DNA of 64,000 nt from Anaerolineae bacterium (lineage in GTDB: Bacteria > Chloroflexota > Anaerolineae > B4-G1 > SLSP01), in contig JAXGPC010000005.1 of NCBI GenBank assembly GCA_040767155.1, forward strand, positions 63,492-127,491. The letters run 5' to 3'. Shown here in pieces: positions 1 through 64,000 of this stretch. Positions within the stretch are counted from its first letter, which is position 1. Each line of letters starts with the position of its first letter. Both the position numbers and the translations under genes were made by a program. The notes below the pieces were generated by a model that made no database searches, was not told the DNA's origin, and was given only the letters and a program-made list of their open reading frames with translations.

Positions 1-710
1 TATTGCAGCCTGAGCCAGGCTTGCCCCCCGGTCAGCTCGCGGTGCAGCCGGTCGACATGCACAGTGAGCTCGCGAATCACGCGCCTGCGGTAGAGCGAGA
101 CGGTGACACCGGTGCGGACGAGGCGCTCTTCCAGGGGCACCAGTTGCATCGGATCGCCTCCCCGTCGCCGCAGATGGCGCAGGAGTGCATTGCGTCGTGA
201 GACTGCCTGGCGGTAGGCTGCGTACACTTCGACATAGGTCGGGTAGACCTGTGAGAGCAGATTGTCGAGATAGTGACGACGCCCGACGGGGGGGCCGTGG
301 ACCAGGTCCAGATCCTCGGGCAGGAACAGCACGACGTTCAGATGGCCTGCGAGATTGGACCGGCGCACCGGTCGCTGGTCGATGCGCACGCTCTTCTGCA
401 TGCGCTGGTGGCCATTGGATGTCGGTTTTCGCTCGATGGCGATTTCGAGCGTCTCCGTCCGATCACGGCGTACCACCTCAGCGCTTACGTGCGAGAAAAG
501 CAAGCTTGCCTCCTCGGCGCCCCAATGGATGACCTGTTGGTCGACGTTGGTCAACGGTGAGGAGCCAATGGTCAGGAAGGCAATCGCTTCCAGAAGGCTG
601 GTCTTGCCCTGTGCGTTGGCTCCCAGGAGCAAGATGGGGCCTGCGGGGAGATCCAGCTCCAGCCGGTTATAGGTGCGGAATTGGCGCAGGCTCAGGCTTC
701 GGATTCGCAT
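1..710 (-). CDS. recF: DNA replication/repair protein RecF, N-terminal part; the gene continues past the window start
   Basis: Reverse-strand translation from ATG at 708-710 gives MRIRSLSLRQFRTYNRLELDLPAGPILLLGANAQGKTSLLEAI (Walker A plus SLLEA, typical RecF N-terminus). Later RRHYLDNLL and RNALLR motifs align with E. coli RecF. There is no in-window stop, so it is absent from the ORF track. Confidence 0.8.
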   Translation of the reverse strand, partial: MRIRSLSLRQFRTYNRLELDLPAGPILLLGANAQGKTSLLEAIAFLTIGSSPLTNVDQQVIHWGAEEASLLFSHVSAEVVRRDRTETLEIAIERKPTSNGHQRMQKSVRIDQRPVRRSNLAGHLNVVLFLPEDLDLVHGPPVGRRHYLDNLLSQVYPTYVEVYAAYRQAVSRRNALLRHLRRRGGDPMQLVPLEERLVRTGVTVSLYRRRVIRELTVHVDRLHRELTGGQAWLRLQ

Positions 711-816
711 CGGAAGCGTATTCTAGCATGGGCGCATGCAAGCTCAAGCGTAGTGACCACGCCTGATCTCCGCTTACTCTGGACCCTGGACTCCAGATCC
801 CGGACATTGGTGCGCC

Positions 817-1305
817 ATGATAGATACGAAGCCCTTCGGTATGCGTGAGCTGATTGCGCGTGTACGGGCGCTCTCGCGACGTGTGGAGCGCGTTGAGGCA
901 ATGGTCGAGGCTGATCGTGCACGGGCAGAAGCCCAACTGGTGTTTGGCGCGTTGACCCTTGAGCCCGAAGGATACCGGGCGAGCTTGAACGGACATGAGC
1001 TGGATCTGACGCGCACCGAGTTCCAACTCCTGCACCTGTTGGTGCGCAACCCTGGACGTGCCTTCAGCCGCGACTATCTGCTCGATGCTGTCTGGGGTGA
1101 GGCGTATGTCGTGGGGGATCGGTCTGTCGACAATGCAGTCCTTCGCCTGCGCCGGAAACTTGGCAGCCTTGACGATGCGATCGAGACGGTCTGGGGTGTG
1201 GGATACCGGCTGAGTACACGCCCTGTTGGCAAGCACCCGGAGGGAGCATGCCCGGATGGTGGGGGGCCAGGGATGAGTCCACACCGCCTGGACCGCTTGG
1301 CCTGA
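817..1305 (+). CDS. OmpR/PhoB-type winged-helix DNA-binding domain protein lacking a receiver domain; probable 5'-truncated response regulator remnant
   Basis: The ORF begins IDTKPFGMRELIARVRALSRR, which is the end of a receiver domain and linker. It continues with a trans_reg_C-like wHTH (LTRTEFQLLHLLVRNPGRAFSRDYLLDAVWG...VDNAVLRLRRKL...GYRL). Only about 100 nt separate it from the recF start, so there is no room for a receiver domain. Confidence 0.55.
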   Translation: MIDTKPFGMRELIARVRALSRRVERVEAMVEADRARAEAQLVFGALTLEPEGYRASLNGHELDLTRTEFQLLHLLVRNPGRAFSRDYLLDAVWGEAYVVGDRSVDNAVLRLRRKLGSLDDAIETVWGVGYRLSTRPVGKHPEGACPDGGGPGMSPHRLDRLA

Positions 1306-1594
1306 GCTGAGGTATGGAGGCTAGGGTGAAACGGTCCTCCTTCTTCCTTGGTGCGACGATCGTCAGGGCATTGGCAGAGACATGGTCGCTTGGTCTTTGT
1401 GCGCTCTCCGGCCTGGAGCTGACCTCGGCAGCCACTGACACGCAGGCGCCCCTCGGCACCGTTGCTCTCGTCGTCTTGCTGGCCGCTCTGTGGAACGCCG
1501 TACGCTTGCGAGTTCCTGACAGGGAAAGCCCGGTTCGCCAACTTCGGTATGAAGCGCATGCCGCGCTGCTCCTCAGCCCGGTAGGTGCAGGCCT

Positions 1595-2464
1595 GTGGCT
1601 TGCGGTTCTCTGGGCATTGGGAAGCATGGTTGGGCCTGGCCGTGCACAGTTGAGCTCGACGGGTCCTGCCCTCCTCATTTTGTCAGCGTCGTTCTTCTTC
1701 CTTATCTTGCTGTGGATGCGGTCAAGCTGCGTGTTCGGCGCGGGAGTGTCTATGATTTTGTCGGCCCGAATGGTGCGGGCAAGACGACAACGATCCGCAT
1801 GATGCTCGGGTCGATTCGCTCGCATGCAGGGGCGATCGAATTGCTGGGCATGCCGTTGCGAGAGCACAGGCGCGATTGTCTGCGCAACGTCGGAGCGCTC
1901 GTGGAGGCGCCTTCTCTCTACTCACACCTGACGGGGCGCGAGAATCTTGAGCTGACGCGTCGACTAACTGGGGCAACCAGAGCTACGGTCGATCGCGCGA
2001 TTGAGGTCGTCAAACTGACAGACTCAGCGGATCGCAAGGTACGGACCTATTCGCTGGGCATGAAGCAGCGTCTGGGTTTGGCCCTCGCGTTGCTTGGTGA
2101 TCCGGATCTTCTGATCCTGGATGAGCCCACGAATGGTCTGGATCCTGCCGGGATCCGGGAGATTCGACAGTTGATACGTGATCTGCCAGGGGCCCACGGG
2201 GTCACCGTCTTCCTGTCGAGCCACCTCCTGGCGGAGGTTGAGCAGGTAGCTACGCACATTGGTATCTTGCACCAGGGCTGCCTGCGGTACCAGGGCACTC
2301 TGGAAGCACTCCATGCTGAGGTCGACAACCGTGTCATGCTGGGGGTCGCCCAGCCCGAGAATGCCGAGCACGTTCTGCCAGTTGACGGCAACTGGGGTCA
2401 ACGTTTACGAGCTCAACGTCGTTCAACCAACGCTGGAAGACATCTTCCTGCAAGTGACCGGTGA
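1595..2464 (+). CDS. ABC transporter ATP-binding protein (ABC-2/bacitracin-lantibiotic export type); exact start uncertain
   Basis: Walker A GPNGAGKTT, Q-loop, signature YSLGMKQRLGLALAL, Walker B LLILDEPTNGLD and H-loop SSHLL. The N-terminal 15-20 residues are atypical, and an overlapping ORF in another frame (1314-1802) suggests a possible alternative start or frameshift. Confidence 0.8.
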   Translation: MACGSLGIGKHGWAWPCTVELDGSCPPHFVSVVLLPYLAVDAVKLRVRRGSVYDFVGPNGAGKTTTIRMMLGSIRSHAGAIELLGMPLREHRRDCLRNVGALVEAPSLYSHLTGRENLELTRRLTGATRATVDRAIEVVKLTDSADRKVRTYSLGMKQRLGLALALLGDPDLLILDEPTNGLDPAGIREIRQLIRDLPGAHGVTVFLSSHLLAEVEQVATHIGILHQGCLRYQGTLEALHAEVDNRVMLGVAQPENAEHVLPVDGNWGQRLRAQRRSTNAGRHLPASDR

Positions 2465-2482
2465 GGAAGCGGGACTGCTGCA

Positions 2483-2716
2483 ATGAACGCCATGGTCTGC
2501 GAGATCCCGCATGTGTTGCGCGCGGAACGCCTGAAGATGAAGGGGACGCTTGCTTTCTGGCTGGCTCTGATTGCGCCGACGGTGATCGTCTCCTTGCAGG
2601 TTTTGTCCGCCTATATGAACCGTGACCTTTACTACACTGTCCTGGACCTTCGGGGAAGCGGTTCGTCGAGAACTCGCTCCCCGAAGGCGTCTGGTGTTCC
2701 CCATGGGTTGTGCTGA
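2483..2716 (+). pseudogene. ABC-2 family permease N-terminal stub (77 aa), apparently truncated
   Basis: It starts 19 nt after the ABC ATPase stop. MNAMVCEIPHVLRAERLKMKGTLAFWLALIAPTVIVSLQVLSAYM resembles the first TM segment of ABC-2 permeases that pair with this ATPase type. The ORF terminates after 77 aa, whereas full-length permeases are about 240+ aa. Confidence 0.4.
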
Positions 2717-2787
2717 TGCTGAACGGTGCTATGGTACCCTAAATATGCCCTGATCTCTGACGTTCCCCTGGTGTTGCACTGAAGGAG

Positions 2788-5370
2788 GTGGCTTGGATGA
2801 AGCCGAGACCCATTCGCACGTTTTCCGTTATCCCCTCGCTGCCCGAGGCATTGATGCCTCTGTGGCGGCTGGCACACAACCTGCGCTGGGCCTGGAAGCA
2901 TGATGCCATCGAGTTGTTCATTCGCCTGGATAGCGAGTTGTGGGAGCGGACGAACCACAATCCCGTGCGCATGCTGGGAATGATCAGCCAGGAGCGCCTG
3001 GAGAAAGTCGCGTCCGACGTGGGGTTCCTGGCGCACCTGGAGCGTGCGACGGCGTACCTGGATGAATATATGAAACAGACCGGGACCGCCTGGTTTGACC
3101 GCACGTACGGTCAGCAGGAGGCGCCGATCATTGCCTACTTCTCGTTGGAGTTTGGACTCACGGAATCACTGACTATCTTCGCTGGTGGCCTGGGGGTGCT
3201 TGCGGGCGACCATCTCAAGTCCTCGAGCGATCTCAATGTCCCGTTGGTCGGCGTGGGATTGCTCTATCAACAAGGGTACTTTCGGCAGTATCTTAACCAG
3301 GCCGGTTGGCAACAGGAGGCGTACGAGGACAATCACTTCGACAATCTCCCGTTGACGCTGGAACGTGGTCCGGATGGCGAACCGCTAGTGGTCGATGTGC
3401 AATTCCCCGGGCGTAAAGTCTTTGCCCAGATATGGCGTGTGCAGGTCGGGCGTGTTCCCCTCTATCTCCTGGATACGAATACACCGCAGAATGGCCGCCC
3501 CCAGGACCGCGATATCACCGATCAGCTCTACGGTGGGGATCAGGATCTGCGCGTCAGACAGGAGATACTGCTGGGTATCGGCGGCTATCGGGCACTCAGG
3601 GCCCTGGGCTTGCTCCCTGTGGTCTATCACATGAACGAGGGGCATTCTGCATTCCTGGCGCTCGAGCACATTCGCAAGCTGATGCTTGACCATGGGCTTA
3701 GCTTTGCTGCAGCCCGCGAGGCAGCCGCAGCCAGTTGTGTCTTTACGACGCATACGCCAGTGCCGGCGGGCCACGATAGGTTTCCGCCCCACTTGATGCA
3801 GCACTACTTCCACGACTACGCCACGCGGGAGCTGGCCTTGAGTTGGCATGACTTCATGGCCCTGGGCCGTGAGAACCCTTTCGATACCAATGAACTGTTC
3901 TGCATGACGGTCCTGGCTATCCGACTGTCGTCGGACACCAATGGGGTAAGCGCCCTCCACGGTGAGGTGTCACGGCAGATGTGGCAGGGTCTGTGGCCTG
4001 GAGTGCCCCAACAGGAGATTCCCATCTCCCACGTCACCAACGGTGTTCACATACTCTCCTGGATCTCCCGTGACATGAAGGTGCTCTACGACCGTTACCT
4101 CGGCCCTCGCTGGCGAGAGGAACCCGGCGATCCGGAGGTCTGGAAGCTGGCGATGGATATCCCGGCGGATGAACTCTGGCGTACGCATGAGCGTCGTCGG
4201 GAACGTCTGGTCGGCATAACCAGGCAACGCCTGGAGCGCCAGTTGGAGCAACGCGGTGCGCTGTTGAGCGACCTCAGTATCGCCGAAGAGGTGTTGGACC
4301 CCGAGGCATTGACCATTGGTCTGGCACGGCGCTTCGCAACCTACAAGCGAGCGACGTTGATCATGCACGATCCTGACCGTCTTGACCGCATCCTCAACAA
4401 TCCGGGCCGCCCTGTACAGATTATCTTCTCTGGAAAAGCGCATCCCAAGGATGATCCCGGCAAGGCGATGATCCAGAAGATCATCGATCTGAGCCGGCAG
4501 GAGCGCTTCCGCAATCGAATCGTCTTCCTGGAGGACTACGACATGATTGTGGCCCGCTATCTGGTTCAGGGCTGCGATGTCTGGCTTAATACGCCCAGCC
4601 GGCCCAGGGAGGCCAGCGGGACCAGCGGTATGAAGGCTGCAGCCAATGGTGTGCTGAACATGAGCACACTGGATGGGTGGTGGGCTGAAGCCTATCACCG
4701 CGAGGTAGGGTGGGCCATTGGTCGGGGCGAGACATACAACGACCCCGATTACCAGGATCGTATCGAGGCAGAGGCACTGTATGACCTATTGGAGCGCGAT
4801 GTGGTTCCCACGTTCTACGACCGGGGGGGGCGTGTCCCACGGCGTTGGGTCGAGTTGATGAAGGCCAGCATCGCTGATCTTTCGTACTTCTTCAATACCA
4901 ACCGGATGGTAGCAGAGTACACTGACCGATTCTACGTCCCCCTGGCCTTGCGCTATCACCAGCTTGCCGCGGACGATTTCGCCAGGGCCAAGGATCTTGC
5001 TGCCTGGCGTGAGCGGCTGCTTCGCGATTGGGCACAGATTCGCGTTGACTCGGTCAATGGCGAGCTACCAGCACAGATCCCGGTAGGCCAGACGTTCACG
5101 ACTCATGCTGAGGTATACCTCGGTGTCATCCGGCCCGAAGACGTTCGTGTCGAGGTCTACCTTGGACTCGTGAATCCCAACGGCGAGTTGGTCCCGGGGA
5201 GGCCGGTCGCAATGCGGGTCAGCAAGGAACTCGGTGGGCAGCGCTATCTCTACGAGGCGGACGCCCAGTGTTCAATGAGCGGCCTCCATGGATATACTGT
5301 GCGCGTATTGCCCTACCATGAGGATCTGGTGACACCCATCCAACATGGCTTGATCCGCTGGGCTGGCTAG
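2788..5370 (+). CDS. glgP: alpha-glucan (glycogen/maltodextrin) phosphorylase, GT35, GlgP family
   Basis: 860 aa. GLGVLAGDHLKSSSDLNVPLVGVGLLYQQGYFRQ is the GT35 glucan-phosphorylase N-terminal signature. TTHTPVPAGHDRF and a C-terminal PLP-binding region (NTPSRPREASGTSGMKAAANG) support the call. Confidence 0.9.
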   Translation: MAWMKPRPIRTFSVIPSLPEALMPLWRLAHNLRWAWKHDAIELFIRLDSELWERTNHNPVRMLGMISQERLEKVASDVGFLAHLERATAYLDEYMKQTGTAWFDRTYGQQEAPIIAYFSLEFGLTESLTIFAGGLGVLAGDHLKSSSDLNVPLVGVGLLYQQGYFRQYLNQAGWQQEAYEDNHFDNLPLTLERGPDGEPLVVDVQFPGRKVFAQIWRVQVGRVPLYLLDTNTPQNGRPQDRDITDQLYGGDQDLRVRQEILLGIGGYRALRALGLLPVVYHMNEGHSAFLALEHIRKLMLDHGLSFAAAREAAAASCVFTTHTPVPAGHDRFPPHLMQHYFHDYATRELALSWHDFMALGRENPFDTNELFCMTVLAIRLSSDTNGVSALHGEVSRQMWQGLWPGVPQQEIPISHVTNGVHILSWISRDMKVLYDRYLGPRWREEPGDPEVWKLAMDIPADELWRTHERRRERLVGITRQRLERQLEQRGALLSDLSIAEEVLDPEALTIGLARRFATYKRATLIMHDPDRLDRILNNPGRPVQIIFSGKAHPKDDPGKAMIQKIIDLSRQERFRNRIVFLEDYDMIVARYLVQGCDVWLNTPSRPREASGTSGMKAAANGVLNMSTLDGWWAEAYHREVGWAIGRGETYNDPDYQDRIEAEALYDLLERDVVPTFYDRGGRVPRRWVELMKASIADLSYFFNTNRMVAEYTDRFYVPLALRYHQLAADDFARAKDLAAWRERLLRDWAQIRVDSVNGELPAQIPVGQTFTTHAEVYLGVIRPEDVRVEVYLGLVNPNGELVPGRPVAMRVSKELGGQRYLYEADAQCSMSGLHGYTVRVLPYHEDLVTPIQHGLIRWAG

Positions 5371-5401
5371 GGATTGGCCTGCTGGACAGAGCTAGCAACG
5401 G

Positions 5402-6277
5402 TCAGGGTGCCAGTGACACCTCAAGGATACGGTCCTTGCCGGCCAGATCACGATGGATCCGGGAGTGCGTCCCCCGGCGGGCATACCGCTCGAAGGCCGT
5501 CGTGGCCATGGTGATCACGGCGTCGCCCTGATTCGCGCCAATCTCTATCAAGAGCATGCCGCCGGAAGCCAGACGGGTGGCTGCCTGGTCGAGAAGCCTG
5601 AGGATGGCATCCAGCCCGTGCGGGCCAGAGACGAGCGCGTGCCGCGGTTCCTGTTGGACTGAACGGGGGAGAACATGCCATTCGCTCTCGGTGACGTAGG
5701 GTGGGTTGCTGATGATCAGGTCGAAGTGGTTGACCAGGGGGGTCAAGAGGTCAGCCTGTATCCAGGCAATCCGTTTAGCGACGTTGTGCCGCTCTGCGTT
5801 GTCACGAGCCACGTCCAGCGCCGGGGCCGAGATGTCCGTGGCCCAGATGCGTGATCTCGGAGCTTCCATAGCCAGCGTGACTGCGATGCAACCTGATCCT
5901 GTGCCAACATCGACCACGCGGCTACGAGGTTGGTGCTCAATGCGGTTCAGGGCCAGCTCAACCAGAAGTTCCGTCTCGGGCCTGGGGATTAGGACGGCGG
6001 GAGTGACGCAAAACTCGGACCCGAAAAACTCCATATGACCGAGGATGTAGGGCAGCGGCACATTCGCGGCTCGCCGCTCTATAGCGCCCCTGAACTGCTC
6101 GCCCTGTTCGGGTGTAAGCAGCCATTCGGGATGGGCCAGAACCGTGGTCCTGTCGACGTGCAAGACCCAGGCGAGCAGTCGCTCGGCTTCGGTGTGAGGG
6201 CGGTCGGTAACCTGCGCCAGCTGTGCGAAGGCCCATTGCAGTGCCTCGCGTGCTGCTGACAGGGCAGATGACGTCAC
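5402..6277 (-). CDS. prmC: release factor glutamine N5-methyltransferase PrmC (HemK)
   Basis: SAM-binding VVDVGTGSGCIAV and the catalytic NPPY motif (LIISNPPYV). Length 291 aa. Confidence 0.85.
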   Translation of the reverse strand: MTSSALSAAREALQWAFAQLAQVTDRPHTEAERLLAWVLHVDRTTVLAHPEWLLTPEQGEQFRGAIERRAANVPLPYILGHMEFFGSEFCVTPAVLIPRPETELLVELALNRIEHQPRSRVVDVGTGSGCIAVTLAMEAPRSRIWATDISAPALDVARDNAERHNVAKRIAWIQADLLTPLVNHFDLIISNPPYVTESEWHVLPRSVQQEPRHALVSGPHGLDAILRLLDQAATRLASGGMLLIEIGANQGDAVITMATTAFERYARRGTHSRIHRDLAGKDRILEVSLAP

Positions 6278-6307
6278 GTCTGGGTTTGACTCCCGCTGGC
6301 CTGATGC

Positions 6308-6979
6308 CTACTCGTGGCGGAAGCGATCCTCGAGCTTTTCCAGTAGTTCGGCGGCCTCGACCAGCTTGTCGAGTGGGTTCTGCTTTCCCGTGAAGTACCG
6401 GTAGTCACACGGCATGATGTCCAGCCGCGTGACCAGGGTCTCATGATGCTTCCGGATCGTCTCCGCCGATGTCTCGTAGGTGTTGGCAAGCTCTTCCAGC
6501 ACCACGTCGTGGAGGTTCACCTTGCGCACCGTATAGTCCACCGCGGCTGCCCATGCCTCGGGCTTGGGGATAGCGAGTGGCTCCTCCCCCAGGCTAATGC
6601 GGAACTCCATCCACATCTGGATGGCCGCACCGATGAGGTCAATCGGCAGATGGGTAGCGGTCATGCGTTCGGTGATGACGTTCTCGACCGGGTCCATTCC
6701 GCTGGCGAAGAGCTGTTCGATACGACTGGCAACCTTTGACTCAGGCTCCAGTCTGAGGTAGTTGGCCAGTGCCCGAAGTGCACGGTCGAAGTCACCGGCA
6801 CGCGAGAGAACCTGCGCCAGGCGCATGTGATAGGTCGCGTTGTCAGGGTGCAGCGCTACGACTGCTTCCAGTCCCTTGACTGCATCCTCAACATCCCAGC
6901 GTTCATACGCCGCAAGGGCCTTGTCATAGATCGTCTGAGCTTTGCGCCGCTTGACCGCCGCTGACTGATCTGGACTCAT
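6308..6979 (-). CDS. TPR-repeat protein, function unknown
   Basis: TPR-like helical repeats (AYERWDVEDAVKGLEAVVALHPDNATYHMRLAQVLSRAGDFDRALRALANYLRLEP). Preferred start is ATG at 6979, preceded by a GGAGG RBS; the longer ORF to 7018 lacks an RBS. It lies directly upstream of prmC on the same strand. Confidence 0.6.
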   Translation of the reverse strand: MSPDQSAAVKRRKAQTIYDKALAAYERWDVEDAVKGLEAVVALHPDNATYHMRLAQVLSRAGDFDRALRALANYLRLEPESKVASRIEQLFASGMDPVENVITERMTATHLPIDLIGAAIQMWMEFRISLGEEPLAIPKPEAWAAAVDYTVRKVNLHDVVLEELANTYETSAETIRKHHETLVTRLDIMPCDYRYFTGKQNPLDKLVEAAELLEKLEDRFRHE

Positions 6980-7085
6980 TGCGACCTCCATGGATGGTGA
7001 CACCGTGTGCATTCTCATTATAGCATCGGAGGCTTGCTTGCCAACAGAGTGTCAGATTTCGGTATGCGCTTGCTGCCCGGATGGA

Positions 7086-9317
7086 TCACCACCAACGTTC
7101 GGAAACGACATCCACTCCCCACGAGGCCAGTAGGGCTCTCACCTCGTCCCAGTGGGCCTCGTTGACAATTGCAAGATTCTCCGTGCCGGGTAAGGGGCGT
7201 AACCAACGGTGTAGGAGAGGTTCGGCGGCGCGCAATTCGCCAAGCGACTCACTGCGTTTGAGCCGGAGCAGGCGCACCTGGGCTGTTTGACCTGTGCCAA
7301 AGTGTTTGCCCCAGGCTACGATGTGCTTCTCCACGTCCGCAGGCAGCGCAGACCCGGTCAGCGTTTTCAGGGTAGCAACGATCTCAGATGGCGTATAACC
7401 CGATGTGGATGCCTTCTCGATGGACTCGGGCGTGAGGAGCCACCGTCTACCATTGGGTTCTGCAAAGCGCATCAGCGCCCCGGTAACGTAGAGACTGGGT
7501 GACGCTGTACGGGGTTCCAGTTCGACGCCTTGCCACCGCATGCTGTTGGGTAGATCAGCCTGCGCCCCCTGGGACGCCGCCGGCAACAGCTCGAGGTCCA
7601 GCAGGCACTGCTGGACCCGGTTGAGCTCGTTCGGAAGGAACCACGCCGTCCGCTCATCGATGGGATGGAGAAGCGATCGGAGTTCAGGGACGTCGAGTAA
7701 TAACAACAGGCGCTCGGGAGTATCGACTTGAAGGATCCTGACACTGCGGCGGATGACGATTCGCTCGTATTGCTGATACCATTCCTCGAGCGATCGCTGG
7801 ATGTTTTGGGGGATGACTTGCCCCGTAGTCTCTTCCAGATATGCCGTGATGCTCTCTACAGTCTCACCACTCTGCAACGCCCTGTACACGGCATCACGTG
7901 TGAGCCGATAGGTGATGACGGTCTTGTCAATCTTCTCCCGGCGCGCAATCTGTTCCAACCCGGCCAGTACCCGCAACGGGACCGGGCCCAAAGCAAGTAC
8001 CTGGAAATCGGGCTGGAGGATCATCTGCCAGGGTTGCTCGAGGATGCTCGGTAACGGCCCTGCCGGAGGTGCAGGGATCATCGCTTCCTGCATCGCGCGA
8101 ATGGCCACAGGGGTTACTGCCTCAGTGCTGGCGTAGCCCAATTCGACCAGCCCCATCGTGCAAAGCTCCTCGAGCGCGCAGCGGGTCAGGTTCAACTCCA
8201 TACCGCTGAGAGTTCGCTCTACCTCAGCGCGGTACGTGTTCTCATAGTAGTGGAGCTGACCGTAGATGACGCTCACGGTCTGCTCTGTGAACATGAGGCT
8301 GCCCGGTAGCTCACCCACCAGCACGTTCATGACGAACTCGAAGGGAATCCAACCGGTGGTCGCCAACTGTTCCAACGTTCCCAGAATTCGCTCGCGTAAC
8401 ACGGAGGGCGGCAAGACTTCGAGTCCCTGGAGGTAACCGGTCAGGCGTATTGCGGCCCGATCCTGACAGAGGGGACAGGTCATTCGAACGTAGGCTCTGC
8501 GCAGATCGTGTGTATGCTGCGTTCGCTTGGCACCCCAGAAGAGGGTGGCGGCGTGGCCCTCCACTGCGCTGATCTCCGTTCCGGATTTCTGCACCAGGTT
8601 CAGCGCGACCAACACTTCATAGAGCCAGGCTACGCTGTCCAGTCCCCCGGGTTCGGCGAAGCCCACAGCCTCAGCCAGCCTTCGTCGCTCACGTTTTCCC
8701 AGTCCCCCGGACTTGAGCGGCTGTGCGGGCTGGTTACGCAACTCGGTCCACACGAACAGAAGCTCGCGTAGGAATGCGCCTAGATCGCGGGAAGCAACCT
8801 GCGCTGGTCTCAGGTCTGCGCGCGCAAAGAGATCGGGTTGCGGTGTGGGCTGACGCAGGAGCGCCAGAGGCAGAGCGCTGCGCACCTCTGCAGGCACGTC
8901 GAAGGTCGTCTGAAGCATCAGCGTTCGGGGGCTGCGATCGAAGCTCGGCGTAGCTACATTCACGATGAGACCTTTGTGCAGCAGATCGAACATCACGTGT
9001 CGTGCCCGCGGCCGGAACGGTTCCTCGGTCTGGTTGTCAGTCGACGCCATTCCTGCCAACATCAAGGGGCGCGCCACTTGGGGTAGCGTGAAGGGCCCCT
9101 CCCTCGTCACCATCACTGCCAACGCAGCCTGCTCAGCATCGGTCAGAGTCTGAACATAGGCGGGCGTGCTGGCATTGCGAGGGATGGTCTCACACAACCT
9201 GGTGATCAGCCAATCCTTGCGCGGCGGCTTGCTGTCCAGTTTAAGTCCCAGGTGCTCGGCGATTTCACGGAGCCCACCGACGGTATAGGTCTGCAATCCG
9301 GCTTCTAGGGGCAGCAT
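7086..9317 (-). CDS. large hypothetical protein (743 aa), third gene of the XPB-helicase operon
   Basis: Long ORF with coding-like composition. Its start (9317) is 2 nt after the stop of the upstream 640-aa ORF, indicating translational coupling. I recognise no catalytic motif. Confidence 0.65.
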   Translation of the reverse strand: MLPLEAGLQTYTVGGLREIAEHLGLKLDSKPPRKDWLITRLCETIPRNASTPAYVQTLTDAEQAALAVMVTREGPFTLPQVARPLMLAGMASTDNQTEEPFRPRARHVMFDLLHKGLIVNVATPSFDRSPRTLMLQTTFDVPAEVRSALPLALLRQPTPQPDLFARADLRPAQVASRDLGAFLRELLFVWTELRNQPAQPLKSGGLGKRERRRLAEAVGFAEPGGLDSVAWLYEVLVALNLVQKSGTEISAVEGHAATLFWGAKRTQHTHDLRRAYVRMTCPLCQDRAAIRLTGYLQGLEVLPPSVLRERILGTLEQLATTGWIPFEFVMNVLVGELPGSLMFTEQTVSVIYGQLHYYENTYRAEVERTLSGMELNLTRCALEELCTMGLVELGYASTEAVTPVAIRAMQEAMIPAPPAGPLPSILEQPWQMILQPDFQVLALGPVPLRVLAGLEQIARREKIDKTVITYRLTRDAVYRALQSGETVESITAYLEETTGQVIPQNIQRSLEEWYQQYERIVIRRSVRILQVDTPERLLLLLDVPELRSLLHPIDERTAWFLPNELNRVQQCLLDLELLPAASQGAQADLPNSMRWQGVELEPRTASPSLYVTGALMRFAEPNGRRWLLTPESIEKASTSGYTPSEIVATLKTLTGSALPADVEKHIVAWGKHFGTGQTAQVRLLRLKRSESLGELRAAEPLLHRWLRPLPGTENLAIVNEAHWDEVRALLASWGVDVVSERWW

Positions 9318-9319
9318 TG

Positions 9320-11242
9320 CTATACTTCTTTTGGCATATAGCCCTGTCGGGTCAGGTCGCTGAGCAGGTCATCGACGCTTCCCTCATCTAGGAGCAGTGC
9401 CTTTGGAGTCAATGCTCCAAGAGATGAGGCTTGTAGATGGGGGAGCGAAGCCTGCAGCTCTTGCATCGTGAATGCATCGCGCGTTTGGAGCAGGGCCTGC
9501 GCTGGGTAGAGGCGCACGTGTCCGTACCGCTGCCACCACATCTCCCACCATTCGTCGATCGATGGCAGGGGTTCAAGGCCTGAGGTGGCAGTCCACGCTG
9601 CCCTGAGCGCCTCAGGGTCCAGTCCCTGTTCGAAGGCCCGGTGAAGCATCTTGACATCCAGACGGTAGCGAACCAGGGTGCGCGAGAACCCCGCTGGCGT
9701 AGCCCACTGTAAAACAAACGCCAGAAAGGGAGGGGGAATGGGGGTTTCGATCTCCAGGATTGATTCGCCTGGTGAGAACCGTATTGCTTTCTGGCTCATC
9801 CCGACGATGACATCCAGTGACACTTCTTCTTGTCGCTCCCACTGCAAGTCCTGGAGATCACGAAGCCGTATGGCTTTGACATCATCCAGTCCCGGCCCAA
9901 GCTCTACCAACCCCAGGGCAAGCAATGGCCCCGTGAGGATACTGAGCAACACCAGCTCAAGGAAGTCTAGCCAACCTCCCTTGGGCCCCTGTGGGTTCAG
10001 GCCCAGCAGGTACTGCTGGGTGTCCGGTGTTGGGAAGAGTGCGGCAATCCATTTCAACAGATCGCGGGTTGCGAGCCATTGGTTCTGTGGAAGAGCGGAC
10101 AGTAACTCGAGAATGACCTCGCGCAGATATCTGACAACGTCTTTGACACTGCGGTCGATCGAGCTGAGCCCCCAGTAGCCGTGGTAGAGACGTTTCACAC
10201 GAACTTGCTCGCCCCGCCACTGTGTCCACCACTCGGCCCACGACTCGGTGTCACGCCATAGCTGATACAGGACCCCCACCTGTCGCCCTGGAGGGAGCGA
10301 CAGCCACTGCTGTGCCAGTGCACTGTCCACCGTGATCGGGCTACCCTGCAAGACAATTCCGCCGGTCTCCAGGAGTGCGTACAGAAACTCTGCCCGCTCC
10401 TCTGAGCAACCTAGCGCCTCGGCCCACGCAGCCAGCGCTCCATCGGTCGGCGCGGGATCTGGCGGCAGGAGCTCGATCGCTCCGTCCATGTCCACGTGGG
10501 AGTTGAGTCTCCGGGCGTCGGCTGGGATAATGGGCCAGCACGTGATCTGCTGTGCAAACTGGTAAGTGGGTGCCTGCCAGCGCAGCCGATCGCGCAGCTT
10601 CCACGATTCGGACTGGAGCAGGATGAGCAGTTGCTGAACCTGAGTCAGGATCTGCAGGCTGTCGGCTGCCACAACCTGCCGCGGTGCCTGGCAGGAAGCG
10701 AAGGGCAATGAGATGGGTGGGAGACTACGCCGCAGGCCAACCGGAAGGTAAAGGTCACCAGCCTCTGTTTCCAGGGCCAACGACACCTTCCGGATGCGCC
10801 GCGCGAGTTTGGACCAGTCGGTGGTGAATCCCTCCCACAGCTTCTTCCCCAGGGGCCTCGCGTTACGATGGTGGAGATAAGTCTGTAAGATCAGCGTGAC
10901 ATAATAGCGCAATTCCTCGTCGGAGAGGCTGTGCACGGCGTTGGACAGGCGTTCTCGATCGAGGAAGAGCTCGGCCAGATGCCGGGTTACCTGGTGACGC
11001 GTAGCCCCTTCCGGCTGATCCCCTATGGGCGCAATCAGCTCACGAAGATGCGCGATCCGCCACTGTGCCAGATCGAGCTCGTTCACCGTGCGTGAGACTG
11101 GGTCGAGTTTCCCTATCGACCACAGGTGCGCTATGTCAGGACGCCTGGGCTGTGGAGGCGATTCCCAACGATAGCCGATTTCCGGGGACAGTGCGCCCGT
11201 CATTTTGGTACCTGGTTGCTTGTCGGTAGACTTGGTGTTCAT
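9320..11242 (-). CDS. large hypothetical protein (640 aa), Trp-rich, second gene of the XPB-helicase operon
   Basis: ATG at 11242 is 1 nt from the TAG stop of the helicase gene. No recognisable enzymatic motifs. Trp-rich segments such as WAEWWTQWRGEQ and EWWEMWWQRYG. Confidence 0.65.
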   Translation of the reverse strand: MNTKSTDKQPGTKMTGALSPEIGYRWESPPQPRRPDIAHLWSIGKLDPVSRTVNELDLAQWRIAHLRELIAPIGDQPEGATRHQVTRHLAELFLDRERLSNAVHSLSDEELRYYVTLILQTYLHHRNARPLGKKLWEGFTTDWSKLARRIRKVSLALETEAGDLYLPVGLRRSLPPISLPFASCQAPRQVVAADSLQILTQVQQLLILLQSESWKLRDRLRWQAPTYQFAQQITCWPIIPADARRLNSHVDMDGAIELLPPDPAPTDGALAAWAEALGCSEERAEFLYALLETGGIVLQGSPITVDSALAQQWLSLPPGRQVGVLYQLWRDTESWAEWWTQWRGEQVRVKRLYHGYWGLSSIDRSVKDVVRYLREVILELLSALPQNQWLATRDLLKWIAALFPTPDTQQYLLGLNPQGPKGGWLDFLELVLLSILTGPLLALGLVELGPGLDDVKAIRLRDLQDLQWERQEEVSLDVIVGMSQKAIRFSPGESILEIETPIPPPFLAFVLQWATPAGFSRTLVRYRLDVKMLHRAFEQGLDPEALRAAWTATSGLEPLPSIDEWWEMWWQRYGHVRLYPAQALLQTRDAFTMQELQASLPHLQASSLGALTPKALLLDEGSVDDLLSDLTRQGYMPKEV

Positions 11243-11243
11243 C

Positions 11244-13016
11244 CTAGGAGCCCATGTCGTCCAGCAGCACTCGCCTCTGCGTGTGGGGAAGCGCCCCGGG
11301 AATCTCTTCGCCGTAGAGGATCAGATAGCGGTAGCCCTGCTCGGTCAGGAATCGCTGGCGGTTAGCACTGAAATCCTGGTCGACGGTCTCTTTGGTCACG
11401 ATTGTGTAGAAGTAGGCCTGCCCTCCGTTCGCTTTGGGGCGCAGGATGCGCCCGAGGCGTTGCGCCTCTTCCTGGCGCGAACCGAAGGTTCCCGAGATCT
11501 GGATGGCTACGTTGGCATCCGGAAGGTCGATCGAGAAGTTGGCGACCTTTGAGACGACCAGGGTAGTGATCTCCCCATTGCGGAACTTCTCGTAGAGCTC
11601 CTCTCGTTCAGCGACCTTGGTCTTTCCGGTGATGATCGGGAGGTCATAGCGTTTGGCGATCAGCTCCAGTTGTTCCAGATACATGCCGATGATGAGGATG
11701 CGATCGCCTTCGTGATAGGCCAGAAGCTTGTCGAGGATGTCGAGTTTGATCGTCGCGTCCGCTGCGACGCGGTACTTCTGTCGCTGCTCCGCCATGATGT
11801 ACGTCATTCGCTCGTCCTCGGACATCGCGACACGGATCTCGTAACAGACGGCAGGGGCGATCCAGCCCTGTCGTTCCAGGTCATGCCAAGGCACATCATA
11901 CTTCTTGGGGCCGATCAACGAGAACACATCCTCTTCACGGTTATCCTCACGGACCAGCGTTGCTGTGAGGCCGAGGCGGCGGCGCGCCTGTAGCTCTGCC
12001 GTGATGCGGAAGACCGGGGCGGGGAGCAGGTGTACCTCATCGTAGATGATGAGTCCCCAGTTGCCCTCGCTGAAGAGCGCGAAATGAGGGTACTGCTCTG
12101 CGAGCGAGGGCGCGTCATGGGCCTTGGTGCCGCGCTTGCGGTGGGTGAGGATCTGGTAGGTGGTCACCGTGACCGGGCGGATCTCCTTGCGCTCGCCGGT
12201 ATACTCGCCAATCTGATCTTCCGTCAGCGTGGTCTTAGAGAGCAACTCCTCGCGCCACTGCCGTGCGGCGACGGTGCTGGGAGTCAGGATGAGCGTGTTC
12301 GTCTGCACCTGTGCCATCGCCACCATGCCAACGATCGTCTTGCCGGCACCGCACGGGAGGACGATGACCCCTGCCCCTCCGGCATCGTCGCCATTGGCCC
12401 AGAAGATCTCGGCTGCATCGCGTTGGTACCCCCGGACGGTGAAGGGCGTTTCGTCCGTTGTCAGCGCACGGAGCTGGAGTTCCAGCGGCGCGCCCTGGAG
12501 ATAGCCAACGAGGTCCTCTGCGGGATACCCAGCCTTGACCAGGGCCTGTTTGACATGGCCTCGCCGAGAGGCGGGCACCTGCAACGTGTGTGGCCCCAGA
12601 CGGTCCAGCACAAAGAGCTTGAGGAACTGGTTCTTCTCCAGCTCGATGAGGAGCATCGGCTCGTCCGACGTCAGTCGCAGTCGCTCGGAGTCGTAGGGAT
12701 CGCGGGTCAGTCGTACCCTGCCATAGCGACCGATGGCGTCGCGGATCTCGAACACGACGTTGTCAGGGAGCGGGTATTTGGCAAATCGCTGTAGGCCGGA
12801 GATGATGCCTTCGGCGTCAAGTCCAGCGGCTGCGGCGTTCCATAGAGAAAGCGAAGAAATCCGGTAAGTGTGGATGTACTCCGGACTCTTCTCCAGCTCG
12901 GCGAAACGTGCCAGATGGTCCCGTGCAGCTTCGTAGTCCGAGCTGTTCACTTCCAGCAGGACCGTCCGGTCACTTTGGACGATAAGCGGTGCATCAACGC
13001 GGAAATCCATATCCAA
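11244..13016 (-). CDS. XPB/Rad25/ERCC3-type SF2 DNA helicase (bacterial XPB homolog)
   Basis: Walker A LPCGAGKT, DEVH box (IYDEVHLLPA), motif III GLTATLVRED and helicase C motifs. The N-terminal roughly 200 aa resemble the XPB damage-recognition domain. Start is TTG at 13016 or ATG at 13010. Confidence 0.85.
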   Translation of the reverse strand: MDMDFRVDAPLIVQSDRTVLLEVNSSDYEAARDHLARFAELEKSPEYIHTYRISSLSLWNAAAAGLDAEGIISGLQRFAKYPLPDNVVFEIRDAIGRYGRVRLTRDPYDSERLRLTSDEPMLLIELEKNQFLKLFVLDRLGPHTLQVPASRRGHVKQALVKAGYPAEDLVGYLQGAPLELQLRALTTDETPFTVRGYQRDAAEIFWANGDDAGGAGVIVLPCGAGKTIVGMVAMAQVQTNTLILTPSTVAARQWREELLSKTTLTEDQIGEYTGERKEIRPVTVTTYQILTHRKRGTKAHDAPSLAEQYPHFALFSEGNWGLIIYDEVHLLPAPVFRITAELQARRRLGLTATLVREDNREEDVFSLIGPKKYDVPWHDLERQGWIAPAVCYEIRVAMSEDERMTYIMAEQRQKYRVAADATIKLDILDKLLAYHEGDRILIIGMYLEQLELIAKRYDLPIITGKTKVAEREELYEKFRNGEITTLVVSKVANFSIDLPDANVAIQISGTFGSRQEEAQRLGRILRPKANGGQAYFYTIVTKETVDQDFSANRQRFLTEQGYRYLILYGEEIPGALPHTQRRVLLDDMGS

Positions 13017-13132
13017 GCTATTTTACCCGACCGGCGGGCTTCGTCAACGTGGCCCTTCATGATAGAATGCCATTTGGCGACTGGGGGGGGCAACCCCGGG
13101 CGCGACCCATTCTCAATCGAGGAGGTCAGCCG

Positions 13133-14161
13133 ATGCACCACGTCTTGGTGACGGGGGGAGCAGGTTTCATCGGGTCGAACTTCGTGCGCTATTTCCTTCA
13201 GGCACATCCGGATTACCACGTCGTCGTCTATGACAAGCTCACCTATGCGGGCCGCCTGGAGAATCTGCAGGATGTGGCCGAGGCATTCGCTGGTCGCTAT
13301 GCCTTTGTCCGCGGGGACATCTGTGATATTCCTCTCGTCGAGCAGACGATTGCGCACTACAGCGTCGACACAATCGTGAACTTCGCTGCAGAGACCCACG
13401 TCGACCGCTCTCTGATGGCGCCAGGCTCCTTTATCCAGACGGATGTCTACGGCACGTTCGTCTTGCTCGAGGCAGCTCGGAAGGCTGGATTGGAGCGCTA
13501 CCACCAGATCAGCACTGACGAGGTCTATGGACAGGTGTTGGATGGTCGTTCGGTGGAGACCGATCACCTCGAGCCGCGGAGTCCCTACGCTGCCAGCAAA
13601 GCGGCTGGCGATCTGATGGTGCTCGCCTATCGTGAGTCGTGGGGGATGCCCGTGACCATCACGCGGGGTTCCAACAACATCGGGCCCTACCAGTATCCCG
13701 AAAAAGTGGTGCCACTCTTTGCGACCAATGCCATCGACGATCAGCCTCTGCCAGTCTATGGCGATGGCCATCAGATGCGTGACTACCAGCATGTGCTGGA
13801 CCACTGTACCGGCATCGACACGGTGTTACACAAGGGCGAGCTGGGCGAGATCTACAATGTTGGTACAGGGTCGGAGCTGACCAACATCGAGATGACACAG
13901 ATCGTGTTGAGGACTTTGGGTAAGCCAGAAAGCCTCATTAAGCACGTTGAGGACCGGCCCGGGCATGACCGGCGTTACGCCCTCGACGTGAGCAAGCTCC
14001 ATGCGCTGGGATGGGATAACGTCTACAACTGTGCACAGGCGGTTGAGGAAACGACACGCTGGTATGCGGACAATGCGTGGTGGTGGCGACCCATCAAGAG
14101 TGGTGAGTTGTACAAGGACTACTACGCCCAGCAGTACGCCAGGCGACTCGAGCAGGCGTAG
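13133..14161 (+). CDS. rfbB: dTDP-glucose 4,6-dehydratase
   Basis: MHHVLVTGGAGFIGSNFV Rossmann NAD motif and catalytic YAASKAAGD (YxxxK), with overall RmlB-like sequence. GGAGG RBS at 13121-13125 precedes ATG 13133. The ORF-track start at 12989 is an unsupported upstream extension. Confidence 0.9.
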   Translation: MHHVLVTGGAGFIGSNFVRYFLQAHPDYHVVVYDKLTYAGRLENLQDVAEAFAGRYAFVRGDICDIPLVEQTIAHYSVDTIVNFAAETHVDRSLMAPGSFIQTDVYGTFVLLEAARKAGLERYHQISTDEVYGQVLDGRSVETDHLEPRSPYAASKAAGDLMVLAYRESWGMPVTITRGSNNIGPYQYPEKVVPLFATNAIDDQPLPVYGDGHQMRDYQHVLDHCTGIDTVLHKGELGEIYNVGTGSELTNIEMTQIVLRTLGKPESLIKHVEDRPGHDRRYALDVSKLHALGWDNVYNCAQAVEETTRWYADNAWWWRPIKSGELYKDYYAQQYARRLEQA

Positions 14162-14178
14162 CTCGGCGTGGGGGACGC

Positions 14179-14907
14179 ATGCCGACGCCTGACAGTATAG
14201 CGACCTTCTTGCTCAGGGGCGTTAACCGTGCCGTACGCGAGTTCGGCCTGATCGCCGATGGGGACCGTGTTGCCGTTGGGGTCTCGGGTGGCAAGGACAG
14301 CCGCACCCTCCTCGACCTGCTGGTGCGAGGCATTGACATCCCCGGGCACTACGAAGTTGTCGCCGTGCACATCGACGGTTCGGGCGTGGGGCTCCCGGAT
14401 CAGGTGGGTGTGCTGGAACCGTGGTTTAGAACCTTGGGTGTGCCGTATGAAATCGCGCGGCTCGATGTAGCCGACAGCGAGACGCTACCTATGGATTGCT
14501 TCCGCTGCTCGTGGAACCGGCGCAAGGCACTGTTTCTCGCGGCAGACCGTCTGCGATGTAACAGAGTGGCGCTCGGTCACCACGCGGATGATGCCGCGGT
14601 CACGACGCTGATGAGCATCATGTACAAGGGCCGCCTCGAGACGCTGGAACCGTGCCGGCAGTTCTTCGATGGACGCTTGCGTCTTATCCGCCCGCTTATT
14701 CTCCTGAGTGAATCAGCCATCCGACGCTTCGTGCGGGCCTGTGGATGGACCTTTTCTGCCGAGCCTGGCTGTTCACAAGGCGTGAATTCCCGGCGGGTCA
14801 AGATCGAGGCTTTCCTCGGCACATTGCCGCAACGGGAGCGTGAACAGATCCGTGCCAACCTCTGGCGCGCGGCACAGATGGTGGGCACTGTGGGCGCAGG
14901 ACTGTGA
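14179..14907 (+). CDS. PP-loop ATPase, TtcA-like tRNA 2-thiocytidine synthase family
   Basis: SGGKDS PP-loop motif, a CxxC pair (MDCFRCSW) and further conserved Cys, as in TtcA. Length 242 aa. Confidence 0.65.
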   Translation: MPTPDSIATFLLRGVNRAVREFGLIADGDRVAVGVSGGKDSRTLLDLLVRGIDIPGHYEVVAVHIDGSGVGLPDQVGVLEPWFRTLGVPYEIARLDVADSETLPMDCFRCSWNRRKALFLAADRLRCNRVALGHHADDAAVTTLMSIMYKGRLETLEPCRQFFDGRLRLIRPLILLSESAIRRFVRACGWTFSAEPGCSQGVNSRRVKIEAFLGTLPQREREQIRANLWRAAQMVGTVGAGL

Positions 14908-15473
14908 ACGAATCCCGTCGACACCAGAACCAACTGAGCCGGCTGAGCCGCTTCCTGCTCATGCTGCTCCGGCACCAACCGGCGCGTTTCCCGGTCAGGC
15001 TGGATGCTCAAGGCTTTGCCGAACTCGATGAGGTCATGCGCGTGGTTCATGCGCTGCCCAATCTGCGTTGGGCGACGCTTGCCGCTGTCGAGGCTGTCCT
15101 GGCCATGCCCGGCCCGCAACGTTTCGAGATCATCGATGCTGGTGGGGGGGCGCGGCGCATCCGGGCGTTGTATGGCCATACTGCCCGTAAGCTCGCGTAC
15201 GAACCGGTTCGGCCTCCCGACAGGCTCTATTGTGCAGTCTCGCCTGATGCTGTGGCACAGGCCCATCGTGAGGGCCTCCTCGCGGGAGAACACACCTATG
15301 TCCAACTGGCGGATGATCCCCAGCAGGCATTTGTTGGTGCGCTGCGCGAGGCACCCGATCCGGTGGTGCTTACCATCGATGCTGCGGCTGCTGCAGCCTC
15401 AGGGATCCTCTTCTTCTCCCCGGCAGAGTCGGTCTATCTCAGCGAGGCGATTCCGCCGCAGTTCATCGTCTGA
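14904..15473 (+). CDS. kptA: RNA 2'-phosphotransferase, Tpt1/KptA family
   Basis: LSRLSRFLLMLLRHQPARFPVRLDAQGFAELDEVM and IRALYGHT motifs typical of KptA/Tpt1. It overlaps the previous gene by 4 nt. Confidence 0.75.
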   Translation: MNESRRHQNQLSRLSRFLLMLLRHQPARFPVRLDAQGFAELDEVMRVVHALPNLRWATLAAVEAVLAMPGPQRFEIIDAGGGARRIRALYGHTARKLAYEPVRPPDRLYCAVSPDAVAQAHREGLLAGEHTYVQLADDPQQAFVGALREAPDPVVLTIDAAAAAASGILFFSPAESVYLSEAIPPQFIV

Positions 15474-15547
15474 TCCCCGCCCGATGGCAAAATCCGGTCG
15501 CGGGGGTACAATGCCCCGGATACTGTAATGCCTTTGAAGGAGGCGTA

Positions 15548-18500
15548 GTGATGTCCGAGCCCTACAACCCGCAGGAGATCGAGCCAAAGTGGCAAGAACA
15601 ATGGGATCGTGATGCCCTCTACCGGGCCGTCATCGATGAGAGCAAGCCCAAGTTCTATGCCCTTACGATGCTTCCCTATCCTAGCGGTGACATCCATATC
15701 GGCCACTGGTACGCCATGGCGCCCAGCGATGTGCGGGCGCGCTATAAGCGGATGCAGGGGTACAACGTTCTGTTCCCGATGGGGTTTGATGCCTTTGGAT
15801 TGCCCGCCGAGAACGCCGCGATCCAGCGCAATATCCATCCCAAAGCGTGGACAATGGCGAACATCGCCCGAGAGCGACAACAACTTCGCTCCATGGGCGC
15901 GATGATTGACTGGGAGCGCGAGGCGATCTCGTGCTTGCCCGGATATTACCGTTGGACTGAGTGGTTCTTCCGCAAGTTCTATGATATGGGCCTGGCCTAC
16001 CGCAAGATGTCGCCGGTGGACTATTGCCCTTCCTGCAAGACCACGTTGGCCCGCGAGCAGGTGATTGGTGAGGAGCGCATCTGCGAACGGTGTGGATCAC
16101 CGGTGGTCAAGAAAGATCTGGAGCAGTGGTTCTGGAAGATCACTGACTACGCCGATGAACTGCTCGATTTCTCCAAGATAGACTGGCCAGAGCGCATCCG
16201 GCTGTTGCAGACCAACTGGATTGGGCGCAGCGAAGGAGCGGAGGTCGTCTTCAAGGTGGCTCCCGAGGATCTGCCCGCGGATGTCGCCCCCGGCACTGGC
16301 GATCTGGTCGTCTTCACGACGCGTCCGGATACGCTCTGGGGCGCTACTTTTATGGTCCTGGCGCCTGAGCATCCCCTGGTTGAGGTCATTACCAAGCCGG
16401 AGCACCATCCCAGTGTTCACAAGTATCAGTTCCAGGCCGGGAGACAGAGCGAAATCGAGCGGCTGAGCACCGAGAAAGAGAAGACGGGCGTTTTCACCGG
16501 CGCCTATGCGATCAATCCTGTCAACGGCGCACGGATCCCCATCTGGGTCGCTGATTATGTGATGATGGGGTACGGAACGGGCGCAATCATGGGCGTGCCC
16601 GCGCATGACGAGCGCGATGCTGCCTTTGCGCTCAAATTCGGGCTACCGATTATCCCCGTGATCGATCGCCTCGATGGCGAGGCCCGGAGCCTGGTGTTCC
16701 CGGCTTCGGTGCCCCCTGACTTCGCCGCGACGCTCGATAGGGCCGGCATTGCCTACAGGGCAGCCCCGGTAGGCGATCTGGGTGAGGGTCTCTACGTGAG
16801 TCTCCACGGCAAGGAACAGATCGAGCGTTACGTCGAGCTCATGCGTCAGGCTTTGCTTCCCGGCCATTGGAACGATGTGGTCGGCAGTGGCTGGACTTTC
16901 ATCTTCCCGGGTGAAGTCTGCCAACTGGACTCGGTGGAGGCTGATCGGGCGATCCTCGCGCGCTGCAGGGCGCTCTATCCCCCGGTGGGTGAGAACCGCA
17001 CGGTGATGGAGATGCTCAGTCACTGCGAGTTCTACAGCGATATCCTCGTCCACCACGAGCACGGGACCATGATCAACTCGAGTGCCTTCACTGGCACGCC
17101 CGGCGACCAGGCCATCCACAAGGTTACCACCTGGCTCGCCGACCGAGGTGTGGGTAAGGCCGCCGTCAACTACCGGCTGCGTGACTGGTTGGTCAGCCGC
17201 CAGCGCTATTGGGGCGCGCCGATTCCGATCATCTACTGCGATCAGTGTGGTATTGTCCCGGTACCCTATGAGGATCTGCCCGTGCTGCTCCCGGACGATG
17301 TCGCTTTCATGCCGACGGGTGAGAGCCCACTGCGCTATCATGAGGGGTTCTTGAATACGACGTGTCCAAAGTGTGGTGGTCCAGCCAAGCGCGAGACTGA
17401 CACGATGGATACCTTTGTTTGCTCCTCCTGGTACCAGTACGCCTATCTGAGTCCCTATTACCGTGAGGGAGAGCCTGTCGACGCCGCGTCGTTGCCATGG
17501 GACCCGGCAGAACAGGCTTACTGGGCCCCTGTCGATACGTATACCGGCGGGGCCGAGCATGCCGTGATGCATCTGCTTTACACGCGCTTCTTCACGAAGG
17601 CGCTGCGCGATGCCGGAGTGGTAGATTTTGATGAGCCGATGCTCCAACTGCGCAATCAGGGTGTGATCCTCGGCGAACCTCGTCCAGGGGATTGCGTTGA
17701 CGTGCAGGGAACTTGGGAGGGGGCCGCTTTCCATGCCGAGCGAATCACGGTCTATGGTTTTGCAGACCCGGCGACGTGGCCTGCCTTTGCCAGAGAGGCG
17801 ACGCGGGTGTGTGGCGAGTTGATGGACCGCGACGAGACGACCCTCAAGGTGCGGACAAGTGATGCAGGAGGTTTGACCGTCGTACACATCAACGCCGAGA
17901 TGCCGGTTGCGATTCCGGGGAAGGAGGGCCTCGGTACGGTTAATGACCTCCTCTATCACCTCGATGTCGAGAAGATGTCAAAGAGCAAGAAGAACGTCGT
18001 GGCACCTGATGCGTTGGTAGCCTCCTACGGAGCCGACACCCTGCGCGCCTACCTGATGTTCGGCTGGCGGTGGGAGCAAGGTGGACCGTGGGATAGCCAG
18101 GGCATCGAGGGCATCGTTCGCTGGCTCAACCGGGTGTGGTCGCTGGTGCAGGATCCGCCACGCGAAAGCCGCGACGCCGTTGTGCCCGATCAGGCTGCTG
18201 CACGCGAGTTGCAGCGCGCATTGCACTATGCGATCAAGAGCGTCACCGAGGACCTTGAGACCTTTAGCTTCAACACCGCGATCGCGCGCCTTATGGAGCT
18301 GACCAATGCGTTGAGCAAGGCCAAGCCGAATTGTTGGGGTAGTGACCTGTGGACAGAGGCTGTCAGGGGACTGTTGCTGCTTCTGGCGCCGGTCACCCCG
18401 CACATGACCGAAGAGCTCTGGAGCCTCCTGGGGTATCCTTACAGCATTCATCAGCAGGATTGGCCCGTGTGGGATGAGGCGCTGCTACTCGAGGACACCA

Positions 18501-18685
18501 TTGAGCTACCCGTTCAGATCAATGGCAAGGTTCGTGCGCGCATCACGCTGCCCGCAGGAAGTAGCGAGGAGGCCATCAAGGCGGCTGCGCTCTCGGATGC
18601 TCAGGTTCAGCGTAACCTGGAAGGCAAACAGGTAGTCAAGGTCATCGTGCCCCGAGGGCAGTTGGTCAGCATCGTCGTCAAGTAG
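15548..18685 (+). CDS. leuS: leucine--tRNA ligase, unusually long at 1045 aa
   Basis: N-terminus aligns with LeuS (KFYALTMLPYPSGDIHIGHWY = HIGH motif). KMSKS is present as VEKMSKSKKNVV. Two insertions relative to roughly 860-aa bacterial LeuS. Confidence 0.9.
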   Translation: MMSEPYNPQEIEPKWQEQWDRDALYRAVIDESKPKFYALTMLPYPSGDIHIGHWYAMAPSDVRARYKRMQGYNVLFPMGFDAFGLPAENAAIQRNIHPKAWTMANIARERQQLRSMGAMIDWEREAISCLPGYYRWTEWFFRKFYDMGLAYRKMSPVDYCPSCKTTLAREQVIGEERICERCGSPVVKKDLEQWFWKITDYADELLDFSKIDWPERIRLLQTNWIGRSEGAEVVFKVAPEDLPADVAPGTGDLVVFTTRPDTLWGATFMVLAPEHPLVEVITKPEHHPSVHKYQFQAGRQSEIERLSTEKEKTGVFTGAYAINPVNGARIPIWVADYVMMGYGTGAIMGVPAHDERDAAFALKFGLPIIPVIDRLDGEARSLVFPASVPPDFAATLDRAGIAYRAAPVGDLGEGLYVSLHGKEQIERYVELMRQALLPGHWNDVVGSGWTFIFPGEVCQLDSVEADRAILARCRALYPPVGENRTVMEMLSHCEFYSDILVHHEHGTMINSSAFTGTPGDQAIHKVTTWLADRGVGKAAVNYRLRDWLVSRQRYWGAPIPIIYCDQCGIVPVPYEDLPVLLPDDVAFMPTGESPLRYHEGFLNTTCPKCGGPAKRETDTMDTFVCSSWYQYAYLSPYYREGEPVDAASLPWDPAEQAYWAPVDTYTGGAEHAVMHLLYTRFFTKALRDAGVVDFDEPMLQLRNQGVILGEPRPGDCVDVQGTWEGAAFHAERITVYGFADPATWPAFAREATRVCGELMDRDETTLKVRTSDAGGLTVVHINAEMPVAIPGKEGLGTVNDLLYHLDVEKMSKSKKNVVAPDALVASYGADTLRAYLMFGWRWEQGGPWDSQGIEGIVRWLNRVWSLVQDPPRESRDAVVPDQAAARELQRALHYAIKSVTEDLETFSFNTAIARLMELTNALSKAKPNCWGSDLWTEAVRGLLLLLAPVTPHMTEELWSLLGYPYSIHQQDWPVWDEALLLEDTIELPVQINGKVRARITLPAGSSEEAIKAAALSDAQVQRNLEGKQVVKVIVPRGQLVSIVVK

Positions 18686-18695
18686 ATGAGGTGAT

Positions 18696-20084
18696 ATGGC
18701 AATTGACACCGAGCGCGCGCAGATAGCAGAACCCGCGAAGCGATCGCGCTTCGGGACTCTTGTAGCGTTGGCCTTTGGCTACTTCATCGATCAGGGGGAG
18801 GGCCAGGCGATGTCGGTGCTCTTCCCTACGATCAAGTCCTTGTGGGGCCTTGACTACACGGCGCTCGGCACCATTGCCACAATCCGCAACATCCTTCAGT
18901 CGATGAGTGCTCCTTTCTGGGGATTTGCGGCGGACCGATTCTCGCGCAAGGGCGTGATCATCTTCGGGACAGGGGTCTGGGGCATCTGGACGGTAGCGTG
19001 TGGCCTGACCCAAAACTTCGGTCAGCTCCTGGCGATTCGGGCAATCTCCGGCATCGGGTTGGGCTGTCTGATGCCGGCGACCTTCTCCCTTATGTCTGAC
19101 ACCTTCCCGCCGCAGAGGCGCGGGCGCGCCCTGGGTGTTCTGGAGTCCATTGGTGTCCTGGGCATCATCGTCGGGACGCTAGGGCTGGGGATGCTGGCGA
19201 CGCCGACGCTTTGGCGCTGGGGCTTCTTCGTCTTGGGTGGGTTCAGCGTGCTCTCGGGTATCTTCGTGGCGATCTTCGTCAAGGAGCCGGTTCGTGGAAG
19301 TGCTGAACCTGAGCTGGCAGGTAAGATTACGAAGGCCGCCGCCAGCGAATATCGAGCACAGCTTTCCGACGTGTGGAAAGTACTCTCCATTCCGACCATC
19401 TGGGTTGCCATCATTCAGGGACTGGCAGGGAGTATGCCCTGGGTGGTGATGGGCTCATACCTGATTACCTGGTTCGTCGATGTGCGCGGAATGACCGAGG
19501 CAATTGCCTTCGATCACCCGGTAGGCAGCGCTACGTTGACCTTCGCGGGCATCGTAGTTGGCACTGCAGTCAGCAACATCATCGGTGGCATCATGGGTGA
19601 TTGGGCTGAGGGAAAGAATCCCAAGTATGGACGCACTATCGTTGGCCAGGTCTCGATCGTCAGCGGTATCCCGCTGACCTTTATCCTGTTCACCCGGACG
19701 CAGAATTGGCCGTTTGTGGGGCTCTTTGCCCTCTGTTTCGTCACAGCTTTGCTGATCAGTTGGCCCGGCAAGGGTTCGAAGGAGCCGATGATGCAGGGAG
19801 TGGTTCCACCGGAGTTGCGGGCGACGGCTTTTGCGATGACGACCTTCATCGAAAGTGGGTTCGCCGCGTTGGCAGCCTTCATCGCTGGTCGTCTTGCTGA
19901 TTCGCTGGGGTTCACGCGTGCTCTTCTCTGGACGATCCCATTCCCCTGGATCCTCTGTGCCATTCTGTTCTCTGGTTTCTACCTGACCTACCCCAAGGAC
20001 TCCGCGAAGCTGCGCCAGGCGATGGCAGAACGTGCTGAAGCGATGGCTGGCGCTTCTGCAGAGCAGGTGGGCTATGCGGGTTGA
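18696..20084 (+). CDS. MFS transporter
   Basis: About 12 predicted TM segments. MFS signature-like motif AADRFSRKGVIIFG plus loop motifs. Confidence 0.8.
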   Translation: MAIDTERAQIAEPAKRSRFGTLVALAFGYFIDQGEGQAMSVLFPTIKSLWGLDYTALGTIATIRNILQSMSAPFWGFAADRFSRKGVIIFGTGVWGIWTVACGLTQNFGQLLAIRAISGIGLGCLMPATFSLMSDTFPPQRRGRALGVLESIGVLGIIVGTLGLGMLATPTLWRWGFFVLGGFSVLSGIFVAIFVKEPVRGSAEPELAGKITKAAASEYRAQLSDVWKVLSIPTIWVAIIQGLAGSMPWVVMGSYLITWFVDVRGMTEAIAFDHPVGSATLTFAGIVVGTAVSNIIGGIMGDWAEGKNPKYGRTIVGQVSIVSGIPLTFILFTRTQNWPFVGLFALCFVTALLISWPGKGSKEPMMQGVVPPELRATAFAMTTFIESGFAALAAFIAGRLADSLGFTRALLWTIPFPWILCAILFSGFYLTYPKDSAKLRQAMAERAEAMAGASAEQVGYAG

Positions 20085-20724
20085 GCTGATCGCAATCACT
20101 ACCTACCTGCACGGCGATGGTTCTCCGGAGAGCCTGGCCGAACATGCCGGGCGTGTGTGCTATCGCAGCGAGAGCCAGGGTAACCGCGATGCGTTCCTGC
20201 GCGCACGGCTCAAAGCCGGGCATGAGAGCATCATCGAGCACGCGAGTGCGACCTTCGAGGTATCGGGTATCAGTAGGGCCTGTTCCCACCAACTGGTCCG
20301 TCACCGGTTGGCTTCCTATAGCCAGGAGAGCCAGCGTTATGTGGACATGTCCGACCCTGAGGTCGTGGTTCCTGACGCCATCGTGGACAACCCTGATGCG
20401 TTCACCATCTGGTCGCGCTTCATGGAGCAGGTCAAGGAAACCTACCAGGACCTGCGGGCGCTTGGTGTACGAAAGGAAGATGCACGATTCGCGTTGCCCA
20501 ATGCTGCGGCGACGCGTATTGTGGTGACCATGAACTTCCGCGAGCTTCGCCACTTCTTCCGACTGCGCATCACGCCTGAGGCTCAGTGGGAGATTCGGCG
20601 GATGGCCGTGGAAATGCTCAGGCAGTTGTTGCTCTATGCTCCGACGATCTTTGGCGACAGCTTGGCTGAGATTCGGATGCATCATCCTGAGTTGTTGGAA
20701 GCTGACCTCGGCGGCGAAGTCTGA
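20074..20724 (+). CDS. thyX: FAD-dependent thymidylate synthase ThyX
   Basis: ThyX signature RHRLASYSQESQRY (RHRxxxxxxxSxRY) and overall ThyX-like sequence. ATG at 20074 (MRVELIAIT) overlaps the MFS gene end by 11 nt. Confidence 0.85.
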   Translation: MRVELIAITTYLHGDGSPESLAEHAGRVCYRSESQGNRDAFLRARLKAGHESIIEHASATFEVSGISRACSHQLVRHRLASYSQESQRYVDMSDPEVVVPDAIVDNPDAFTIWSRFMEQVKETYQDLRALGVRKEDARFALPNAAATRIVVTMNFRELRHFFRLRITPEAQWEIRRMAVEMLRQLLLYAPTIFGDSLAEIRMHHPELLEADLGGEV

Positions 20725-20739
20725 TCTCCCGTCAACTCC

Positions 20740-21951
20740 ATGGCTCGCGGCCGAGAAGGAAAGGTATCAATGATGTCTGATGAACCATCCCCGGTTGCCC
20801 TAGCCCCTCTTGAGCGCGCATCGGAATCCGTCCTCCAGCAGCAAACCGAGCTATTTGCGCAGCAAGAGGTGTTGGCTGCTACGTTGAATGCGATGGTCCT
20901 CCCCGTACTGGTCGTCAACAGCCACCGGCAGATTATCTTCGCCAATCAGGCGATGGCCGATCTGGTCGATGCCGAGAATGGGGCTGCGCTGGTCGGGATC
21001 AGGCCCGGCGAAGCGTTGCATTGTCACTACGTCGACGCCGGTGAAGCAGGCTGTGGCACGTCCCCTTTCTGTCGGTACTGTGGTGCGGCCCGCGCGATGG
21101 CTGAGGTGGAGCTGGGAGCCGAACGGGAGGAGGAAGCATTCATCCTCCGCGATTTCGGGCAGTTCCCGGCTGCCCTGGACTTGCATATTGTTGCCAAGTC
21201 CTTCCAACTGGGACAGGAGCGCTTCACGATGATGACCATCAGGGACATCAGTGGTGAAAAGCGTCGCGTTGCGATGGAGCGCATCTTCTTCCACGATGTG
21301 CTCAACACAGTTCAGAAGATGCGAATCGCTGCTGACATGCTCGATGAAGAAGATGCTTCGGATGACGAGATGCTGCGCAAAGTCATCCAGAAGTCGGTGA
21401 CGCGCCTTACCGAGGAGATCCTGGCGCAAAGGGATCTGTCTGAGATGGAGAACGGCGAGCTTGCCATTCGGGCAAGCGAGATCCGATCCCGCGAGATTCT
21501 GACGGATATGGTTGACTCGTACCTGGAGGGGGGGCTGGTGCGAGGGCACCGCGTGCAACTCGCGGATGATACAGCGGATGTGCACTTCTTGGTTGACGAA
21601 ACCCAACTACGGCGTGTGCTAGACAATATGCTCAAGAACGCACTTGAGGCTGAGGACACCGAGGCAAAGATTACGCTGGGATGCCGTTTCCTGCTCTCTG
21701 ATCCCCTCCAGGGGCGACCTCGGGATATGGTCGAGTTCTGGGTTCACAACCCGCGCGTCATGTCCGAGGCTGTTCAATGGCAGATCTTTCGGCGCTCCTT
21801 TACCACCAAGGGCAAGGGACGCGGCCTGGGCACCTACAGTATGAAGGTGCTAACTGAGCGCTACCTTGAAGGTGAGATAGACTTTACTTCGGAACCCGGC
21901 CAGGGTACGACCTTCCAGGCCCGTTACCCGGTGTCCCCGAGCTATGCGTAG
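20740..21951 (+). CDS. PAS-domain sensor histidine kinase, cytoplasmic, with a 4-Cys motif in the PAS region
   Basis: PAS-like region (VLVVNSHRQIIFANQAMADLV...CHYVDAGEAGCGTSPFCRYCG), an H-box candidate (IFFHDVLNTV) and a HATPase_c with G-boxes (TKGKGRGLGTYSM). No TM segments. Start could be 20770 (MMSDEP). Confidence 0.75.
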   Translation: MARGREGKVSMMSDEPSPVALAPLERASESVLQQQTELFAQQEVLAATLNAMVLPVLVVNSHRQIIFANQAMADLVDAENGAALVGIRPGEALHCHYVDAGEAGCGTSPFCRYCGAARAMAEVELGAEREEEAFILRDFGQFPAALDLHIVAKSFQLGQERFTMMTIRDISGEKRRVAMERIFFHDVLNTVQKMRIAADMLDEEDASDDEMLRKVIQKSVTRLTEEILAQRDLSEMENGELAIRASEIRSREILTDMVDSYLEGGLVRGHRVQLADDTADVHFLVDETQLRRVLDNMLKNALEAEDTEAKITLGCRFLLSDPLQGRPRDMVEFWVHNPRVMSEAVQWQIFRRSFTTKGKGRGLGTYSMKVLTERYLEGEIDFTSEPGQGTTFQARYPVSPSYA

Positions 21952-21974
21952 GCCGAGACTGCAGTCGTGGCATA

Positions 21975-22670
21975 TCAGGCTGACTCGAAGCCCAGCGCAC
22001 GCTCGCGTAGACTGACGTACCTGTTGTTTCCGATCACCAGGTGATCGAGGACTTCGATCTCCAGCAATTTCCCGGCATCGACGAGTCTGCGCGTCAGTGC
22101 CACATCCTCTGGTGAGGGAGAAGGGTCCCCGGAGGGGTGGTTATGTGCGACGATCACGGCAGCACAATTGCGCCTCACCGCGCTTCGGAATACTTCGGCA
22201 ATCCGGACCAGTGAAGTATTGAGGCTGCCAACGTAGAGCGTTTCCTGGTCGATCACCCGGTTACGGGTATCGAGGAACAGCACGGTGAAGTGCTCCTGCT
22301 CCTGAAACCCTAACTTGGGCATCAAGAGGTGTGCTGCGTCGCTGGGCGCGCGGATCTGCCAGCGTTCCCCTGGGTTCTCAGCCATCAGCCGGCGGCCCAG
22401 CTCCAGTGCTGCCAGGATCTGGGCTGATTTGGCTATCCCCAGGCCGCGCACGCTGGCCAATTGCGAGAACTCCGCGCGCGCCAGTCCTGCCAACCCCTCG
22501 AAACTGGCCAGAAGTCGCTGGGCAAGGGTCAATACGTTCTCGCCTCCCACGCCGACGCGCAAGATGATAGCCAGAAGCTCTGCTGTGGACAGTGCCTGCG
22601 GCCCAGCCCGCATCAAGCGCTCACGAGGACGTTCCTCCGGCGGCATCTCCTTCACGGTGATATAGGTCAT
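21975..22670 (-). CDS. radC: RadC-like JAB/MPN domain protein (UPF0758)
   Basis: HhH N-terminus ([11 protein letters not shown]) and JAMM motif [14 protein letters not shown] (HxHPxG...S..D). Preferred start is ATG at 22670 ([19 protein letters not shown]); the ORF-track extension to 22835 adds 55 non-homologous residues. Confidence 0.8.
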
Positions 22671-22783
22671 CAGCTTGCCTCCCCTATGGTCGATGGTACA
22701 ATGCGGGTGGTCGGGGTGCCCTATGTCTGGCAGCCGGTGTGTCCCCGATCGCACCCGCGATTCGGCAAAGGAGTCCCTGGCAC

Positions 22784-23296
22784 ATGATTGACCAGCTTCT
22801 AGAGATCTTGCCGCAGGTGGTGACCGTTCTGACACTGGTCACAGCGGTTTTCGTCACGAGCCTGTGGCTGGGCATGGTCCTCTGGACCTTTCGCGATATC
22901 CGTGCCCGCACCCGCGACATCGTTGTGCAGATACTGGCGACGTTCATGGTTGCTGTTTTGACGTTGCCAGGCCTGATTGTCTACTTCCTCATTCGCCCCC
23001 GTGAGACGCTGGCGGAGGCCTATGAACATGCGCTAGAACAGGAAGCCCTGCTTCAGGCGATCGAAGAGCCCGAGGTGTGCCCTGGATGTGGCGCCAAGGT
23101 GAAGGACGAGTTCATTTACTGTCCCTACTGCCATACCCACTTGCGCAAGAAGTGCCTCGAATGTGAGTCTGTGCTGGCGCTGGACTGGAATATCTGTCCT
23201 TTCTGCGGAGCCTCGCAGGGGAGCACCGTTGTTGCCCCCGTGATCGATCGCCAGTTCGAGACGGCTCCCGAGCCTGAGGCGTCGGTGCAGGCCTGA
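22784..23296 (+). CDS. membrane protein with C-terminal double zinc-ribbon
   Basis: Two TM helices followed by CPGCGAKV...CPYCHTHL...CLECESVL...CPFCGAS, four CxxC pairs. AAAGGAG RBS at 22767-22773 precedes ATG 22784. Confidence 0.55.
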
Positions 23297-23333
23297 GGCG
23301 CCTGAACTGCATCAGCAAACCTTTTGCTACGAT

Positions 23334-23362
23334 GGACACCGGGGCGATTCGCCCCGGTGTCC
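23334..23362. terminator. bidirectional intrinsic-terminator-like hairpin between the convergent zinc-ribbon gene and pyk
   Basis: Perfect 12-13 bp GC-rich inverted repeat GGACACCGGGGCG-ATT-CGCCCCGGTGTCC, followed by CTTCTGTGT and preceded by a T-rich stretch. Confidence 0.55.
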
Positions 23363-23376
23363 TTCTGTGTCCAGGG

Positions 23377-24858
23377 CTAGAGTAGATCCGCCTCGCGGAT
23401 TGTGTGTACCTTTACCATGTTGGTCACGCCGTGCACCTCCAGCGGGATCCCTGCCGTCAGCACCACATTATCGTCGATTTGGACGTGACCCCGTGCTTTA
23501 GCGGCACGGACCATCTTGAGGATCATCTCATCCGTGTTGTGGAATGCAGAGACCACGAGCGGCGTGACGCCCCACAGCAGTTGCATCCGGCGAGCCGTTG
23601 ACTCGAAGGGGGTAATCCCCAGTAGCGGGACCCTGGGCCGGTGTCTCGCAATGATGCGCGCTGTGCGCCCTGATTCCGAAGAGCACAGAATCGCGGTTGC
23701 CCGCGATGCGATAGCGACGGCAACCGTGGAGCGGCTGATCGCCGTTGTGATCATCTCGGCATTCGGTTGGTCTCCCCCGACCGGAGGGTCGAGGCGTTGG
23801 TTGTAGGGGAAGTTATCCGATGTCTCGACGTTTTTAGCGATGCGCGCCATCATCTGGACGGCCTCGACCGGGTATCGTCCTACCGACGTCTCCCCCGACA
23901 ACATCACGGCATCGCTTCCGTCAAGGATCGCGTTGGCGACGTCAGAGGCTTCAGCGCGTGTGGGGCGGGGCGATTCGATCATTGACTGGAGCATCTGTGT
24001 CGCAGTGATGACCGGTTTGCCCAGCGCGTTGCAGAGGTGGATCATACGCTTCTGGACCATTGGCACACGCTCCGGCGCGATCTCCACGCCCAGGTCACCC
24101 CGCGCGACCATCACACCGTCCGCAGTCCTCACAATGTCCTCGAGCTCATCCAACGCCTCAGGCTTCTCTATCTTCGCTACAAGGCCCGGGATCACGTGGG
24201 GATCGTGGCCCACCTGACGCGTTTCCGGTGCGTCAACGTGCGCAAGAAGATAATCGCGCAATACCTCTACATCCGAAGCTCGCCGCACAAAGGAGAGGGC
24301 CAGGTAGTCCAGACCGAGGCTTAGCGCTACCAGAGCATCTTCTCGATCTTTCTCGGTCAAGGCATCGATGCGCAAGGCCACACCAGGTAGATTGACACCT
24401 TTGTGGGAGCTCAGAATCCCCCCTACCACGACACGACAGGTCAGCCGCGCTGGTGCTTTGGTCACGGCTACCAGCTCGAGTGCACCGTCGTCCAGCAGCA
24501 GGCGATCGCCCGGACTCACGTCGTCGATGATGTCAGGATGAGGGAATGGGATTTCGTTTGGAGCGCCCTGGGGCACGGCAGCCAGAATGACTTCATCGCC
24601 CGCACTGATCCGCATGCCGCCTTCCGGGAGTCTACCGATGCGGATTTTCGGTCCCTGCAGGTCGCCCATCAGGGCGACGTAGCGCCCCTCCTCGACTGCC
24701 ACACGGCGGACCAGTTCTGCTGTAGCACGTTTCTCTTCGGGCGTGCCGTGGGAGAAGTTGAGACGTGCGACGGTCATTCCGGCGCAGATCATGGCGCGCA
24801 GTACTTCTGGGTTTTCGGTTGCAGGACCGAGGGTGCAGACGATCTTGGTCTGAGGCAT
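23377..24858 (-). CDS. pyk: pyruvate kinase
   Basis: MPQTKIVCTLGPATENPEVL...ARLNFSHGT...MVARGDLGVEI...MLSGETSVGRYP are canonical PK motifs. ATG at 24858; the ORF-track start at 24879 adds 7 residues. Confidence 0.9.
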   Translation of the reverse strand: MPQTKIVCTLGPATENPEVLRAMICAGMTVARLNFSHGTPEEKRATAELVRRVAVEEGRYVALMGDLQGPKIRIGRLPEGGMRISAGDEVILAAVPQGAPNEIPFPHPDIIDDVSPGDRLLLDDGALELVAVTKAPARLTCRVVVGGILSSHKGVNLPGVALRIDALTEKDREDALVALSLGLDYLALSFVRRASDVEVLRDYLLAHVDAPETRQVGHDPHVIPGLVAKIEKPEALDELEDIVRTADGVMVARGDLGVEIAPERVPMVQKRMIHLCNALGKPVITATQMLQSMIESPRPTRAEASDVANAILDGSDAVMLSGETSVGRYPVEAVQMMARIAKNVETSDNFPYNQRLDPPVGGDQPNAEMITTAISRSTVAVAIASRATAILCSSESGRTARIIARHRPRVPLLGITPFESTARRMQLLWGVTPLVVSAFHNTDEMILKMVRAAKARGHVQIDDNVVLTAGIPLEVHGVTNMVKVHTIREADLL

Positions 24859-25006
24859 GATGAACTCCTTGACGTGCACGGAGATAACTGGCTGCGTTGA
24901 TTTTACTCACTGACCCGGCGTTGTCCATCCAACGCATCTTGAGACCTTCGCGGTTGATGGAGCTGGGACGTATTCTGCGCCCTAGGTTTGCCAGCAACAT
25001 CGGTCT

Positions 25007-28000
25007 GTGCCATACTGTGATACAGACACCTGGGCACCGAGGGAAAGAATGCAGCGACAAGCGAATGGCAGCCTCGGCTCACGCCCGACGGTCGGCATCG
25101 TCATGCGGGGCTTCCGCCGCCCCGACTATGACATCTGGCTGAGTGCGACGGAGGCTGCCGGTGAGGCAGGCCTCAATGTTCTGACCTTTGCCGGTCAGCC
25201 ACTCCGGTCTCCCGTTGGGTACGAGCACCAGGCCAACTCGGTATACGATCTGATCAACCCTCGCCGGCTGGCTGGTATTATCTTGCTTACCAGCGGGCTG
25301 GGCCTCTATGTGGGGGTTGAGGGGATGCGCTCCTTCTGTGCTCCCCTGTCTGGCACCCCCCTTGTGAGCGTCCAGATGCTCTTGCCCGGTATTCCCAGTA
25401 TCCTCATCGACAATTACCGGGGAATGCGCGAGGTTGTCGACCATCTCATCGACGTGCACGGCTACCAGCACATAGCTTTTTTGCGCGGCCCCTTGACCCA
25501 CCGTGGGGCGCGCGAGCGCTATCGCGCCTATGTGGAGTCGCTCGAGGCCCACACTATTGCGGTTGATCCCCACCTTGTGATGCCTCCTGGCGAGGGTTGG
25601 GAGAACCGTGAGGGCATTGGGCGGTTCTTGGCAGGCTTTGGGCGCCAGCTTCCTCGCCGTGTCGAAGCGATTGTGGGTACGAGCGCCTCACTGGCACAGC
25701 AGGCGCTGGCGTGGCTGGTGCAGCATGGCTTCCGCGTTCCCGAAGATGTTGCGCTGACTGGGTTCGACGACTTTCCCCACCTGACCGGCATGACGCCTCC
25801 GCTGACGACGACACACGCTCCTTTCGACGAAGTAGGTCGCAGGGCTATCTCGATGCTGCTGGCACAAATGCGGGGTGAGCAGGTCCCCTTGGTCCAGGAA
25901 ATACCGACACGGATCGTCGTCCGTCAATCCTGCGGCTGCCCTAGCGAAGCAACTCTTCGCGCTAGCCTGCTGCGTCCGGATAGGGTCGCAACTGTACCCC
26001 TACGGATCAATACTCTGGCTGCTGATCCGGTTCCCGCTCTACAGGCTCGGAGGGAAGAAATCGTGCCGGAGATCATCCAGCTGGTTTCCGGTCATGCCAC
26101 CACGAACTGTGAAGAGCTGGGCACCTGGGCTGCCAGGTTGATTGATGCACTGATCGCCGACCTGAGCGCCCCGGAGTCCCAGCTCAGCAAGGTTTCTGCG
26201 GACTCGTCCTTCGTGAGACTCTTGGCGCAGGCGGTGCTCGATTGTGCGCAGGGACGTCACGATGTGACGTGCTACCAGGATCTCATCTCATTGTTGCGCC
26301 GTGTTGCCATCGGCCCGTTGATGGCCCCAATTGGCGCCATTCCTGCACCGATAGCACGCAGCTGGGCTCTTGCCGAGGAGCTTTTCACGCAGGCACGGAT
26401 CATCGCCGGACAGAGTGCTGAGAGTCTCGTCGCAGCTTCGCAGTTTGCTATGGGGCAGCAAGCTGTCTCATTGACGCAGGTGGGACACATCCTTACGACC
26501 GTGACCGATATGGACGAGCTCAGGACCACTTTGGCGCAAGAACTGCCAAAACTCGGCATCCGGGGGTGCTTTGTAGCACTCCGTGAGGAAGGATCGTCTG
26601 ACATAGGACAGGTCCGACTTCAGTTTGCAAGTACCGCAAGGGGTCCTATTGACGTGCCGGACGTCGGTGTGTGTGCCCGGGTCGAGGAGATTCTTCCGGC
26701 AGGCATGTTCCAGCAGCTTGATCGCGATGGTCCATTCAATCTGGTGGCTGAATCGCTCTTTGTGCGCCACGACCAGTATGGATATGTTCTGTTTGGCGTA
26801 GGGCCGCGCGATATCCTCTTCGAGGATCAACCAACACAGAGTACGGTGTATGACCTGGTGCGAAGTTATATCAGCGACGCGCTTTGCGGCATCTTGCTTT
26901 ACGATCAAGCCGTGCGTGCGCGGCAACAAGCTGAGGAGGCCGACAGGCTCAAAAGTCGCTTCCTGTCCATGGTGAGCCACGAGTTAAGGACCCCACTGAA
27001 CCTGATCGTCAGCGTGAGCGAGATGCTGTTGTGGGAACAGCACAGTCACGAACAGGAGCTCATGCGCATTCATGCCAGTGCCCAGCATCTGGACGGCCTG
27101 ATCCGCGACGTATTGGACCTGGCCAGCAGCCAGGTCGGCCAACTCCGTCTGGTCCGCGAGCCACTTGATCTCCGGCAGGCGTTGGAGGTTGTGCTGATGA
27201 TTGGGCAGCAGATGGCGCAGGACAAGGGGCTGGCCTGGTCGACGCAAATCCCGGAGTCGTTACCGCGAGTTCTGGGCGACCGGACCCGGCTACGCCAGGT
27301 TGCACTGAACCTGGTCAGCAATGCCATCCGCTTCACGTCAGCGGGTGAGGTGCGTCTGGCCATAGAGACGGCCCCGGGTGAGGTCAAGGTGCTCGTGAGT
27401 GACACTGGCATTGGCGTACCGTCAGAAGAACATGAGTCCATCTTCGATGAGTTCAGGCAGTCGGAGCGAACCACCACCCGTGGATATGGTGGCCTGGGAT
27501 TGGGGTTGGCGATCAGTCGCCGACTGGTCGAGATGCACGGTGGCACAATAGGTGTCACCTCTAGCGGCGTGGAGGGCGAGGGAGCCACGTTCTACTTCAC
27601 GTTGCCGACCGTGGGGCCAGGGTGCGCCAGCCAACCGGACTTCCGCGACTCCCAGGCTGCAAGGATGGTCTTGGTAGTCTCCGAAGCCGACAGTGAGGCT
27701 CGCGAACTGTGTGCCTACCTCGAAGATGCCGGATATGGGGTGCATGAGTTCCGCATCGAAGGGCGTGAGGCCCTTAACAACCCTGAGGCGTGGCTCAAAG
27801 AAGTACTCCTGTGTGCGCCGAGCGCCGTAATCCTGGGCATGGGACCGGCATCGGAACACGGCTGGGCGATGCTCAAGGTACTCAAAGAGAATCCCGCAAC
27901 ACAGAGCATCCCTGTATTGTTCTATGCATTGTTGCAGTCGGATCGGGGCGGTTCTATGCTTGCTCTGGATTACCTTACCAAGCCAATGAGCATTGCTGAT

Positions 28001-28795
28001 CTGGTCCAGGTGCTGGAACGACAGGGGGTTGCGGTATGGGAAACCCGTGATGGGGACGGGCGTGTTCCTGGCTGTGAGCTTCCAGCTACGATCCTGCTCG
28101 TTGACGACGAACCCGAGATTCTCGGCACGCACAGTTGGCTTTTGCAGTCACAGCTCCCCGACAGCCGGATTCTTCAGGCAACGGACGGGCGCCAGGCCCT
28201 TGAGACAATGTCCACCCTACGACCTGACTTGGTGCTCCTCGACTTGATGATGCCGGGAATGAGTGGTTTCGAGGTGATCGCAGCAATGCAGACGTCTCCC
28301 CATCTGGCCGATGTTCCGGTCGTGGTCCTCACAGGCAAGACTTTGACGGAGCAGGAACTGGAGCAGCTCAACCAGGGTGTTGCTGCTGTGCTCAGCAAGG
28401 GCTTGTTCTCTGCCCAGGAGACACTGCGCCATCTGGAGACTGCACTGCAACGTGGTTTTGTCGCCAACCCAGAGACCCGTAGGCTGGTGCGGCGGGCTAT
28501 GGCTTACATTCATGAGCACTATATGGAGCCGATCGCCCGTAAGGAGATCGCTGCGCACGTCAGCATCAGTGCGAGGCATCTGGATCGTTGTTTCTCCGAT
28601 GAGATCGGGATTACACCCATGGCTTACCTCAACCGCTTCCGCCTGCGGAATGCCAGACGGTTGCTCCAGAGCACGACGTTGAGCATCAGCGAGGTCGCCG
28701 CAGCCGTAGGGTTCTCCGATAGCAGTTACTTCTGCAGAGTGTTCCGGCGCGACCTGGGAATGTCGCCGACAGACTACCGGCACCTTCAGGTCTGA
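25007..28795 (+). CDS. hybrid sensor kinase/regulator. Domain order: LacI-type periplasmic-binding-protein-like sugar-binding domain without HTH; helical/GAF-like region; HisKA; HATPase_c; pseudo-receiver; receiver; AraC-type HTH
   Basis: Approximate domains. PBP type-I sugar-binding fold at about 25090-25930 (TVGIVMRGFRRPDY...LTGFDDFPH...). H-box SHELRTPLN, with the His codon at 26978. HATPase N/G boxes (LVSNAIRFT...DTGIGVP...GGLGLGLAI) at about 27300-27600. A receiver-like domain without the phospho-Asp at about 27665-28010. A canonical REC (ILLVDDEPEIL...LVLLDLMMPGMSGFEV...VVVLTGK) at about 28090-28400. AraC HTH (ISEVAAAVGFSDSSYFCRVFRRDLGMSPTDYR) at about 28470-28785. No TM segment or signal peptide. 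Confidence 0.85.
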   Translation: MPYCDTDTWAPRERMQRQANGSLGSRPTVGIVMRGFRRPDYDIWLSATEAAGEAGLNVLTFAGQPLRSPVGYEHQANSVYDLINPRRLAGIILLTSGLGLYVGVEGMRSFCAPLSGTPLVSVQMLLPGIPSILIDNYRGMREVVDHLIDVHGYQHIAFLRGPLTHRGARERYRAYVESLEAHTIAVDPHLVMPPGEGWENREGIGRFLAGFGRQLPRRVEAIVGTSASLAQQALAWLVQHGFRVPEDVALTGFDDFPHLTGMTPPLTTTHAPFDEVGRRAISMLLAQMRGEQVPLVQEIPTRIVVRQSCGCPSEATLRASLLRPDRVATVPLRINTLAADPVPALQARREEIVPEIIQLVSGHATTNCEELGTWAARLIDALIADLSAPESQLSKVSADSSFVRLLAQAVLDCAQGRHDVTCYQDLISLLRRVAIGPLMAPIGAIPAPIARSWALAEELFTQARIIAGQSAESLVAASQFAMGQQAVSLTQVGHILTTVTDMDELRTTLAQELPKLGIRGCFVALREEGSSDIGQVRLQFASTARGPIDVPDVGVCARVEEILPAGMFQQLDRDGPFNLVAESLFVRHDQYGYVLFGVGPRDILFEDQPTQSTVYDLVRSYISDALCGILLYDQAVRARQQAEEADRLKSRFLSMVSHELRTPLNLIVSVSEMLLWEQHSHEQELMRIHASAQHLDGLIRDVLDLASSQVGQLRLVREPLDLRQALEVVLMIGQQMAQDKGLAWSTQIPESLPRVLGDRTRLRQVALNLVSNAIRFTSAGEVRLAIETAPGEVKVLVSDTGIGVPSEEHESIFDEFRQSERTTTRGYGGLGLGLAISRRLVEMHGGTIGVTSSGVEGEGATFYFTLPTVGPGCASQPDFRDSQAARMVLVVSEADSEARELCAYLEDAGYGVHEFRIEGREALNNPEAWLKEVLLCAPSAVILGMGPASEHGWAMLKVLKENPATQSIPVLFYALLQSDRGGSMLALDYLTKPMSIADLVQVLERQGVAVWETRDGDGRVPGCELPATILLVDDEPEILGTHSWLLQSQLPDSRILQATDGRQALETMSTLRPDLVLLDLMMPGMSGFEVIAAMQTSPHLADVPVVVLTGKTLTEQELEQLNQGVAAVLSKGLFSAQETLRHLETALQRGFVANPETRRLVRRAMAYIHEHYMEPIARKEIAAHVSISARHLDRCFSDEIGITPMAYLNRFRLRNARRLLQSTTLSISEVAAAVGFSDSSYFCRVFRRDLGMSPTDYRHLQV

Positions 28796-28829
28796 GCCAG
28801 TACATCCGGTACCTCGTCAGGCGATGGAT

Positions 28830-28851
28830 GCCCGCTGCGTTATGAGCGGGC
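28830..28851 (+). terminator. weak terminator-like hairpin after the hybrid regulator gene
   Basis: GCCCGCT-gcgttatg-AGCGGGC, a 7-bp stem with no U-tract. Followed by an AT-rich promoter-like region at 28900-28990. Confidence 0.3.
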
Positions 28852-29007
28852 GCCGATCCCCAAGCATGTCCACTTTGTGCTAGCGCGGTGTCCACAACGT
28901 GCGAGACAACACTATAGGCTTCCAATATACTTAAGTTGTGGGAATGGGTATATCAAAATACTAATGAAGTGACCTCTGAAGTCAGTTACCTCGAGCGGGC
29001 ATGAGAG

Positions 29008-29418
29008 ATGGCGTTGCCCAGATTGCTACTGGTTGAGAACGATCCGTACTACATCTACTTGCTCCGAATGTATGCGGAACAGAGTGGGTTTGCCGTTGTC
29101 GTGGCCAGTTCGGGGATGGGGGTTGAGGCACTGGCACAACGGGAGAAGCCCGTTGTCATTGTTCTGGAGTCAGACCTCCCCGAGGTGAGCGGTTGGGAGG
29201 TCCTTTCAAGGCTGCGCTCCGAGCCATGTACGCAGACAACACCGGTAGTGATCTGTCTGTGGCAAGACAGCGAACGAGGCTATGAGGTGCACTCAACGGA
29301 GTTCGTGCTTCACAAGCCGATGGAGTTCGACGACTTTGTCTATGCACTCAGCACTTTGGGCGTGCTGTCCGGCGACAATCTTGGGCGCCCGCACTATCCT
29401 GCGCCGGCAGATGCCTGA
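29008..29418 (+). CDS. stand-alone response-regulator receiver domain protein
   Basis: CheY-like fold: LLLVENDPY...[18 protein letters not shown]...HKP with a conserved phospho-acceptor Asp context. No output domain. First gene of the 18 kb same-strand cluster. Confidence 0.65.
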
Positions 29419-29477
29419 GGCGTTTGCCTGCGGTTGGAGCACAGCCAGCATCGCACGACCGTGATGAGGAAGAGTCT

Positions 29478-30530
29478 ATGACCAACATCCAGACCCGAGA
29501 ACCGGCGCAGTATCTCCTGGAAGTTAATAACCTGAGGAAGCATTTCCCCATCACCCGGGGCTTTTTCTCCACAAAGACAGTGGGATATGTCAAAGCGGTG
29601 GATGATGTGAGCTTCTTCATCCGTCCAGGAGAGACGTTGGGTCTGGTGGGAGAGAGTGGTTGCGGGAAGACGACCACTGGGCGCGTCATCATGCGCGCCT
29701 ATGAACCGACCGGGGGCGAGGTGTGGTTCGATGACCAGGATCTTGGGCGTATCAATGTCGCCGATCTGGATCGACATCAACTCAAGCAGATGCGACAGAA
29801 CATGCAGATGATCTTCCAGGACCCCTATTCGTCTCTTAACCCTCGCATGACGCTACTGCAGATCGTTGGCGAACCCCTCTACGTCAATGGAATCGCCAAA
29901 GGATCCGAACTGCAGGATCGTGTGGCGAATCTGCTCCGTGTCGTTGGGCTCCGGCCGGAGTATATGACACGCTATCCCCATGCATTCAGCGGTGGGCAGC
30001 GGCAGAGGATTGGCGTCGCGCGAGCTTTGGCGGTGAACCCACAGCTCGTGGTCTGCGATGAACCGGTCTCGGCGCTGGACGTCTCCATCCAGGCACAGAC
30101 GCTAAACCTGCTTCAGGACCTGCAAGAGGAGTTCAATCTTACGTACCTCTTCATCTCGCACGATCTGAGTGTCGTCGAGCATATCAGTGACCGTGTTGCC
30201 GTGATGTATGTCGGCAAGCTGGTGGAACACGCCGCGACCAGCGTGCTGTTCTGGCATCCCCTTCATCCTTACACCGAAGCCCTGCTGTCTGCGGTCCCGA
30301 AGCCTGACCCGCGCTTCAGAACGGAGCCTATCGTCCTGGAGGGGGATGTCGCTGATCCTGCTAACCCGCCCAGTGGCTGTTATTTCCATCCTCGCTGCCG
30401 CTATGCACAGCCCATCTGTTCCGAGGAAGCGCCTGTGCTACGGGAGTTGGAGAAAGATCACTTTGTGAGTTGTCACCGGGCTGAGGAGCTTCACCTGATG
30501 GGTGTCCTCGGGAGGGAAAACACTGCCTGA
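29478..30530 (+). CDS. Opp/Dpp-family ABC transporter ATP-binding protein, OppF/DppF-like
   Basis: Walker [10 protein letters not shown], signature LSGGQRQR, Walker [13 protein letters not shown] and an Opp C-terminal domain ([10 protein letters not shown]). Preferred start is ATG at 29478 after a GAGGAAG RBS. Confidence 0.85.
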
Positions 30531-30644
30531 GATCAGCGAAGGAGGTGCGTATTGCCAGATGCTGTGATTGACCCGCCTTGTGTGCGGGAGCTGTTGTGAA
30601 TTGGGCATCCGTTTCCTAGCATCAGTATCAGGAGGTTGTAATCG

Positions 30645-32726
30645 ATGAGTCAGCGACATAAGCTAACTCGGCGCCAGTTCCTGTACCTGTCCACTCTGGC
30701 AACTGCTGGTGCGGTTGCTTCGGCTTGTGGCGGACCTCTTACCCCGGAGGTAACCGAGCCGGAGCCGACCGCAGTGCCCGCGGAGCCTACGGCTGTGCCA
30801 CCTACGGCCAAGCCCGATGAGCCAGAAGCGACGGCGAAGCCCGCGGAACCCACAGCGGTACCGGAGCCCGTGAGCATGTACAAGGAAGCCCCGATGCTGG
30901 CAGCTCTGGTGGCATCGGGCGATCTTCCCCCGGTTGAGGAGCGCCTGCCCCTGAACCCGTACGTTGTCGATTGTCGTGAGTCCATTGGCAAGTACGGCGG
31001 GAACCTCCGCCGTGGCTTCAAGGGCGTCTCTGATCGCTGGGGACCCACGAAGCACGTCGACCGGACCCTCGTCTGGCTGGATCGCGACATGAATCTAATC
31101 CCCCGTCTCATCGAGAGCTGGGACGTCAGCGACGATGCCAAGACGTTCACGTTCCACCTGCGCAAGGGTCTCAAGTACTCCGATGGCGTGGAAATGACCA
31201 GCGCGGACTTCAAGTGGTATTACGAACACTATGCCGCGCATCCGGATCTCCAGCCGGGCTTGTGGACGAAGCTGACGACGGTTGGCGAGGATGGCAAGAA
31301 GGTTCTGTGTGAGGCAGAGTTCCCCGATGACTACACCGTCGTCTACAAGTTTGCGCATCCGAATCCCCTTCTGATGTACCAGGGGCTGCGCGAACTCCAT
31401 GGGTTCTCTATGCCTTCTCACTACATGAAGCAGTTCCACATTGACACAACGGATGACGTGGCCGCCCTCGAAACAGCCACCACGGAGGCCGGATTCAACG
31501 CCTGGAACGAGTACTTCGAAGACCGCCATTTGTTCCATCTGAATCCGGAGCACCCGTGGCCCACGCCGTGGATTGCCAAGAACTCGCTCAATGAGGAACT
31601 CTTCATGATGGAGCGAAACCCCTACTACTTTGGCGTCGATCCCGAAGGGAACCAACTCCCGTACCTCGATACGGTCACGCATCGCCTGTTCGAGGCCATC
31701 GATGTTTTCAACCTTTGGATCGTGAACGGGGAAATCGACTTCCACAACCGCCACGTCGCGCTTGCCAACTACAGCCTCTTCAAGGAGAACGAGGCCAACG
31801 GCGACTACAAAGTATTTGTGGGTGTCAGCGCCGGCCATGATGCGCTTCAACTCAACCTGGCGACCAAGGAGCCCAAGCTCAACGAGTTCTTCAACACGCG
31901 CGATGTCCGCATTGCCATCTCCCACGCCATCAATCGAGATGAGTACAACGACCTGATCTACGATGGCATGTGTACGCCGCGTCAGTACAGCCCGATCTCG
32001 CTGTCGGCCAACTACTATCCCAAGCTGTCAGAGGCCTACATCGACTACGATCCTGATCTGGCGAACCAGATGCTCGACGATGCGGGGTACGACCAGCGTG
32101 ACTCTGAAGGCTATCGGATGTTCAAAGATGGCAGCGGCCCAATCAGTTTCATCATCGAGGGCACGGCTGAGCCCGGTAGCAGTGGTGAGGATGGGGTACT
32201 GCTGATCGTGAAGTACCTGAACGATGTCGGCATCAAGGCGACTTGGAAGTACTTTGAGCGCTCGCTCTACACCGAGCACTATGAAGCCAATGAGATCGAG
32301 GCGGCGTGGTGGGGCGGTGACCGTACGGTGCTTCCATTGGCACCTTCGGCGATCATCTTCCGCGGTGTACAGCCTGACCGGCCATGGGCGGCCGGCTTCG
32401 GTCTGTGGTGGGAGGATGCTACCGATCCCAATGGTGTTGAGCCACCCGAGGGGCACTTCATCTGGAAGATCTGGGAAGCCTGGGACAAAGTTGCCGCGTC
32501 CCCGGACCCCGCGGATCAGAACAAGCACTTCCAGGAGCTCCTGGATATCTGGGCCGAGGAGTTGCCGATGATCGGTGTGGTGGGCGAGATGCCTGCCCCC
32601 ATCATTGTCAAGAACGGCTTCCACAACTACCTGCCAGGCCAGCCCATCGATGATACGTCTGGCGATGAGCACCTGCTGCAGACGGAGTCCTACTTCTGGG
32701 ACGATCCAGACGCGCACGCGGCCTAG
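30645..32726 (+). CDS. ABC transporter substrate-binding lipoprotein, SBP family 5 (peptide/oligosaccharide), with Tat-like signal and a Pro/Thr/Ala-rich linker
   Basis: N-terminal RRQFLYLSTLATAGAVASACGG (twin-Arg plus lipobox Cys), then a low-complexity linker (EPTAVPAEPTAVPPTAKPDEPEATAKPAEPTAVPEP), then a family-5 SBP fold. Length 693 aa. Confidence 0.85.
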   Translation: MSQRHKLTRRQFLYLSTLATAGAVASACGGPLTPEVTEPEPTAVPAEPTAVPPTAKPDEPEATAKPAEPTAVPEPVSMYKEAPMLAALVASGDLPPVEERLPLNPYVVDCRESIGKYGGNLRRGFKGVSDRWGPTKHVDRTLVWLDRDMNLIPRLIESWDVSDDAKTFTFHLRKGLKYSDGVEMTSADFKWYYEHYAAHPDLQPGLWTKLTTVGEDGKKVLCEAEFPDDYTVVYKFAHPNPLLMYQGLRELHGFSMPSHYMKQFHIDTTDDVAALETATTEAGFNAWNEYFEDRHLFHLNPEHPWPTPWIAKNSLNEELFMMERNPYYFGVDPEGNQLPYLDTVTHRLFEAIDVFNLWIVNGEIDFHNRHVALANYSLFKENEANGDYKVFVGVSAGHDALQLNLATKEPKLNEFFNTRDVRIAISHAINRDEYNDLIYDGMCTPRQYSPISLSANYYPKLSEAYIDYDPDLANQMLDDAGYDQRDSEGYRMFKDGSGPISFIIEGTAEPGSSGEDGVLLIVKYLNDVGIKATWKYFERSLYTEHYEANEIEAAWWGGDRTVLPLAPSAIIFRGVQPDRPWAAGFGLWWEDATDPNGVEPPEGHFIWKIWEAWDKVAASPDPADQNKHFQELLDIWAEELPMIGVVGEMPAPIIVKNGFHNYLPGQPIDDTSGDEHLLQTESYFWDDPDAHAA

Positions 32727-32925
32727 GGCACGTGCTTGTCGACTGTCGGGGGCGGGCTCTTGCACCCGCCCCCACTGGCAGCGTGCGGGATAAGTGATAA
32801 GGGACAAGAGATAAGGGGCAAGGAACAGGGGAGGCGATGAGAGGCCCAGGCTATGCCTTGAACTTCTCTTTGCCACTCCCTTATCCCCTATCCCTTCTCA
32901 CCTATATGAGGGCAGGAGGACGCGA

Positions 32926-33915
32926 ATGCTGAAGTACATACTCAAGCGGATCGCGATCATGATTCCCACGCTAATCATGATCTCGATGATCTCGTTTGCG
33001 ATCATTCAATTGCCGCCCGGGGACTACCTTACCTCCTATGTGGCCGGGCTGCGCCAGATGGGTGATAACGTGGATGAGACCGAGATCGAGGCGCTCCGAC
33101 AGCGGTATGGGCTCGGCCAGCCGGTCTATGTTCAGTACTATAAGTGGGTCTCCGGAATAATCCTGCGGGGTGACTGGGGTCAGTCCATGGAGTGGCGCAA
33201 ACCGGTCAAGGACCTCATCTGGGAGCGGATGGCCCTGACAGTGGCGCTGTCCCTGGTCTCGGTTCTGGTGAGTTGGTTCGTGGCGATTCCCGTCGGGGTG
33301 TTTTCGGCGACCCATCAGTACTCACTGCCGGACTACGTCTTCTCGGCCCTGAGCTTCATTGGCGCGGGCTTGCCGGGTTTCATGATCGCTTTGGTGGTCA
33401 TGTGGGTGGCAATGCGCCAACTGGGACTCAATGTGGGTGGGCTCTTCTCACAGGAATACCTGGTGGCACCCTGGAGCTGGCCCAAGTTCGTAGACCTCCT
33501 CAAACACCTCTGGATCCCTGTACTCATTGTCGCACTGGGGAGCACGGCGGGCAGCATTCGTACGACGCGTGCCAACGTGCTGGATGAACTCAACAAACCC
33601 TATGTCGAGACGGCCCGTGCCAAGGGACTGAAGGAGCGGAAGTTGGTTTGGAAGTATCCGGTGCGCGTGGCGATGAACCCCTTCTTTAGCACGGTGGGCT
33701 GGACGTTGGCCAATCTCATTTCCGGTCAGACGTTGGTGGCCTATGTGCTCAGTCTGCAGACAACGGGACCGATGATGCTGCGTGCCCTGACATCGCAGGA
33801 TATGTATCTGGCAGGCAGTTTTCTATTGCTGCTGAGCACGCTCACGGTTATTGGCACGCTGATATCGGACATTCTGCTGGCGTGGTTCGACCCCCGCATT
33901 CGGGTGGAGGGCTAG
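32926..33915 (+). CDS. ABC transporter permease, DppB/OppB-like
   Basis: Six TM segments and the EAA-like motif region (ARAKGLKERKLVWKYPVRVAMNP) of binding-protein-dependent permeases. Confidence 0.85.
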   Translation: MLKYILKRIAIMIPTLIMISMISFAIIQLPPGDYLTSYVAGLRQMGDNVDETEIEALRQRYGLGQPVYVQYYKWVSGIILRGDWGQSMEWRKPVKDLIWERMALTVALSLVSVLVSWFVAIPVGVFSATHQYSLPDYVFSALSFIGAGLPGFMIALVVMWVAMRQLGLNVGGLFSQEYLVAPWSWPKFVDLLKHLWIPVLIVALGSTAGSIRTTRANVLDELNKPYVETARAKGLKERKLVWKYPVRVAMNPFFSTVGWTLANLISGQTLVAYVLSLQTTGPMMLRALTSQDMYLAGSFLLLLSTLTVIGTLISDILLAWFDPRIRVEG

Positions 33916-33918
33916 AAG

Positions 33919-35103
33919 ATGACAACCTCACCACGAGGTATCCCCGAGGAAGTGCGTGACCGGCAGGCGCTGGATAGAAGTCTTGAGGAAGAGGCCGCTG
34001 GCTTACAGGAGGAACGGCTCTATGTCGCCAGCCAATGGCAGTTGATGTGGTGGAAGTTCCGCAGACACAAGCTGGCAATGGCTGGAGGCGTCATCCTGAT
34101 CATCTTCTACCTGGTAGCCATCTTTGCGGAGTTTGTCGCGCCCTATGATCCCGAGGCCTACTTCGCCCGGTACAAACTGGCGCCGCCGACGCCCATCCGC
34201 ATCATCGATACCGAGGGTAACCTGCACCGCCCCTTCATCTACCAACGCGACCGCGTACGCAATGAAGAGACGCTGCGCTACTACTACATTGACGACATCA
34301 CGATCCTTCATCCCGTCAGGTTCTTCGTAAAGGGAACTCCCTACAAGCTCTGGGGACTCTTCGAAACCGACGTGCACCTTTTCGGCGTTGAGGCGGCCCG
34401 GGAGGAGCAGGGCGTGTTCCTGGCTGGTGCGGACCGGCTGGGGCGCGATGTGTTCTCACGACTTTGCTATGGCGCGCGGATCTCCCTTTCGATCGGTCTC
34501 ATTGGCGTTTTGTTGAGCCTGTTCCTGGGGATCATCTTGGGTGGGATCTCAGGATACTATGGCGGACGGATCGACACGATCATCCAGCGGGTGATCGAGT
34601 TCGTGCGCACGATTCCGAACATTCCATTGTGGATGGCGTTGAGTGCCGCTTTGCCCGCAGACTGGCCGGTAGTCCGACTCTACTTTGGCATCACCATCAT
34701 TCTCTCACTTATCGGGTGGACCGGGATGGCGCGGGTAGTTCGAGGGCGTTTCCTGGCGCTCCGCAATGAGGACTTTGTCCTGGCGGCGCGGCTCTGCGGC
34801 TCCAGTGAGATCCGCATCATCCTGCGGCACATGGTGCCTTCGTTCTTGAGTCATATCATTGCGAGCCTCACTATCGCGATACCTGGTACGATTCTCGGCG
34901 AGACAGGCTTGAGCTTCATCGGTCTGGGTCTGCGTGCTCCAGCGATCAGTTGGGGGGTTTTGCTACAGGAGGCCCAGAACGTCCGTTCGCTGGCACAGGC
35001 GCCTTGGGTCTTTGCCCCCGCTTTCGCCGTCGTGCTGACCGTGTTCGCTTTCAACTTCCTGGGCGACGGGCTTCGGGACGCGGCGGACCCGTACGCCCGT
35101 TAG
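33919..35103 (+). CDS. ABC transporter permease, DppC/OppC-like, with extended N-terminus
   Basis: OppC-type motifs (LGRDVFSRLCYGARISLSIGL...) and C-terminal TM bundle. It starts 4 nt after the previous gene. Confidence 0.85.
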   Translation: MTTSPRGIPEEVRDRQALDRSLEEEAAGLQEERLYVASQWQLMWWKFRRHKLAMAGGVILIIFYLVAIFAEFVAPYDPEAYFARYKLAPPTPIRIIDTEGNLHRPFIYQRDRVRNEETLRYYYIDDITILHPVRFFVKGTPYKLWGLFETDVHLFGVEAAREEQGVFLAGADRLGRDVFSRLCYGARISLSIGLIGVLLSLFLGIILGGISGYYGGRIDTIIQRVIEFVRTIPNIPLWMALSAALPADWPVVRLYFGITIILSLIGWTGMARVVRGRFLALRNEDFVLAARLCGSSEIRIILRHMVPSFLSHIIASLTIAIPGTILGETGLSFIGLGLRAPAISWGVLLQEAQNVRSLAQAPWVFAPAFAVVLTVFAFNFLGDGLRDAADPYAR

Positions 35104-35119
35104 TGATAGGAGCACATCA

Positions 35120-36154
35120 GTGGACAGTAATGACCTGCTCGTAGAAGTAAAGAACCTGCAGACCTACTTCTTCCTCGATGAGGGTACGGTTCGTGCGGTG
35201 GACGGCTGCGATTTCGATATCCATAGAGGCGAAGTCCTGGGTGTTGTGGGGGAGAGCGGCTGTGGGAAAAGCGTCACTGCACGGTCGATTATCAGAATTG
35301 TGGCCAAGCCGGGTCGTATTGTGGGCGGGCAGATTCTCTACCACCGGCGTCCAAATGGCAGCGGGCATGGAGAGGTGATCGATCTGACGAAGCTTCCGCC
35401 GCAAGGGGATGAGATGCGCCACATCCGCGGTGGTGAGATCTCGATGGTTTTTCAGGAGCCGATGACGTCTCTTAGTCCGGTTCACACAATTGGCAATCAG
35501 ATTGTTGAGGGCATTGTGCTACACCAGAACGTGGGCCCGGAGGAGGCGCGCGCGCGGGCAATCGAAATGCTGGACTTTGTGGGCATGCCATTCCCCAGCC
35601 GCACCATCGATCAGTTCTCGTACGAACTCAGCGGCGGGATGCGCCAACGCGCGATGATCGCTATGGCTCTCTCCTGCAACCCCAGCCTCCTGATCGCTGA
35701 TGAGCCCACGACGGCTCTCGATGTGACGACCGAAGCTCAGATTCTCACACTTATGCGCCGCTTGCAGTATGAGTTGGGAATGGCGATTATGTACATCACC
35801 CACAACCTGGGCGTAGTCGCACAGATGGCCGAGAATGTGGTTGTGATGTACATGGGAAAGATCGTGGAACAGGCCGATGTCGACACGATCTTCCACAAGC
35901 CACTGCATCCGTACACGCGGGCGCTGCTGCATTCCATCCCGCGTCTGGGAACCAAGACTGCAGAGCGGCGACGCCTCGCCTCCATCAGAGGGATGGTACC
36001 TGATCCCTACGCGCTCCCCAGAGGTTGTGCGTTTCACCCGCGGTGCAGTGACATGAGACCCGGCATGTGTGACGAGGTTGAGCCGCCCATGGTTGAGGTG
36101 GAGCCGGGACACAAGGTTCGCTGCCATCAGATTGCCGAACTACCCCAACCATGA
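35120..36154 (+). CDS. Opp/Dpp-family ABC transporter ATP-binding protein, OppD/DppD-like
   Basis: Walker A GESGCGKS, signature LSGGMRQR, Walker [13 protein letters not shown] and C-terminal CAFHPRC motif. Confidence 0.85.
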
Positions 36155-36157
36155 GAT

Positions 36158-37885
36158 ATGAAAGCATTCCTGGTCTTCCCCCCCCATTGGCTACCAACCA
36201 TGCCTCATCTTGCGCTGCCGATGCTCACCGCATCGCTGCGAGCGACGGGGATCGAGGTCATCCAGCGCGACCTCAATGTGGAGGTCTTTGACAGCCTGCT
36301 GACCCAGGCCTATCTCGAAGATTCCCTGGCACGCCTGGCATCGGAGCCGCCTGCAACTCTCACGCCCACCACAGTGAGACATGCGCTCGATCACGGCGCT
36401 GACCTTGCCCGTCGGGTTACGTCGGCCAAGGCGGTGATTCGCGATGCACGTTTCTACGATGGCCAAACCAGCGTCGAAGCGTTTATGACACTGGTTCAGG
36501 GGCTGGAGTTGGCGTCAATGCCATTCCACCCTACAGAGTTCCAGATCACCAGGTTCGTACCTCCGGGGTCGGTTGACAGTAGCCGGACGTTGCTGCAACT
36601 GGTCGAGGACCCTGGACGCAACCCCTTCTACGCCGTCTTTCAACGTGGCATTGTCCAGGATATCCTCCACGAACTTCCAGACCTTGTGGGGATCTCTATC
36701 CCTACCATGGACCAGATGCTGGCAGGAATGACCCTGGCCTATCTGCTCAAGCGAGCAGGGTCACCAGCGCATGTGACGATCGGCGGCCCGCACATTACGA
36801 TGCTGCGCGAGCAACTCCTGAAAACGCCAGCGCTGTTCGATCTCTTCGATAGCGCAGTTGTCTTCGCCGGCGAGGGTCCGCTTCTGCGATTGATGGAAAC
36901 CATCGACCAGGGCCATGCTCTCTCCAAGGTGCCCAATCTGATCTATCGAGAGCGGGGACGAGTTCGTGCTACACCTGTGGTGCCGGCGGGGGACTGTGCA
37001 GTCGCCGACTCCCGGGGCCCTGACTTTGACGGTCTGCCGCTCGACAGGTACCTGACTCCTGAACTGATCCTGCCGTTGTTGAGCTCCTATGGGTGTTACC
37101 ACGGAAAGTGTGCGTTCTGCAACGTGGGGTATGGTGGACCAGATCGATTCCGGATGATGGACCCTGACCTCGTCGTGGACCAGATGCGCGCGCTCCGGCA
37201 ACGCTACGGTAGCCGTCACTTCTTCTTTTCTGATGAGGCCCTGACGCCGCGAACACTACGGGTTCTGTCGACGCGGCTTGCCGAAGGGGGAGATGACCTG
37301 GCCTGGTGTGGTTGCGCACGCCTCGATCCAGGCCTGACACGGGAGTTGCTGGAGACGATGGCGAGCGGTGGGTGTCGTATGCTTCTCTTTGGGTTGGAGA
37401 CGGCTGCCGAGTCGACGATCGCGCGGATGCATAAGGGTACCGAGCGACAGACGATGAGCCGCATCCTCCGCGATAGCGCGACGGCCGGAATGTGGAACCA
37501 TGCTTTCTTCTTCTTTGGTTTTCCAGGAGAAACGATGGAAGCGGCGCAGGAAACGGTGGATTTCCTCTATGCGCATCAGGATGCCATTCATTCGGCATCG
37601 CCCGGAGCCTTTCTCCTGGAACGCTACGCACCGGCGCACCGCGACCCGGCCAGCTATGGCATCACACGCATCCAGGAAGACCCTGTGCGCGATCTGGCCA
37701 TTTACTTCGACTATGACGTAGCTTCGGGACTGGACGAGGCCATGGCGGACCGCCTGGCGTCGAGGCTCGTCGATGTGCTGCCCAACAAGGCATTCGGACA
37801 GTACTATGTGGCAGATAGTTACCGGTTCCTGTATGCCAGCCATCTTTGGGACCACGGCGAGCGGTTTCCGCTCTGGTTGGCATAG
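36158..37885 (+). CDS. B12-binding-domain radical SAM protein (class B rSAM-like) with non-canonical cluster motif CYHGKCAFC (Cx4Cx2C)
   Basis: N-terminal cobalamin-binding-like Rossmann region (MKAFLVFPPHWLPTMPHLALPMLTASLRATGIEV). rSAM core SSYGCYHGKCAFCNVGYGG...FFFSDEALTP, then a C-terminal extension. It starts 4 nt after the oppD-like stop, so it is co-transcribed with the ABC transporter. Confidence 0.75.
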   Translation: MKAFLVFPPHWLPTMPHLALPMLTASLRATGIEVIQRDLNVEVFDSLLTQAYLEDSLARLASEPPATLTPTTVRHALDHGADLARRVTSAKAVIRDARFYDGQTSVEAFMTLVQGLELASMPFHPTEFQITRFVPPGSVDSSRTLLQLVEDPGRNPFYAVFQRGIVQDILHELPDLVGISIPTMDQMLAGMTLAYLLKRAGSPAHVTIGGPHITMLREQLLKTPALFDLFDSAVVFAGEGPLLRLMETIDQGHALSKVPNLIYRERGRVRATPVVPAGDCAVADSRGPDFDGLPLDRYLTPELILPLLSSYGCYHGKCAFCNVGYGGPDRFRMMDPDLVVDQMRALRQRYGSRHFFFSDEALTPRTLRVLSTRLAEGGDDLAWCGCARLDPGLTRELLETMASGGCRMLLFGLETAAESTIARMHKGTERQTMSRILRDSATAGMWNHAFFFFGFPGETMEAAQETVDFLYAHQDAIHSASPGAFLLERYAPAHRDPASYGITRIQEDPVRDLAIYFDYDVASGLDEAMADRLASRLVDVLPNKAFGQYYVADSYRFLYASHLWDHGERFPLWLA

Positions 37886-37958
37886 TGGGGCACGAAGACT
37901 GTGTGTAGGAGGCTAAGGCGGAGGTCTCTCGCTGCCTCCAGCTTATCGAGGTAGCCCG

Positions 37959-38411
37959 ATGCGAAGATTGGCAGACCAGATTGCCGTGTTCCTGGCCTGG
38001 GCCGTGGCTACGGCTCTCGGCTTCTGGGCCATGGTGGTGGTCAGGCAGGCTCTGATGTCAAGCCTGGCGGTGCACTATGTGGGGGATTCGGTACGGCGTG
38101 GCTGGGTCGCCCGTTTCTGGGGTCAGGCCTATTACGCGATCGCCGGGCTGGTCTACCTCATCTTCATCTTTGTCGTCGATGGCTATCTCAAGGATGGCAG
38201 GCCGAAGCGCGATGTGTTCCGACGATTTTGCGCCGTGGTTGGTGGTGAGCTTCTGATCATTTTCGTTGCCGATGTCGTGACGTCATGGGTGCAGAGTACT
38301 ATGCTTGGACACCTAAGTCGCATCCTGATACCGGTTGAGGGGATCATAGGCGTCACAATGGTGGTCTATGCGCGACTGCACAGGGCTGCGAACCAGCGGA
38401 TAAGCAAATAA
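37959..38411 (+). CDS. small integral membrane protein, about 4 TM, hypothetical
   Basis: Hydrophobic segments (IAVFLAWAVATALGFWAMVVV; YYAIAGLVYLIFIFVV; VVGGELLIIFVADVV; IIGVTMVVYA). Sits inside the same-strand cluster. Confidence 0.4.
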   Translation: MRRLADQIAVFLAWAVATALGFWAMVVVRQALMSSLAVHYVGDSVRRGWVARFWGQAYYAIAGLVYLIFIFVVDGYLKDGRPKRDVFRRFCAVVGGELLIIFVADVVTSWVQSTMLGHLSRILIPVEGIIGVTMVVYARLHRAANQRISK

Positions 38412-38487
38412 GCGCCGGGGCACAGAGCCGCCCGAGCTTGTCCTCCATTTATCAAGAACCTTCCTCTCCAGAAGGAGAACTACCGTC

Positions 38488-41061
38488 ATGACGACAACCT
38501 GCGCCCGCTATGCCCTACAGGACGGCTACATCCACAACTGGTTGGTCCTGGGACCTTGGATTGCTTCCAGCGAGGGTGCTCGTGGCCTTCTCGCGGACCG
38601 ATCCTCTGACCCCGTCGTCCGTGTCGAGGCCTTGGAGCCTGCCTCGGTTGATGATGGAATTGTGGCATTCGAGGACTTTGAGGGCCGCTGGCAGTATCAT
38701 TCCTGTGCGGAGGACCACTTCGTAGATCTTTCCGACTTCACCTGCAGCACTCTTCATCTCCCTTCGGACCGACACCTGGTTGCGTGGGCCTATGTAGAGC
38801 TCGAGGTGCCTGCTGCGGGACCGGTGGGTGCTGTGGTGACCACAGCCTGGCAGCAGGGAGACACATCCGCCAGTGTCTGGATCAACGGGCTCCCACTTTT
38901 GGACGGGGACCCCCCAGTTGATCTGTCGCCTTCTTCTCCTCGTAGCTCGCACCTCAAGATGGACCTGGAGGCGGGACGCAACAGGGTCCTGGTCCGCTTT
39001 GAAGTGGTCGCAGCACGACCGTGCGCCTTTGCTGTTGCCTTGCGGGTCGAGGACGTGGCAGCAACGGTGTGTCTACCTACGGCGATCGAGCGTATTGAGC
39101 GGCGGGAACGGTTGGAGCGGGTCTTTCGGGCGGCACAAACGGATCGTTATGTATTCGCCCGCGAGGACGAGATCCGGTTCCGTTGGCCGTCGAAGGATGA
39201 GCCTGGCGGTACCTTCGACGACGCGACGCACATGACGGCACGCCTGTGCTCCCGTTCCGGCAGGATCTATGTCGAGACCGATCGAACTGCGCTGGCAGGC
39301 GATGCGGTGCGTCTGTGTCACGCTTACCAGCAGATAGGCGGTGCTTTCGATCTGGTCCTGATGCCGAGGCCTCAAGAGTACTACGAGCACGGCATGCGCA
39401 TCAGCCGGGCTATTCCTCTGTGGAGCCTTGGTAACAACCGCTATACGGAGTCATCAACCGATACCTTGCTCGAGCGGCGACGCGAGGCACTCGTCAGTGC
39501 CGCACGCTATGAAGCCGGTATCTACTCCGAGCTCGCCAAAATGGCACTGGGTTGGTGGTCGTTTGTGGACGAGGACCGGCTGCTCAAGCGGGTTGAGTCT
39601 CTCGGCGCTTTGAGCGGGCGGGATTGTCGCGAGCTGTTGGGCTTCTTGGGCATGATGTGTCGTTTTGTGGAAAAGCCCGAGTTCCCCGAACGGTTGCGTG
39701 CTGGGCTTTTCGCGATGGTTCCGGCATTGGAGTTCCCCGCCATAGGAGACGAGCTGCGCCCGGAAATCGCAGGGGACCCCCATGAACTGGTTGAGGCTGT
39801 TTGCGCGATTCTCGCGGGCCAGCTCTGTCCTGATGCCCCTCCGGGCGCAGCGTCTCCGACCGGAGAGGCGCGTCGCGAGCACGGGGCGAGACAGGCGCTC
39901 GCCTGGATGCAGGCGGTTGCGGCGATGGGGTTACGCGCGTGGCATTCCGATGTCGCCTTTGAGGAGACCGTCCTGGCGCTGGCGCACCTGATTGGCTATG
40001 CCGACAGCGAAGAGGTGTGGCAAATGGCGACGGTGCTGCTCGACAAGCTGCTCTTCCAACTGGCTGTGAATTCCTTCATGGGCGTGTTTGGGACCAGTCG
40101 GGGCACGACGTCGACGGCACATCTCTTTGGTGGGCATCTAGCGGCCACATCGGGCATCACGAAGCTGCTCTGGGGACAGGGGGTCTTCAATCCCAGTTTT
40201 GCTGCAACGGTGAGCCTTGCATGCCTCACGGAGTACGAGGTTCCCCTTATGTTCGGGGACATCGCCACCCAATCACTTGAGGAGGGGCTCTGGAGCCGTG
40301 AACGTCACGGATTGGGAGGCGTCAGCACTGCCACGTTCAGGACCCCTGCGTCGATGCTCTCTGCAGCATTGGACTACCGGCCCGGCGAGCCAGGTGAGGA
40401 AGAGCATATCTGGCAGGCCACGTGGGGTCCTGCGGCGACCGTCTTTGTAACGCACCCCGCCGCCAGCAGTCTGAGCGATGCGTGGGGCCCCAACTTCTGG
40501 CGTGGCAACGGCGTTCTCCCACGGGTGGCACAGTGGCGCGATGCTCTGATTGCCCTGTATGCCTTGCCTGCTGATGATTGGATGGGCTTCACCCACGCAT
40601 ACTTCCCAATGGTTGCATTTGATGAAGGGGCTGTCCGTGGCCGGTGGGCTTTTGCTCGCAAGGGAGACGGCTACCTGGCACTGGGAGCCAGCCAGGATCT
40701 CTTGCTGATACGCACCGGAGAGTCGGCCTACCGTGAGTTGCGTGTCAAGGGACGGCACACGGTCTGGCTCTGTCAGATGGGGCGAGCCTCGGAAGATGGC
40801 GACTTCGCCACATTCCAGGAGAAGGTCCAGGCGCTCTCGGTCACCTATGGCGAACTCAGTGTGTGCTGGGAAACGCTGCGCGGTGACACGCTCGCCTTTG
40901 ATTGGACAGGCCCATTCCTCAGGAATGGTGAACCTCTGGCTCTTTCAGTGGAGAACGCGATCGAGAACCCCTACTGTTCTGCTGGCTTCCCCACTGATGC
41001 GATGGAAATCCGTCACGGCGATGTGGCGATGCGGCTCGACTTCGCCACACATCGCTCATAG
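38488..41061 (+). CDS. large cytoplasmic protein (857 aa) whose C-terminal half is paralogous to the two downstream proteins; possible heparinase II/III-like (alpha/alpha-toroid plus beta-sandwich) polysaccharide lyase or hydrolase family, unverified
   Basis: AAGGAG RBS before ATG. C-terminal motifs shared with 42309-44237 and 44256-46178: YRPGEPGEEEHIWQATWG / YRAGKPGYQQHIWQATL; NFWRGNGVLPRVAQ / NYWAGNGVMPRAAQHEN; FTHAYFPMVAFDE / FSHAYFPTEAFDE; FARKGDGYLAL / FGRKGDGYVAL. N-terminal roughly 200 aa look like a beta-sandwich (galactose-binding-like) domain. No signal peptide. Confidence 0.65.
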   Translation: MTTTCARYALQDGYIHNWLVLGPWIASSEGARGLLADRSSDPVVRVEALEPASVDDGIVAFEDFEGRWQYHSCAEDHFVDLSDFTCSTLHLPSDRHLVAWAYVELEVPAAGPVGAVVTTAWQQGDTSASVWINGLPLLDGDPPVDLSPSSPRSSHLKMDLEAGRNRVLVRFEVVAARPCAFAVALRVEDVAATVCLPTAIERIERRERLERVFRAAQTDRYVFAREDEIRFRWPSKDEPGGTFDDATHMTARLCSRSGRIYVETDRTALAGDAVRLCHAYQQIGGAFDLVLMPRPQEYYEHGMRISRAIPLWSLGNNRYTESSTDTLLERRREALVSAARYEAGIYSELAKMALGWWSFVDEDRLLKRVESLGALSGRDCRELLGFLGMMCRFVEKPEFPERLRAGLFAMVPALEFPAIGDELRPEIAGDPHELVEAVCAILAGQLCPDAPPGAASPTGEARREHGARQALAWMQAVAAMGLRAWHSDVAFEETVLALAHLIGYADSEEVWQMATVLLDKLLFQLAVNSFMGVFGTSRGTTSTAHLFGGHLAATSGITKLLWGQGVFNPSFAATVSLACLTEYEVPLMFGDIATQSLEEGLWSRERHGLGGVSTATFRTPASMLSAALDYRPGEPGEEEHIWQATWGPAATVFVTHPAASSLSDAWGPNFWRGNGVLPRVAQWRDALIALYALPADDWMGFTHAYFPMVAFDEGAVRGRWAFARKGDGYLALGASQDLLLIRTGESAYRELRVKGRHTVWLCQMGRASEDGDFATFQEKVQALSVTYGELSVCWETLRGDTLAFDWTGPFLRNGEPLALSVENAIENPYCSAGFPTDAMEIRHGDVAMRLDFATHRS

Positions 41062-41082
41062 TCAATCCAGGAGGTTTCTCAC

Positions 41083-42240
41083 ATGGCAAAGACAGGCGTA
41101 GGTGCACGTTGGGAATCGGAATTGTCCGTCCACCAGGACCCGAAGAGCGGGGCCACGGTCCACCAGTTGACAGCCTATAAGGGCCATAGTAGCCACTTCT
41201 ACTTCACATATCCGTGCTGGTATGACAAGGGCAGAAAGATCGTGTTCACCTCCGATCGCGAGAACCGGACGAACCTGTTTGGCGTTGACCTGGAGAGCGG
41301 CGAAATTACCCAGCTCACGGATTTTGACTCTGCGGAGGGAGGTGTCGGTGGTCTGAGCAAGAACCCGGTACGAGAGGAGATCTACTTCCACCGTGGTAGG
41401 GTCTTGACAGCGCTCGACCTGACGACGCTGGAGCAGCGTCCGATCTATACGCGCCCTGAAGGCTACGTGGGTGGCAGTTCGAATGCGACGGCTGACGGCA
41501 AGACCATCTGTGTGGGACACTACAAGGATCTCTCGGATCGCTTTATGATCGATCTGGGTCACGGCTACGTTGGTTTCCGCGAGATCTGGGAAGCCCATCC
41601 GCCCTCAACGATCTTGAAGATCCCGGTCGAGGGCGGCACCCCTGAGGTGATCTATCAGGAGGATTATTGGTTGGGGCACTTCAACTGCTCGGGTAAGCAC
41701 CCCAACATTATGACCTTCTGTCACGAGGGACCGTGGACACTGGTAGAGAATCGGATCTGGGGCCTTGACCTCAATACGGGTGAAGCTTGGCAGATCCGCC
41801 CCAATGCGCCTGGCGAGGCGATCGGGCACGAGTACTGGATGAGCGATGGCGAGCACATCGGTTACCACGGCACCACGCCGCAGGGGCCGGTCTACGGCGC
41901 GATCCGTTACGACAACACCGATCAAGTCGAGGCACCCTTTGAGGGGCATTGCTGGCATTTTCACAGCCATATGCTTGAGCTGGTGGTCGGTGACGGCGAT
42001 GCCAAGGATCCGTATCTGCTGCTGTGGCGCTTTCACGAGGGGGCGTTCGAAGGGCCAAAGGTCCTCGTCTGGCACCGCGGCTCTTTCCATACACAGCGGG
42101 TCCACCTCCACCCTTGCTTCAACAGCGAGGGGACGCAGGTGATCTATACGGCTGACCCACAGGGGTATGGGCAGGTCTTTGCTGTAGATGTGCCGGCGTG
42201 GGAGACGCTTCCTGACTTGGCCGATGTGAAGGCGAGGTGA
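41083..42240 (+). CDS. ogl: oligogalacturonide lyase (PL22 family, Ogl-like beta-propeller)
   Basis: Aligns with enterobacterial Ogl: TFCHEGPWTLVENRIW vs AFCHEGPHDLVDARMW; LELVVGDGDA vs TLLVGDGADA; HLHPCFNSEGTQVIYTAD vs HPHPSFTPDDKQVLFTSD. 385 aa, cytoplasmic. Confidence 0.8.
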   Translation: MAKTGVGARWESELSVHQDPKSGATVHQLTAYKGHSSHFYFTYPCWYDKGRKIVFTSDRENRTNLFGVDLESGEITQLTDFDSAEGGVGGLSKNPVREEIYFHRGRVLTALDLTTLEQRPIYTRPEGYVGGSSNATADGKTICVGHYKDLSDRFMIDLGHGYVGFREIWEAHPPSTILKIPVEGGTPEVIYQEDYWLGHFNCSGKHPNIMTFCHEGPWTLVENRIWGLDLNTGEAWQIRPNAPGEAIGHEYWMSDGEHIGYHGTTPQGPVYGAIRYDNTDQVEAPFEGHCWHFHSHMLELVVGDGDAKDPYLLLWRFHEGAFEGPKVLVWHRGSFHTQRVHLHPCFNSEGTQVIYTADPQGYGQVFAVDVPAWETLPDLADVKAR

Positions 42241-42247
42241 TATGATG

Positions 42248-42278
42248 CGGGGCGGCGCTGCGGGTGAGCGCCGCCCCG
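42248..42278 (+). other. perfect GC-rich stem-loop between ogl and the downstream paralog gene
   Basis: GGGGCGGCGC-tgcgggtga-GCGCCGCCCC, a 10-11 bp perfect stem with a 9-nt loop and no U-tract. Candidate intercistronic RNA processing/stability element or attenuator. Confidence 0.4.
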
Positions 42279-42308
42279 ACGCTATCACCAACTGACACAG
42301 AGGCATTC

Positions 42309-44237
42309 ATGCAGGACGAGTTCTGGCGTGAGCCGCGCTTCACCTTCGAAGAGCGGCGGCAGCAGTATCTGGCGTATTGTGCAGCGCAGTCGCCGGGTGG
42401 GCGAATTGGTTTCTTCAGCCAGATTGCTCGGCTCGAGTTGGGGCAGCCTGTGGATGAGGGGCCAATTCGCGAAGCGTTGGCCTTTGTCGACTCCAGGAAG
42501 GACTGTGTTGACTTCACGATCGCAGGTCTGCTGCGGATTATCTACCGTTATGATCAGAGCCCAAACATCGCCACGGGCCTGATTGCTGACATCGAGACCT
42601 GTCTGCTTGGGTTCAAGTACTGGTGGGACGAGCCGGGCGATAACAGGCGTTGTTATCACACGGAGAACCACCAGATTCTCTTCCACTCCGACGAGCTGTT
42701 GTTGGGACAGCGGCTAAGGGACCGCACCTTCACCAACGATGGCCGGAACTGGCGGGCGCATATGGCGCACGGGCTGCGCCTCACACGTCGCTGGCTCGAC
42801 CACCGGGCGCGCTTCGGCTATAGTGAGTGGCTGTCCAACTGCTACTTCGAGGAGGACCTTCTCGCTCTGCTCAACCTCTACGACTTCGCTGAGGATGAGG
42901 GGGTTCGGCGTCAAGCAAAGGCGCAGATCGATGTCCTGCTCTTTGAGATGGCATTGCACACGTATCGCGGGATCTTCGGTGCGACCCATGGCCGCACCTA
43001 CCCCCGCCTGATCAAGGGTGCCCGTGGCGAGGCAACAGCCTCGACGACCAAACTCATCTTCGGGATGGGCCACTTCAACGATCCAAGTGCCCTCGGGGCC
43101 GTCTCTCTTGCTGCGAGCTCCTATCGTTGTCCACCTATCCTTCAGAGGATTGCGGCAGATCTGGACCGCCCCATGGTGTTCCGGGAGCGCCACAGCCTCA
43201 ATCTGGAGGATGCCCCGGCTTTTGGCATTGCCTATGACAGCCTTGAAGATGGTGGCTTGTTCTGGAGTGTCCAGGACTGTATGTGCCCGGCGGTCCTTCC
43301 CCTGGCGGACTACATGGCTGTCTTGCAGGGGGTCTATGTCTATGACAATTCTCAAGAGATCTATGACGGAGCCTTTGCCTGGCAGATCGAGGAACACGGT
43401 GAGGTGGTGGATCTTGATGTCGATCGTCACGCACTCACTGAGGTGCACATCCAGACCTACCGCACGCCAGACTATCTGCTGAGCTGTGCTCAGGACTACC
43501 GCGCCGGCAAGCCCGGCTACCAACAACACATCTGGCAGGCAACGCTGGACCTCGATGCCGTGGTCTTCACCAGCCACCCTGGCTCTGACGATGAGACCTC
43601 TCGTCCCAACTACTGGGCCGGAAATGGGGTTATGCCACGTGCCGCCCAGCACGAGAACGTCCTGGTCTGTATCTACCACCTGCCGTCCAGGGACGCCTTC
43701 CCTTTCAGCCATGCCTACTTCCCCACTGAAGCGTTCGACGAGGTTGTGGAATGCTCCCCGTGGATCTTCGGTCGCAAGGGCGATGGATACGTCGCCTTGT
43801 TCTCCCAACACCCCTGGCATTGGGTCGGTGCCGGTGATACGCCGCGCACCGATCTGCGCGTAGACGCCGTAGACAATGTCTGGCTCGTTGAGATGGGACG
43901 CAAGCGCACAGGCGAGCACGGAGGGGATTGGGATAGCTTTGACGCGTTTATCCGTGCCATCGCTGCAAGTCCCGTGTCGTGCGACGGATTGTCAGTCAGT
44001 TACGTTTCCCCTTCCCGGGGAGAGGTACGTTTCGGTTGGCATGGCCCGCTGATGGTGCGGCGACAGCAAGTCGCGCTCCGGAGTGATTTGCGATACGACA
44101 ATCCCTACTGCCGCTGTCTGGCCCCGCGCGGCTCTTCCCCGGGGAATGGTCAAGCGACCGATGGGTTGGCGTTCACCGTCCGGCGCGGCGATGACGTCCT
44201 CGATATCGATCTTCAGCTTCTAGCTCCGCCACGCTAA
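42309..44237 (+). CDS. paralog A of an uncharacterised large cytoplasmic protein family (about 640 aa; possible heparinase II/III-like lyase, unverified)
   Basis: Preferred start is ATG 42309 (MQDEFWREPRFTFEERRQQYLAYCA), which aligns with the paralog B start MEDIYWDSPQATYEERRLQYLALCA. The ORF-track GTG at 42264 lies inside the upstream hairpin. Shared motifs along the full length: KYWWDEP, CYHTENHQI, FGYSEWLSNCYFEEDL, ALHTYRG and YHLP...FPFSHAYFPT. Confidence 0.7.
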   Translation: MQDEFWREPRFTFEERRQQYLAYCAAQSPGGRIGFFSQIARLELGQPVDEGPIREALAFVDSRKDCVDFTIAGLLRIIYRYDQSPNIATGLIADIETCLLGFKYWWDEPGDNRRCYHTENHQILFHSDELLLGQRLRDRTFTNDGRNWRAHMAHGLRLTRRWLDHRARFGYSEWLSNCYFEEDLLALLNLYDFAEDEGVRRQAKAQIDVLLFEMALHTYRGIFGATHGRTYPRLIKGARGEATASTTKLIFGMGHFNDPSALGAVSLAASSYRCPPILQRIAADLDRPMVFRERHSLNLEDAPAFGIAYDSLEDGGLFWSVQDCMCPAVLPLADYMAVLQGVYVYDNSQEIYDGAFAWQIEEHGEVVDLDVDRHALTEVHIQTYRTPDYLLSCAQDYRAGKPGYQQHIWQATLDLDAVVFTSHPGSDDETSRPNYWAGNGVMPRAAQHENVLVCIYHLPSRDAFPFSHAYFPTEAFDEVVECSPWIFGRKGDGYVALFSQHPWHWVGAGDTPRTDLRVDAVDNVWLVEMGRKRTGEHGGDWDSFDAFIRAIAASPVSCDGLSVSYVSPSRGEVRFGWHGPLMVRRQQVALRSDLRYDNPYCRCLAPRGSSPGNGQATDGLAFTVRRGDDVLDIDLQLLAPPR

Positions 44238-44255
44238 ACATAAAGGAGAGCTTCT

Positions 44256-46178
44256 ATGGAGGATATCTACTGGGACAGCCCGCAAGCGACGTATGAGGAA
44301 CGCCGGCTGCAATATCTGGCGCTCTGTGCGACCGAGCCGGTGCCACAGCGGGGCCCGGGCCGCAGGATAGGGTGTTTTGGCCAGATCGCGCGCCTTGAGC
44401 TCGGGCTGCCGGCAAGTGAAGGACCGCTCCGCGATGCCATAGCCTATGCTGACTCGCGCGAGGACTGCTGTGACTTTGCCGTCGGGGGGCTGCTCCGCAT
44501 TCTCTATCTCTACGATGACAGCCCCAACCTTGCGTCAGACCTGGTCGCCGATATCGAGGCGTGCCTCTTGCGCTTCAAGTACTGGTGGGACGAACCCCTG
44601 GGCGACAATGATCGCTGCTATCATACTGAGAACCACCAGATCATCTTCCATGCTGATGAGCTTCTTGCGGGTCAGCGCTTCAAAGGGCAGGTCTTCTCGA
44701 ATAGCGGGCAGACTGGAAGCTACCATGTAGACCATGCGCTACACTTCATCCGGCGCTGGCTTGATTTCCGCGAGCGCTTCGGCTACAGCGAGTGGCTCTC
44801 CAACTGCTACTTCGAGGAAGACCTGCAAGCCCTGGTGAACCTTCACGACTTTGCCGAAGACCCGGAAATCCGCCGGCGGGCCAGGGCGCAGATCGACGTG
44901 ATCCTCTTTGAGATGGCGCTGCATACGTACCGCGGGGTCTTTGGCTCCACGCATGGGCGGAGCTATGCCTTCCTGCTCAAGGGCGGGCGTCACGAAGGCT
45001 CGGCCTCGACGGTAAAGTTGATGTTTGGTATGGGCCTCTTCAACCACGCCAGCCAGGGGACCGTGTCCCTGGCGACAAGCACATACCGCTGTCCGCCGCT
45101 CATCGCCGAGATTGCCGCCGACCTCGACGAACCACTCCTGGCCCGGGAGCGGCATAGCCTGAACATGGAGGATGCGCCGGCCTGGGGGCTCTCCTACACC
45201 GACCCTGAGGATGGTCACCTTTACTGGAGCGTCCAGGATTACACGCATCCCGCGATCTATGACCTGGCACAGGAGACCCGGCGGCTGCGACAGATCATGC
45301 TCTACGAGGACTATCAGGCACGCTATGACCAGATCCTGCAGTGGCAAGTCGATGAGTCCGGCGAGGTCGTCGACCAGGACATCGATTGCCATGCGATGAC
45401 AGAGGTGCATATTCAGACTTATCGCACCCCGTCCTATATGTTGAGCTGCGCTCAGGACTATCGGCCTGGCAAGCCGGGCTACCAACAGCATCCCTGGCAG
45501 GCGACGCTGGGCATCGATGCTGTCGTTTTCACGAATCATCCCGGTGCTGCAGACGAGATCTCGCGCCCCAACTACTGGGCTGGGAATGGCATCTTGCCCC
45601 GCGCCGCGCAACACGAGAACATACTGGTTTGCCTCTACCATCTCCCTGCCAACGACGCCTTCCCCTTCTCACACGCTTACTACCCGACCGGCGCGTTCGA
45701 TGAGGTGCTGGAGCGCGAGCAATGGGTGTTCGGGCGAAAGGGGCATGGGTATATCGCACTCTATACACAGCATCCGGGGTATTGGCTTCCCGATGGTGAT
45801 CAGCCACGGGTGGAACTGCGTGTGGAAGCCCCGGACAACATCTGGCTTGTCGAGATGGGACAGCAGTCGGCGTGGGGTAGTTTTGAGGCGTTCGTCGAGG
45901 CGATCGCCTCGAGCCCTGTGAAGTGCGAAGGTCTGTCGCTGCGGTATGTCTCACCGTCTCAAGGCGAGGTGACCTTCGGCTGGCGGGGCCCGCTACGGGT
46001 TGGGGGCAATGAAGCCCCACTCAGAAGCAATCTGCGCTATGATAATCCCTATTGCCAGTGGGCGCCGCCATTTCCCGGCGAATCCCCGGACGAGGACCGT
46101 GACCAGAGGGTGCTTTCAATCCGGCGTGGCGATGCGGTGCATCGCATCGACTTTGCGTATCGCGGAGACGTAGGCTAA
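44256..46178 (+). CDS. paralog B of the same family (640 aa), tandem duplicate of 42309-44237
   Basis: Roughly 60-70% identical by eye to paralog A over the whole length. AAAGGAGAG RBS upstream. Confidence 0.7.
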   Translation: MEDIYWDSPQATYEERRLQYLALCATEPVPQRGPGRRIGCFGQIARLELGLPASEGPLRDAIAYADSREDCCDFAVGGLLRILYLYDDSPNLASDLVADIEACLLRFKYWWDEPLGDNDRCYHTENHQIIFHADELLAGQRFKGQVFSNSGQTGSYHVDHALHFIRRWLDFRERFGYSEWLSNCYFEEDLQALVNLHDFAEDPEIRRRARAQIDVILFEMALHTYRGVFGSTHGRSYAFLLKGGRHEGSASTVKLMFGMGLFNHASQGTVSLATSTYRCPPLIAEIAADLDEPLLARERHSLNMEDAPAWGLSYTDPEDGHLYWSVQDYTHPAIYDLAQETRRLRQIMLYEDYQARYDQILQWQVDESGEVVDQDIDCHAMTEVHIQTYRTPSYMLSCAQDYRPGKPGYQQHPWQATLGIDAVVFTNHPGAADEISRPNYWAGNGILPRAAQHENILVCLYHLPANDAFPFSHAYYPTGAFDEVLEREQWVFGRKGHGYIALYTQHPGYWLPDGDQPRVELRVEAPDNIWLVEMGQQSAWGSFEAFVEAIASSPVKCEGLSLRYVSPSQGEVTFGWRGPLRVGGNEAPLRSNLRYDNPYCQWAPPFPGESPDEDRDQRVLSIRRGDAVHRIDFAYRGDVG

Positions 46179-46202
46179 CGGCGGAAGGACTGCGATCGTT
46201 CG

Positions 46203-47225
46203 ATGCTATCGACTCGTGCTCCACTCCTCGAGGTAAAGGATCTCAAGACCTACTTCCAGATGGAAGGCGGGACCATTCACGCTGTCGATGGCGCCAGTCT
46301 CACGATGCACGTTGGAGAGACCGTGGGGGTCGTAGGAGAGAGCGGATGTGGTAAGTCCGTGATGGCACTGTCGATCCTCGGGATTGTGCCCTCGCCTGGC
46401 AGGATTGTGGGAGGGCGGATTCGCTTCTATCGCGGTGCGGGCGAGGGTGGTGAGCCGGTCGAGCTTTCGGCGCTGGACCCCAAGGGCGACATGATGCGCG
46501 CCATTCGTGGGCTCGACATTGCCATGATCTTCCAGGAGCCGACGTCCGCGCTCAGTCCCGTGTATACGATCGGGCAGCAGATCGTCGAGGCGCTTCGCCT
46601 TCACCGTGATCTCTCACGCGCTCAGGCCCGCCAGCAGGTTGTCGAGATGCTCGGTAAGGTTGGCCTGCCCGACCCGGAGCGTACGATCGACCGCTATCCC
46701 CACCAACTCAGCGGTGGTATGTGCCAGCGCGCCATGATCGCGATGGCACTTTGCAGCTATCCCGATCTCTTGATTGCCGATGAGCCGACCACGGCGCTGG
46801 ACGTGACGACTGAGGCACAGATCCTGCACCTGATGCGTTCGTTGCAGGAGGAATTCGGCATGGCGATCATGTTCATCACCCACAACCTGGGGGTCATCGC
46901 GCAGATGGCGGACCGCGTGGTTGTGATGTACCTGGGAGAGGTGGTAGAAGAGGCGCGCGTCTACGACATCTTCTACCACCCCTTCCACCCCTATACCCAG
47001 GCGTTGTTGAACGCCATTCCCCGGTTGGGACGCAAGGGCACCACGACACCCAGGCGTAAGCTGGCCGAGATTCGCGGCGGTGTTCCCGATGCCTATTCGA
47101 TTCCCCGTGGATGTCGATTCCACCCACGATGCGTCCATATGCGTCCAGGGCTTTGCGACACCGATCGCCCCCCTTACGTCACTCCTGACCCGGAGCACTC
47201 CGTCCGCTGTGTGTTGTACCGTTGA
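46203..47225 (+). CDS. second Opp/Dpp-family ABC ATP-binding protein, OppD-like; extra copy at the end of the cluster
   Basis: Walker [29 protein letters not shown] and CRFHPRC. Similar to 35120-36154 ([11 protein letters not shown]... vs [12 protein letters not shown]...). Confidence 0.8.
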
Positions 47226-47280
47226 TGCGGGTGCGCAAGCAAGGCTGGGACCTTATTGGTCCCTGATCCTCGGGCACCCG

Positions 47281-48345
47281 TCACGATGCCCAGGAGAACC
47301 CGGGCCCCTGAGGGATGGGAGCGCACCCATCGGTGAGGGCGAAGGGCGAGTCTTTCCCGATAAGCCCCGTCTCCAGATAGATCGCGTTGGGCAGGCTGGC
47401 CATGACGTTGAGCTGGACAGGGCCACCACCGTGTGAGGCGTAAGGGCGCCGGAACGCAGCCGCCGTCGTCCCAATCTGCAGCATTGCAGTCGGTCCACCG
47501 GCGCGACGCAGGTCGGGTTGGATGATGTCGACGGCATCGCGCCGCAGGAAGCGCGCAAAGTCGGCCCGCGTGTAGAGGTTCTCCCCTGTCGCGACGGGAA
47601 TATCGAGTGCCTGAACCAGTGCCGCGTAGCCGTCGATGTCATCGGCGGCGATGGGCTCTTCCCACCAGAGGCATCCCAGTTCCTGGAAAGCCCGTCCGCG
47701 TCGGATGGCCTCAGCCGTCGAAAGCGACTGGTTAGCGTCGACCATGAGGTCAACGCTGTCACCGATGGCTTTGCGAACTGCTTCGACGCGGGCGATGTCC
47801 TCTTTGAGAGTCGCCGCGCCTACTTTGATCTTCACCCCGCGAAACCCCTGAGCGACTGCCATCGACGCGATGTCGGTGAGGGTGTCGAGGCCATAGTTGA
47901 GCCAGCCCACCATAGCATAGGCGGGGATCTGCGTGTGCACGCCTCCCCAGAGCTGCCAGCAGGGCACGCCCAGCGCCTTTCCCTGGCAATCCCACAGCGC
48001 TGTGTCGATCGCAGCGATGCCGAAGGTCGCCAACCCTGCGGTGCCGTGGTACTCAGTCTCGCGGACCATCGCCTCGTGGGTGGCTGCGACGAATGCTGGG
48101 TCGGTCCCGACAACCAGCGGCTCGAGTTCGTGCTTGATGAGCGCTGCGAGAGCATCCGGGCCACCGCCAATGCGACCGAAACTCGCGTCGCCGCTCCCCC
48201 AGATCGTGGCACCGTGATGGGTTGCGTCAGTGTGCAGTGTTACGCGCACCGATCCGGCGCCTGGCAGGCTCTGAAGGGCATCCCGGATAGGGTTCGGATT
48301 GGGGGTTTGGTGTGTGACCGTGATCTCCATGCGGGTGATTTTCAC
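47281..48345 (-). CDS. enolase-superfamily enzyme (mandelate racemase / muconate lactonizing enzyme family; probable acid-sugar dehydratase or cycloisomerase)
   Basis: MR/MLE fold motifs: KIKVGA...DANQS...WWEEP...ATGENL, the metal-ligand D/E/D pattern. 354 aa. Encoded divergently at the end of the uronate cluster. Confidence 0.8.
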   Translation of the reverse strand: MKITRMEITVTHQTPNPNPIRDALQSLPGAGSVRVTLHTDATHHGATIWGSGDASFGRIGGGPDALAALIKHELEPLVVGTDPAFVAATHEAMVRETEYHGTAGLATFGIAAIDTALWDCQGKALGVPCWQLWGGVHTQIPAYAMVGWLNYGLDTLTDIASMAVAQGFRGVKIKVGAATLKEDIARVEAVRKAIGDSVDLMVDANQSLSTAEAIRRGRAFQELGCLWWEEPIAADDIDGYAALVQALDIPVATGENLYTRADFARFLRRDAVDIIQPDLRRAGGPTAMLQIGTTAAAFRRPYASHGGGPVQLNVMASLPNAIYLETGLIGKDSPFALTDGCAPIPQGPGFSWAS

Positions 48346-48403
48346 TGGTGGCCTCCTTGGGTTGAGTGTGCTGCCATTGTAGCTCTATCACCCCAACACA
48401 GAA

Positions 48404-48429
48404 GGGCCGGCAGCACTGGCTACCGGCCC
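48404..48429 (-). terminator. terminator-like hairpin downstream of the SIMPL gene
   Basis: GGGCCGG-12 nt loop-CCGGCCC, followed on the minus strand by a T-rich TTCTGTGTT. Moderate evidence. Confidence 0.4.
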
Positions 48430-48449
48430 TTGCAAATTCGGAGCAGCGT

Positions 48450-49247
48450 CTACCTGATCTCGTAGACGACCTGGACGTTCACTGAGACCGAGAAGGAGCC
48501 TGCGGTGACGGTGGGTGCTGCTGCGTCCATTGCCATTCCCCCGCCACCCATCCCAACGGCTGCGCGCTCCGCGTACATCGGGTAATCGCCGCCACCCTCA
48601 GTGACGAGGATGGGCTTGCCCAGCGAGACGCCAAGCTGCTCTGCGATATGCTGCGCACGCGCCTTCGCATCGGCCAGAGCCGCCGCGCGCGCCTGCTCGA
48701 CCAGCGAACCCGAGTCCTCGACGGTGAAGTTCACACCCGAAACGGCGTTAGCACCTGCGTTCACGATGCCAGAGAGCATCTCACCGACCGACGCAATCTT
48801 GTCCGTCGTCACCTGGACCTGGTGGGACAGGTGGTAGATGATCTCGCCGGTGGGGCGCCCGGTCTCGGGATTGTAGACAGTCTCGATCCACAGGCTGTAG
48901 TTCGTCGTTCGTGTCTTGTCCTCAGCAATGCCGAAGCTGGTTGCGGCTGCCATAGCGGCTTCCATCTTCTCGGCCGCCTCTGCGACGAGCGCGTCAGGGT
49001 TCTGACCCTGGAGTTCGACACCAAAGATCACCTGAGCAACCTGCGGATCGGCGCTCGCGACCCCGGTTCCGGAGACGACGATGCCTTCCTGTGCCCCTGT
49101 GTTGTAGATAACCGAGCCGCCTCCGGCCAGTGCGGATGCATCACGCGCAGCCAGAGTAGGCAGGGGATTGAGCGAACCGCACGAGCTCAGTATGGCTGCC
49201 AGAGCCATGACAGACAATGCAACGATGGGCAAACGTAGTTTCTTCAT
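48450..49247 (-). CDS. SIMPL-domain (DUF541) secreted lipoprotein
   Basis: Signal peptide plus lipobox (ALSVMALAAILSSCGS). SIMPL-like sequence with Gly/Ala-rich C-terminal region. Confidence 0.7.
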   Translation of the reverse strand: MKKLRLPIVALSVMALAAILSSCGSLNPLPTLAARDASALAGGGSVIYNTGAQEGIVVSGTGVASADPQVAQVIFGVELQGQNPDALVAEAAEKMEAAMAAATSFGIAEDKTRTTNYSLWIETVYNPETGRPTGEIIYHLSHQVQVTTDKIASVGEMLSGIVNAGANAVSGVNFTVEDSGSLVEQARAAALADAKARAQHIAEQLGVSLGKPILVTEGGGDYPMYAERAAVGMGGGGMAMDAAAPTVTAGSFSVSVNVQVVYEIR

Positions 49248-49520
49248 TCTGATCCTCCATCAGGCTTCGATATGCTTCCCTGAGACGGAATCTGCTCCGC
49301 CGGAAAGCTCGTGTTTGGATGGGTCATCCACCCGTCACGATCTAATGACGTAGGCCGGTGCAAAGAAGTTCCAGGGGCAGCCCTGCGTCAATCGTCAGAG
49401 AGGCCCTTGTTGCGCAGGGCCGTCCTTGTATCGAAGGGTAGGAAAGGTACAATCTGGACTTGGGTGCCTGCCCGGTTGTGGCTGGGTGGCCGTCTTGTGG
49501 CTCAGTGATAGGGAGGGGAC

Positions 49521-50741
49521 ATGCACGTTAGGCGAAATGTGGTTCTGCTTCTGGTCTGGGGCGTGATCGCCGTGCTCTTTGGTGTCCTGGATGCTCAGGG
49601 CGTGGGCCTTGCGACGATGCCAAGCGGTGCCACGTTGGCCAAGGGGTTGATGATTCTTTGTGCCATCCTTGCCGGTTACCAGGTGGGGGTGCTGACGATC
49701 AAGGGAGGCGTTCACGTTCGCCGTGGCGCGGCGGGCGAGATCACGATGTTGTCCGGCGTTCTCAGGCTGGTTGCAGGCATTGCGGTCATCGCCGTGTTCC
49801 TGGCGCTCTTTGGGCAGTTGCAGACGGTGGGGACGGCGCTGGGCGCGTTCAGTGGTTTGCTCCTTGGTTGGTCGCTGCAGGCGCCGGTCAGCGGTATGGC
49901 GGCGTGGGTCATGATCTCGCTCAAGCGTCCCTTCCGTGTTGGCGACCGGATCCAGTTGCCTTCGTTAGGGCTGGTTGGCGACGTGGTCAACCTGGGACCT
50001 ATGTACACAGAGCTCAACCAGGTGGGTGGCGCCGTCGGCAGCGAGGAAGCTGTAGGCCGGCCTATTTTGATCCCCAATGCTATGCTCTTCAGCAATGTGG
50101 TGATCAACTACACTGCGCGCCAGGATGCCGCGTTCATCCTCGATGAAGTCGTTATCCGCATCACCTACGACACGAACTGGGACGTCGCGGAAGATATCCT
50201 ATTGTCGGCTGCTCACGAGGTCACTGCAGACATCATCCGCCAGACAGGGCAGGAGCCTTACGTCCGCGCGGATATGTATGACTATGGAATCTATATGCGG
50301 CTCCGCTACATGACCAGTGCAACAGACCGCCCACGGATCACGTACCAGATCATCCGCCGCATCTTCCAGGGTTTCCAGAACAACGCGCAGGTCGACTTTG
50401 CCATTCCCTACATCTACTCTTTCCGCAAGGGGGTTCAGGCATCGGCCCGCTTTGACGAAGCTGAGCAGACAAAGCCGACGATCGATCTGCCCCTGAGCGA
50501 CATTGTCTTTGACGAGGAGGGAAAGGCTTACCTGCTTGCCAACGATTCGGAGATCGATGAGCTGGCTGAGGGCATCAAGGCCGAAGGGCTCATCCAGCCT
50601 GTGGTTGTCGCGCGAACGTCTGGCGGCGCTTACCGTGTCGTGGCCGGACACCTGCGCGTGGCAGCCTGCAAGCGTCTTGGCTGGCGGTCGGTGCCGGCGA
50701 TTGTTCGGGAGTCTCCCAGCGGGATTGGCAGTGATGGCTGA
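49521..50741 (+). CDS. MscS-family mechanosensitive channel domain fused to a C-terminal ParB/Sulfiredoxin-type N-terminal domain
   Basis: N-terminal TM helices, then the MscS beta-domain motif (SLKRPFRVGDRIQLPSLGLVGDVVNL...ILIPNAMLFSNVVINYT). The C-terminal roughly 80 aa carry ParB N-domain motifs (GLIQPVVVARTSGGAYRVVAGHLRVAACKRLGWRSVPAIVRE). Confidence 0.65.
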   Translation: MHVRRNVVLLLVWGVIAVLFGVLDAQGVGLATMPSGATLAKGLMILCAILAGYQVGVLTIKGGVHVRRGAAGEITMLSGVLRLVAGIAVIAVFLALFGQLQTVGTALGAFSGLLLGWSLQAPVSGMAAWVMISLKRPFRVGDRIQLPSLGLVGDVVNLGPMYTELNQVGGAVGSEEAVGRPILIPNAMLFSNVVINYTARQDAAFILDEVVIRITYDTNWDVAEDILLSAAHEVTADIIRQTGQEPYVRADMYDYGIYMRLRYMTSATDRPRITYQIIRRIFQGFQNNAQVDFAIPYIYSFRKGVQASARFDEAEQTKPTIDLPLSDIVFDEEGKAYLLANDSEIDELAEGIKAEGLIQPVVVARTSGGAYRVVAGHLRVAACKRLGWRSVPAIVRESPSGIGSDG

Positions 50742-50777
50742 TTGTCGCTGCGCGATCTTGCGCTATAATTAGGTAGT

Positions 50778-50849
50778 TGGGGCGTGGCCAAGTGGCAAGG
50801 CGACGGACTTTGAATCCGTTTATCGCACGTTCGAATCGTGCCGCCCCAG
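50778..50849 (+). tRNA. tRNA-Gln (anticodon TTG)
   Basis: Cloverleaf: acceptor TGGGGCG/CGCCCCA with U1-A72 and discriminator G, as in E. coli tRNA-Gln. Anticodon stem ACGGA/TCCGT with loop CTTTGAA (anticodon TTG). T-arm GCACG-TTCGAAT-CGTGC. CCA is not encoded. Confidence 0.8.
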
Positions 50850-50853
50850 CCTG

Positions 50854-50888
50854 GCGGCCCGGGCACCTGCCCGGGCCGCTGTGTTTTG
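50854..50888 (+). terminator. intrinsic terminator after tRNA-Gln
   Basis: GCGGCCCGGGC-ACCT-GCCCGGGCCGC, an 11-bp GC stem, followed by TGTGTTTTGGG. Confidence 0.65.
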
Positions 50889-51045
50889 GGTCGGTTTGTC
50901 ACACGACTGTCTTTACATTCAGGTGACAAGGGGTATCATGGTTTGTACATCGTTATCCGGACACGCTGGCATCTCCAACAGGGGATGCCAGTATCCTTGG
51001 ATGGGCATTGATTCCCATCCACCATCGCAGCAATAGGGAGGAGAT

Positions 51046-51981
51046 TTGAGCGCGTCGGGCATCGTTTTCAACATCCAACGCTTCTCGGTCCACGACGGAC
51101 CCGGCATTCGGACGACAGTCTTCCTGAAGGGCTGTTCTCTTCACTGCTTCTGGTGTCACAATCCCGAGGGGATTAGCCCCAAACGGGAGATCCAATTCTA
51201 CCCGGAGCGCTGCATCGGCTGCGGCGCGTGCCTTGAGGCGTGTGAGCACGGGGCGCACATTATGGAGGATGGCGTTCACGTCTACGTGCGCGATAAATGC
51301 GTGCTCTGTGGCAAATGTACCGACAGCTGTTTCTCGGGTGCACTGGAGATGACCGGTGACGAGGTCACCGTCGACGATGTGATGCAAGAGGTCCTGGCGG
51401 ACCGGACGTTCTATCAGAATTCCGGCGGCGGGATGACGCTCTCCGGTGGTGAGCCGTTGTTGCAGAAGGCGTTCTCAAAGGCGCTGCTCGAACGGGCCAA
51501 AGCTGAAGGCGTGCACACGGCTATTGAGACGTGCGGTAACTACCGCTGGTCGGACCTTGAAGAGCTTTTGCCTTTCATCGATATGGTCATGATGGACCTC
51601 AAACATATGGACCCGGAGATCCATCGCAAGGCTGTGGGTGCCTCCAATGAGCGCATACTCGTCATTGCCGAGCAATTGATGTACACAGACAAACCCGTCT
51701 GGTTCCGCACGCCGGTGATTCCGACGGTCAATGACACGCCTGAGGCCATTGGCGCCATTGCGGCCTTTGTCCGCCGCCTGACCGATATCCGGGAGGCCCA
51801 GGGCAATGGCGCGCCGCCGCCGATGTTGGAGCTGCTGCGCTTCCATCGCCTGGCCGGCGACAAGTATCGCAGTCTGGGTCTTGACTACAAAGCCGCCACG
51901 CTGGAGGCTCCCAGCCTCGCCTATATGGATGAGCTTCGGGATCTTGCTCGAAGCCACGGCATCGTCGTCAAGGGTTCCTGA
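51046..51981 (+). CDS. glycyl-radical-enzyme activating enzyme (radical SAM, PflA-family long form with ferredoxin-like 2x[4Fe-4S] insert)
   Basis: CSLHCFWCHNP is the CxxxCxxC rSAM motif with the typical GRE-AE context (QRFSVHDGPGIRTTVFLKGC). Ferredoxin-like insert CIGCGACLEAC...CVLCGKCTDSC. SAM-binding GGEP. The in-frame start appears to be TTG at 51046. Confidence 0.8.
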   Translation: MSASGIVFNIQRFSVHDGPGIRTTVFLKGCSLHCFWCHNPEGISPKREIQFYPERCIGCGACLEACEHGAHIMEDGVHVYVRDKCVLCGKCTDSCFSGALEMTGDEVTVDDVMQEVLADRTFYQNSGGGMTLSGGEPLLQKAFSKALLERAKAEGVHTAIETCGNYRWSDLEELLPFIDMVMMDLKHMDPEIHRKAVGASNERILVIAEQLMYTDKPVWFRTPVIPTVNDTPEAIGAIAAFVRRLTDIREAQGNGAPPPMLELLRFHRLAGDKYRSLGLDYKAATLEAPSLAYMDELRDLARSHGIVVKGS

Positions 51982-52017
51982 GACTTGTCACACGGGGGGC
52001 GGCTCTGCAAGCCGCCC

Positions 52018-54498
52018 CTAGCCTTTCCTGAGGAACGCGGCCACATCCGCGAACTCCGTTGTGTGGCACCCTTCGGGTAGCGACCGGATAATCTGTTGCC
52101 CGTAGCGCTTGTGCAGAACCCGTCCGTCGAGCAGCGCGATGACACCTCGATCAGTTTCGGAACGGATCAGCCGCCCGGCCCCTTGCCGTAGATTGAGGAT
52201 CGCAGATCCGAGCTGGAGCTCGTCGAAGGGATTGCCGTCGCGGGCGCGAACCTGCGCTTCCTGGCGCTGTATCACAGGATCATCGTGTGGGATGAACGGG
52301 ATCTTGTCGAGGATCACCAGGGCCAGCGCGTTGCCTGGGATATCCAGTCCTTCCCAGAAGCCACGCGTCGCAAACAAAACAGCGTTGCCATCCTGCTGGA
52401 AGCGTGACACGAGGTCTGGCTGGGGATAGTCGCCCTGAAGATAGCAGGGATACTGTGCACGCAGGACCGGCGCGAGCGTGTCGTAGAGCTGGATCATCCG
52501 CTGGCGGCTGGTGCACAGCACCAGGGCTCGCCCACGGCTCGTCTCGATCAGACGACCGACCTCCTCGGTGAGCTGCTGCACATAATCGTTGGCGAACGAC
52601 TGCGCCCGTTCGTCATAGACGGGCATCAGCGTACGCGGCGTGTAGAGCAACATCTGCCGGCGGTAGTCGAAGGGCCCCGGAATCGCTTTTGACAGGACCG
52701 ATGGTCCCTCTCCTGCCAATCCCACCGGCCCCTCTCCATTCGACGGAAGCCCGATCTGGCGCTTGAACCATCCCAGGTCATTGTTGACGCTGAGGGTGGC
52801 GCTGGTGCAGATCACGCGAGGCCAGACGTCGAAGAGCATACGCTGCAGCGGGTTGGTCACCTCCAGCGGGCGGTAGAGCGCCTGAAAGGTCCCCTCGGTG
52901 CCAGTCAACGGCTCATCGGTCACTTCACACAGCCGGATGTGCGTCTCCGGCTCCGGAAGCGAGAGCGCCCGGACCGTCGCCGCGATCTCCTCGACCTGCA
53001 TCACGGCTGTCTCGCGGTCGCCGTCATCCATCTGCGGAGCGTTGATGATCGCGCGCTGAATCCGGTTCAGGGTATCCCACAGCCCCAAACCCGCTTGCAG
53101 CTCGCCCTCCAATGCCCAGCGCGGGGGGCGTCCGTGGGAGCCAGGGCGCCCGGGTCGGAGGCGTTCCATGGCACCGAAGAAGTCATCGTAACCCGAGCGC
53201 GCTTCGACGAGGAGATCGCTGTCTGAGATACCTCCGCGAACTGCTGGGTTGTTCAACAGGCTCCAGAACAGGTCCTGGCCCAGCGCCATGGTCAGTGCCT
53301 CGGTGGCGTAGCGCGGCAACTGGTGGGCTTCGTCGATGATGAGCACGGGACGCACCGAGAAGATGTGGTTCTCGGCAAGCAGGGTGTTATAGCAGAGTAA
53401 GGCATGATTGGTCACCACCAGGTCGGCTGCTGCCGCCTCGCGCCTGGCGGCTTCGTGGAAGCACTCGCCGAAATGTGGGCAACGACGCCCCTGACATTCG
53501 CGTCCCCCCACCGTGAGCCGCGCAGCGACCTCTGGTGGAAGGCCCATCATCTCTACATCACCCGAGGGCGCTGTTTCGAGTCCTTCCTGCACGAGTTTGA
53601 GCATTGCCGTCTGATTGGGCGCGCCCACCTGCTGCTGGAGTCGATCCAGACGCAGCTTGCAGAGGTAGTTACTTCGTCCCTTGAGGAGCGCTGCTTTGGC
53701 CGGGCGAGGAGCGAGCTGCTGGAGCTTGGGGATGTCCTTCTCCCAGAGCTGGTTCATCAGCCCTTTGTTCGAAGTGCTGACCACAGCCTGGGCTCCAGAC
53801 CAGAGTATCGGAATCAGGTAAGCGAAGGATTTGCCAATGCCTGTGCCAGCCTCGAGCACCGCATGGCGGCGACCCTGAAGTGCATCTCGGACCAGGTCCG
53901 CCATCTGTGTCTGACCTTCACGGGCGCGATACCGATTTCCCAACAACGCTGCCAACGGCCCGCCGGGTGCAAAGATGCCCCGAATGGGCGGGCAGATGAT
54001 AGGCTGTGTCGTGACATCATTTCTGTCGCTGCCGTCACCTGGTCTGCGTTCTCGGACTGCATAGACGTCTTCCGATTCCCTTATGTTGTTCGTTGGCTCG
54101 GGCGGAAGGGCCCTGGGCGTCGGTGCGTTGGCCTGCGTCAGGACATGGCCGCCGACGACAACTGCCGGCTCGGTGTTGGCCGGTGCGTCTGACTCTGACA
54201 CGGCGCGAGGTTGGGGCGCGAGGGGGCCCTGCATCGCGTCGAGCAACGCCCTGGCTCGCGGCTCTCCGAGTTCGTGGGCGCGCATCAACGCCCTGGCTGC
54301 TTCATCCCATTGGTGGCGCTGGCGATAGCAGAGCCCCAGTTGGTAATGGGCATTTGCACAGTTGGGATCGAGCTTCAGGATCTCCCGGTAGACGGCAATG
54401 GCGCCGTCCAGGTTGCCCTGCAACAGCAGTTTGAAGGCGCGGCGTTCCTGGGCCCGGACGGCGATCTCGGTCACATTCGCGTTCAACCATCCCGACAT
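52018..54498 (-). CDS. dinG: DinG/Rad3-family ATP-dependent DNA helicase with an N-terminal TPR extension and a Pro/Ala-rich linker
   Basis: Walker A LEAGTGIGKSFAYLIP; DEAH box (LIIDEAHQLP); an Fe-S domain-like Cys region (YLCKLRL...CQGRRCPHFGEC); C-terminal helicase_C_2 motifs. N-terminal roughly 90 aa are TPR-like (AHYQLGLCYRQRHQWDEAARAL). Confidence 0.8.
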   Translation of the reverse strand: MSGWLNANVTEIAVRAQERRAFKLLLQGNLDGAIAVYREILKLDPNCANAHYQLGLCYRQRHQWDEAARALMRAHELGEPRARALLDAMQGPLAPQPRAVSESDAPANTEPAVVVGGHVLTQANAPTPRALPPEPTNNIRESEDVYAVRERRPGDGSDRNDVTTQPIICPPIRGIFAPGGPLAALLGNRYRAREGQTQMADLVRDALQGRRHAVLEAGTGIGKSFAYLIPILWSGAQAVVSTSNKGLMNQLWEKDIPKLQQLAPRPAKAALLKGRSNYLCKLRLDRLQQQVGAPNQTAMLKLVQEGLETAPSGDVEMMGLPPEVAARLTVGGRECQGRRCPHFGECFHEAARREAAAADLVVTNHALLCYNTLLAENHIFSVRPVLIIDEAHQLPRYATEALTMALGQDLFWSLLNNPAVRGGISDSDLLVEARSGYDDFFGAMERLRPGRPGSHGRPPRWALEGELQAGLGLWDTLNRIQRAIINAPQMDDGDRETAVMQVEEIAATVRALSLPEPETHIRLCEVTDEPLTGTEGTFQALYRPLEVTNPLQRMLFDVWPRVICTSATLSVNNDLGWFKRQIGLPSNGEGPVGLAGEGPSVLSKAIPGPFDYRRQMLLYTPRTLMPVYDERAQSFANDYVQQLTEEVGRLIETSRGRALVLCTSRQRMIQLYDTLAPVLRAQYPCYLQGDYPQPDLVSRFQQDGNAVLFATRGFWEGLDIPGNALALVILDKIPFIPHDDPVIQRQEAQVRARDGNPFDELQLGSAILNLRQGAGRLIRSETDRGVIALLDGRVLHKRYGQQIIRSLPEGCHTTEFADVAAFLRKG

Positions 54499-54688
54499 AC
54501 TCGGTCCCTTTCACACTGCGAAAATCGAGTACCCGCGCCTCCGTGGGCCTTTTCATTGGCGGGTCCCGCTCGTTTGTGAACGGCATTCCCCATTATATAG
54601 TGCGTATGTTCTATTGGCAAGCTCCGTGAGCTGAGGATATACTCGTAGCCTATGCTACTCTACTCCCGCTTTGGACTGGAGGCCAGAT

Positions 54689-56767
54689 ATGCCCGAGTAC
54701 GTCGTTCCTCCGACCCGTCAATGTGATCAGGTCGATGACTACCACGGAACCCTTGTCGCTGATCCCTATCGTTGGCTCGAGGATCTGAACAGCCCCGAAA
54801 CCCGAGCCTGGATTGAGGCCCAGAATGACGTCACCTTTGGGTATCTGGGACGGCTCCCCACGCAAGAGGCCATCCGGGAGCGCCTGACGGCCCTCTGGGA
54901 CTATCCCAGGGCGGGTGCGCCTTTGAGGTACGGGGCGCGCTACTTTCAGTTCCGCAACAGCGGACTACAGAACCAGGATGTGCTCTACGTTATGGACTCC
55001 CCGGTTGATCCGGGAAGGCTCCTGATCAATCCCAATACGCTCTCTTCCGATGGCACAGTGGCTCTGACCGGCCTGGCGGTGAGCCGCGACGCCCGCTATG
55101 TTGCCTATGCCACCAGTGTCAGCGGCTCCGACTGGCGATCCTGGCACATCCGCAGGGTTGAAACGGGTGCGGATCTGCCCGAGGTAATCGCGTGGAGCAA
55201 GTTCTCCGAGAGTGCGTGGCTGCCGGACGGCAGCGGCTTCTTCTATGGGCGCTATGAGGCACCCCAGGAGGGCACAGAGTATGCTGGTGCCAACTACAAC
55301 CAACAGATCTACCTGCACCGGCTGGAAACTGACCAGAGCGCAGACGAACTCATCTACAGCCGGCCTGACCAACCACGGTGGGGGTTCAGCCCCGTTGTCA
55401 CAGACGATGGCACCTACCTTGTCCTGCACGTCTCGGAAGGAACCGATCAGCGCAACCGTATTGTGTACAAACGCCTGAGCGGCGACACGTTCACGGAGCT
55501 TATCGGTGTCTTGGAGGCAAGTTACGAGTTCCTGGGGAACACTGGTACAGTGTTCTACTTTGCCACGAACCTCGACGCTCCCCGGGGCAAGGTCATCGCG
55601 ATTGACGTCGCACATCCCGAGCGCGAGGCCTGGCAGACGCTAATTGCTGAGGGTGCCGATACCCTTGAACACGTGACCATGGTTCACGATGAGTTTGTCG
55701 TCATCGCGCTTCACGATGCTTATCACCAGGTGCGGCGATATGCGCTTGACGGTACGTATCTTGGGGACATCGCTTTGCCCGGACTGGGTGCGCTGGGAGC
55801 CCTCACCGGGCGGCGCGACGATGACGAGCTCTTCTTCACCTTCAGTTCGTTCACGGTCCCGCCTACCGTCTACCGGTTCGACTGCCGGACGGCTGGCAAA
55901 ACCGTGATTGCCGAGCCCGCTATTGCATTTGACTCCGCCCCCTACGTCGTAGAGCAGGACTTCGCGATCAGCAAGGATGGCACCCGGGTGCCGTTTTTCC
56001 TCGTGCACCGCAAGGACTGGAAGAAGGACGGACAGAACCCCACGCTGCTCTACGGCTACGGCGGGTTCAACATTGCCACCACGCCGACCTTCCAGGTGGC
56101 CCGGCTGGTCTGGCTGGAGATGGGCGGGGTGCTAGCCGTTGCCAATCTCCGCGGCGGCGGCGAGTATGGCGAGGCGTGGCACAAAGCAGGCACCGTGCAT
56201 CAGAAGCAGAACGTCTTCGATGACTTCATCGCCTGTGCGGAGCACCTCATCGCCCAGAAGATCACGTCTACGCCAAAGCTCGCCATCGAGGGGCGGTCCA
56301 ATGGGGGATTGCTCGTTGGCGCCTGCTTGACCCAACGGCCCGATCTCTTCGGTGCCGCCCTGCCTACCGTGGGTGTGATGGATATGCTGCGCTTCCACAA
56401 GTTCACGATCGGCTGGGCGTGGATCAGCGACTATGGCTCGTCAGAGGATCCTGAGGAGTTCAGGACACTCCTGGCCTACTCACCTCTGCACAATGTGCGC
56501 CCGGCTGTCTACCCACCCACACTGGTTCTGACCGGCGACCATGATGATCGCGTGATGCCCGCTCACTCCTACAAGTTCGCTGCGGCGATGCAGGCCGCCC
56601 AACAGGGCGACGCTCCGATCCTCATCCGCATCCAGACCAACACCGGTCACGGTGTCGGGAAGCCCACAAAGCTCCTCATTGAAGAGCGTGCGGATATGTG
56701 GGCCTTTCTGGCGCGCGCGCTGCGATTCTCTGATCCTAATGCAGCTTATACGCTGAACCGCCGATGA
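54689..56767 (+). CDS. prolyl oligopeptidase (S9A family)
   Basis: N-terminal VVDDYHGTLVADPYRWLED (POP signature), a beta-propeller region and a C-terminal catalytic domain with GRSNGGLLVGAC (GxSxGG nucleophile elbow). GGAGG RBS 7 nt before ATG 54689. Confidence 0.9.
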   Translation: MPEYVVPPTRQCDQVDDYHGTLVADPYRWLEDLNSPETRAWIEAQNDVTFGYLGRLPTQEAIRERLTALWDYPRAGAPLRYGARYFQFRNSGLQNQDVLYVMDSPVDPGRLLINPNTLSSDGTVALTGLAVSRDARYVAYATSVSGSDWRSWHIRRVETGADLPEVIAWSKFSESAWLPDGSGFFYGRYEAPQEGTEYAGANYNQQIYLHRLETDQSADELIYSRPDQPRWGFSPVVTDDGTYLVLHVSEGTDQRNRIVYKRLSGDTFTELIGVLEASYEFLGNTGTVFYFATNLDAPRGKVIAIDVAHPEREAWQTLIAEGADTLEHVTMVHDEFVVIALHDAYHQVRRYALDGTYLGDIALPGLGALGALTGRRDDDELFFTFSSFTVPPTVYRFDCRTAGKTVIAEPAIAFDSAPYVVEQDFAISKDGTRVPFFLVHRKDWKKDGQNPTLLYGYGGFNIATTPTFQVARLVWLEMGGVLAVANLRGGGEYGEAWHKAGTVHQKQNVFDDFIACAEHLIAQKITSTPKLAIEGRSNGGLLVGACLTQRPDLFGAALPTVGVMDMLRFHKFTIGWAWISDYGSSEDPEEFRTLLAYSPLHNVRPAVYPPTLVLTGDHDDRVMPAHSYKFAAAMQAAQQGDAPILIRIQTNTGHGVGKPTKLLIEERADMWAFLARALRFSDPNAAYTLNRR

Positions 56768-58085
56768 ACTCCCGCACGTGTGACGTGGCGGGGATGGTGG
56801 ACTCGTCCTCCATCGGGATCAGCGCTTGGAGCAGATGGTGTACGCGTTCTGCGCGTAGGTAGGCGTCCATCCGATTGGGATCGTCTTTGTACTCGCGGGT
56901 CCACTGTGCGAAGTGGGAAAACAGACGGGCGCGCATCACGGGCAGCTCGTAGGGCGTGGCGCTGTTGATAACGTAATCTGCCGTGTTGACGTAGGGGATG
57001 ATGTGGCGCAATTCGCTGCTGCGGACGTAGTGCCAGTGCTCGAGTGTTTGACGCGGGTCGTAGGCGCGCTCTCGAGCATCGCGCACCATCCGCCGCATCA
57101 GCCTGAGGTCCGTGAACCGGATGTACTGGTTGTCTGGACCCTTCATCTGCAGCAGCGTCTCAATGTAGAGCCGGAATTTCTGCTCGTCAGGGATCGCAGC
57201 CGTCATGCCCTCATAGAGGCCGTGTAGACTGTCGATCAGGATCATCTGGTCGGGGCGCACCCGCAGCGGCGTCACATCGAGCTTGCGTTTGCCCGTCCTG
57301 AAGTCGTAATACGGAAGCAGAACCTCGTCGCCCGCGATGAGGCGCTGGAGGTGTTCGTTTATCAGGGCCAGGTCCAGCGCTTGGGGCGTCTCGAAGTCGT
57401 AATCGCCGTACTCATCCTTGGGGTGCATGTCCAGGTCGTAGAAGTAATGGTCGACGTTCAGGGCCACGAGGCTCAGGCCTGCCTTCTCCAGACGTTCCTC
57501 GAGCTTGGCCGTTGTCGTCGTCTTGGACGAAGACGAGGGCCCGGCGATGATGACCACGCGCACGGCCTCACGTCGCTGGAGGATACCCTCGAGCGCATCG
57601 TCGACATCCTTCTCATAGGCCTCGTCGGACTCGCGGACAATGTCGGCAAACTCCCCCCTGGCGATGCGCTCATTGAGCCGAAAGATGTTGTGAACGTTGT
57701 GATCGACTGACCAGTTCAGGACCTCCCAGAGCTTGCGGTAGGGGATATTCTCCGGGTCACGTTGCGTCCGCACTTCCCTCCGACGTTCGCGGCGCATGGC
57801 CCGTTCCCTGCGGTAGAGGATGTACGCCTTGGCCGTGCGCGCGTGACCCCGCTCGATCAGGACCTTCTCCACGATATCCTGGATTTCCTCGACGGTAGGG
57901 ACCTTGTCCCCCGTACACGTCCTGCCGAGAATCGCCACGACTTCATCGGCGAGACCTTCTGCCATCTGCCGGTCACGACCTCCGACGGCGACGGCGGCCC
58001 GGTAGATCGCGTTGACGATTCGTTCCCGGTTGAAAGGCACGACAGCTCCGGTGCGCTTTACGACGTGCGTCAAACACTCGGACAT
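56736..58085 (-). CDS. ATP-cone domain fused to a uridine-kinase/phosphoribulokinase-family nucleoside kinase-like domain
   Basis: N-terminal ATP-cone (VVKRTGAVVPFNRERIVNAIYRA...VEEIQDIVEKVL). P-loop IIAGPSSSSKTTT and PRK/Udk-like core (DHYFYD...ILIDSLHGLY). 449 aa. Confidence 0.7.
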   Translation of the reverse strand: MSECLTHVVKRTGAVVPFNRERIVNAIYRAAVAVGGRDRQMAEGLADEVVAILGRTCTGDKVPTVEEIQDIVEKVLIERGHARTAKAYILYRRERAMRRERRREVRTQRDPENIPYRKLWEVLNWSVDHNVHNIFRLNERIARGEFADIVRESDEAYEKDVDDALEGILQRREAVRVVIIAGPSSSSKTTTTAKLEERLEKAGLSLVALNVDHYFYDLDMHPKDEYGDYDFETPQALDLALINEHLQRLIAGDEVLLPYYDFRTGKRKLDVTPLRVRPDQMILIDSLHGLYEGMTAAIPDEQKFRLYIETLLQMKGPDNQYIRFTDLRLMRRMVRDARERAYDPRQTLEHWHYVRSSELRHIIPYVNTADYVINSATPYELPVMRARLFSHFAQWTREYKDDPNRMDAYLRAERVHHLLQALIPMEDESTIPATSHVREFIGGSAYKLH

Positions 58086-58177
58086 CGTTTGCCTCCTACA
58101 CGTGGCTATTTTGCCAGATCTGTTTCATTCATTCTATCACGACTGCCACCACTTCGCCACAGAATTCGGTCAGGATC

Positions 58178-58206
58178 TTGACATAGAACAAATGTGCGAC
58201 TATAAT
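58178..58206 (+). promoter_or_regulatory. sigma-70-type promoter of lexA with a LexA (Cheo-like) box candidate in the spacer
   Basis: TTGACA (58178-58183), a 17-nt spacer, then TATAAT (58201-58206). The spacer contains AGAACAAATGTGCG (58185-58198), which resembles the Gram-positive LexA box CGAAC-N4-GTTCG with one half-site mismatch (GTGC vs GTTC). Confidence 0.5.
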
Positions 58207-58286
58207 TGGGTTAGTTAGTTGGGATACTTGGGATTGTGGAATCGGGTCCAACCCAGACAACCCAGATCGTGTATAGGGAGGTATGG

Positions 58287-58937
58287 ATGACTAAGGAATT
58301 GCCCGAACGACAGAAGAAGGTGATGGACGTCATCGAGGCTTATGTCGCCGAGCATGGCTTTCCCCCCACCGTGCGGGAAATTGGGGATGCTATCGGCGTC
58401 AACTCGACGTCCTTGATCTCCTACTACCTTAAGCGCCTGGAGGAGCGGGGGCTGATCAGTCGTGAGCCTTCCATGTCCCGCGCGATCCAGTTGACGGCGC
58501 CTGTCACCGAGGAAGTGACGATCGAGGTCAACGACGACAACGTCGTGGCGGTGCCGTTCCTGGGCTACATCGCCGCAGGCGTGCCGATCAATGTCGAGGC
58601 TTTCCCGGGGAATGAGACCATTGAGATCAACCGCGCCCTCTTCGGTCGTGATGTTTCAGATCTGTTCGCGCTCCGGGTTCAGGGCAATTCGATGATCGAT
58701 GCGCTGATCAACGATGGCGATACCGTGATCCTCAAGCATCAGGAGCGGGTTGAGAACGGCCAGATGGCTGCCGTGTGGCTGGTCAACGAGGAGGAGACCA
58801 CCCTGAAGAAGGTGTACTATGAAGGCCGGCAGGTGCGCCTGCAACCCGCTAACCCAACGATGAGCCCGATCTATGTCGCCGCGGACGATGTTCAAGTTCA
58901 GGGAAAGGTCGTGCTCGTTATCCGCAGGCTGTCCTAG
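58287..58937 (+). CDS. lexA: LexA repressor
   Basis: N-terminal wHTH (VREIGDAIGVNSTSLISYYLKRLEERGLI), Ala-Gly cleavage site (YIAAGVP), and catalytic Ser (QGNSMIDAL) and Lys (TTLKKVY). Preferred start is ATG 58287 (MTKELPERQKK). Confidence 0.85.
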   Translation: MTKELPERQKKVMDVIEAYVAEHGFPPTVREIGDAIGVNSTSLISYYLKRLEERGLISREPSMSRAIQLTAPVTEEVTIEVNDDNVVAVPFLGYIAAGVPINVEAFPGNETIEINRALFGRDVSDLFALRVQGNSMIDALINDGDTVILKHQERVENGQMAAVWLVNEEETTLKKVYYEGRQVRLQPANPTMSPIYVAADDVQVQGKVVLVIRRLS

Positions 58938-58945
58938 GGGCGTGC

Positions 58946-61900
58946 CTACCGTCCTCGCATGATCGTGGGAAGGTAGGCGCGCCACGGCGCGAAAGTAACC
59001 CATAGCGATCGCTCCCAGCGATTGCCGGCGCCATCGTCGATGAGCGCGTCCAGTCGCACGGCGGTGTCCCAGATCCCTCCCCTCACAGGGATGGTCAGGA
59101 GCTGTTGCTCTTGAGGGTTGACCGTTCCCGACCAGACAGGTAGCCCCACACCATGTGTCAGCGGCAGCGTGGCAGTGATCGGCCCGACACCACGCATCAT
59201 CCACAACGATAGTTCCCCTGGGTCTGCACCTACCCCGCCTTGGTTGTCCATAACGAACGTCAGCGAGACTGGCGTGCCCACCCGCATCTCGCCCGGCATA
59301 AGCCACCGGCTCTTCGTCAGGTCGGCCCCATCCCCGTAGAAGTGTGCTTCACGGACCATCGCCAGGTCCCATGCCGGAATGGCAAGGGTCACCGTGGGCC
59401 TGGACGCCACCGGCATCCCGCCGGTCCAGGTCGCCTGCCACGTCAGCATCAGGTCTTCGTCAGGCGTGACGACGCCCATCCATGACACGGTTCCCGTATC
59501 GCCATCGTAGGTCATGCTTGGGGGTATGTGCCCGGGGTTCACGGCGAAATCGCCGGGTACGTGATGGCTTATCTGGGTCGTCAGGGGAGCCCGTGCATCG
59601 TTCCGTAGCACCAGCGTGAGGGTAACCGTGTCGCCTGGAGACACCGTTTCCGGCGTGGCAGTCCAGTCGCTGCTTCCCAGGGGTGAAAGCCAGCCAATGC
59701 CATGGGCCAGCGCGCTCGTGCGTGCGTCCAGGGGCAGTGCTTCCAGCGGCAGCGCATAGAAGAGTGTCCGCGCCTTGCCGGATGCCATCGAGCCCGCGGC
59801 GATCCCTACCGGCTGGCCAAGCTGGCCACGGATCACGGGGCGGGCCTCGAACGTCGGCTCCACGGTGTGGGACCAGTTGGGGAACGGGTAATCCAGGGAA
59901 ACCGGTCCCCATGTTCCGCCAGCGGGGTGGCCGCTCACGCCGGTCGCCTCAGTTGCGGTATCCGCCCAGTTAGCGGCCAATATCCCCAGCCGGCTCGTGA
60001 GGGGCTCGTCCTCGTGGTGGTAGACGAAGTCCTGCGAGCTTAGCAGCAGACGTCCTCCGCCATCCAGATAGGCCATCAGGCGCTGTATCTCGACATCGGT
60101 CACCGGTGCGTACCAGTCATAGCCGGTGAACCAGACGGTGACCGGATACATGGCAAGCGTTGTCGTCAGCGGGGATGTCGTGGTCGTGCCCCCTTGACCG
60201 GACTGGGTATCCCACAGGTCAAAGGGAATACCTTTGGCGATGAGTGCTTCCTTGTATCTGTCCTCGACAGGGTACCAGCGATCGTCATCGACGAGCAGCA
60301 CGGGGGCGGGCGTTTTGGACGTGAGCGACACCGTGACAGGGGCTGTGACCATAGTCGATGTCGTTGCTAGGGTCACGAGGTCAGTCTCATTGACACCTAT
60401 CCCCCTTGGGATCGTCACAGTCACCGTCACCAGCTCCGTCGCGCACGGCGCCAACTCGAACTGCTCTGGTACCACCGCTGTTGGCCATTGGTTGCCATGC
60501 AGGGCGATGTGCACGGTCTCTGTCACACCGGCTGAGCCGATGTGGCGCACCTTGAGCACGTGTGTGACCGACTCGCCCGGACGTCCGATCTGAATCGGAT
60601 GGGTCACCTGCGCGAGTGTGAGGCCAGTTGTGAGGGGGCGGGTCATCAACCAGTCGATGCTACGCTGCATGACATCAGTTCGCTGCTGTACGTCGGCGAT
60701 GGCCTCGTATCCGAACCCGAAGAAGAGTGAGCGATGCGGCACGCAGATATCGGCGGCGACGCCCGCTGTGCCCCCATCGGCGTAGTGCCACACCGGCGAT
60801 GCCCGCAGTGGGTCACGGACGTTTACAGTGTCGGGCATCATCTGGTTATCGGCGCCGCCCTCACCGGTCAGGTCGAGGGCGATCCCCTCAAAGAGTCCCC
60901 GGCCCACGACCGATAGGTCCGTGTCTTCCTCGTTGGCGAATTCGACACCCATCCGATCATAGAGATAGGGCTCCATATAACCCCAGAAGCCCAGGCCTCC
61001 TCCGTCGAAATAGCCCACGTCTTGCCCACTGATCATGAGCCTTCCGCCACTGTCGAGATAGTCCGCCAGGGCCTGCCCTGCGCCAACCAGCCCGGGTGCG
61101 CCATTGGGAGAGGACCAGAACACAACGTCGTAGGCCTGCAGCGTTGTGCTCACCGGTGTATCCCGCCCGGGGACCTTCACCGTGATCTCGTCGTACGCAT
61201 AGCGCAGTTCGTCCAGGGCGTCGCGCCAATAGGTGATCTGGCTGCTGTAGGTCCACGCCCCTTCATCTACGAGCAAAAGGTCGGGTGCTGACGTCAGGGC
61301 GAAATCCAACGCGACGATCTGCCCGGCGGTGATCGTCACCGTTTCGGTGACGACGCGATATCCCAGACCTCGAACCTGCACCGTGTAGGCTGCTGCCGGC
61401 AGGATGAGGGTGTAGGTGCCATTGGGGTCCGGCCTTACCGATACTGGCGTGTCGAGCGCTCGGACGACGACGGTGGAGGTCACCGGCTCACCGCTATCCG
61501 CCGCGGTCAGCCGGCCCCGGAGTGTACCGGTGGGGAGTTGCGTCAGCGTGATATCCTGTGTCGTTTCGGTATCCGGAAGGACGATCACCCTGGGAATCGA
61601 TTCCCCTGCGTAGCCGAATGCGGCGACGCTCATAGAGTATTGGCCCGGGCTGAGAGCCAGGAAGTAGACGCCCGAAGCATCGGTCTGCGTTTCCATCACT
61701 GGGCCAACAGCGCCCGGTGCGGCGGCCTCTAGCGTGATCCTGGCCCCGGCGATCCCCTCTCCTGAGGTGCTTCTCACGACACCCTGCAGTGTCGACGGCT
61801 GGGTCAATGCAGTCAGGGCAGCATACGCATCGATGCGTCCCCACCCACTGTCGTTGTTGGGCACTGTTGCGGTCAATGGGTGGGCCGTGCCCGTGATCAG

Positions 61901-63298
61901 CGCAGCCATAGTCTGTACCGATACTGTGGGACTGACAGCTCGCATCAGCGCGCCCAGCCCCGTCACGTGAGGCGTCGCCATCGAGGTGCCGTTTTTCTCT
62001 CCGTAGACGCCACCAGGGAGGGTGGACAGGATGCCAACGCCGGGGCCAACCACTGTGGGCTTCACCTCGCCAAAGGGAGACGGCCCGCGGCCCGAGAATG
62101 GGGCAACGTCATCGTCGGGGTCGCTGGCCCCCACGGCGAAAACGCCTAGGTTGCTCGCCGGTGAGCTGACCGATCCTACGGTTGGCCCGGAGTTGCCTGC
62201 GGCGAAAACAGGGAAGATGCCGGCTGCTTCGAGGGCTTCGATGGTGGGAAGGAATCCTGTCAAATAGCCGTTTGTATTGCCCCATGAGGCGTTAACAACA
62301 TCGGGGGCCAGAGATGGATCACCGCCGGGCGCCAGGAGCCACTGCAGGCCGCCCAGAATCCAGGAGTCGTAGCCATAGCCCTCGTTGTTGAGGACTTTGA
62401 CCCCGATCCAGCGCGCGCCAGGAGCAACGCCTGTTGCAGCGCCGACGGCCGTTCCCGCAACGTGGGTGCCGTGTCCATAGTCGTCATACGGATAGGCGCC
62501 TTCGTTGACAGCGTCATACCAGGATGCCGAATGGTCATAGAGCCCTTTGCCAAGTGTGCCCCTGTAAGCCGCGATGAGATCAGGATGCATCCACTCTACG
62601 CCAGTGTCGACGACCGCTACAACCGCACCTGTGCCCGTGATTCCCAGGTTGGCCCAGACTTGTGGCGCCTTGACCTGTTCGATACCCCACGGCAGTGTTG
62701 GTTCGATAGCGATAGAGGCGGCAGTGCCACTATCTGTTGCTTGTCCGTTGCCCGACTCACCGTCAACAGATGGACCTTCTGGCTCTATGACATAGGACCG
62801 GTAGTGGTCGAGGTGGATTTCGGCGATAGCAGGTGACATCATCAATTCACGGACAAGGTCCGGGCGTGCTGTCAGGGCGATGCCATGGATGAGCCACAGT
62901 TCATCGCGGTCGAGCAACGCTCCTCGTTCTGCAGCTCCGGTAAGCATCTCGTGCAATGGCGCAAGGGCCTTAGCAAAGGCCTGCTGTTGGGCGTGGACGA
63001 ATCGCGTACGTGCGGCCAGCCGGTCGCTGTCCGGGTCGTTGGCGAGTGTGCTAAGCGGGGTAATGTCATTCGTGGCGAGGAGTGCAATGATGTGAAGTGG
63101 TTGTTCTCGAGATGTAGCCAGGTCGCGGAGAACCTCAGGCGCCACCCAGGGGGTCGAGGGTCCCGTTTGGGTGGCGTCCACCGGCGTCACGGCACCGGCG
63201 GCAGAATGTGGCGGAATCCAGAGTGCGCATACCAGACCCAGACCAAGCGCCACGAGCATGGGGACTACCCCCCCGAGCCACCATCGTCGGATCGTCAT
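58946..63298 (-). CDS. very large secreted multidomain subtilisin-like serine protease (S8 family) with carboxypeptidase-regulatory-like beta-sandwich domains and a long C-terminal region
   Basis: Signal peptide after ATG 63298 (MTIRRWWLGGVVPMLVALGLGLVCALWIPPHSAAGA). S8 catalytic triad: Asp (VVAVVDTGVEW), His (HGTHVAGTAVGA) and Ser (GTSMATPHVTG). CarboxypepD_reg-like repeats follow (GVYFLALSPGQYSMSVAAFGY; GTYTLILPAAAYTVQVRGLGY). About 1450 aa. Confidence 0.85.
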   Translation of the reverse strand: MTIRRWWLGGVVPMLVALGLGLVCALWIPPHSAAGAVTPVDATQTGPSTPWVAPEVLRDLATSREQPLHIIALLATNDITPLSTLANDPDSDRLAARTRFVHAQQQAFAKALAPLHEMLTGAAERGALLDRDELWLIHGIALTARPDLVRELMMSPAIAEIHLDHYRSYVIEPEGPSVDGESGNGQATDSGTAASIAIEPTLPWGIEQVKAPQVWANLGITGTGAVVAVVDTGVEWMHPDLIAAYRGTLGKGLYDHSASWYDAVNEGAYPYDDYGHGTHVAGTAVGAATGVAPGARWIGVKVLNNEGYGYDSWILGGLQWLLAPGGDPSLAPDVVNASWGNTNGYLTGFLPTIEALEAAGIFPVFAAGNSGPTVGSVSSPASNLGVFAVGASDPDDDVAPFSGRGPSPFGEVKPTVVGPGVGILSTLPGGVYGEKNGTSMATPHVTGLGALMRAVSPTVSVQTMAALITGTAHPLTATVPNNDSGWGRIDAYAALTALTQPSTLQGVVRSTSGEGIAGARITLEAAAPGAVGPVMETQTDASGVYFLALSPGQYSMSVAAFGYAGESIPRVIVLPDTETTQDITLTQLPTGTLRGRLTAADSGEPVTSTVVVRALDTPVSVRPDPNGTYTLILPAAAYTVQVRGLGYRVVTETVTITAGQIVALDFALTSAPDLLLVDEGAWTYSSQITYWRDALDELRYAYDEITVKVPGRDTPVSTTLQAYDVVFWSSPNGAPGLVGAGQALADYLDSGGRLMISGQDVGYFDGGGLGFWGYMEPYLYDRMGVEFANEEDTDLSVVGRGLFEGIALDLTGEGGADNQMMPDTVNVRDPLRASPVWHYADGGTAGVAADICVPHRSLFFGFGYEAIADVQQRTDVMQRSIDWLMTRPLTTGLTLAQVTHPIQIGRPGESVTHVLKVRHIGSAGVTETVHIALHGNQWPTAVVPEQFELAPCATELVTVTVTIPRGIGVNETDLVTLATTSTMVTAPVTVSLTSKTPAPVLLVDDDRWYPVEDRYKEALIAKGIPFDLWDTQSGQGGTTTTSPLTTTLAMYPVTVWFTGYDWYAPVTDVEIQRLMAYLDGGGRLLLSSQDFVYHHEDEPLTSRLGILAANWADTATEATGVSGHPAGGTWGPVSLDYPFPNWSHTVEPTFEARPVIRGQLGQPVGIAAGSMASGKARTLFYALPLEALPLDARTSALAHGIGWLSPLGSSDWTATPETVSPGDTVTLTLVLRNDARAPLTTQISHHVPGDFAVNPGHIPPSMTYDGDTGTVSWMGVVTPDEDLMLTWQATWTGGMPVASRPTVTLAIPAWDLAMVREAHFYGDGADLTKSRWLMPGEMRVGTPVSLTFVMDNQGGVGADPGELSLWMMRGVGPITATLPLTHGVGLPVWSGTVNPQEQQLLTIPVRGGIWDTAVRLDALIDDGAGNRWERSLWVTFAPWRAYLPTIMRGR

Positions 63299-63506
63299 AG
63301 GATCCTCTCCCTTCGCCGTGCCGGCACGTTCGTGCAGGTCGATTATATCGGATGTGTGCAGTTGTGCTTCCATCCAGTCTGGACTATACTAAGTACTGAG
63401 GTGAGGCGCAACGAAACTTACAGGATTTGCGACTCAGCACGCTGTATATTGACAAGCCCATGAGTTGTGTTACACTAGGTGAGATGTATGAGCGAGGAGG
63501 TACGTT

Positions 63507-63899
63507 GTGGCTGATTCCCAAGGTCCCCTGAAAGTCGTCTGTATCGAAGACGAACCCGAGATGATCGAGCTCATCAAGCTTATCCTTGGTCGGCGGAATT
63601 TCGAGTTGATTGGTGCTGTGGGCGGGCGCGAGGGACTCGGTACGGTTCGGGAAGTCAAGCCTGACCTCGTGTTGCTGGATCTGATGATGCCCGATATGGA
63701 TGGGTGGGAAGTCTATCAGCAGATGAAGGCTGATGAGGACCTGAGCACGATTCCTGTCATCGTCGTAACAGCAAAGGCTCAAAGTATTGACAAGGTCCTT
63801 GGGTTGCACATTGCCAAAGTCGATGACTACGTCACAAAGCCATTCGGGCCTCAAGAACTGCTTGCCAGTGTCAAGAAGGTCCTTAGCCTCGACATCTGA
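63507..63899 (+). CDS. single-domain response-regulator receiver protein (CheY-like)
   Basis: VVCIEDEPEMIELI...DLVLLDLMMPDMDGWEV...IVVTAK...KPF is a canonical REC. 130 aa with no output domain. Putative promoter TTGACA-16nt-TACACT at about 63440-63470. Confidence 0.8.
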   Translation: MADSQGPLKVVCIEDEPEMIELIKLILGRRNFELIGAVGGREGLGTVREVKPDLVLLDLMMPDMDGWEVYQQMKADEDLSTIPVIVVTAKAQSIDKVLGLHIAKVDDYVTKPFGPQELLASVKKVLSLDI

Positions 63900-63911
63900 G
63901 GAGCCGTCCCC

Positions 63912-64000
63912 TTGGAGAGAACTGGGAAACGCCGAATCATTTACATCGAGGATGACGCCGACATGGTGGACCTCGTCCGCATCATGCTTGACCCGGCGCG
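63912..64000 (+). CDS. second receiver-domain protein, N-terminal fragment; continues past the window end
   Basis: Translation KRRIIYIEDDADMVDLVRIMLDPA is a typical REC beta1-alpha1 start, in frame from TTG 63912. Confidence 0.4.
   Translation, partial: MERTGKRRIIYIEDDADMVDLVRIMLDPA

Follow-up and report, generated by a model that had tools for sequence, protein, structure and literature searches.

A three-gene operon of an Anaerolineae bacterium encodes XPB and two large proteins, a probable bacterial counterpart of the XPB–p52–p8 part of TFIIH

Results and Discussion

An XPB gene and two large ORFs form one tightly packed unit

Three minus-strand genes in a 64,000-nucleotide stretch of DNA from an Anaerolineae bacterium (GCA_040767155.1, JAXGPC010000005.1:63492-127491; referred to as the window) form one operon, which probably encodes a bacterial counterpart of the XPB–p52–p8 part of TFIIH. 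The products of the three genes would bind one another by analogy with the TFIIH subunits. Gene 1 encodes the helicase XPB, and it is followed by the genes for a 640-aa protein (B640) and a 743-aa protein (C743):

13020..13047, minus strand: putative promoter-like site TTGACG-16 nt-TAAAAT, from a consensus scan only
13016..11244, minus strand: XPB ORF (gene 1), 590 aa
11243..11243, minus strand: 1-nt spacer XPB/B640 (...TCC TAG g ATG...), with the XPB stop TAG at 11246-11244 and the B640 ATG at 11242
11242..9320, minus strand: B640 ORF (gene 2), 640 aa, a diverged full-length paralog of C743 without the last ~150 aa of the latter
9318..9319, minus strand: 2-nt spacer B640/C743 (...GTA TAG ca ATG...), with the B640 stop TAG at 9322-9320 and the C743 ATG at 9317
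9317..7086, minus strand: C743 ORF (gene 3), 743 aa, named helicase-associated domain-containing protein by NCBI, predicted to be p52/Tfb2-like

Both the coordinates and the junction sequences agree with the original prediction, which had described a minus-strand three-gene unit with junctions of 1 and 2 nt. The XPB ORF as listed starts with TTG at 13016, and an ATG two codons further in, at 13010, would give a protein of 588 aa. For B640 the alternative start is Met14, as in a near-identical 627-aa database protein (P0026), and its use would stretch the XPB/B640 spacer from 1 nt to ~40 nt. The promoter-like site is located directly upstream of the XPB start, within a 116-bp divergent region common to XPB and rmlB; an mRNA starting from it would be leaderless or nearly so.

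The gene order is conserved across Chloroflexota

All three genes were present at 42 of 61 Chloroflexota genome loci, in every case in the order XPB, B640, C743, and four metagenomic loci of more distant origin also had the triad. Among ~50 Chloroflexota loci with sufficient upstream sequence the order was always the same and none lacked XPB, although at one locus (L063) the 640-aa homolog was undetectable. By our own tally, the B640/C743 junction measured -14 to +6 nt at 46 of 55 loci; the junction between XPB and the second gene was looser across orthologs (-50 to +144 nt). Flanking genes differ among the Chloroflexota triad loci. In the window the neighbors are the housekeeping genes prmC, rmlB, ttcA-like, and leuS, and this synteny is kept in many genomes. 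The three-gene arrangement is far beyond chance and the genes are inherited as a fixed unit; the two large ORFs are real and conserved next to XPB.

Gene 1 encodes a eukaryote-type XPB

Judged by its sequence, the product of gene 1 is an XPB (ERCC3/Rad25-type) SF2 translocase/helicase, a full equivalog with a eukaryote-type N-terminal domain. It scored 853.7 bits against the NCBIfam model NF045503 'DNA repair helicase XPB' (cut-off 610), covering positions 1-547 of the 548 in the profile, and Pfam matches comprised ResIII, ERCC3_RAD25_C, and Helicase_C. The motifs expected of XPB are present, namely Walker A GAGKT (aa 223), DEVH (aa 326), TAT (aa 351), RED (aa 356), and motif VI QRLGRILR (aa 519), by which the protein is predicted to be catalytically intact. 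The N-terminal domain was found by Pfam as well:

12606..12986, minus strand: XPB N-terminal domain, aa 11-137, PF13625 'Helicase_C_3', 112 bits

These motifs, RED included, and PF13625 bear out the earlier description of a helicase with all SF2 motifs and an XPB-like N-terminal domain. The best PDB sequence matches were yeast and human XPB (E 2e-84 to 2e-78), and human XPB (chain 8ebt_A) aligned in one stretch from query residue 6. Eukaryotic XPB scored 269-287 bits versus 124-165 bits for the crystallised archaeal XPBs, which contain no N-terminal domain and aligned only from about residue 168. A 3'-5' helicase or dsDNA translocase activity has been shown for XPB of M. tuberculosis, and the purified mycobacterial protein is active by itself (PMC3353954), so partners are not strictly required for catalysis.

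C743 is predicted to be a structural homolog of p52/Tfb2

The predicted structure shows C743 to be a homolog of TFIIH p52/Tfb2, with which it is collinear. Four regions were delimited within it:

8088..9317, minus strand: C743 N-terminal region, aa 1-410, a SAP-like helix-hairpin followed by a winged-helix chain
7671..8024, minus strand: C743 clutch domain 1, aa 432-549, PF13625 86.5 bits (two stretches)
7548..7772, minus strand: C743 ~65-aa module after clutch 1, aa 516-590, from profile scores and collinear alignment
7113..7541, minus strand: C743 second XPB-NTD-like domain, aa ~593-735, from the second PF13625 stretch and the secondary structure of the model

With the AlphaFold2 model (pLDDT 85) as query, the top 21 Foldseek matches in the PDB were all p52/Tfb2 and spanned nearly the whole of p52. 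Their high rmsd and low TM-scores are those that flexible multidomain chains give, so the collinearity of C743 and p52 rests on local 3Di matches. The overall fold of the model follows p52 in having a winged-helix chain, then the clutch, then a C-terminal-type module, with the ~65-aa module sitting where p52 has its C-terminal p8-binding domain. A viral structure library, searched with the same model as a negative control, contained no match at E <= 0.001 (best 0.025).

Sequence comparisons point to the same family. The best PDB sequence match of the C743 family profile was Tfb2, and the Pfam Tfb2 model (PF03849) gave sub-threshold matches in 21 of 25 family members (E <= 1); its cut-off of 34.5 bits was not reached by C743 of the window (12.2 bits) or by the best family member (P0021, 31.5 bits). 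At this level the link to p52 lies mostly in the clutch region and the winged helix preceding it. BLASTP also aligned XPB 35-106 with C743 454-525, within clutch 1 (E 3e-4), and XPB 35-122 with C743 615-702, within the second clutch-like domain (E 0.05). The latter domain is found neither in B640 nor in eukaryotic p52.

B640 is a paralog of C743

On the evidence of profile comparison, the first ~590 residues of C743 have a diverged paralog in B640. Alignment of the B family (37 sequences) with the C family (25 sequences) by hhalign had a probability of 99% (E 3.4e-18) over 527 columns, spanning B 59-640 and C 9-588, and BLASTP of B640 against C743 gave E 7e-8. The model of B640 has a pLDDT of 49, so the fold of the protein is predicted from profile comparison. 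The protein is Trp-rich, as originally noted, with 26 W (4.1%). Its C-terminal part contains two regions that recall C743:

9446..9742, minus strand: B640 clutch-type (XPB-NTD-like) domain, aa 501-599, sub-threshold PF13625
9323..9529, minus strand: B640 C-terminal ~65-aa module, aa 572-640, candidate p8/Tfb5-like domain

The clutch-type domain aligned to clutch 1 of C743 and weakly matched the human XPB N-terminal domain. Its PF13625 score of 27.7 bits is under the 34.2 cut-off, and all eight family members scanned matched below or near threshold. A clutch-type domain is thus common to XPB, B640, and C743, as seen with PF13625 and BLASTP.

The ~65-aa module follows the clutch domain in both B640 and C743. 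Deinococcus encodes it on its own, in a small gene flanked by XPB and the p52-like gene. Two Deinococcus small proteins scored 19.4 and 12.7 bits against the B640 module profile and 20.7 and 13.8 bits against the C743 module profile, where 1000 shuffles reached at most 8.2 and 7.5 bits, respectively. The top five PDB sequences for a combined module profile were all yeast TFB5, at non-significant E-values (0.37-0.56), and in this weak match profile positions 28-60 aligned to Tfb5 23-55. The same search of PDB sequences with the combined profile matched neither human p8 nor the C-terminal domain of p52. We consider the module a candidate p8/Tfb5-like domain.

Related genes lie beside or near XPB in other phyla

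A protein matching the C743 profile is encoded beside or near XPB in Deinococcus, Paenibacillus, Actinomyces, Tsukamurella, and Acaryochloris, and for the first four of these the E-values were 5e-16 to 1e-6, as obtained in a small local database. C743 is accordingly the Chloroflexota member of a widespread family of bacterial XPB partners. The original prediction held that actinobacterial XPB genes neighbor a large conserved hypothetical gene. This describes the two loci checked only roughly: in Tsukamurella the partner gene is nearby but not adjacent, lying 3.5 kb away with a sigma-70 family gene in between, and in Actinomyces it is divergent from XPB. In M. tuberculosis, Rv0862c/Rv0861c presumably represent a partner gene next to XPB. 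Some copies are located on plasmids, including Deinococcus megaplasmids and a conjugative Acaryochloris plasmid. The loci of Deinococcus, Paenibacillus, Actinomyces, and Tsukamurella have one large partner, to which Deinococcus adds the small p8-like gene; only loci of the Chloroflexota type showed the second large paralog, B640, and the fixed XPB–B–C order. In the literature searched we found neither a functional study of bacterial XPB-linked helicase-associated domain-containing proteins nor a description of a bacterial XPB–p52-like system.

A complex resembling the XPB-holding part of TFIIH is proposed

Gene order, coupled junctions, and the shared domain make it almost certain that the two large ORFs encode functional partners of XPB, as had been predicted. 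Of the roles then suggested for them, that of a scaffold agrees best with the p52-like C743 and its paralog B640, and that of a nuclease is not supported, as neither protein showed a nuclease fold or motif. In TFIIH, p52/Tfb2 is the subunit that holds and regulates XPB, and yeast Ssl2–Tfb2–Tfb5 corresponds to XPB–p52–p8. There, the p52 clutch dimerises pseudo-symmetrically with the XPB N-terminal domain, and p8 together with the C-terminal domain of p52 cradles RecA2 (PMC6422496). Human XPB without p52 and p8 is insoluble (PMC7672443).

By analogy, the clutch domain of one partner would pair with the N-terminal domain of XPB through a beta-sheet, tethering the helicase and tuning both its ATPase and its translocation on dsDNA. 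B640 and C743 may also pair through their ~65-aa modules, as p8 does with the p52 C-terminal domain, and the paired modules would cradle XPB's second RecA lobe. With the winged-helix chains and SAP-like N-termini fastening the complex to DNA or to a further protein, XPB could open DNA in the manner of a fixed 'wrench'. That C743 binds XPB and modulates its ATPase is inferred here from gene linkage only. The pairing scheme and stoichiometry proposed here are conjectural, since p52 has no second clutch-like domain such as that of C743 and p8 is much smaller than B640. The most likely candidates for the cellular process are DNA repair or another transaction needing local DNA opening.

Like its TFIIH counterpart, the XPB here has the RED motif, the RecA core, and the N-terminal domain; C743 has its parts in the order found in p52, and Deinococcus encodes a p8-sized version of the module separately. 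In contrast to the single p52 of TFIIH, there are two p52-like proteins here, one with an extra clutch-like domain, and the role of p8 may fall to the end of the 640-aa protein. The N-terminal winged helix of p52 docks on p34 and p62 in the TFIIH core; no p34-, p44-, or p62-like or XPD-type genes were linked in the loci examined.

Other roles for the operon are less probable

The same complex might instead be linked to transcription, with the winged-helix chains docking on RNA polymerase or promoters and XPB opening or remodeling DNA for transcription or removing stalled polymerase, although we regard this as unlikely. In eukaryotes the XPB–p52–p8 unit does open promoters (PMC6422496). Both partners consist mostly of winged-helix domains, typical of transcription factors, and the sigma-70 family gene at the Tsukamurella locus points in the same direction. 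Bacterial RNA polymerase, however, opens promoters without ATP, and RNA polymerase or sigma genes were not linked to the operon in the Chloroflexota loci.

We think it decidedly unlikely that the partners do not bind XPB and are winged-helix DNA-binding proteins with a role of their own, tied to it by no more than a common operon and an ancestral domain. The divergent or distant partner genes of Actinomyces and Tsukamurella would fit such independence. Against it stand the invariant gene order and overlapping or near-overlapping junctions across deep divergence, together with the fact that XPB and its partners share the domain through which XPB and p52 bind each other in TFIIH (PMC6422496).

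In archaea the partner of XPB is the nuclease Bax1 (PMC7672443), and one of the large proteins could likewise be an unrecognised nuclease that cuts XPB-opened DNA. In both systems XPB is encoded beside a dedicated partner and the complex is expected on opened DNA (PMC7672443), and at eight Chloroflexota loci the XPB and B genes of the operon are separated by a gene for SfsA, a nuclease-fold protein, suggesting that the unit can take up a nuclease. Such a helicase–nuclease machine is nonetheless very unlikely here. Bax1 contacts XPB at its thumb and HD2 region, whereas B640 and C743 share the XPB N-terminal domain and showed no nuclease domain or motif in searches of Pfam, NCBIfam, and PDB sequences or, for C743, in fold searches. 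Both are accounted for end to end by putative winged-helix, clutch, and p8-like modules, and the SfsA gene was not found in the window. Two sampled haloarchaeal XPB-like genes had no B640/C743-type neighbor.

Least probable of all is an anti-phage or anti-plasmid defense system, also raised in the original prediction, in which sensing foreign DNA and attacking it would fall to an XPB-like helicase with two accessory proteins. The helicase core partially matches PADLOC helicase models (e.g., PbeA, 93.8 bits), the partners evolve fast (26-77% identity across loci versus 61-92% for XPB), and some copies are plasmid-borne. The PADLOC matches of XPB, however, are to a generic SF2 core, B640 and C743 matched no family in PADLOC-DB 2.0, and phage genomes and viral structures gave no matches. 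There is no effector domain, mobile-element genes are absent nearby, and housekeeping genes surround the locus in a synteny that many genomes share.

The operon bears on the origin of the XPB-holding part of TFIIH

Our preferred reading, a bacterial counterpart of XPB–p52–p8, has a stronger form, in which the operon encodes a genuine, anciently related assembly, a minimal TFIIH 'bottom lobe' present in at least five bacterial phyla. This we offer tentatively, as a possibility on the doubtful side. If true, the XPB-holding part of TFIIH would have entered eukaryotes from bacteria or been exchanged with them and would not be a eukaryotic invention, and the bacterial complex would be a simple experimental model of XPB control by p52 and p8. 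The operon would offer a small, soluble bacterial model of the regulation of XPB by p52 and p8, defects in which underlie human xeroderma pigmentosum and trichothiodystrophy. Bacterial XPB also gains a concrete, testable partner set, which suggests that it be studied as a complex rather than singly. At E <= 0.001 the C743 family profile matched 3879 sequence clusters, some of which may share only the clutch domain, and thousands of proteins that so far bear just the name 'helicase-associated domain-containing protein' gain a specific annotation.

Organization of the XPB operon

The operon runs from an XPB-type helicase through two large genes, B640 and C743, named after the lengths of their products.

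Features of the XPB operon and its flanks
13047..13020, minus strand: promoter-like site upstream of XPB (consensus match only)
13016..11244, minus strand: XPB, 590 aa (ORF listing)
11242..9320, minus strand: B640, 640 aa (ORF listing)
9317..7086, minus strand: C743, 743 aa (ORF listing)
7044..7017, minus strand: promoter-like site before the next gene downstream of the operon (consensus match only)

The junctions read TAG-g-ATG and TAG-ca-ATG, so the spacers are 1 nt and 2 nt long, in line with the original prediction of tight coupling, and GC content is even over the operon region at ~60%. Two starts are ambiguous, since XPB may begin at ATG 13010 instead of the listed TTG 13016, and B640 may begin at Met14 (compare the 627-aa database protein P0026), in which case the first spacer grows to about 40 nt. 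The two promoter-like sites, both consensus matches only, bracket the three-gene unit. No terminator-like site was found after C743, and Rfam and tRNA scans found no RNA elements in the locus.

As listed, the rmlB ORF (GTG 12989; 12947-14161) overlaps the XPB start. Its true start is likely ATG 13133, which has GGAGG ahead of it at 13121-13125; with this start, a divergent promoter region of 116 bp remains. A 285-aa ORF antisense to rmlB (12947-13804, minus strand) has no family match and is probably spurious. Located 67 nt downstream of the operon and with its own promoter-like site (7044..7017) is a gene for a 236-aa TPR protein (6308-7018, minus strand), which follows the operon in roughly half of the homologous loci compared, at 67-96% identity, and is far better conserved than B640 or C743.

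We classify the first protein as an XPB equivalog, with a score of 853.7 bits against NF045503 (cut-off 610). Pfam domains ResIII, ERCC3_RAD25_C, and Helicase_C were found together with an N-terminal PF13625 (aa 11-137), and Walker A, DEVH, TAT, RED, and motif VI are all intact, in agreement with the earlier description of an XPB-type SF2 helicase with its N-terminal domain (NTD). Among solved structures, yeast and human XPB are the closest (E 2e-84 to 2e-78), and the alignment of human XPB to this protein begins at residue 6. Scores for the crystallised archaeal XPBs are lower, and their alignments do not begin until about residue 168.

The third gene encodes a predicted p52/Tfb2 homolog

The only Pfam domain in C743 is PF13625, in two stretches, which is the same domain as that at the XPB N-terminus. 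A BLASTP comparison with the operon's own XPB NTD found two matching segments in C743, 454-525 at E 3e-4 and 615-702 at E 0.05. Structure prediction of the 743-aa protein, which had been proposed along with the operon, returned a p52/Tfb2-like fold. The model was built with AlphaFold2 from 25 bacterial sequences without templates (mean pLDDT 85), and in a Foldseek search of the PDB its top 21 matches were all p52/Tfb2 chains from human, yeast, and Chaetomium TFIIH (E 1.5e-9 to 7.9e-5; alignments of about 350-600 columns to targets of 289-461 residues), followed in the ranking by the XPB N-terminal region. The link to p52 is weaker at the sequence level than at the level of the fold, and points in the same direction. 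Among PDB sequences, the C743 family profile matched Tfb2 best (6trs_A, E 0.012), in an alignment that takes in the final winged helix and the beginning of the clutch, the p52 domain that pairs with the XPB NTD in TFIIH. Pfam Tfb2 was sub-threshold in 21 of 25 family members (best 1.1e-7, 31.5 bits vs a cut-off of 34.5), and C743 falls outside that family as curated. From the fold search of the model and the weaker sequence link, we conclude that C743 is a p52/Tfb2 homolog in architecture, ordered as winged-helix chain, clutch, short module, and an additional, second clutch-like domain.

The second gene is a diverged paralog of the third

B640, described in the original prediction as Trp-rich, contains 4.1% Trp. 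PF13625 was sub-threshold in this protein (27.7 bits), and the structure model from 7 sequences was poor (pLDDT 49). Searches of PDB sequences gave no match at E <= 1 with the single sequence, one unrelated, non-significant match with an 8-sequence profile (E 0.57), and only a weak match to the XPB NTD with a 37-sequence profile (E 1.1); a profile search for further 640-aa homologs had yielded at least 7 proteins. Profile-profile comparison of the 37-sequence ortholog alignment with the C743 family gave 99% probability (E 3.4e-18) over 527 columns, pairing B640 59-640 with C743 9-588, and BLASTP between the two window proteins gave E 7e-8. From these two matches, we conclude that B640 is a diverged paralog of C743 that lacks its last ~150 residues. 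In distant loci the B640-type protein is longer (741-796 aa), and three of these longer proteins carry an N-terminal CxC...CxH motif (L059:~5080-6475, L065:5614-8004, L066:3330-5576) with weak SWIM zinc-finger matches, all under the cut-off of 19.6 (14.6-17.9 bits). Unlike these, the window protein has no such SWIM-like N-terminal region.

Conservation of the three-gene order

Homologs of C743 are Anaerolineae proteins that carry the NCBI name 'helicase-associated domain-containing protein'. A scan of species-representative genomes gave a set of 61 loci, nearly all from Chloroflexota (Anaerolineae, Thermoflexia). Wherever all three genes were present, they lay on one strand with XPB first, then the 640-aa homolog, then the 743-aa homolog (42/42 loci). 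Both large ORFs are conserved beside XPB in related genomes. Within this set, XPB was missing from none of the loci with enough upstream DNA, and the 640-aa homolog was not detectable in one locus (L063). Identity to the window proteins was 61-92% for XPB and only 24-77% and 26-76% for the two partners. In more distant loci the flanking genes differ, so inherited synteny by itself does not account for the linkage. By our tally, 46 of 55 loci have a junction of -14 to +6 nt between the second and third genes, and the junction of XPB and the second gene was variable (-50 to +144 nt). A full HMMER scan with the C743 family profile recovered 3879 sequence clusters with E <= 0.001, 347 of them with E <= 1e-30, and all four distant members that were looked up lie in the same kind of three-gene locus with overlapping junctions.

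One metagenome-assembled genome (MAG) labelled Acidobacteriota (L057) has a locus of this type with 28% identity to C743, which could be due to mis-binning or horizontal transfer. In another MAG (L044:6990-8223), the C743 homolog matched only at residues 401-743, past a 1.2-kb gap; an insertion, a frameshift, or an assembly problem may be responsible.

Partners of XPB in other phyla and a candidate p8-like module

Loci from other phyla were taken from records annotated as 'plasmid', a label that here also covers some chromids or chromosomes. XPB overlaps a 657-aa helicase-associated gene in Paenibacillus, an 847-aa helicase-associated gene is divergent from XPB in Actinomyces, a 725-aa helicase-associated gene lies 3.5 kb upstream of XPB on the same strand in Tsukamurella, and a 622-aa hypothetical gene lies 3 nt upstream in Acaryochloris. 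In all cases the C743 family profile fits these partners better than the B640 profile, and C743 is thus the local member of a widespread family of bacterial XPB partners. B640 is a second, lineage-restricted paralog. Two sampled haloarchaeal XPB-like genes had no such partner gene adjoining.

In Deinococcus megaplasmids, XPB is followed by a 99-115-aa hypothetical protein and then an 805-811-aa helicase-associated protein.

Small protein genes of Deinococcus
L068:5526-5873: small protein gene between XPB and the p52-like gene
L069:5562-5861: small protein gene between XPB and the p52-like gene

The small protein consists of a basic, AT-hook-like tail and a globular part of ~65 aa that matches the post-clutch module of B640 (aa 572-640) and C743 (aa 516-590). 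The Deinococcus modules score 12.7-20.7 bits, none of 1000 shuffled controls exceeds 8.2 bits, and the three module groups align collinearly. Searched against 177,635 PDB sequences, the module profile placed yeast TFB5, the p8 ortholog, in the top five distinct positions, all constructs of one protein and none significant (E 0.37-0.56), with profile 28-60 aligned to Tfb5 23-55; this search matched neither human p8 nor the C-terminal domain of p52. The p8-like C-terminal domain of p52 directly follows the clutch (PMC6422496), and the module occupies the same position in B640 and C743. As a lead of moderate confidence, the ~65-aa module may be related to p8, and the Deinococcus 99-115-aa protein looks like a stand-alone p8-like subunit. 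A small gene beside the Actinomyces partner gene was rejected as p8-like (its product is hydrophobic and unrelated), and neither in Acaryochloris nor in Tsukamurella did small ORFs close to the locus match the module.

A 2026 review still describes the function of bacterial XPB as elusive and names no bacterial partners. We found no functional description of Rv0862c, PF13625/Helicase_C_3, bacterial p52/Tfb2/Tfb5 homologs, or XPB partners in the non-subscription literature. The shared domain is already named in databases as 'helicase-associated domain-containing protein', and adjacency to XPB is thus implicit in annotation. Within the non-subscription literature, the full-length relationship of C743 to p52, the second paralog, and the p8-like module appear to be new.

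Proposed XPB complex and alternative roles

Within TFIIH, the XPB NTD and the clutch of p52 pair through their beta-sheets as a pseudo-symmetric dimer, and XPB RecA2 is cradled by the p52 C-terminal domain with p8 (PMC6422496). The XPB ATPase is stimulated by p52, according to an account in PMC3353954 citing Coin et al. 2007, and human XPB needs p52 and p8 to be soluble (PMC7672443). The three-gene system probably belongs to the same kind as this XPB–p52–p8 unit. Its homologies and gene linkage are observed, and its contacts, stoichiometry, and cellular process are inferred. By analogy, XPB, B640, and C743 would form a stoichiometric complex, in which NTD–clutch pairing would hold XPB to one partner and the short modules of B640 and C743 would pair with each other. 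The winged-helix chains would anchor the complex on DNA or another factor, allowing XPB to work as a tethered dsDNA translocase. Speculatively, the four clutch-type domains in the operon leave room for two NTD–clutch pairs. The original prediction of functional partners was right in outline, with support for a scaffold or regulator and none for a nuclease or a defence module.

A transcription-linked role for the same complex is a less likely alternative. It is unlikely that one partner is a hidden nuclease, because neither B640 nor C743 has a domain or fold to support it, and we rejected this identity for both; in its favour, SfsA, a restriction-endonuclease-fold protein (PF03749, 2e-50, plus an SfsA_N OB domain), is encoded inside the operon in 8 loci. 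These belong to an Anaerolineae subclade (L034, L035, L037, L038, L041, L042, L053, L054) in which sfsA lies between XPB and the B640-type gene; in L034 (5140-5868, ~240 aa) the gene overlaps the XPB stop, and 10 nt separate its end from the next start. SfsA could be a nuclease recruited to the operon unit; the window has no sfsA. A defence system is unlikely and was rejected, as the partners have no PADLOC matches, the gene context is housekeeping and syntenic, and there were no phage or viral matches, including none at E <= 0.001 for the C743 model in a viral structure library (best E 0.025).

Other genes in the window

The bacterial relative of the other TFIIH helicase is encoded about 39 kb from the XPB operon and unlinked to it (52018-54498, minus strand); this 826-aa protein joins TPR repeats at its N-terminus to a helicase of the DinG/XPD family (DEAD and Helicase_C_2). 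Three large ORFs of 857, 657, and 640 aa (38488-46178, plus strand) had no Pfam match at E <= 0.01, and their array also contains an oligogalacturonate-lyase-like gene and ATPases of oligopeptide-type ABC transporters. Finally, a 1262-aa hybrid protein (25007-28795, plus strand) combines a periplasmic-binding domain, a histidine kinase, a receiver, and an AraC-type HTH, and is an ordinary but large one-protein two-component system.

Follow-up and report, generated by a model that had tools for sequence, protein, structure and literature searches.

A hybrid regulator with a LacI-type sensor domain, histidine kinase and AraC-type output beside a putative carbohydrate-import cluster in Chloroflexota

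Among the Bacteroides hybrid two-component systems (HTCS), BT1754 has a sensor of periplasmic-binding-protein fold, as does the regulator described here. The HTCS are a precedent for AraC output controlled by a receiver (REC), and carry an S/C-H-I-P motif in the α3-β4 loop of the receiver, with His, Ile and Pro each present in more than 90% of 6908 HTCS (PMC11253607). Firmicutes systems comprise an extracellular sugar-binding protein, a membrane histidine kinase (HK) and an AraC-type response regulator (PMC5663094).

Carbohydrate degraders of the Chloroflexota (Anaerolineae and relatives) abound in sludge, digesters, sediments and soils. To our knowledge, the regulation of their glycan-utilisation loci is essentially unknown. 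The window (the whole stretch of Chloroflexota DNA analysed, 64 kb) encodes a hybrid regulator that is read here, with moderate confidence, as a two-component regulator contained in one cytoplasmic polypeptide and controlling the adjacent operon for carbohydrate import and degradation. The family to which it belongs offers a testable answer for the phylum: a soluble regulator with post-import sensing, apparently converged on the solution of the Bacteroides HTCS.

Architecture of the regulator

The regulator gene was placed at 25049..28795 (+ strand, as are all features below unless marked −) from the ORF list, its translation, the N-termini and lengths of orthologs, and Pfam. The reading frame was uninterrupted over 25007..28795 (+), with GTG 25007 as the start of the maximal ORF. 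The closest orthologs, P0001 and P0002, had 1248 aa each and the N-terminus MQRQ, and ATG 25049 is therefore the likely start; the 1262-aa protein of the initial annotation was confirmed as a real gene with an intact ORF, but with a predicted product of 1248 aa. The order of domains was LacI-type ligand domain, globin-like bundle, GAF, HisKA, HATPase_c, degenerate receiver, canonical receiver and AraC HTH. Neither a transmembrane (TM) segment (highest 19-residue Kyte-Doolittle mean 1.58, inside a globular domain) nor a signal peptide (first strand at residue 14) was found in the regulator. The AF2 model gave a confident soluble fold for residues 1-639 (pLDDT 90, pTM 0.86), with a continuous helix running from GAF into HisKA.

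Residues 14-298 (25088..25942) formed a LacI/GalR-type ligand domain of type-I periplasmic-binding-protein fold (Pfam, PDB and Foldseek). Pfam matched Peripla_BP_3 at residues 130-295 (5.8e-31) and Peripla_BP_1 at residues 15-288; PDB sequence matches of the domain were LacI-family cores only (9nt3 at 1.7e-26), and target-normalised TM scores in Foldseek were 0.8-0.86 against LacI, CelR, CcpA and RbsR. The LacI HTH (PF00356) had no match in the regulator at E <= 0.1, and the first strand of the core begins after only about 13 residues. R157 was present in 43/44 family members and the equivalent of D240 was D or N in nearly all; both align with the sugar-binding R197 and D274 of LacI, and are candidate residues of an effector-binding cleft. 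Pocket-equivalent positions were fixed among 13 orthologs and differed in distant members at other loci.

The LacI-type domain ended in an S294-C295-G-C297 motif (25928..25939), in which S294, C295 and C297 were invariant in 71/71 aligned relatives whatever the output domain, as were H132 and H137; RQSCGC at the domain junction was likewise invariant among relatives. We know of no C-terminal S-C-x-C as a feature of the LacI family. An all-helical bundle followed at residues 327-483 (26027..26497), probably of a globin-like or non-haem sensor-globin-like fold and with no conserved His for haem in the alignment, and then a domain at residues 488-583 (26510..26797) with the six-stranded antiparallel sheet and flanking helices of the GAF fold. 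The actual input may come through the globin-like and GAF folds and the invariant CxC, or these may add further inputs.

A signalling helix (AF2 helix 600-638) led into HisKA, the two spanning residues 600-695 (26846..27133; HisKA at residues 635-695 by Pfam, 2.7e-14), and the phospho-accepting H644 was invariant in the family alignment. In the HATPase_c catalytic domain (residues 743-854; 27275..27610; Pfam 1.6e-28), the N (N754/N758), G1 (D785-G787-G789), F (F799/F802) and G2 (G815-G817-G819) boxes were invariant. REC1 (residues ~872-1000; 27662..28048) matched PDB receivers (3gt7 at 1e-4, 3t6k at 2e-4), but did not have the residue set of a receiver: the acidic pair was absent throughout the family alignment, and acceptor position 930, Asp in 37/44 members, was Gly in 6/44 including the window protein (G930), with K978 invariant. 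REC2 (residues 1015-1119; 28091..28405; Pfam Response_reg 5.7e-22) was canonical, with D1019, D1020, D1065 and K1117 invariant and T or S at position 1095 (T1095 here). The AraC-type DNA-binding output occupied residues 1167-1244 (28547..28780; Pfam HTH_18 3.3e-26, HTH_AraC 6.6e-20).

The initial annotation had described a soluble single polypeptide without TM helices, in which a LacI-like fold deprived of its HTH is followed by helical/GAF-like sequence, a complete HisKA plus HATPase_c, one degenerate and one canonical receiver, and an AraC output. The Pfam and PDB matches, the hydropathy and AF2 results and the invariant residues given above agree with this description in all these parts.

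Candidate operator and downstream cluster

A repeat search found a candidate operator at 28867..28905, a direct repeat of TGTCCACnnnGTGCnAG in two copies, 22 bp from start to start. The repeat, TGTCCAC, adjoins a promoter-like site before the downstream operon; the bipartite pattern occurred once in the 64 kb (expected 0.1 and 0.0). The TGTCCA cores were invariant across four aligned orthologous intergenic regions, and the exact bipartite pattern was present in L001 and L003. The repeat is a candidate AraC operator; as a single-copy element it has no support from regulon-level repetition. The promoter-like site (GAGACA-17-TATACT; 28903..28931; consensus scan) overlaps the promoter-proximal repeat. 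It was a weak match to the sigma-70 consensus (9/12), from which Chloroflexota promoters may differ, and the count of such sites in the region was not above that of shuffles.

The downstream operon starts with a stand-alone receiver of 136 aa (29008..29418; Pfam Response_reg 4.4e-11), kept downstream of the regulator in L001-L004. What had been annotated as an orphan receiver is indeed a separate Response_reg gene, but a degenerate one: Glu occupies the acceptor position, where the L004 relative has Asp, the acidic pair is E-N and Trp stands in place of Thr/Ser, the Lys being kept. An Opp/Dpp-type ABC importer follows (29424..36154; Pfam), made up of an ATPase, a 693-aa SBP_bac_5 lipoprotein with a TAT-like RRQFL and an ASAC lipobox at its N-terminus, two permeases and a second ATPase; the ATPases (oligo_HPY) and SBP_bac_5 are of the Opp/Dpp class by Pfam. 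Next came a B12-binding radical SAM (rSAM) enzyme (36158..37885; Pfam and NCBIfam), a gene kept with the Opp-type importer in L002, L003, L004 and L089, and two proteins of 150 aa and 857 aa (37959..41061) with no Pfam, NCBIfam or PDB match. The 857-aa protein had at least 190 homologs, from Chloroflexota wherever the source was named and all unannotated.

A PL22-like oligogalacturonate (uronate) lyase was located at 41083..42240 (PF14583 2.3e-33), with full-length PDB matches to 3c5m (3.7e-30) and 3pe7 (5e-29). Its residues aligned to R217, H242, H287, Q350, H353 and H355 of YeOgl were identical; Abbott et al. in 2010 reportedly assigned the roles of these residues, PL22 having a Mn site of three His and a Gln, and a catalytic His and Arg. 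By this residue set the protein, of a beta-propeller family, is a predicted PL22 lyase. Two further proteins without family (657 aa and 640 aa) and a third Opp-type ATPase occupied 42264..47225, so that no recognisable family was found for four cluster proteins (150, 857, 657 and 640 aa). At the cluster end, divergently placed, was an acid-sugar-dehydratase-like protein of the enolase superfamily (47281..48345, −; MR_MLE_C 6.9e-58), with talarate/galactarate, arabinonate and galactonate dehydratases as best NCBIfam matches, all below cut-offs.

The stand-alone receiver, Opp-type importer and PL22-like lyase (Pfam) confirm the ABC-importer/lyase cluster of the initial annotation. Its assignment to uronate utilisation was upheld in part: the lyase with conserved catalytic residues, the dehydratase-like enolase, and GH88 plus an enolase at a related locus favour it, but four proteins were without family, and kdu, uxa and kdg genes were absent from the ORFs annotated.

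Family, proposed mechanism and alternative readings

More than 55 full-length relatives with the same architecture (31-90% identity) were found in Chloroflexota metagenomes and MAGs; they had 1170-1320 aa and the same domain order in NCBI, JGI, ENA and Logan assemblies, which answers the call of the initial annotation for a search of this architecture across genomes. The family amounts to several hundred 50%-identity clusters, and the architecture is therefore recurrent and no one-off. It had been considered non-canonical and uncharacterised; no characterisation of the regulator family or of its sensor cassette was found in the searchable literature, but the architecture is not rare.

Sugar ABC importers and/or CAZymes adjoined the gene in 9/9 non-syntenic family contexts examined. 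These included an Opp ABC importer with rSAM and a GH63-like protein (L004), ABC with two GH16 (L005 and L088), GH53 and GH42 (L006), GH4, GH88 and GH28 (L007), GH88 with Opp ABC (L089), GH140-like, GH28 and a sulfatase (L090), and GH2, GH29, GH127, GH63-like and GH5 (L008). The orthologous loci L001-L003 were set apart from the nine, as they were syntenic well beyond the cluster, and conservation alone is therefore no proof of a functional link there. The family may serve as a genomic marker for substrate-specific loci in MAGs.

All steps of the mechanism proposed here were derived from anatomy and genomic context. An oligosaccharide, possibly acidic or uronate-containing, would be imported by the lipoprotein-dependent Opp-type ABC system, and the LacI-type cleft would bind this sugar, or a product of the first cytoplasmic steps of its breakdown. 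Closure of the LacI-type domain may be relayed through the rigidly attached globin-like bundle, GAF and the long signalling helix, and so reach the dimeric core of HisKA and HATPase, where it would shift the balance of kinase and phosphatase. Phosphate would pass within the dimer from H644 to D1065 of REC2, and phosphorylated REC2 would free or orient the AraC domain, which on the TGTCCAC repeat, overlapping the -35 region, would activate the operon starting at 29008. REC1 and the stand-alone pseudo-receiver are probably non-phosphorylatable docking or modulator modules. Cytoplasmic sugar sensing with control of the adjacent locus, as the initial annotation had suggested, is the reading best supported by the importers or CAZymes in all nine contexts and by the conserved direct repeat; that the regulator acts on the neighbouring importer/enzyme cluster is, on the same evidence, very probable.

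The sensor proper may instead be the globin-like/GAF pair or the invariant His/CxC site (detecting redox state, a metal or a small nucleotide). The LacI-type domain would then serve mainly for dimerisation or as a scaffold, or bind a non-sugar metabolite or a protein partner, as CcpA binds HPr, and expression of the locus would follow physiological state and not substrate. The invariance of S-C-x-C, H132 and H137 regardless of output is consistent with such an input, sensing of small molecules or redox state is a classical role of GAF and globin-like folds, and the LacI/globin-like/GAF cassette with the invariant CxC was also joined to STAS, GGDEF, MCP and sigma-54 outputs, which are not obviously sugar-specific, with five tandem STAS paralogs in L091. 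This input is nevertheless judged unlikely: the sugar-contacting Arg and Asp/Asn equivalents were kept in 43-44/44 members and other pocket positions co-varied with locus type, the globin-like part has no conserved haem His, and the differing CAZyme sets of the nine contexts are most simply explained by substrate-specific sensing. That the cluster handles peptides or a modified peptide, the regulator sensing something unrelated to uronates, is rated lower still. The Opp/Dpp class of SBP_bac_5 and the oligo_HPY ATPases would suit peptides, as would the four proteins without family and the rSAM, whose best NCBIfam matches were RiPP C-methyltransferases, though far below cut-offs; Opp-class transporters are, however, known as oligosaccharide importers in Thermotogae, in L004 a GH63-like hydrolase comes after the importer-plus-rSAM block and in L089 GH88 comes before it, the cluster holds a PL22-like lyase with intact catalytic set and ends in a dehydratase-like enolase, and the sensor domain is of sugar-repressor type.

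An artefactual join, by misassembly or frameshift, between a LacI-like gene and a hybrid kinase gene of its own, a chimera that the initial annotation had named as grounds for refutation, is highly improbable. The homologous region was split into two ORFs in the L008 MAG, but the independent full-length relatives of similar length and same order, the conserved junction (e.g. RQSCGC) and the single confident AF2 assembly of residues 1-639 effectively refute it.

Sugar sensing remains the preferred reading for the regulator, and a broader proposal, held tentatively and with more doubt than belief, concerns its sensor. In this cassette, marked by invariant His and S-C-x-C residues, Chloroflexota may have a cytoplasmic sensory module that has so far gone undescribed. 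Binding of an imported sugar would there be coupled to a second input, through a metal or redox site where the domains join, and evolution would have plugged the module into at least six outputs (HK-REC-AraC, STAS/stressosome-like arrays, GGDEF, MCP, sigma-54 AAA+ and SpoIIE phosphatase). The HK-REC-AraC form would then have arisen independently as a soluble counterpart of the Bacteroides HTCS, and would be the chief regulator of glycan-utilisation loci in the phylum. Being modular and soluble, the cassette is attractive for biosensor engineering.

Comparison with known systems

With LacI/GalR repressors (LacI, CelR, CcpA, RbsR and PurR), the window protein shares a homologous two-lobed ligand core (1.7e-26, target-normalised TM score up to 0.86) and a context of sugar catabolism; its residues aligning with the sugar-binding Arg and Asp of LacI are conserved and may have the same role. 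It differs from them in the absence of the N-terminal HTH and hinge helix, in the invariant C-terminal S-C-x-C, and in its output, a phosphorelay to AraC that is probably an activator, whereas LacI/GalR proteins are direct operator-binding repressors. Why a LacI-type sensor should act through an ATP-consuming phosphorelay in one cytoplasmic protein, and not by direct DNA-binding fusion, is a question raised by this family. The likeness to RsbR-type stressosome sensors (non-haem globin N-domain plus STAS) is confined to the fold (8-15% identity), and the output here is kinase/REC/AraC rather than STAS. Firmicutes three-component sugar sensors (YesM/YesN-like; Ruminiclostridium cellulolyticum clusters, PMC5663094) similarly combine a receptor of periplasmic-binding-protein fold, HK and REC-AraC beside an ABC/CAZyme cluster in a monoderm host, but theirs are separate proteins with extracellular sensing, whereas the parts are fused here and sensing would be intracellular, after import.

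The Bacteroides HTCS (e.g. BT1754, BT4124 and BT4663) likewise join HisKA, HATPase_c, receiver and AraC-type HTH in one polypeptide, are expanded into paralogs that each adjoin a different glycan-utilisation locus, and likely follow the same logic, with the receiver controlling an AraC domain that is tethered to it (PMC11253607). The sensor of the window protein is cytoplasmic, with neither signal peptide nor TM helices, whereas that of HTCS is periplasmic and TM-bounded; it is of LacI-repressor subtype and followed by globin-like and GAF domains, and its kinase is separated from the true receiver by an extra, degenerate one. The S/C-H-I-P motif was absent, positions 1087-1090 being A-D-V-P, with His in 3/44 and Ser/Cys in 11/44 family members. 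Both groups have polysaccharide-utilisation neighbours, but the loci of this family are based on ABC importers and not on SusC/D, and the host phylum is Chloroflexota. The initial annotation had taken the protein for a variant of the Bacteroides HTCS, a placement that two defining features, the TM/periplasmic sensor and S/C-H-I-P, contradict; lacking both, the regulator therefore looks like an independent analogue of HTCS rather than a member.

Gene integrity, domain order and family of the regulator

The open reading frame of the regulator was unbroken across positions 25007 to 28795 of the window (+ strand). The two nearest orthologs were each 1248 aa long with an N-terminus (MQRQ) equivalent to ATG 25049 in the window, which points to that ATG as the start and to a regulator most likely 1248 aa in length; residues are numbered accordingly. 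Pfam matched Peripla_BP_1 (residues 15-288; E = 6.8e-08), Peripla_BP_3 (residues 130-295; E = 5.8e-31), HisKA (residues 635-695; E = 2.7e-14), HATPase_c (residues 743-854; E = 1.6e-28), Response_reg (residues 1015-1119; E = 5.7e-22) and HTH_18 (residues 1167-1244; E = 3.3e-26). A LacI-type HTH was absent by Pfam, with about 13 residues ahead of the first beta-strand, and a hydropathy scan found no transmembrane (TM) helix or signal peptide, its maximum (19-residue mean 1.58) falling within a globular domain. The domain description of the initial annotation, LacI-type N-terminus included, was correct as judged from Pfam, PDB sequence matches and AlphaFold2 (AF2). The observation is confirmed, with one refinement: in the stretch called helical/GAF-like, the GAF part was a true GAF fold and the helical part a globin-like bundle.

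More than 55 full-length relatives from independent NCBI, JGI, ENA and Logan assemblies had the identical Pfam order at 31 to 90% identity, and those with a named source were all Anaerolineae or Chloroflexota metagenome-assembled genomes (MAGs). An assembly chimera, such as a frameshift hiding two separate genes, had initially been considered; it was ruled out by these relatives, by the conservation of the domain junctions among them, and by the confident AF2 model. The architecture recurs as a family within Chloroflexota and is no singular oddity. Public annotation names the family "substrate-binding domain-containing protein". In a Chloroflexia MAG (locus L008, 9971-13691) the homologue was divided over two reading frames of 835 and 402 aa, either by a sequencing frameshift or as a pseudogene.

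All catalytic signatures of the kinase were present, H644 and the N, G1, F and G2 boxes being invariant in the family alignment, and a 40-residue helix (600-638) led directly into HisKA in the AF2 model. The first receiver, REC1 (residues ~872-1000; window 27662-28048), had a receiver fold, with PDB receiver matches at 1e-4. Throughout the family it was without the acidic pair and K978 was invariant; its acceptor position, 930, was Gly in the regulator and the nearest orthologs, and Asp in 37 of 44 members. The second receiver, REC2, was canonical (D1019, D1020, D1065, T1095 and K1117 present).

A contig profile search with the full-length alignment returned mostly unrelated hybrid kinases, matched through generic kinase and receiver motifs, and one true member, that of L008. 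With the middle region alone as query against 1.84 billion cluster representatives, there were 665 matches at E ≤ 1e-3 and 184 at E ≤ 1e-10, and in full-length targets the match usually started at about residue 315 to 420, that is, behind a LacI-sized domain. The cassette of LacI-type domain, globin-like bundle and GAF was also fused to STAS, extra GAF/PAS, GGDEF, MCP-signal, sigma-54 AAA+ and SpoIIE domains. Locus L091 (2496-15382) held five tandem LacI-type...STAS genes encoding proteins of 769 to 926 aa, some with GAF or PAS; this array resembles stressosome RsbR paralog sets, although its sensors are of sugar-repressor type. A protein of 1093 aa from the cultured actinomycete Actinophytocola sediminis (P0070) aligned over 97% of the query at 28% identity. 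Pfam matched its LacI-type, REC and AraC domains and neither HisKA nor HATPase, and judged from its sequence it may be a kinase-dead version.

The LacI-type domain

PDB sequence matches of the N-terminal domain were LacI-family regulatory cores only (best 9nt3, 1.7e-26). The AF2 model of residues 1-639 had a pLDDT of 90 and a pTM of 0.86, and its first 300 residues superposed on LacI, CelR-cellobiose, CcpA and RbsR with target-normalised TM scores up to 0.86. The alignment reference was the E. coli LacI sequence with R197 and D274, which we take to be its pocket positions. On this reference, the R197 equivalent was Arg in 43 of 44 family members and the D274 equivalent was Asp or Asn in nearly all of the 44. 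Most remaining pocket positions were fixed in 13 orthologs and changed in distant members at other loci, a pattern that would be expected of substrate-specific sugar sensing.

Five residues were invariant in all 71 aligned cassette relatives, irrespective of output domain: H132 and H137 (window 25442-25459), and S294, C295 and C297 of the S-C-G-C motif (window 25928-25939) within the RQSCGC stretch that ends the LacI-type domain. Their invariance suggests that, at the boundary between this domain and the rest of the protein, they may make up a metal or redox site. We know of no such His/Cys set as a feature of the LacI family.

Neighbouring genes and candidate operator

Upstream of the regulator were housekeeping genes (LeuRS, an MFS transporter, ThyX, a kinase, RadC and a divergent pyruvate kinase). 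The orphan receiver of the initial annotation does adjoin it downstream on the same strand (29008-29418; 136 aa), as a degenerate pseudo-receiver: its acidic pair was E-N, Trp occupied the Thr/Ser position and Lys was retained. In the acceptor column, the window gene and three orthologs had Glu, a possible phosphomimic, and L004, which is more distant, had Asp. The gene, also present in L001-L004, ended 5 bases (29419-29423) before the first ATPase gene of an Opp/Dpp-class ABC importer (two ATPases, a 693-aa SBP_bac_5 protein with a TAT-like signal and lipobox, and two permeases). The 199-bp gap between the binding-protein and first permease genes contained long imperfect inverted repeats (32787-32905; arms up to 28 nt, GATAAG/GGGA-rich), which may form an mRNA-stabilising or attenuating intra-operon hairpin.

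The cluster continued on the same strand with a B12-binding radical SAM enzyme (36158-37885), unusual company for sugar utilisation, whose gene came straight after the Opp-type importer in all loci of this subtype (window, L002, L003, L004 and L089). Four proteins had no Pfam, NCBIfam or PDB match: 150 aa (37959-38411), 857 aa (38488-41061), 657 aa (42264-44237) and 640 aa (44256-46178). The 857-aa protein had at least 190 homologs of equal length, all annotated as hypothetical and, where the source was named, from Anaerolineae, Caldilineae and Roseiflexaceae. It may represent an unrecognised carbohydrate-active enzyme family, and did not resemble the GH63-like protein found at the matching place in L004. 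Also downstream on the same strand were a third ATPase and a PL22-like protein, which matched both solved oligogalacturonate lyases over full length (3.7e-30 and 5e-29), with identical residues at what we take to be the catalytic Arg and His and the Mn-ligand positions of YeOgl. A convergent enolase-superfamily gene after the cluster had acid-sugar dehydratases as best matches. The initial assignment of the cluster to uronate utilisation was plausible, on thin support. Rfam matched a single tRNA in the whole window and no riboswitch in the vicinity of the cluster.

Elsewhere in the window, a 406-aa reading frame (49521-50741) oddly paired matches to a mechanosensitive-channel beta-domain (residues 123-198) and to the N-terminal domain of ParB (residues 342-397). 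A 1475-aa subtilase (Peptidase_S8) with CarboxypepD_reg-like repeats (58946-63373, - strand) bore no relation to the regulator.

Orthologs in the syntenic loci L001-L003 (83, 60 and 55% identity) had the same neighbours as in the window; since this synteny reaches into the housekeeping genes, the shared neighbours prove little, and distant members in other genomic settings were the informative contexts. In L004 (P0021, 42% identity) the upstream genes differed and the relative adjoined a receiver, an Opp importer, the radical SAM enzyme and a GH63-like hydrolase; in L089 (P0028, 42%) GH88 and enolases lay upstream, and an Opp importer and the radical SAM enzyme downstream. An ABC importer occurred with two GH16 in L005 and L088 (P0048, 35%; P0043, 41%), with GH53 and GH42 in L006 (P0055, 36%), with GH4, GH88 and GH28 in L007 (P0036, 34%), and with a GH140-like protein, GH28 and a sulfatase in L090 (P0038, 34%). 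The L008 homologue (30%) had GH2, GH29, GH127, GH63-like and GH5 neighbours. Carbohydrate import or degradation genes thus stood beside regulator relatives in 9 of 9 contexts. Locus L088 carried two full-length LacI-HK-REC-AraC paralogs on one contig, at 580-4101 (-) and 10001-13549 (+). The two are separated by about 6 kb and indicate that paralogs have expanded within a genome.

Ahead of the stand-alone receiver gene, a gap of 212 bp contained a direct repeat, TGTCCACTTTGTGCTAG / TGTCCACAACGTGCGAG, with 22-bp spacing. The bipartite pattern occurred once in the 64-kb window (0.1 or 0.0 expected), with no further operator copies there, and the count of single half-sites was marginally over that in shuffles. 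The TGTCCA cores were invariant across the aligned orthologous intergenic regions (n = 4), and the exact bipartite pattern was also present in L001 and L003. The promoter-proximal copy overlapped a promoter-like site (GAGACA-17-TATACT) at its first hexamer, a geometry typical for AraC-type activators, and we infer that the AraC domain binds this candidate operator. The initial proposal of cytoplasmic sugar sensing with control of the adjacent cluster appeared largely right, given the nine contexts, the conserved direct repeat and the pocket pattern, and the mechanism is considered moderately probable.

Comparison with known systems

No description of the architecture was found in the open-access literature (a weak negative), in agreement with the initial annotation, which did not know it as characterised. 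The regulator is not a LacI/GalR transcription factor, the HTH being absent. Its nearest functional analogue is the Bacteroides hybrid two-component systems (HTCS), with which it shares the HK-REC-AraC fusion and the expansion into locus-specific paralogs, and probably also their receiver-gated AraC logic (PMC11253607). Membership in HTCS fails on the absent TM/periplasmic sensor and the absent S/C-H-I-P receiver motif. The regulator is best described as a soluble, HTCS-like, post-import-sensing variant built on a LacI-type core.

Follow-up and report, generated by a model that had tools for sequence, protein, structure and literature searches.

The gene cluster lying in the 64,000-nucleotide stretch of Anaerolineae DNA analysed here (the window) most probably serves to take up an acidic sugar chain and to degrade it in the cytoplasm. 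Taking the steps proposed below together, we favour, with somewhat better than even confidence, a locus under regulatory control that catabolises an acidic oligosaccharide containing uronates. The locus comprises the following features:

25007-28795, plus strand: hybrid sensor/regulator of 1262 aa (Pfam: LacI-type effector-binding domain, HisKA, HATPase, REC, AraC HTH)
29008-29418, plus strand: stand-alone receiver (REC) of 136 aa (PF00072, 43.4 bits)
29424-30530, plus strand: OppF-type ABC ATPase (ABC_tran and oligo_HPY)
30645-32726, plus strand: family-5 solute-binding lipoprotein (SBP) of 693 aa (SBP_bac_5, 8.9e-54; TAT signal)
32748-32773, plus strand: GC-rich hairpin with a 9-bp stem (GGGGGCGGG/CCCGCCCCC), directly 3′ of the SBP gene
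32926-33915, plus strand: OppB-type permease (BPD_transp_1 and BPD_transp_1_N)
33919-35103, plus strand: OppC-type permease (OppC_N and BPD_transp_1)
35120-36154, plus strand: OppD-type ABC ATPase (ABC_tran and oligo_HPY)
36158-37885, plus strand: B12-binding radical SAM enzyme (rSAM) of 575 aa (B12-binding and Radical_SAM Pfam domains)
37959-38411, plus strand: 150-aa small membrane protein, about four hydrophobic segments
38488-41061, plus strand: 857-aa paralog (jelly roll and Ig-like N-terminus, then a toroid and beta-sandwich resembling heparinase III)
41083-42240, plus strand: PL22-type oligogalacturonate-lyase-like beta-propeller of 385 aa, cytoplasmic (PF14583)
42264-44237, plus strand: 657-aa family member, a candidate lyase that keeps all invariant residues
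44256-46178, plus strand: 640-aa family member, a candidate lyase that keeps all invariant residues
46203-47225, plus strand: second OppD-type ATPase (ABC_tran and oligo_HPY)
47281-48345, minus strand: MR/MLE (enolase-superfamily) protein, acid-sugar dehydratase-like or cycloisomerase-like (MR_MLE_N and MR_MLE_C, 6.9e-58)

The 13 plus-strand genes from 29008 to 47225 are tightly packed, with intergenic gaps of 3-199 nt, and an earlier note on this DNA had described these consecutive genes; their coordinates were confirmed, and Pfam bears out the family assignments that it gave. That note let the cluster begin at the orphan REC gene, but the true start of the unit is at 25007, with the hybrid sensor gene, which is kept upstream of the cluster and is followed by the REC gene in L014, L017, L018, L046 and L062. 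It also called the enolase-superfamily gene divergent, whereas this gene is convergent with the operon, tail to tail. The comparison of synteny that it had suggested revealed the same gene order in at least seven MAG or metagenome loci, with rSAM identities of 56-92%, and in dozens more metagenome contigs. Because the same order recurs in these loci, the arrangement is not due to chance, and the cluster is conserved in Anaerolineae (Chloroflexi) bacteria.

The three large proteins of the cluster are members of one unnamed and very widespread family, which numbers about 3,657 representatives at the 50% identity level. Two of them, of 657 and 640 aa, are 63% identical, and the 857-aa protein is a third paralog whose N-terminus combines a GH2-N/CBM/PA14-like jelly roll with an Ig-like domain. 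The earlier note had left the large proteins unexplained and had listed the 857-aa protein apart from the other two, missing both their paralogy and its loss of invariant residues. The family has no Pfam, NCBIfam or PDB match, even when a 31-sequence profile is used at E values up to 10. At the level of structure, the AlphaFold models match only toroid-plus-beta-sandwich uronate lyases (PL8, 12, 15, 17, 21, 33 and 35) and DS-epimerase, the top 16 Foldseek matches all belonging to one clan with a probability of about 1 for the best, and the same is true of the last 500 residues of the 857-aa protein. The predicted domain order, with the (alpha/alpha) toroid at the N-terminus and an antiparallel beta-sandwich after it, is that of PL12 heparinase III, PL15 Atu3025, PL17 Alg17c, PL21 heparinase II, PL33 BT4410, PL35, PL8 and DS-epimerase 1. 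Unlike them, the 640-aa proteins contain some 70 additional residues as an insertion (roughly 300-370) and one window paralog bears GH2-N/CBM-like N-terminal domains. Moreover, the family lacks detectable sequence similarity to clan members or to Pfam Hepar_II_III_N/C (hhalign against one Hepar_II_III protein gave a probability of 0.1), and this absence of a sequence-level link to any PL family weighs against our reading.

The conserved residues may point in the same direction as the fold. In PL33, the key catalytic Asn238 and Tyr291 lie 53 residues apart in the toroid and act with His444, and the clan as a whole displays a conserved dyad of Tyr and His topped by a second Tyr, the beta domain holding a structural metal (PMC11848413). 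In the family, N126/H127 are separated from Y185 by 58-59 residues and are invariant in all 31 close members as well as in divergent representatives, while the beta domain contains an invariant His-x-Tyr pair, H473/Y475. A toroid Asn(-His) and Tyr about 55-59 residues apart, together with the His and Tyr of the beta domain, would thus correspond to the clan pattern; this putative catalytic-residue mapping relies on spacing and conservation, not on superposition, which we count against our reading. Both the 657-aa and the 640-aa protein retain the whole Asn-His...Tyr set, as do four proteins in which the family domain is fused, in either order, to the unsaturated-uronyl hydrolase domain GH88 (PF07470; P0362, P0406, P0409 and P0417). 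These fusions suggest unsaturated uronides as pathway intermediates. Clan lyases classically partner with GH88. None of the cluster enzymes has a signal peptide or membrane segment, and the clan likewise includes cytoplasmic exo-acting members (PL15, PL17). Based on fold, residue pattern and GH88 fusions, we propose that the 657-aa and 640-aa proteins would cut the chain in the cytoplasm by beta-elimination at uronate residues.

The window 857-aa protein is probably inactive as a lyase, because its invariant toroid residues (the Asn, the Tyr and neighbouring residues) are all replaced. Its orthologs are intact in L017-L070 where they are linked to the rSAM gene, and degenerate in the window, L008 and L012-L015; an intact paralog accompanies the degenerate protein in L008, L012, L014 and L015, and not in L013. 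This distribution would fit a scenario in which the 857-aa protein of distant genomes is an intact enzyme, the core of a module with Opp and the B12-rSAM and often with the small membrane protein. In the window lineage, it has probably been retained, with its CBM-like N-terminus, in a binding or scaffolding role, the short intact paralogs having presumably taken over catalysis.

The earlier note's identification of an Ogl (PL22) gene was borne out at the level of the family. The protein scores 115.9 bits against Pectate_lyase22 (PF14583; gathering score 30), with a match covering 12-383 of 386, and it is a distant match to characterised Ogl (5e-29 and 3.7e-30 with 3pe7 and 3c5m, respectively). 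In the phmmer alignment, R217, H242, H287, Q350, H353 and H355 of 3pe7 are all identical. These we take to be the metal-binding His/His/His/Gln and the catalytic His and Arg of YeOGL, the roles reportedly assigned by Abbott and co-workers in 2010. Loci with close homologs of this gene also hold GH88, GH67, GH28, Hepar_II_III and KdgF-sized cupin genes, and homologs are also found beside GDPD, sulfatase and GH88 genes, settings that do not point to pectin. By homology, the propeller would finish the breakdown by splitting short (unsaturated) uronides into monomers. The proposed route resembles the enterobacterial oligogalacturonide pathway of Dickeya and Yersinia (TogMNAB or KdgT uptake, cytoplasmic Ogl/PL22, KduI, KduD, KdgK, KdgA) in combining ABC import of acidic oligosaccharides with cytoplasmic PL22 beta-elimination. 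It differs in its host, a monoderm member of the Chloroflexi, and in its Opp-type transporter, which uses a family-5 SBP instead of the CUT1 TogB. Furthermore, kduI, kduD and kdgK are not found nearby, and the locus has, in addition, an MR/MLE gene, a B12-rSAM and three lyase-like paralogs of the toroid type.

For uptake, the cluster encodes a complete Opp/Dpp importer set, with a family-5 SBP, OppB, OppC and two oligo_HPY ATPases, and a third ATPase gene besides. The OppD-type ATPases at 35120 and 46203 are 62% identical, and the second is found in L012-L014 and absent in L008. The SBP carries a TAT signal (TIGR01409, 19.1 bits with the cutoff at 16.7) in a sequence, RRQFL...ASAC, whose Cys fits a lipobox, followed by a Pro/Thr/Ala/Glu-rich linker. 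Its nearest solved structures are 5IPW of T. maritima (2e-102), annotated as a putative oligopeptide binder without a known ligand, SPH1118 (5.8e-58) and an alpha-galactoside binder (3.6e-22), so that its closest solved relatives with a known ligand, SPH1118 (pectin) and the alpha-galactoside binder, are sugar binders. The earlier note had named clustering of the SBP and transporter with peptide-specific systems, combined with a lack of induction by uronate polymers, as an outcome that would speak against its reading; scores against the NCBIfam peptide equivalogs, as against those for nickel and opine, all fell far under cutoff. SPH1118 of Sphingomonas sp. A1 binds pectin oligosaccharides, not peptides, and salt-bridges oligogalacturonide through two arginines (PMC9314435). 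The window SBP is homologous to SPH1118 and 5IPW over its full length. Like SPH1118 and the SBPs of the Thermotoga Opp-type oligosaccharide transporters, it is of the family-5 "oligopeptide" type and would bind sugars instead of peptides, and it differs from them as a Tat-exported lipoprotein on a long Pro/Thr/Ala/Glu-rich tether. Arg57 and Arg438 of SPH1118 are replaced by Lys and Pro, which counts against our reading. The earlier proposal that the cluster imports and degrades an unsaturated uronate oligosaccharide is partly supported. The cytoplasmic breakdown of a carbohydrate, more precisely an acidic (uronate) glycan, draws support from the uronate-lyase folds, the GH88 fusions, the Ogl residues, the sugar-binding SBP relatives and the carbohydrate genes of syntenic loci and of loci with PL22-like homologs. 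No such support was obtained for an imported chain that is already unsaturated or pectin-derived, the two arginines being replaced, 5IPW lacking a known ligand and the Ogl match being distant. The components being in place, we suggest that the tethered SBP catches an oligosaccharide outside the cell and the Opp-type ABC transporter imports it, a substrate class read from these relatives.

These arginines also bear on an explanation that we regard as unlikely, if worth weighing, in which the cluster does serve glycan utilisation, and the unnamed family consists of hydrolases, C5-epimerases or enzymes of another toroid activity, with a PL22-like protein of different activity and a substrate that is perhaps not a uronate, possibly a neutral or phosphodiester-linked glycan such as microbial cell-wall remains. 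The clan fold indeed serves epimerases too (DS-epi1), and the neighbourhoods of stand-alone family members in other genomes were uninformative; both count against our reading. Syntenic loci add GH43-like, PcRGLX/GH127-like and GH4 genes, and syntenic or related loci also GFO/IDH/MocA, cupin, LacI regulator, GDPD and URO-D genes, of which the GH43-like, GH4, GH127-like, GDPD and GFO/IDH/MocA genes would suit such a substrate. So would the lack of kdu and uxa genes, which were not found among the window ORFs of at least 200 aa, in agreement with the earlier note; the absence of kduI, kduD, uxa, kdgK, eda and GH88 from the window weighs against a uronate pathway. What argues for uronate lyases nonetheless is that the top structural matches are all two-domain uronate lyases or an epimerase with the same domain order, that the Asn-His...Tyr spacing agrees with the lyase apparatus, that the GH88 fusions imply unsaturated uronide intermediates, that all checked Ogl residues are present in the PL22-like protein, and that related loci contain KdgF-sized cupins.

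The rSAM enzyme has both domains of class B (PF02310, 40.9 bits; PF04055, 55.8 bits) and a Cys triad, C313-x4-C318-x2-C321, invariant in 7 of 7 homologs, Cx4Cx2C instead of the common Cx3Cx2C. It reaches no NCBIfam cutoff, in line with the earlier note, which had left it unexplained; the best matches are the RiPP C-methyltransferases TIGR03975 (1.8e-32, 112.6 bits against 281.85) and ApyD (8.8e-30). A class-B rSAM is not known to act in uronate catabolism, which counts against our reading. Among metagenome homologs of at least 47% identity, an Opp gene lies directly upstream in 27 of 31, and the 857-aa family is present in all 14 loci with long flanks, so that this subfamily is restricted to Opp and lyase-like clusters in nearly every locus; relatives at 33-37% identity occur in another context, as tandem rSAM pairs. 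The 3-, 73- and 76-nt gaps around the gene contain no plausible precursor-size ORF, and the cluster has no protease, exporter or immunity gene. A RiPP biosynthetic cluster of the TIGR03975 type was rejected on the score, the missing adjacent precursor ORF and the lack of a protease or exporter.

A related possibility is that a peptide or glycopeptide is what the Opp system takes up, the rSAM being a RiPP-type peptide modifier and the carbohydrate genes processing an attached glycan or being passengers. It draws on the RiPP methyltransferases as best matches, on the Opp/Dpp family of the transporter with its putative oligopeptide binder as closest solved SBP, and on a 26%-identical rSAM homolog in a typical RiPP-type cluster that also encodes SPASM rSAMs, an M16 peptidase and an exporter of the ABC-2 type (one annotated neighbourhood, which we count against our reading). 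We consider it very unlikely, in view of scores far under the family cutoffs (112 versus 282 bits), the missing precursor, protease, exporter and immunity genes, the company that the subfamily keeps, the pectin-oligosaccharide ligands of SPH1118 and the LacI sugar-effector domain of the sensor. The window enzyme shares with the RiPP C-methyltransferase group the N-terminal B12-binding domain and radical SAM core, and with the RiPP-cluster homolog the Cys triad, but it lies in a sugar-catabolic operon. Alternatively, the rSAM could be the maturase of a co-encoded protein, most likely the 857-aa one, supplying a catalytic group in place of the lost residues, as anSME does on sulfatases or the methyltransferases on MCR. 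The conserved order of the rSAM, small membrane protein and 857-aa genes, the peptide and protein targets of the rSAM's relatives and the lack of canonical residues in the window 857-aa protein would all fit; however, the expected correlation is absent, as rSAM-linked 857-aa orthologs beyond the window's close relatives all keep the full residue set and the degenerate P0333 (L018) has no rSAM within 10 kb, and we give this idea hardly any credence. Within the uronate-catabolic reading, the B12-rSAM truly belongs to the conserved module, and our best guess is that it would act on the sugar substrate, not on a peptide, by radical chemistry of a methyl-related or rearranging kind. The 150-aa membrane protein matches no Pfam or NCBIfam family, and its placement just ahead of the 857-aa gene is conserved, with homologs or analogs in L012-L015, L017 and L018.

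The regulatory genes suggest that the locus responds to sugar. The N-terminal domain of the hybrid sensor matches LacI-family effector domains (best 4.7e-27), and, because no hydrophobic or membrane segment is predicted in its 1262 aa, the protein is probably cytoplasmic. As in Bacteroides HTCS (e.g., of the fructose-sensing BT1754 type), a sugar-binding PBP-fold domain, histidine kinase, receiver and AraC domain are joined in one polypeptide that adjoins a glycan-utilisation operon. In contrast to HTCS, the window protein has neither membrane segments nor a signal peptide, its sensor domain is LacI-repressor-effector-like, and an extra stand-alone REC protein follows it. Intracellular sensing is probable because the sensor domain resembles the effector domains of LacI repressors, and the hybrid sensor and stand-alone REC would turn the operon on upon the appearance of an intracellular sugar product.

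At the other end of the locus, the MR/MLE gene, syntenic in L008, L012 and L013, encodes a protein that stays below equivalog level (best L-talarate/galactarate dehydratase, TalGalacDh, 193.9 bits against a cutoff of 500) and whose nearest solved structures are 2ovl, 3,6-anhydro-L-galactonate cycloisomerase and TalrD/GalrD; it might act downstream on a sugar-acid product. Finally, the hairpin 3′ of the SBP gene folds at -28.9 kcal/mol (z = -3.4) with no T-run after it, and may be an intra-operon mRNA-stabilising or attenuating element.

The ORF list and the Pfam/NCBIfam scans bear out the 13 consecutive plus-strand genes described in the earlier note, which lie at 29008-47225 in operon-like packing, with intergenic gaps of 3-199 nt. 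These genes, with the sensor and MR/MLE genes, are:

25007-28795: hybrid sensor of 1262 aa with LacI-type Peripla_BP_3, HisKA, HATPase, REC and AraC HTH domains (Pfam)
from 29008, plus strand: in order, REC, OppF-type ATPase, family-5 solute-binding lipoprotein (SBP), OppB, OppC, OppD-type ATPase
to 47225, plus strand: in order, B12-binding radical SAM protein (rSAM), 150-aa protein, 857-aa protein, PL22-type protein, 657-aa protein, 640-aa protein, second OppD-type ATPase
47281-48345, minus strand: MR/MLE gene, tail to tail with the operon

The 150-aa protein has about four hydrophobic segments. Sequence analysis detected neither a signal peptide nor a membrane segment in any of the cluster enzymes, which are predicted to be cytoplasmic. 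A promoter/terminator scan of the cluster returned sites no more numerous than in shuffled sequence. Housekeeping genes (LeuRS, pyruvate kinase, helicases, ThyX, LexA) flank the cluster, and the window ORFs of 200 aa or more include no kdu or uxa gene, as had been noticed before.

The 857-, 657- and 640-aa proteins (38488-41061, 42264-44237 and 44256-46178, respectively) are three paralogs of one unnamed family: the 657- and 640-aa proteins share 63% identity, and the 857-aa protein is homologous to both over its C-terminal ~480 residues (40% identity over 258 residues, 29% over 242). A word-indexed search gave at least 938 homologs, all annotated as “hypothetical,” without Pfam domain and mostly from Anaerolineae. 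Searching 1.84 billion representatives (clusters at 50% identity) with a profile gave 3,657 matches at E <=1e-3, 1,114 of them at E <=1e-30, so that the family comprises at least 3,657 representative clusters. Neither the 640-aa sequence nor a 31-sequence profile had a usable match among PDB chains and Pfam families, and hhalign of the family profile with one Hepar_II_III protein, from locus L007, gave a probability of 0.1, the single-sequence template being too thin for a real test. The gene neighborhoods of two stand-alone homologs of the 640-aa protein (P0022 and P0104) held nothing informative. The fold class comes from AlphaFold modeling of the 640-aa protein (pLDDT 86, pTM 0.91). The model has a helical toroid at the N terminus and a beta-sandwich at the C terminus, and Foldseek independently ranked heparinase III, PL35 GAGases, DS-epi1, PL33 BT4410 and PL15 Atu3025 at the top, with a probability of about 1.

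Conserved residues are numbered here as in the 640-aa protein. In the toroid, E125-N126-H127, E179, Y185, R235 and Y237 are invariant or nearly so, divergent multidomain representatives included, while H132, N183 and H233 are invariant in close members and variable in some divergent representatives. In the beta domain, R449, H473 and D482 are invariant or nearly so across the family, and Y475 is nearly so. PL12, 15, 17, 21, 33, 39 and DS-epi1 have this toroid-plus-sandwich fold in common, together with a conserved dyad of Tyr and His that has a second Tyr above it and a structural metal bound by the beta domain, and the key catalytic residues of PL33 are Asn238 (charge stabilizer), Tyr291 and His444, with a spacing of 53 between Asn238 and Tyr291 (PMC11848413). 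The corresponding spacing of N126 and Y185 is 59 residues, and the family pattern therefore appears to fit a PL33-type lyase apparatus, a match drawn from spacing and conservation rather than from superposition. In addition, of eight long family members scanned, four (P0362, P0406, P0409 and P0417) carry a fused GH88 unsaturated-uronyl-hydrolase domain at the N or C terminus and retain the Asn-His...Tyr set. Because GH88 enzymes act on the products of lyases, no other functional clue points as strongly to beta-elimination of uronides. The family is probably a new, or at least unrecognized, lyase family, and at least 3,657 clusters of “hypothetical proteins” gain a testable function as probable cytoplasmic uronate lyases. 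Anaerolineae abound in digesters, sediments and mats and are believed to feed on complex organic remains, and most of their glycan-degrading machinery is unannotated. Should the family prove to be a new PL family, the annotation of carbohydrate enzymes in Chloroflexi metagenomes would change noticeably.

In the 857-aa protein of the window, nearly the entire toroid set is replaced: ENH is changed to DPH, H132 to A, E179 to A, N183 to D, Y185 to A, and H233/R235/Y237 to R/T/S, and the beta-domain set is retained. This is also true of the 857-aa orthologs of L008 and L012-L015, which are syntenic MAG loci, whereas all rSAM-linked orthologs of the more distant loci (L017-L070) have an intact residue set, so that the window copy looks like a lineage-specific pseudo-enzyme. 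The clusters of L008, L012, L014 and L015 each also contain an intact paralog, of the 640/657-aa type or, in L014, of 875 aa. We read this pattern, which is one of residue conservation and loss, as a probable paralogous replacement, in which the ancestral core enzyme would have degenerated to a protein that probably serves in binding or as a scaffold, its chemistry being taken over by the short paralogs; it offers a clear example from nature of a degenerate copy kept next to putatively active paralogs. L013 is an exception: no intact 640-aa paralog was found there, and its PL22-like ORF (L013:9663-10607) looks truncated, being just 314 aa long with a weak Pfam match, so this locus may be decaying or its assembly may be faulty. 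Close relatives also differ in gene content, since the second OppD-type ATPase (46203-47225) and the 657-aa paralog are both absent from L008, which has only a 44-aa ORF at that place and a PL22-like protein 95% identical to that of the window; this difference is a recent gain or loss inside the cluster.

The order SBP, OppB, OppC, OppD, rSAM, 150-aa and 857-aa protein, followed by variable genes, is repeated in Anaerolineae and Thermoflexales MAGs (L008/9, L012-L015) and is found again in the distant Chloroflexi loci L017 and L019, where the 857-aa protein is ~42% identical. L018 has the core genes without rSAM, and a 159-aa “membrane protein” called in L019 proved to be the split N terminus of its rSAM. 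A metagenome scan yielded at least 512 relatives of the rSAM; 80 were kept, 57 of which are at least 47% identical. Among these 57, an Opp gene ends at most 1.5 kb upstream of the rSAM in 27 of 31 loci with enough upstream sequence, and the 857-aa family lies downstream in 17 of 24 with enough downstream sequence. Where 8 kb are available on both sides (n = 14), the 857-aa family is present in all 14, a PL22-like gene in 5 and a gene best matching the 640/657-aa proteins in 4. Relatives at 33-37% identity (L076, L078-L099) mostly consist of two rSAM genes in tandem, lack Opp and lyase-like neighbors and presumably belong to a different system. The genetic link of the rSAM to sugar import and cleavage is tight and repeated. 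To our knowledge, no known uronate pathway includes a class-B rSAM, and a genetic link between a B12-rSAM and sugar import or cleavage is not predicted by known pathways; literature searches turned up no paper that links radical SAM enzymes to oligogalacturonate lyase, PLs or GHs.

The rSAM (36158-37885) scores under every NCBIfam cutoff. Its Cys triad, CYHGKCAFC at residues 313-321, has the spacing Cx4Cx2C, the usual radical SAM triad being Cx3Cx2C, and is invariant in six syntenic homologs as well as in a 26%-identical homolog. With its B12 and rSAM domains and this invariant triad, the protein looks functional. The 26%-identical homolog sits in a textbook RiPP cluster. We rejected a RiPP-type role as the main explanation: there is no precursor-size ORF beside the rSAM and no protease or exporter in the cluster, and the protein scores below cutoff. 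We also rejected the idea that the rSAM makes good the lost residues of the 857-aa protein, since its rSAM-linked orthologs elsewhere are intact.

The accessory families of the rSAM/Opp loci are GH4, PcRGLX/GH127-like, GH43-like, GDPD-like, RidA, cupins, LacI regulators, aldo-keto reductase, Amidohydro_2 and GFO/IDH/MocA. A URO-D-like gene is present in four of these loci, in one of them (L028:10155-11330) directly downstream of the rSAM, and URO-D genes are also present in the PL22-like loci L006 and L007. The URO-D family includes corrinoid methyltransferases, and we treat methyl chemistry on sugars as a lead, not as evidence. In the most far-reaching reading, the 640/657/857-aa proteins would form a new and very widespread PL family (several thousand clusters, mostly in Chloroflexi) and the rSAM would be the first class-B rSAM with a catabolic glycan role; for example, it might act on a methyl group or other decoration that stands in the way of beta-elimination, by removing or rearranging it. 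We consider the two together rather unlikely; if true, they would point to anaerobic degradation of a decorated acidic glycan by a route that no known pathway covers.

The PL22-like protein is above the Pfam threshold and aligns end to end with the characterized oligogalacturonate lyase YeOGL (3pe7) and a Vibrio homolog (3c5m). R217, H242, H287, Q350, H353 and H355 are identical in this alignment; these are reportedly (Abbott et al. 2010) the Mn ligands, the catalytic base and a stabilizing Arg. Homologs of the PL22-like protein number more than 1,400, most of them in Anaerolineae, and a literature search on PL22 together with Anaerolineae gave survey papers only. The homologs have as neighbors GH88, GH67, GH4 and GH2 in L006, Hepar_II_III, GH28 and a beta-helix protein in L007, and sulfatase, GDPD, PcRGLX-like and SDR genes in L010; these contexts are carbohydrate, but not classical pectin. 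GDPD-domain proteins of ~480-494 aa, with an unannotated N-terminal half, recur beside the PL22-like gene or in rSAM/Opp loci (L006, L010, L021 and related loci), a possible sign that phosphodiester links occur in the natural substrate, as they do in teichoic-type polymers.

At its N terminus the SBP has the sequence MSQRHKLTRRQFLYLSTLATAGAVASAC, in which a Tat motif precedes a lipobox Cys; a Pro/Thr/Ala/Glu-rich tether comes next, and the protein matches TIGR01409 (Tat signal) above cutoff. The tether, at residues about 30-75 of the gene product (30645-32726), opens the mature protein and is of low complexity with PEPTAVP-like repeats; such tethers are typical of lipoprotein SBPs in bacteria without outer membrane. 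Among solved structures, the SBP is closest to T. maritima 5IPW (2e-102), which has no ligand assigned, to the Sphingomonas sp. A1 protein SPH1118 (5.8e-58) and to an alpha-galactoside binder. SPH1118 binds unsaturated trigalacturonate, not peptides (PMC9314435). Peptide, nickel and opine binders proper score much lower, and the SBP probably does not group with the peptide-specific systems that the earlier note had named as the counter-case. Arg57 and Arg438 of SPH1118 align with Lys and Pro in the window SBP, and for this reason we did not adopt the view that it binds oligogalacturonides as SPH1118 does. Just 3′ of the SBP stop codon, within the operon, lies a perfect 9-bp GC hairpin (32748-32773; -28.9 kcal/mol, z = -3.4; no T-run), which may favor expression of the SBP over that of the permeases.

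The import and breakdown of a uronate oligosaccharide, as originally proposed, are supported in outline by the fold, the GH88 fusions and the Ogl residues, but the specifics, an unsaturated and pectin-like substrate, are not supported. We propose that an acidic oligosaccharide would be imported by the Opp-type transporter, that the 657- and 640-aa proteins would cleave the imported chain by beta-elimination, and that the PL22-like enzyme would carry out a finishing step and the MR/MLE enzyme process the sugar acid, the 857-aa protein having a putative non-catalytic role. Induction would pass through the LacI-domain hybrid kinase. The gene of this 1262-aa sensor accompanies the cluster in distant genomes and is therefore part of the unit; its sensor domain matches the effector domains of LacI repressors, and no membrane segment was found in the protein, which looks cytoplasmic, suggesting that the inducer is an intracellular breakdown product.

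Outside the cluster, a 406-aa protein (49521-50741) joins PF00924, the beta domain of mechanosensitive channels, to PF02195, the ParB N-terminal domain, an unusual pairing that is conserved in L008. Three adjoining minus-strand genes at 7086-13016 (743, 640 and 590 aa) each encode a Helicase_C_3 domain, the last being an XPB/ERCC3-type helicase, and may form a repair or defense module. The leucyl-tRNA synthetase ORF (15548-18685) encodes 1045 aa, bacterial LeuRS being typically shorter, and its catalytic-domain match is broken into three stretches, which suggests insertions.
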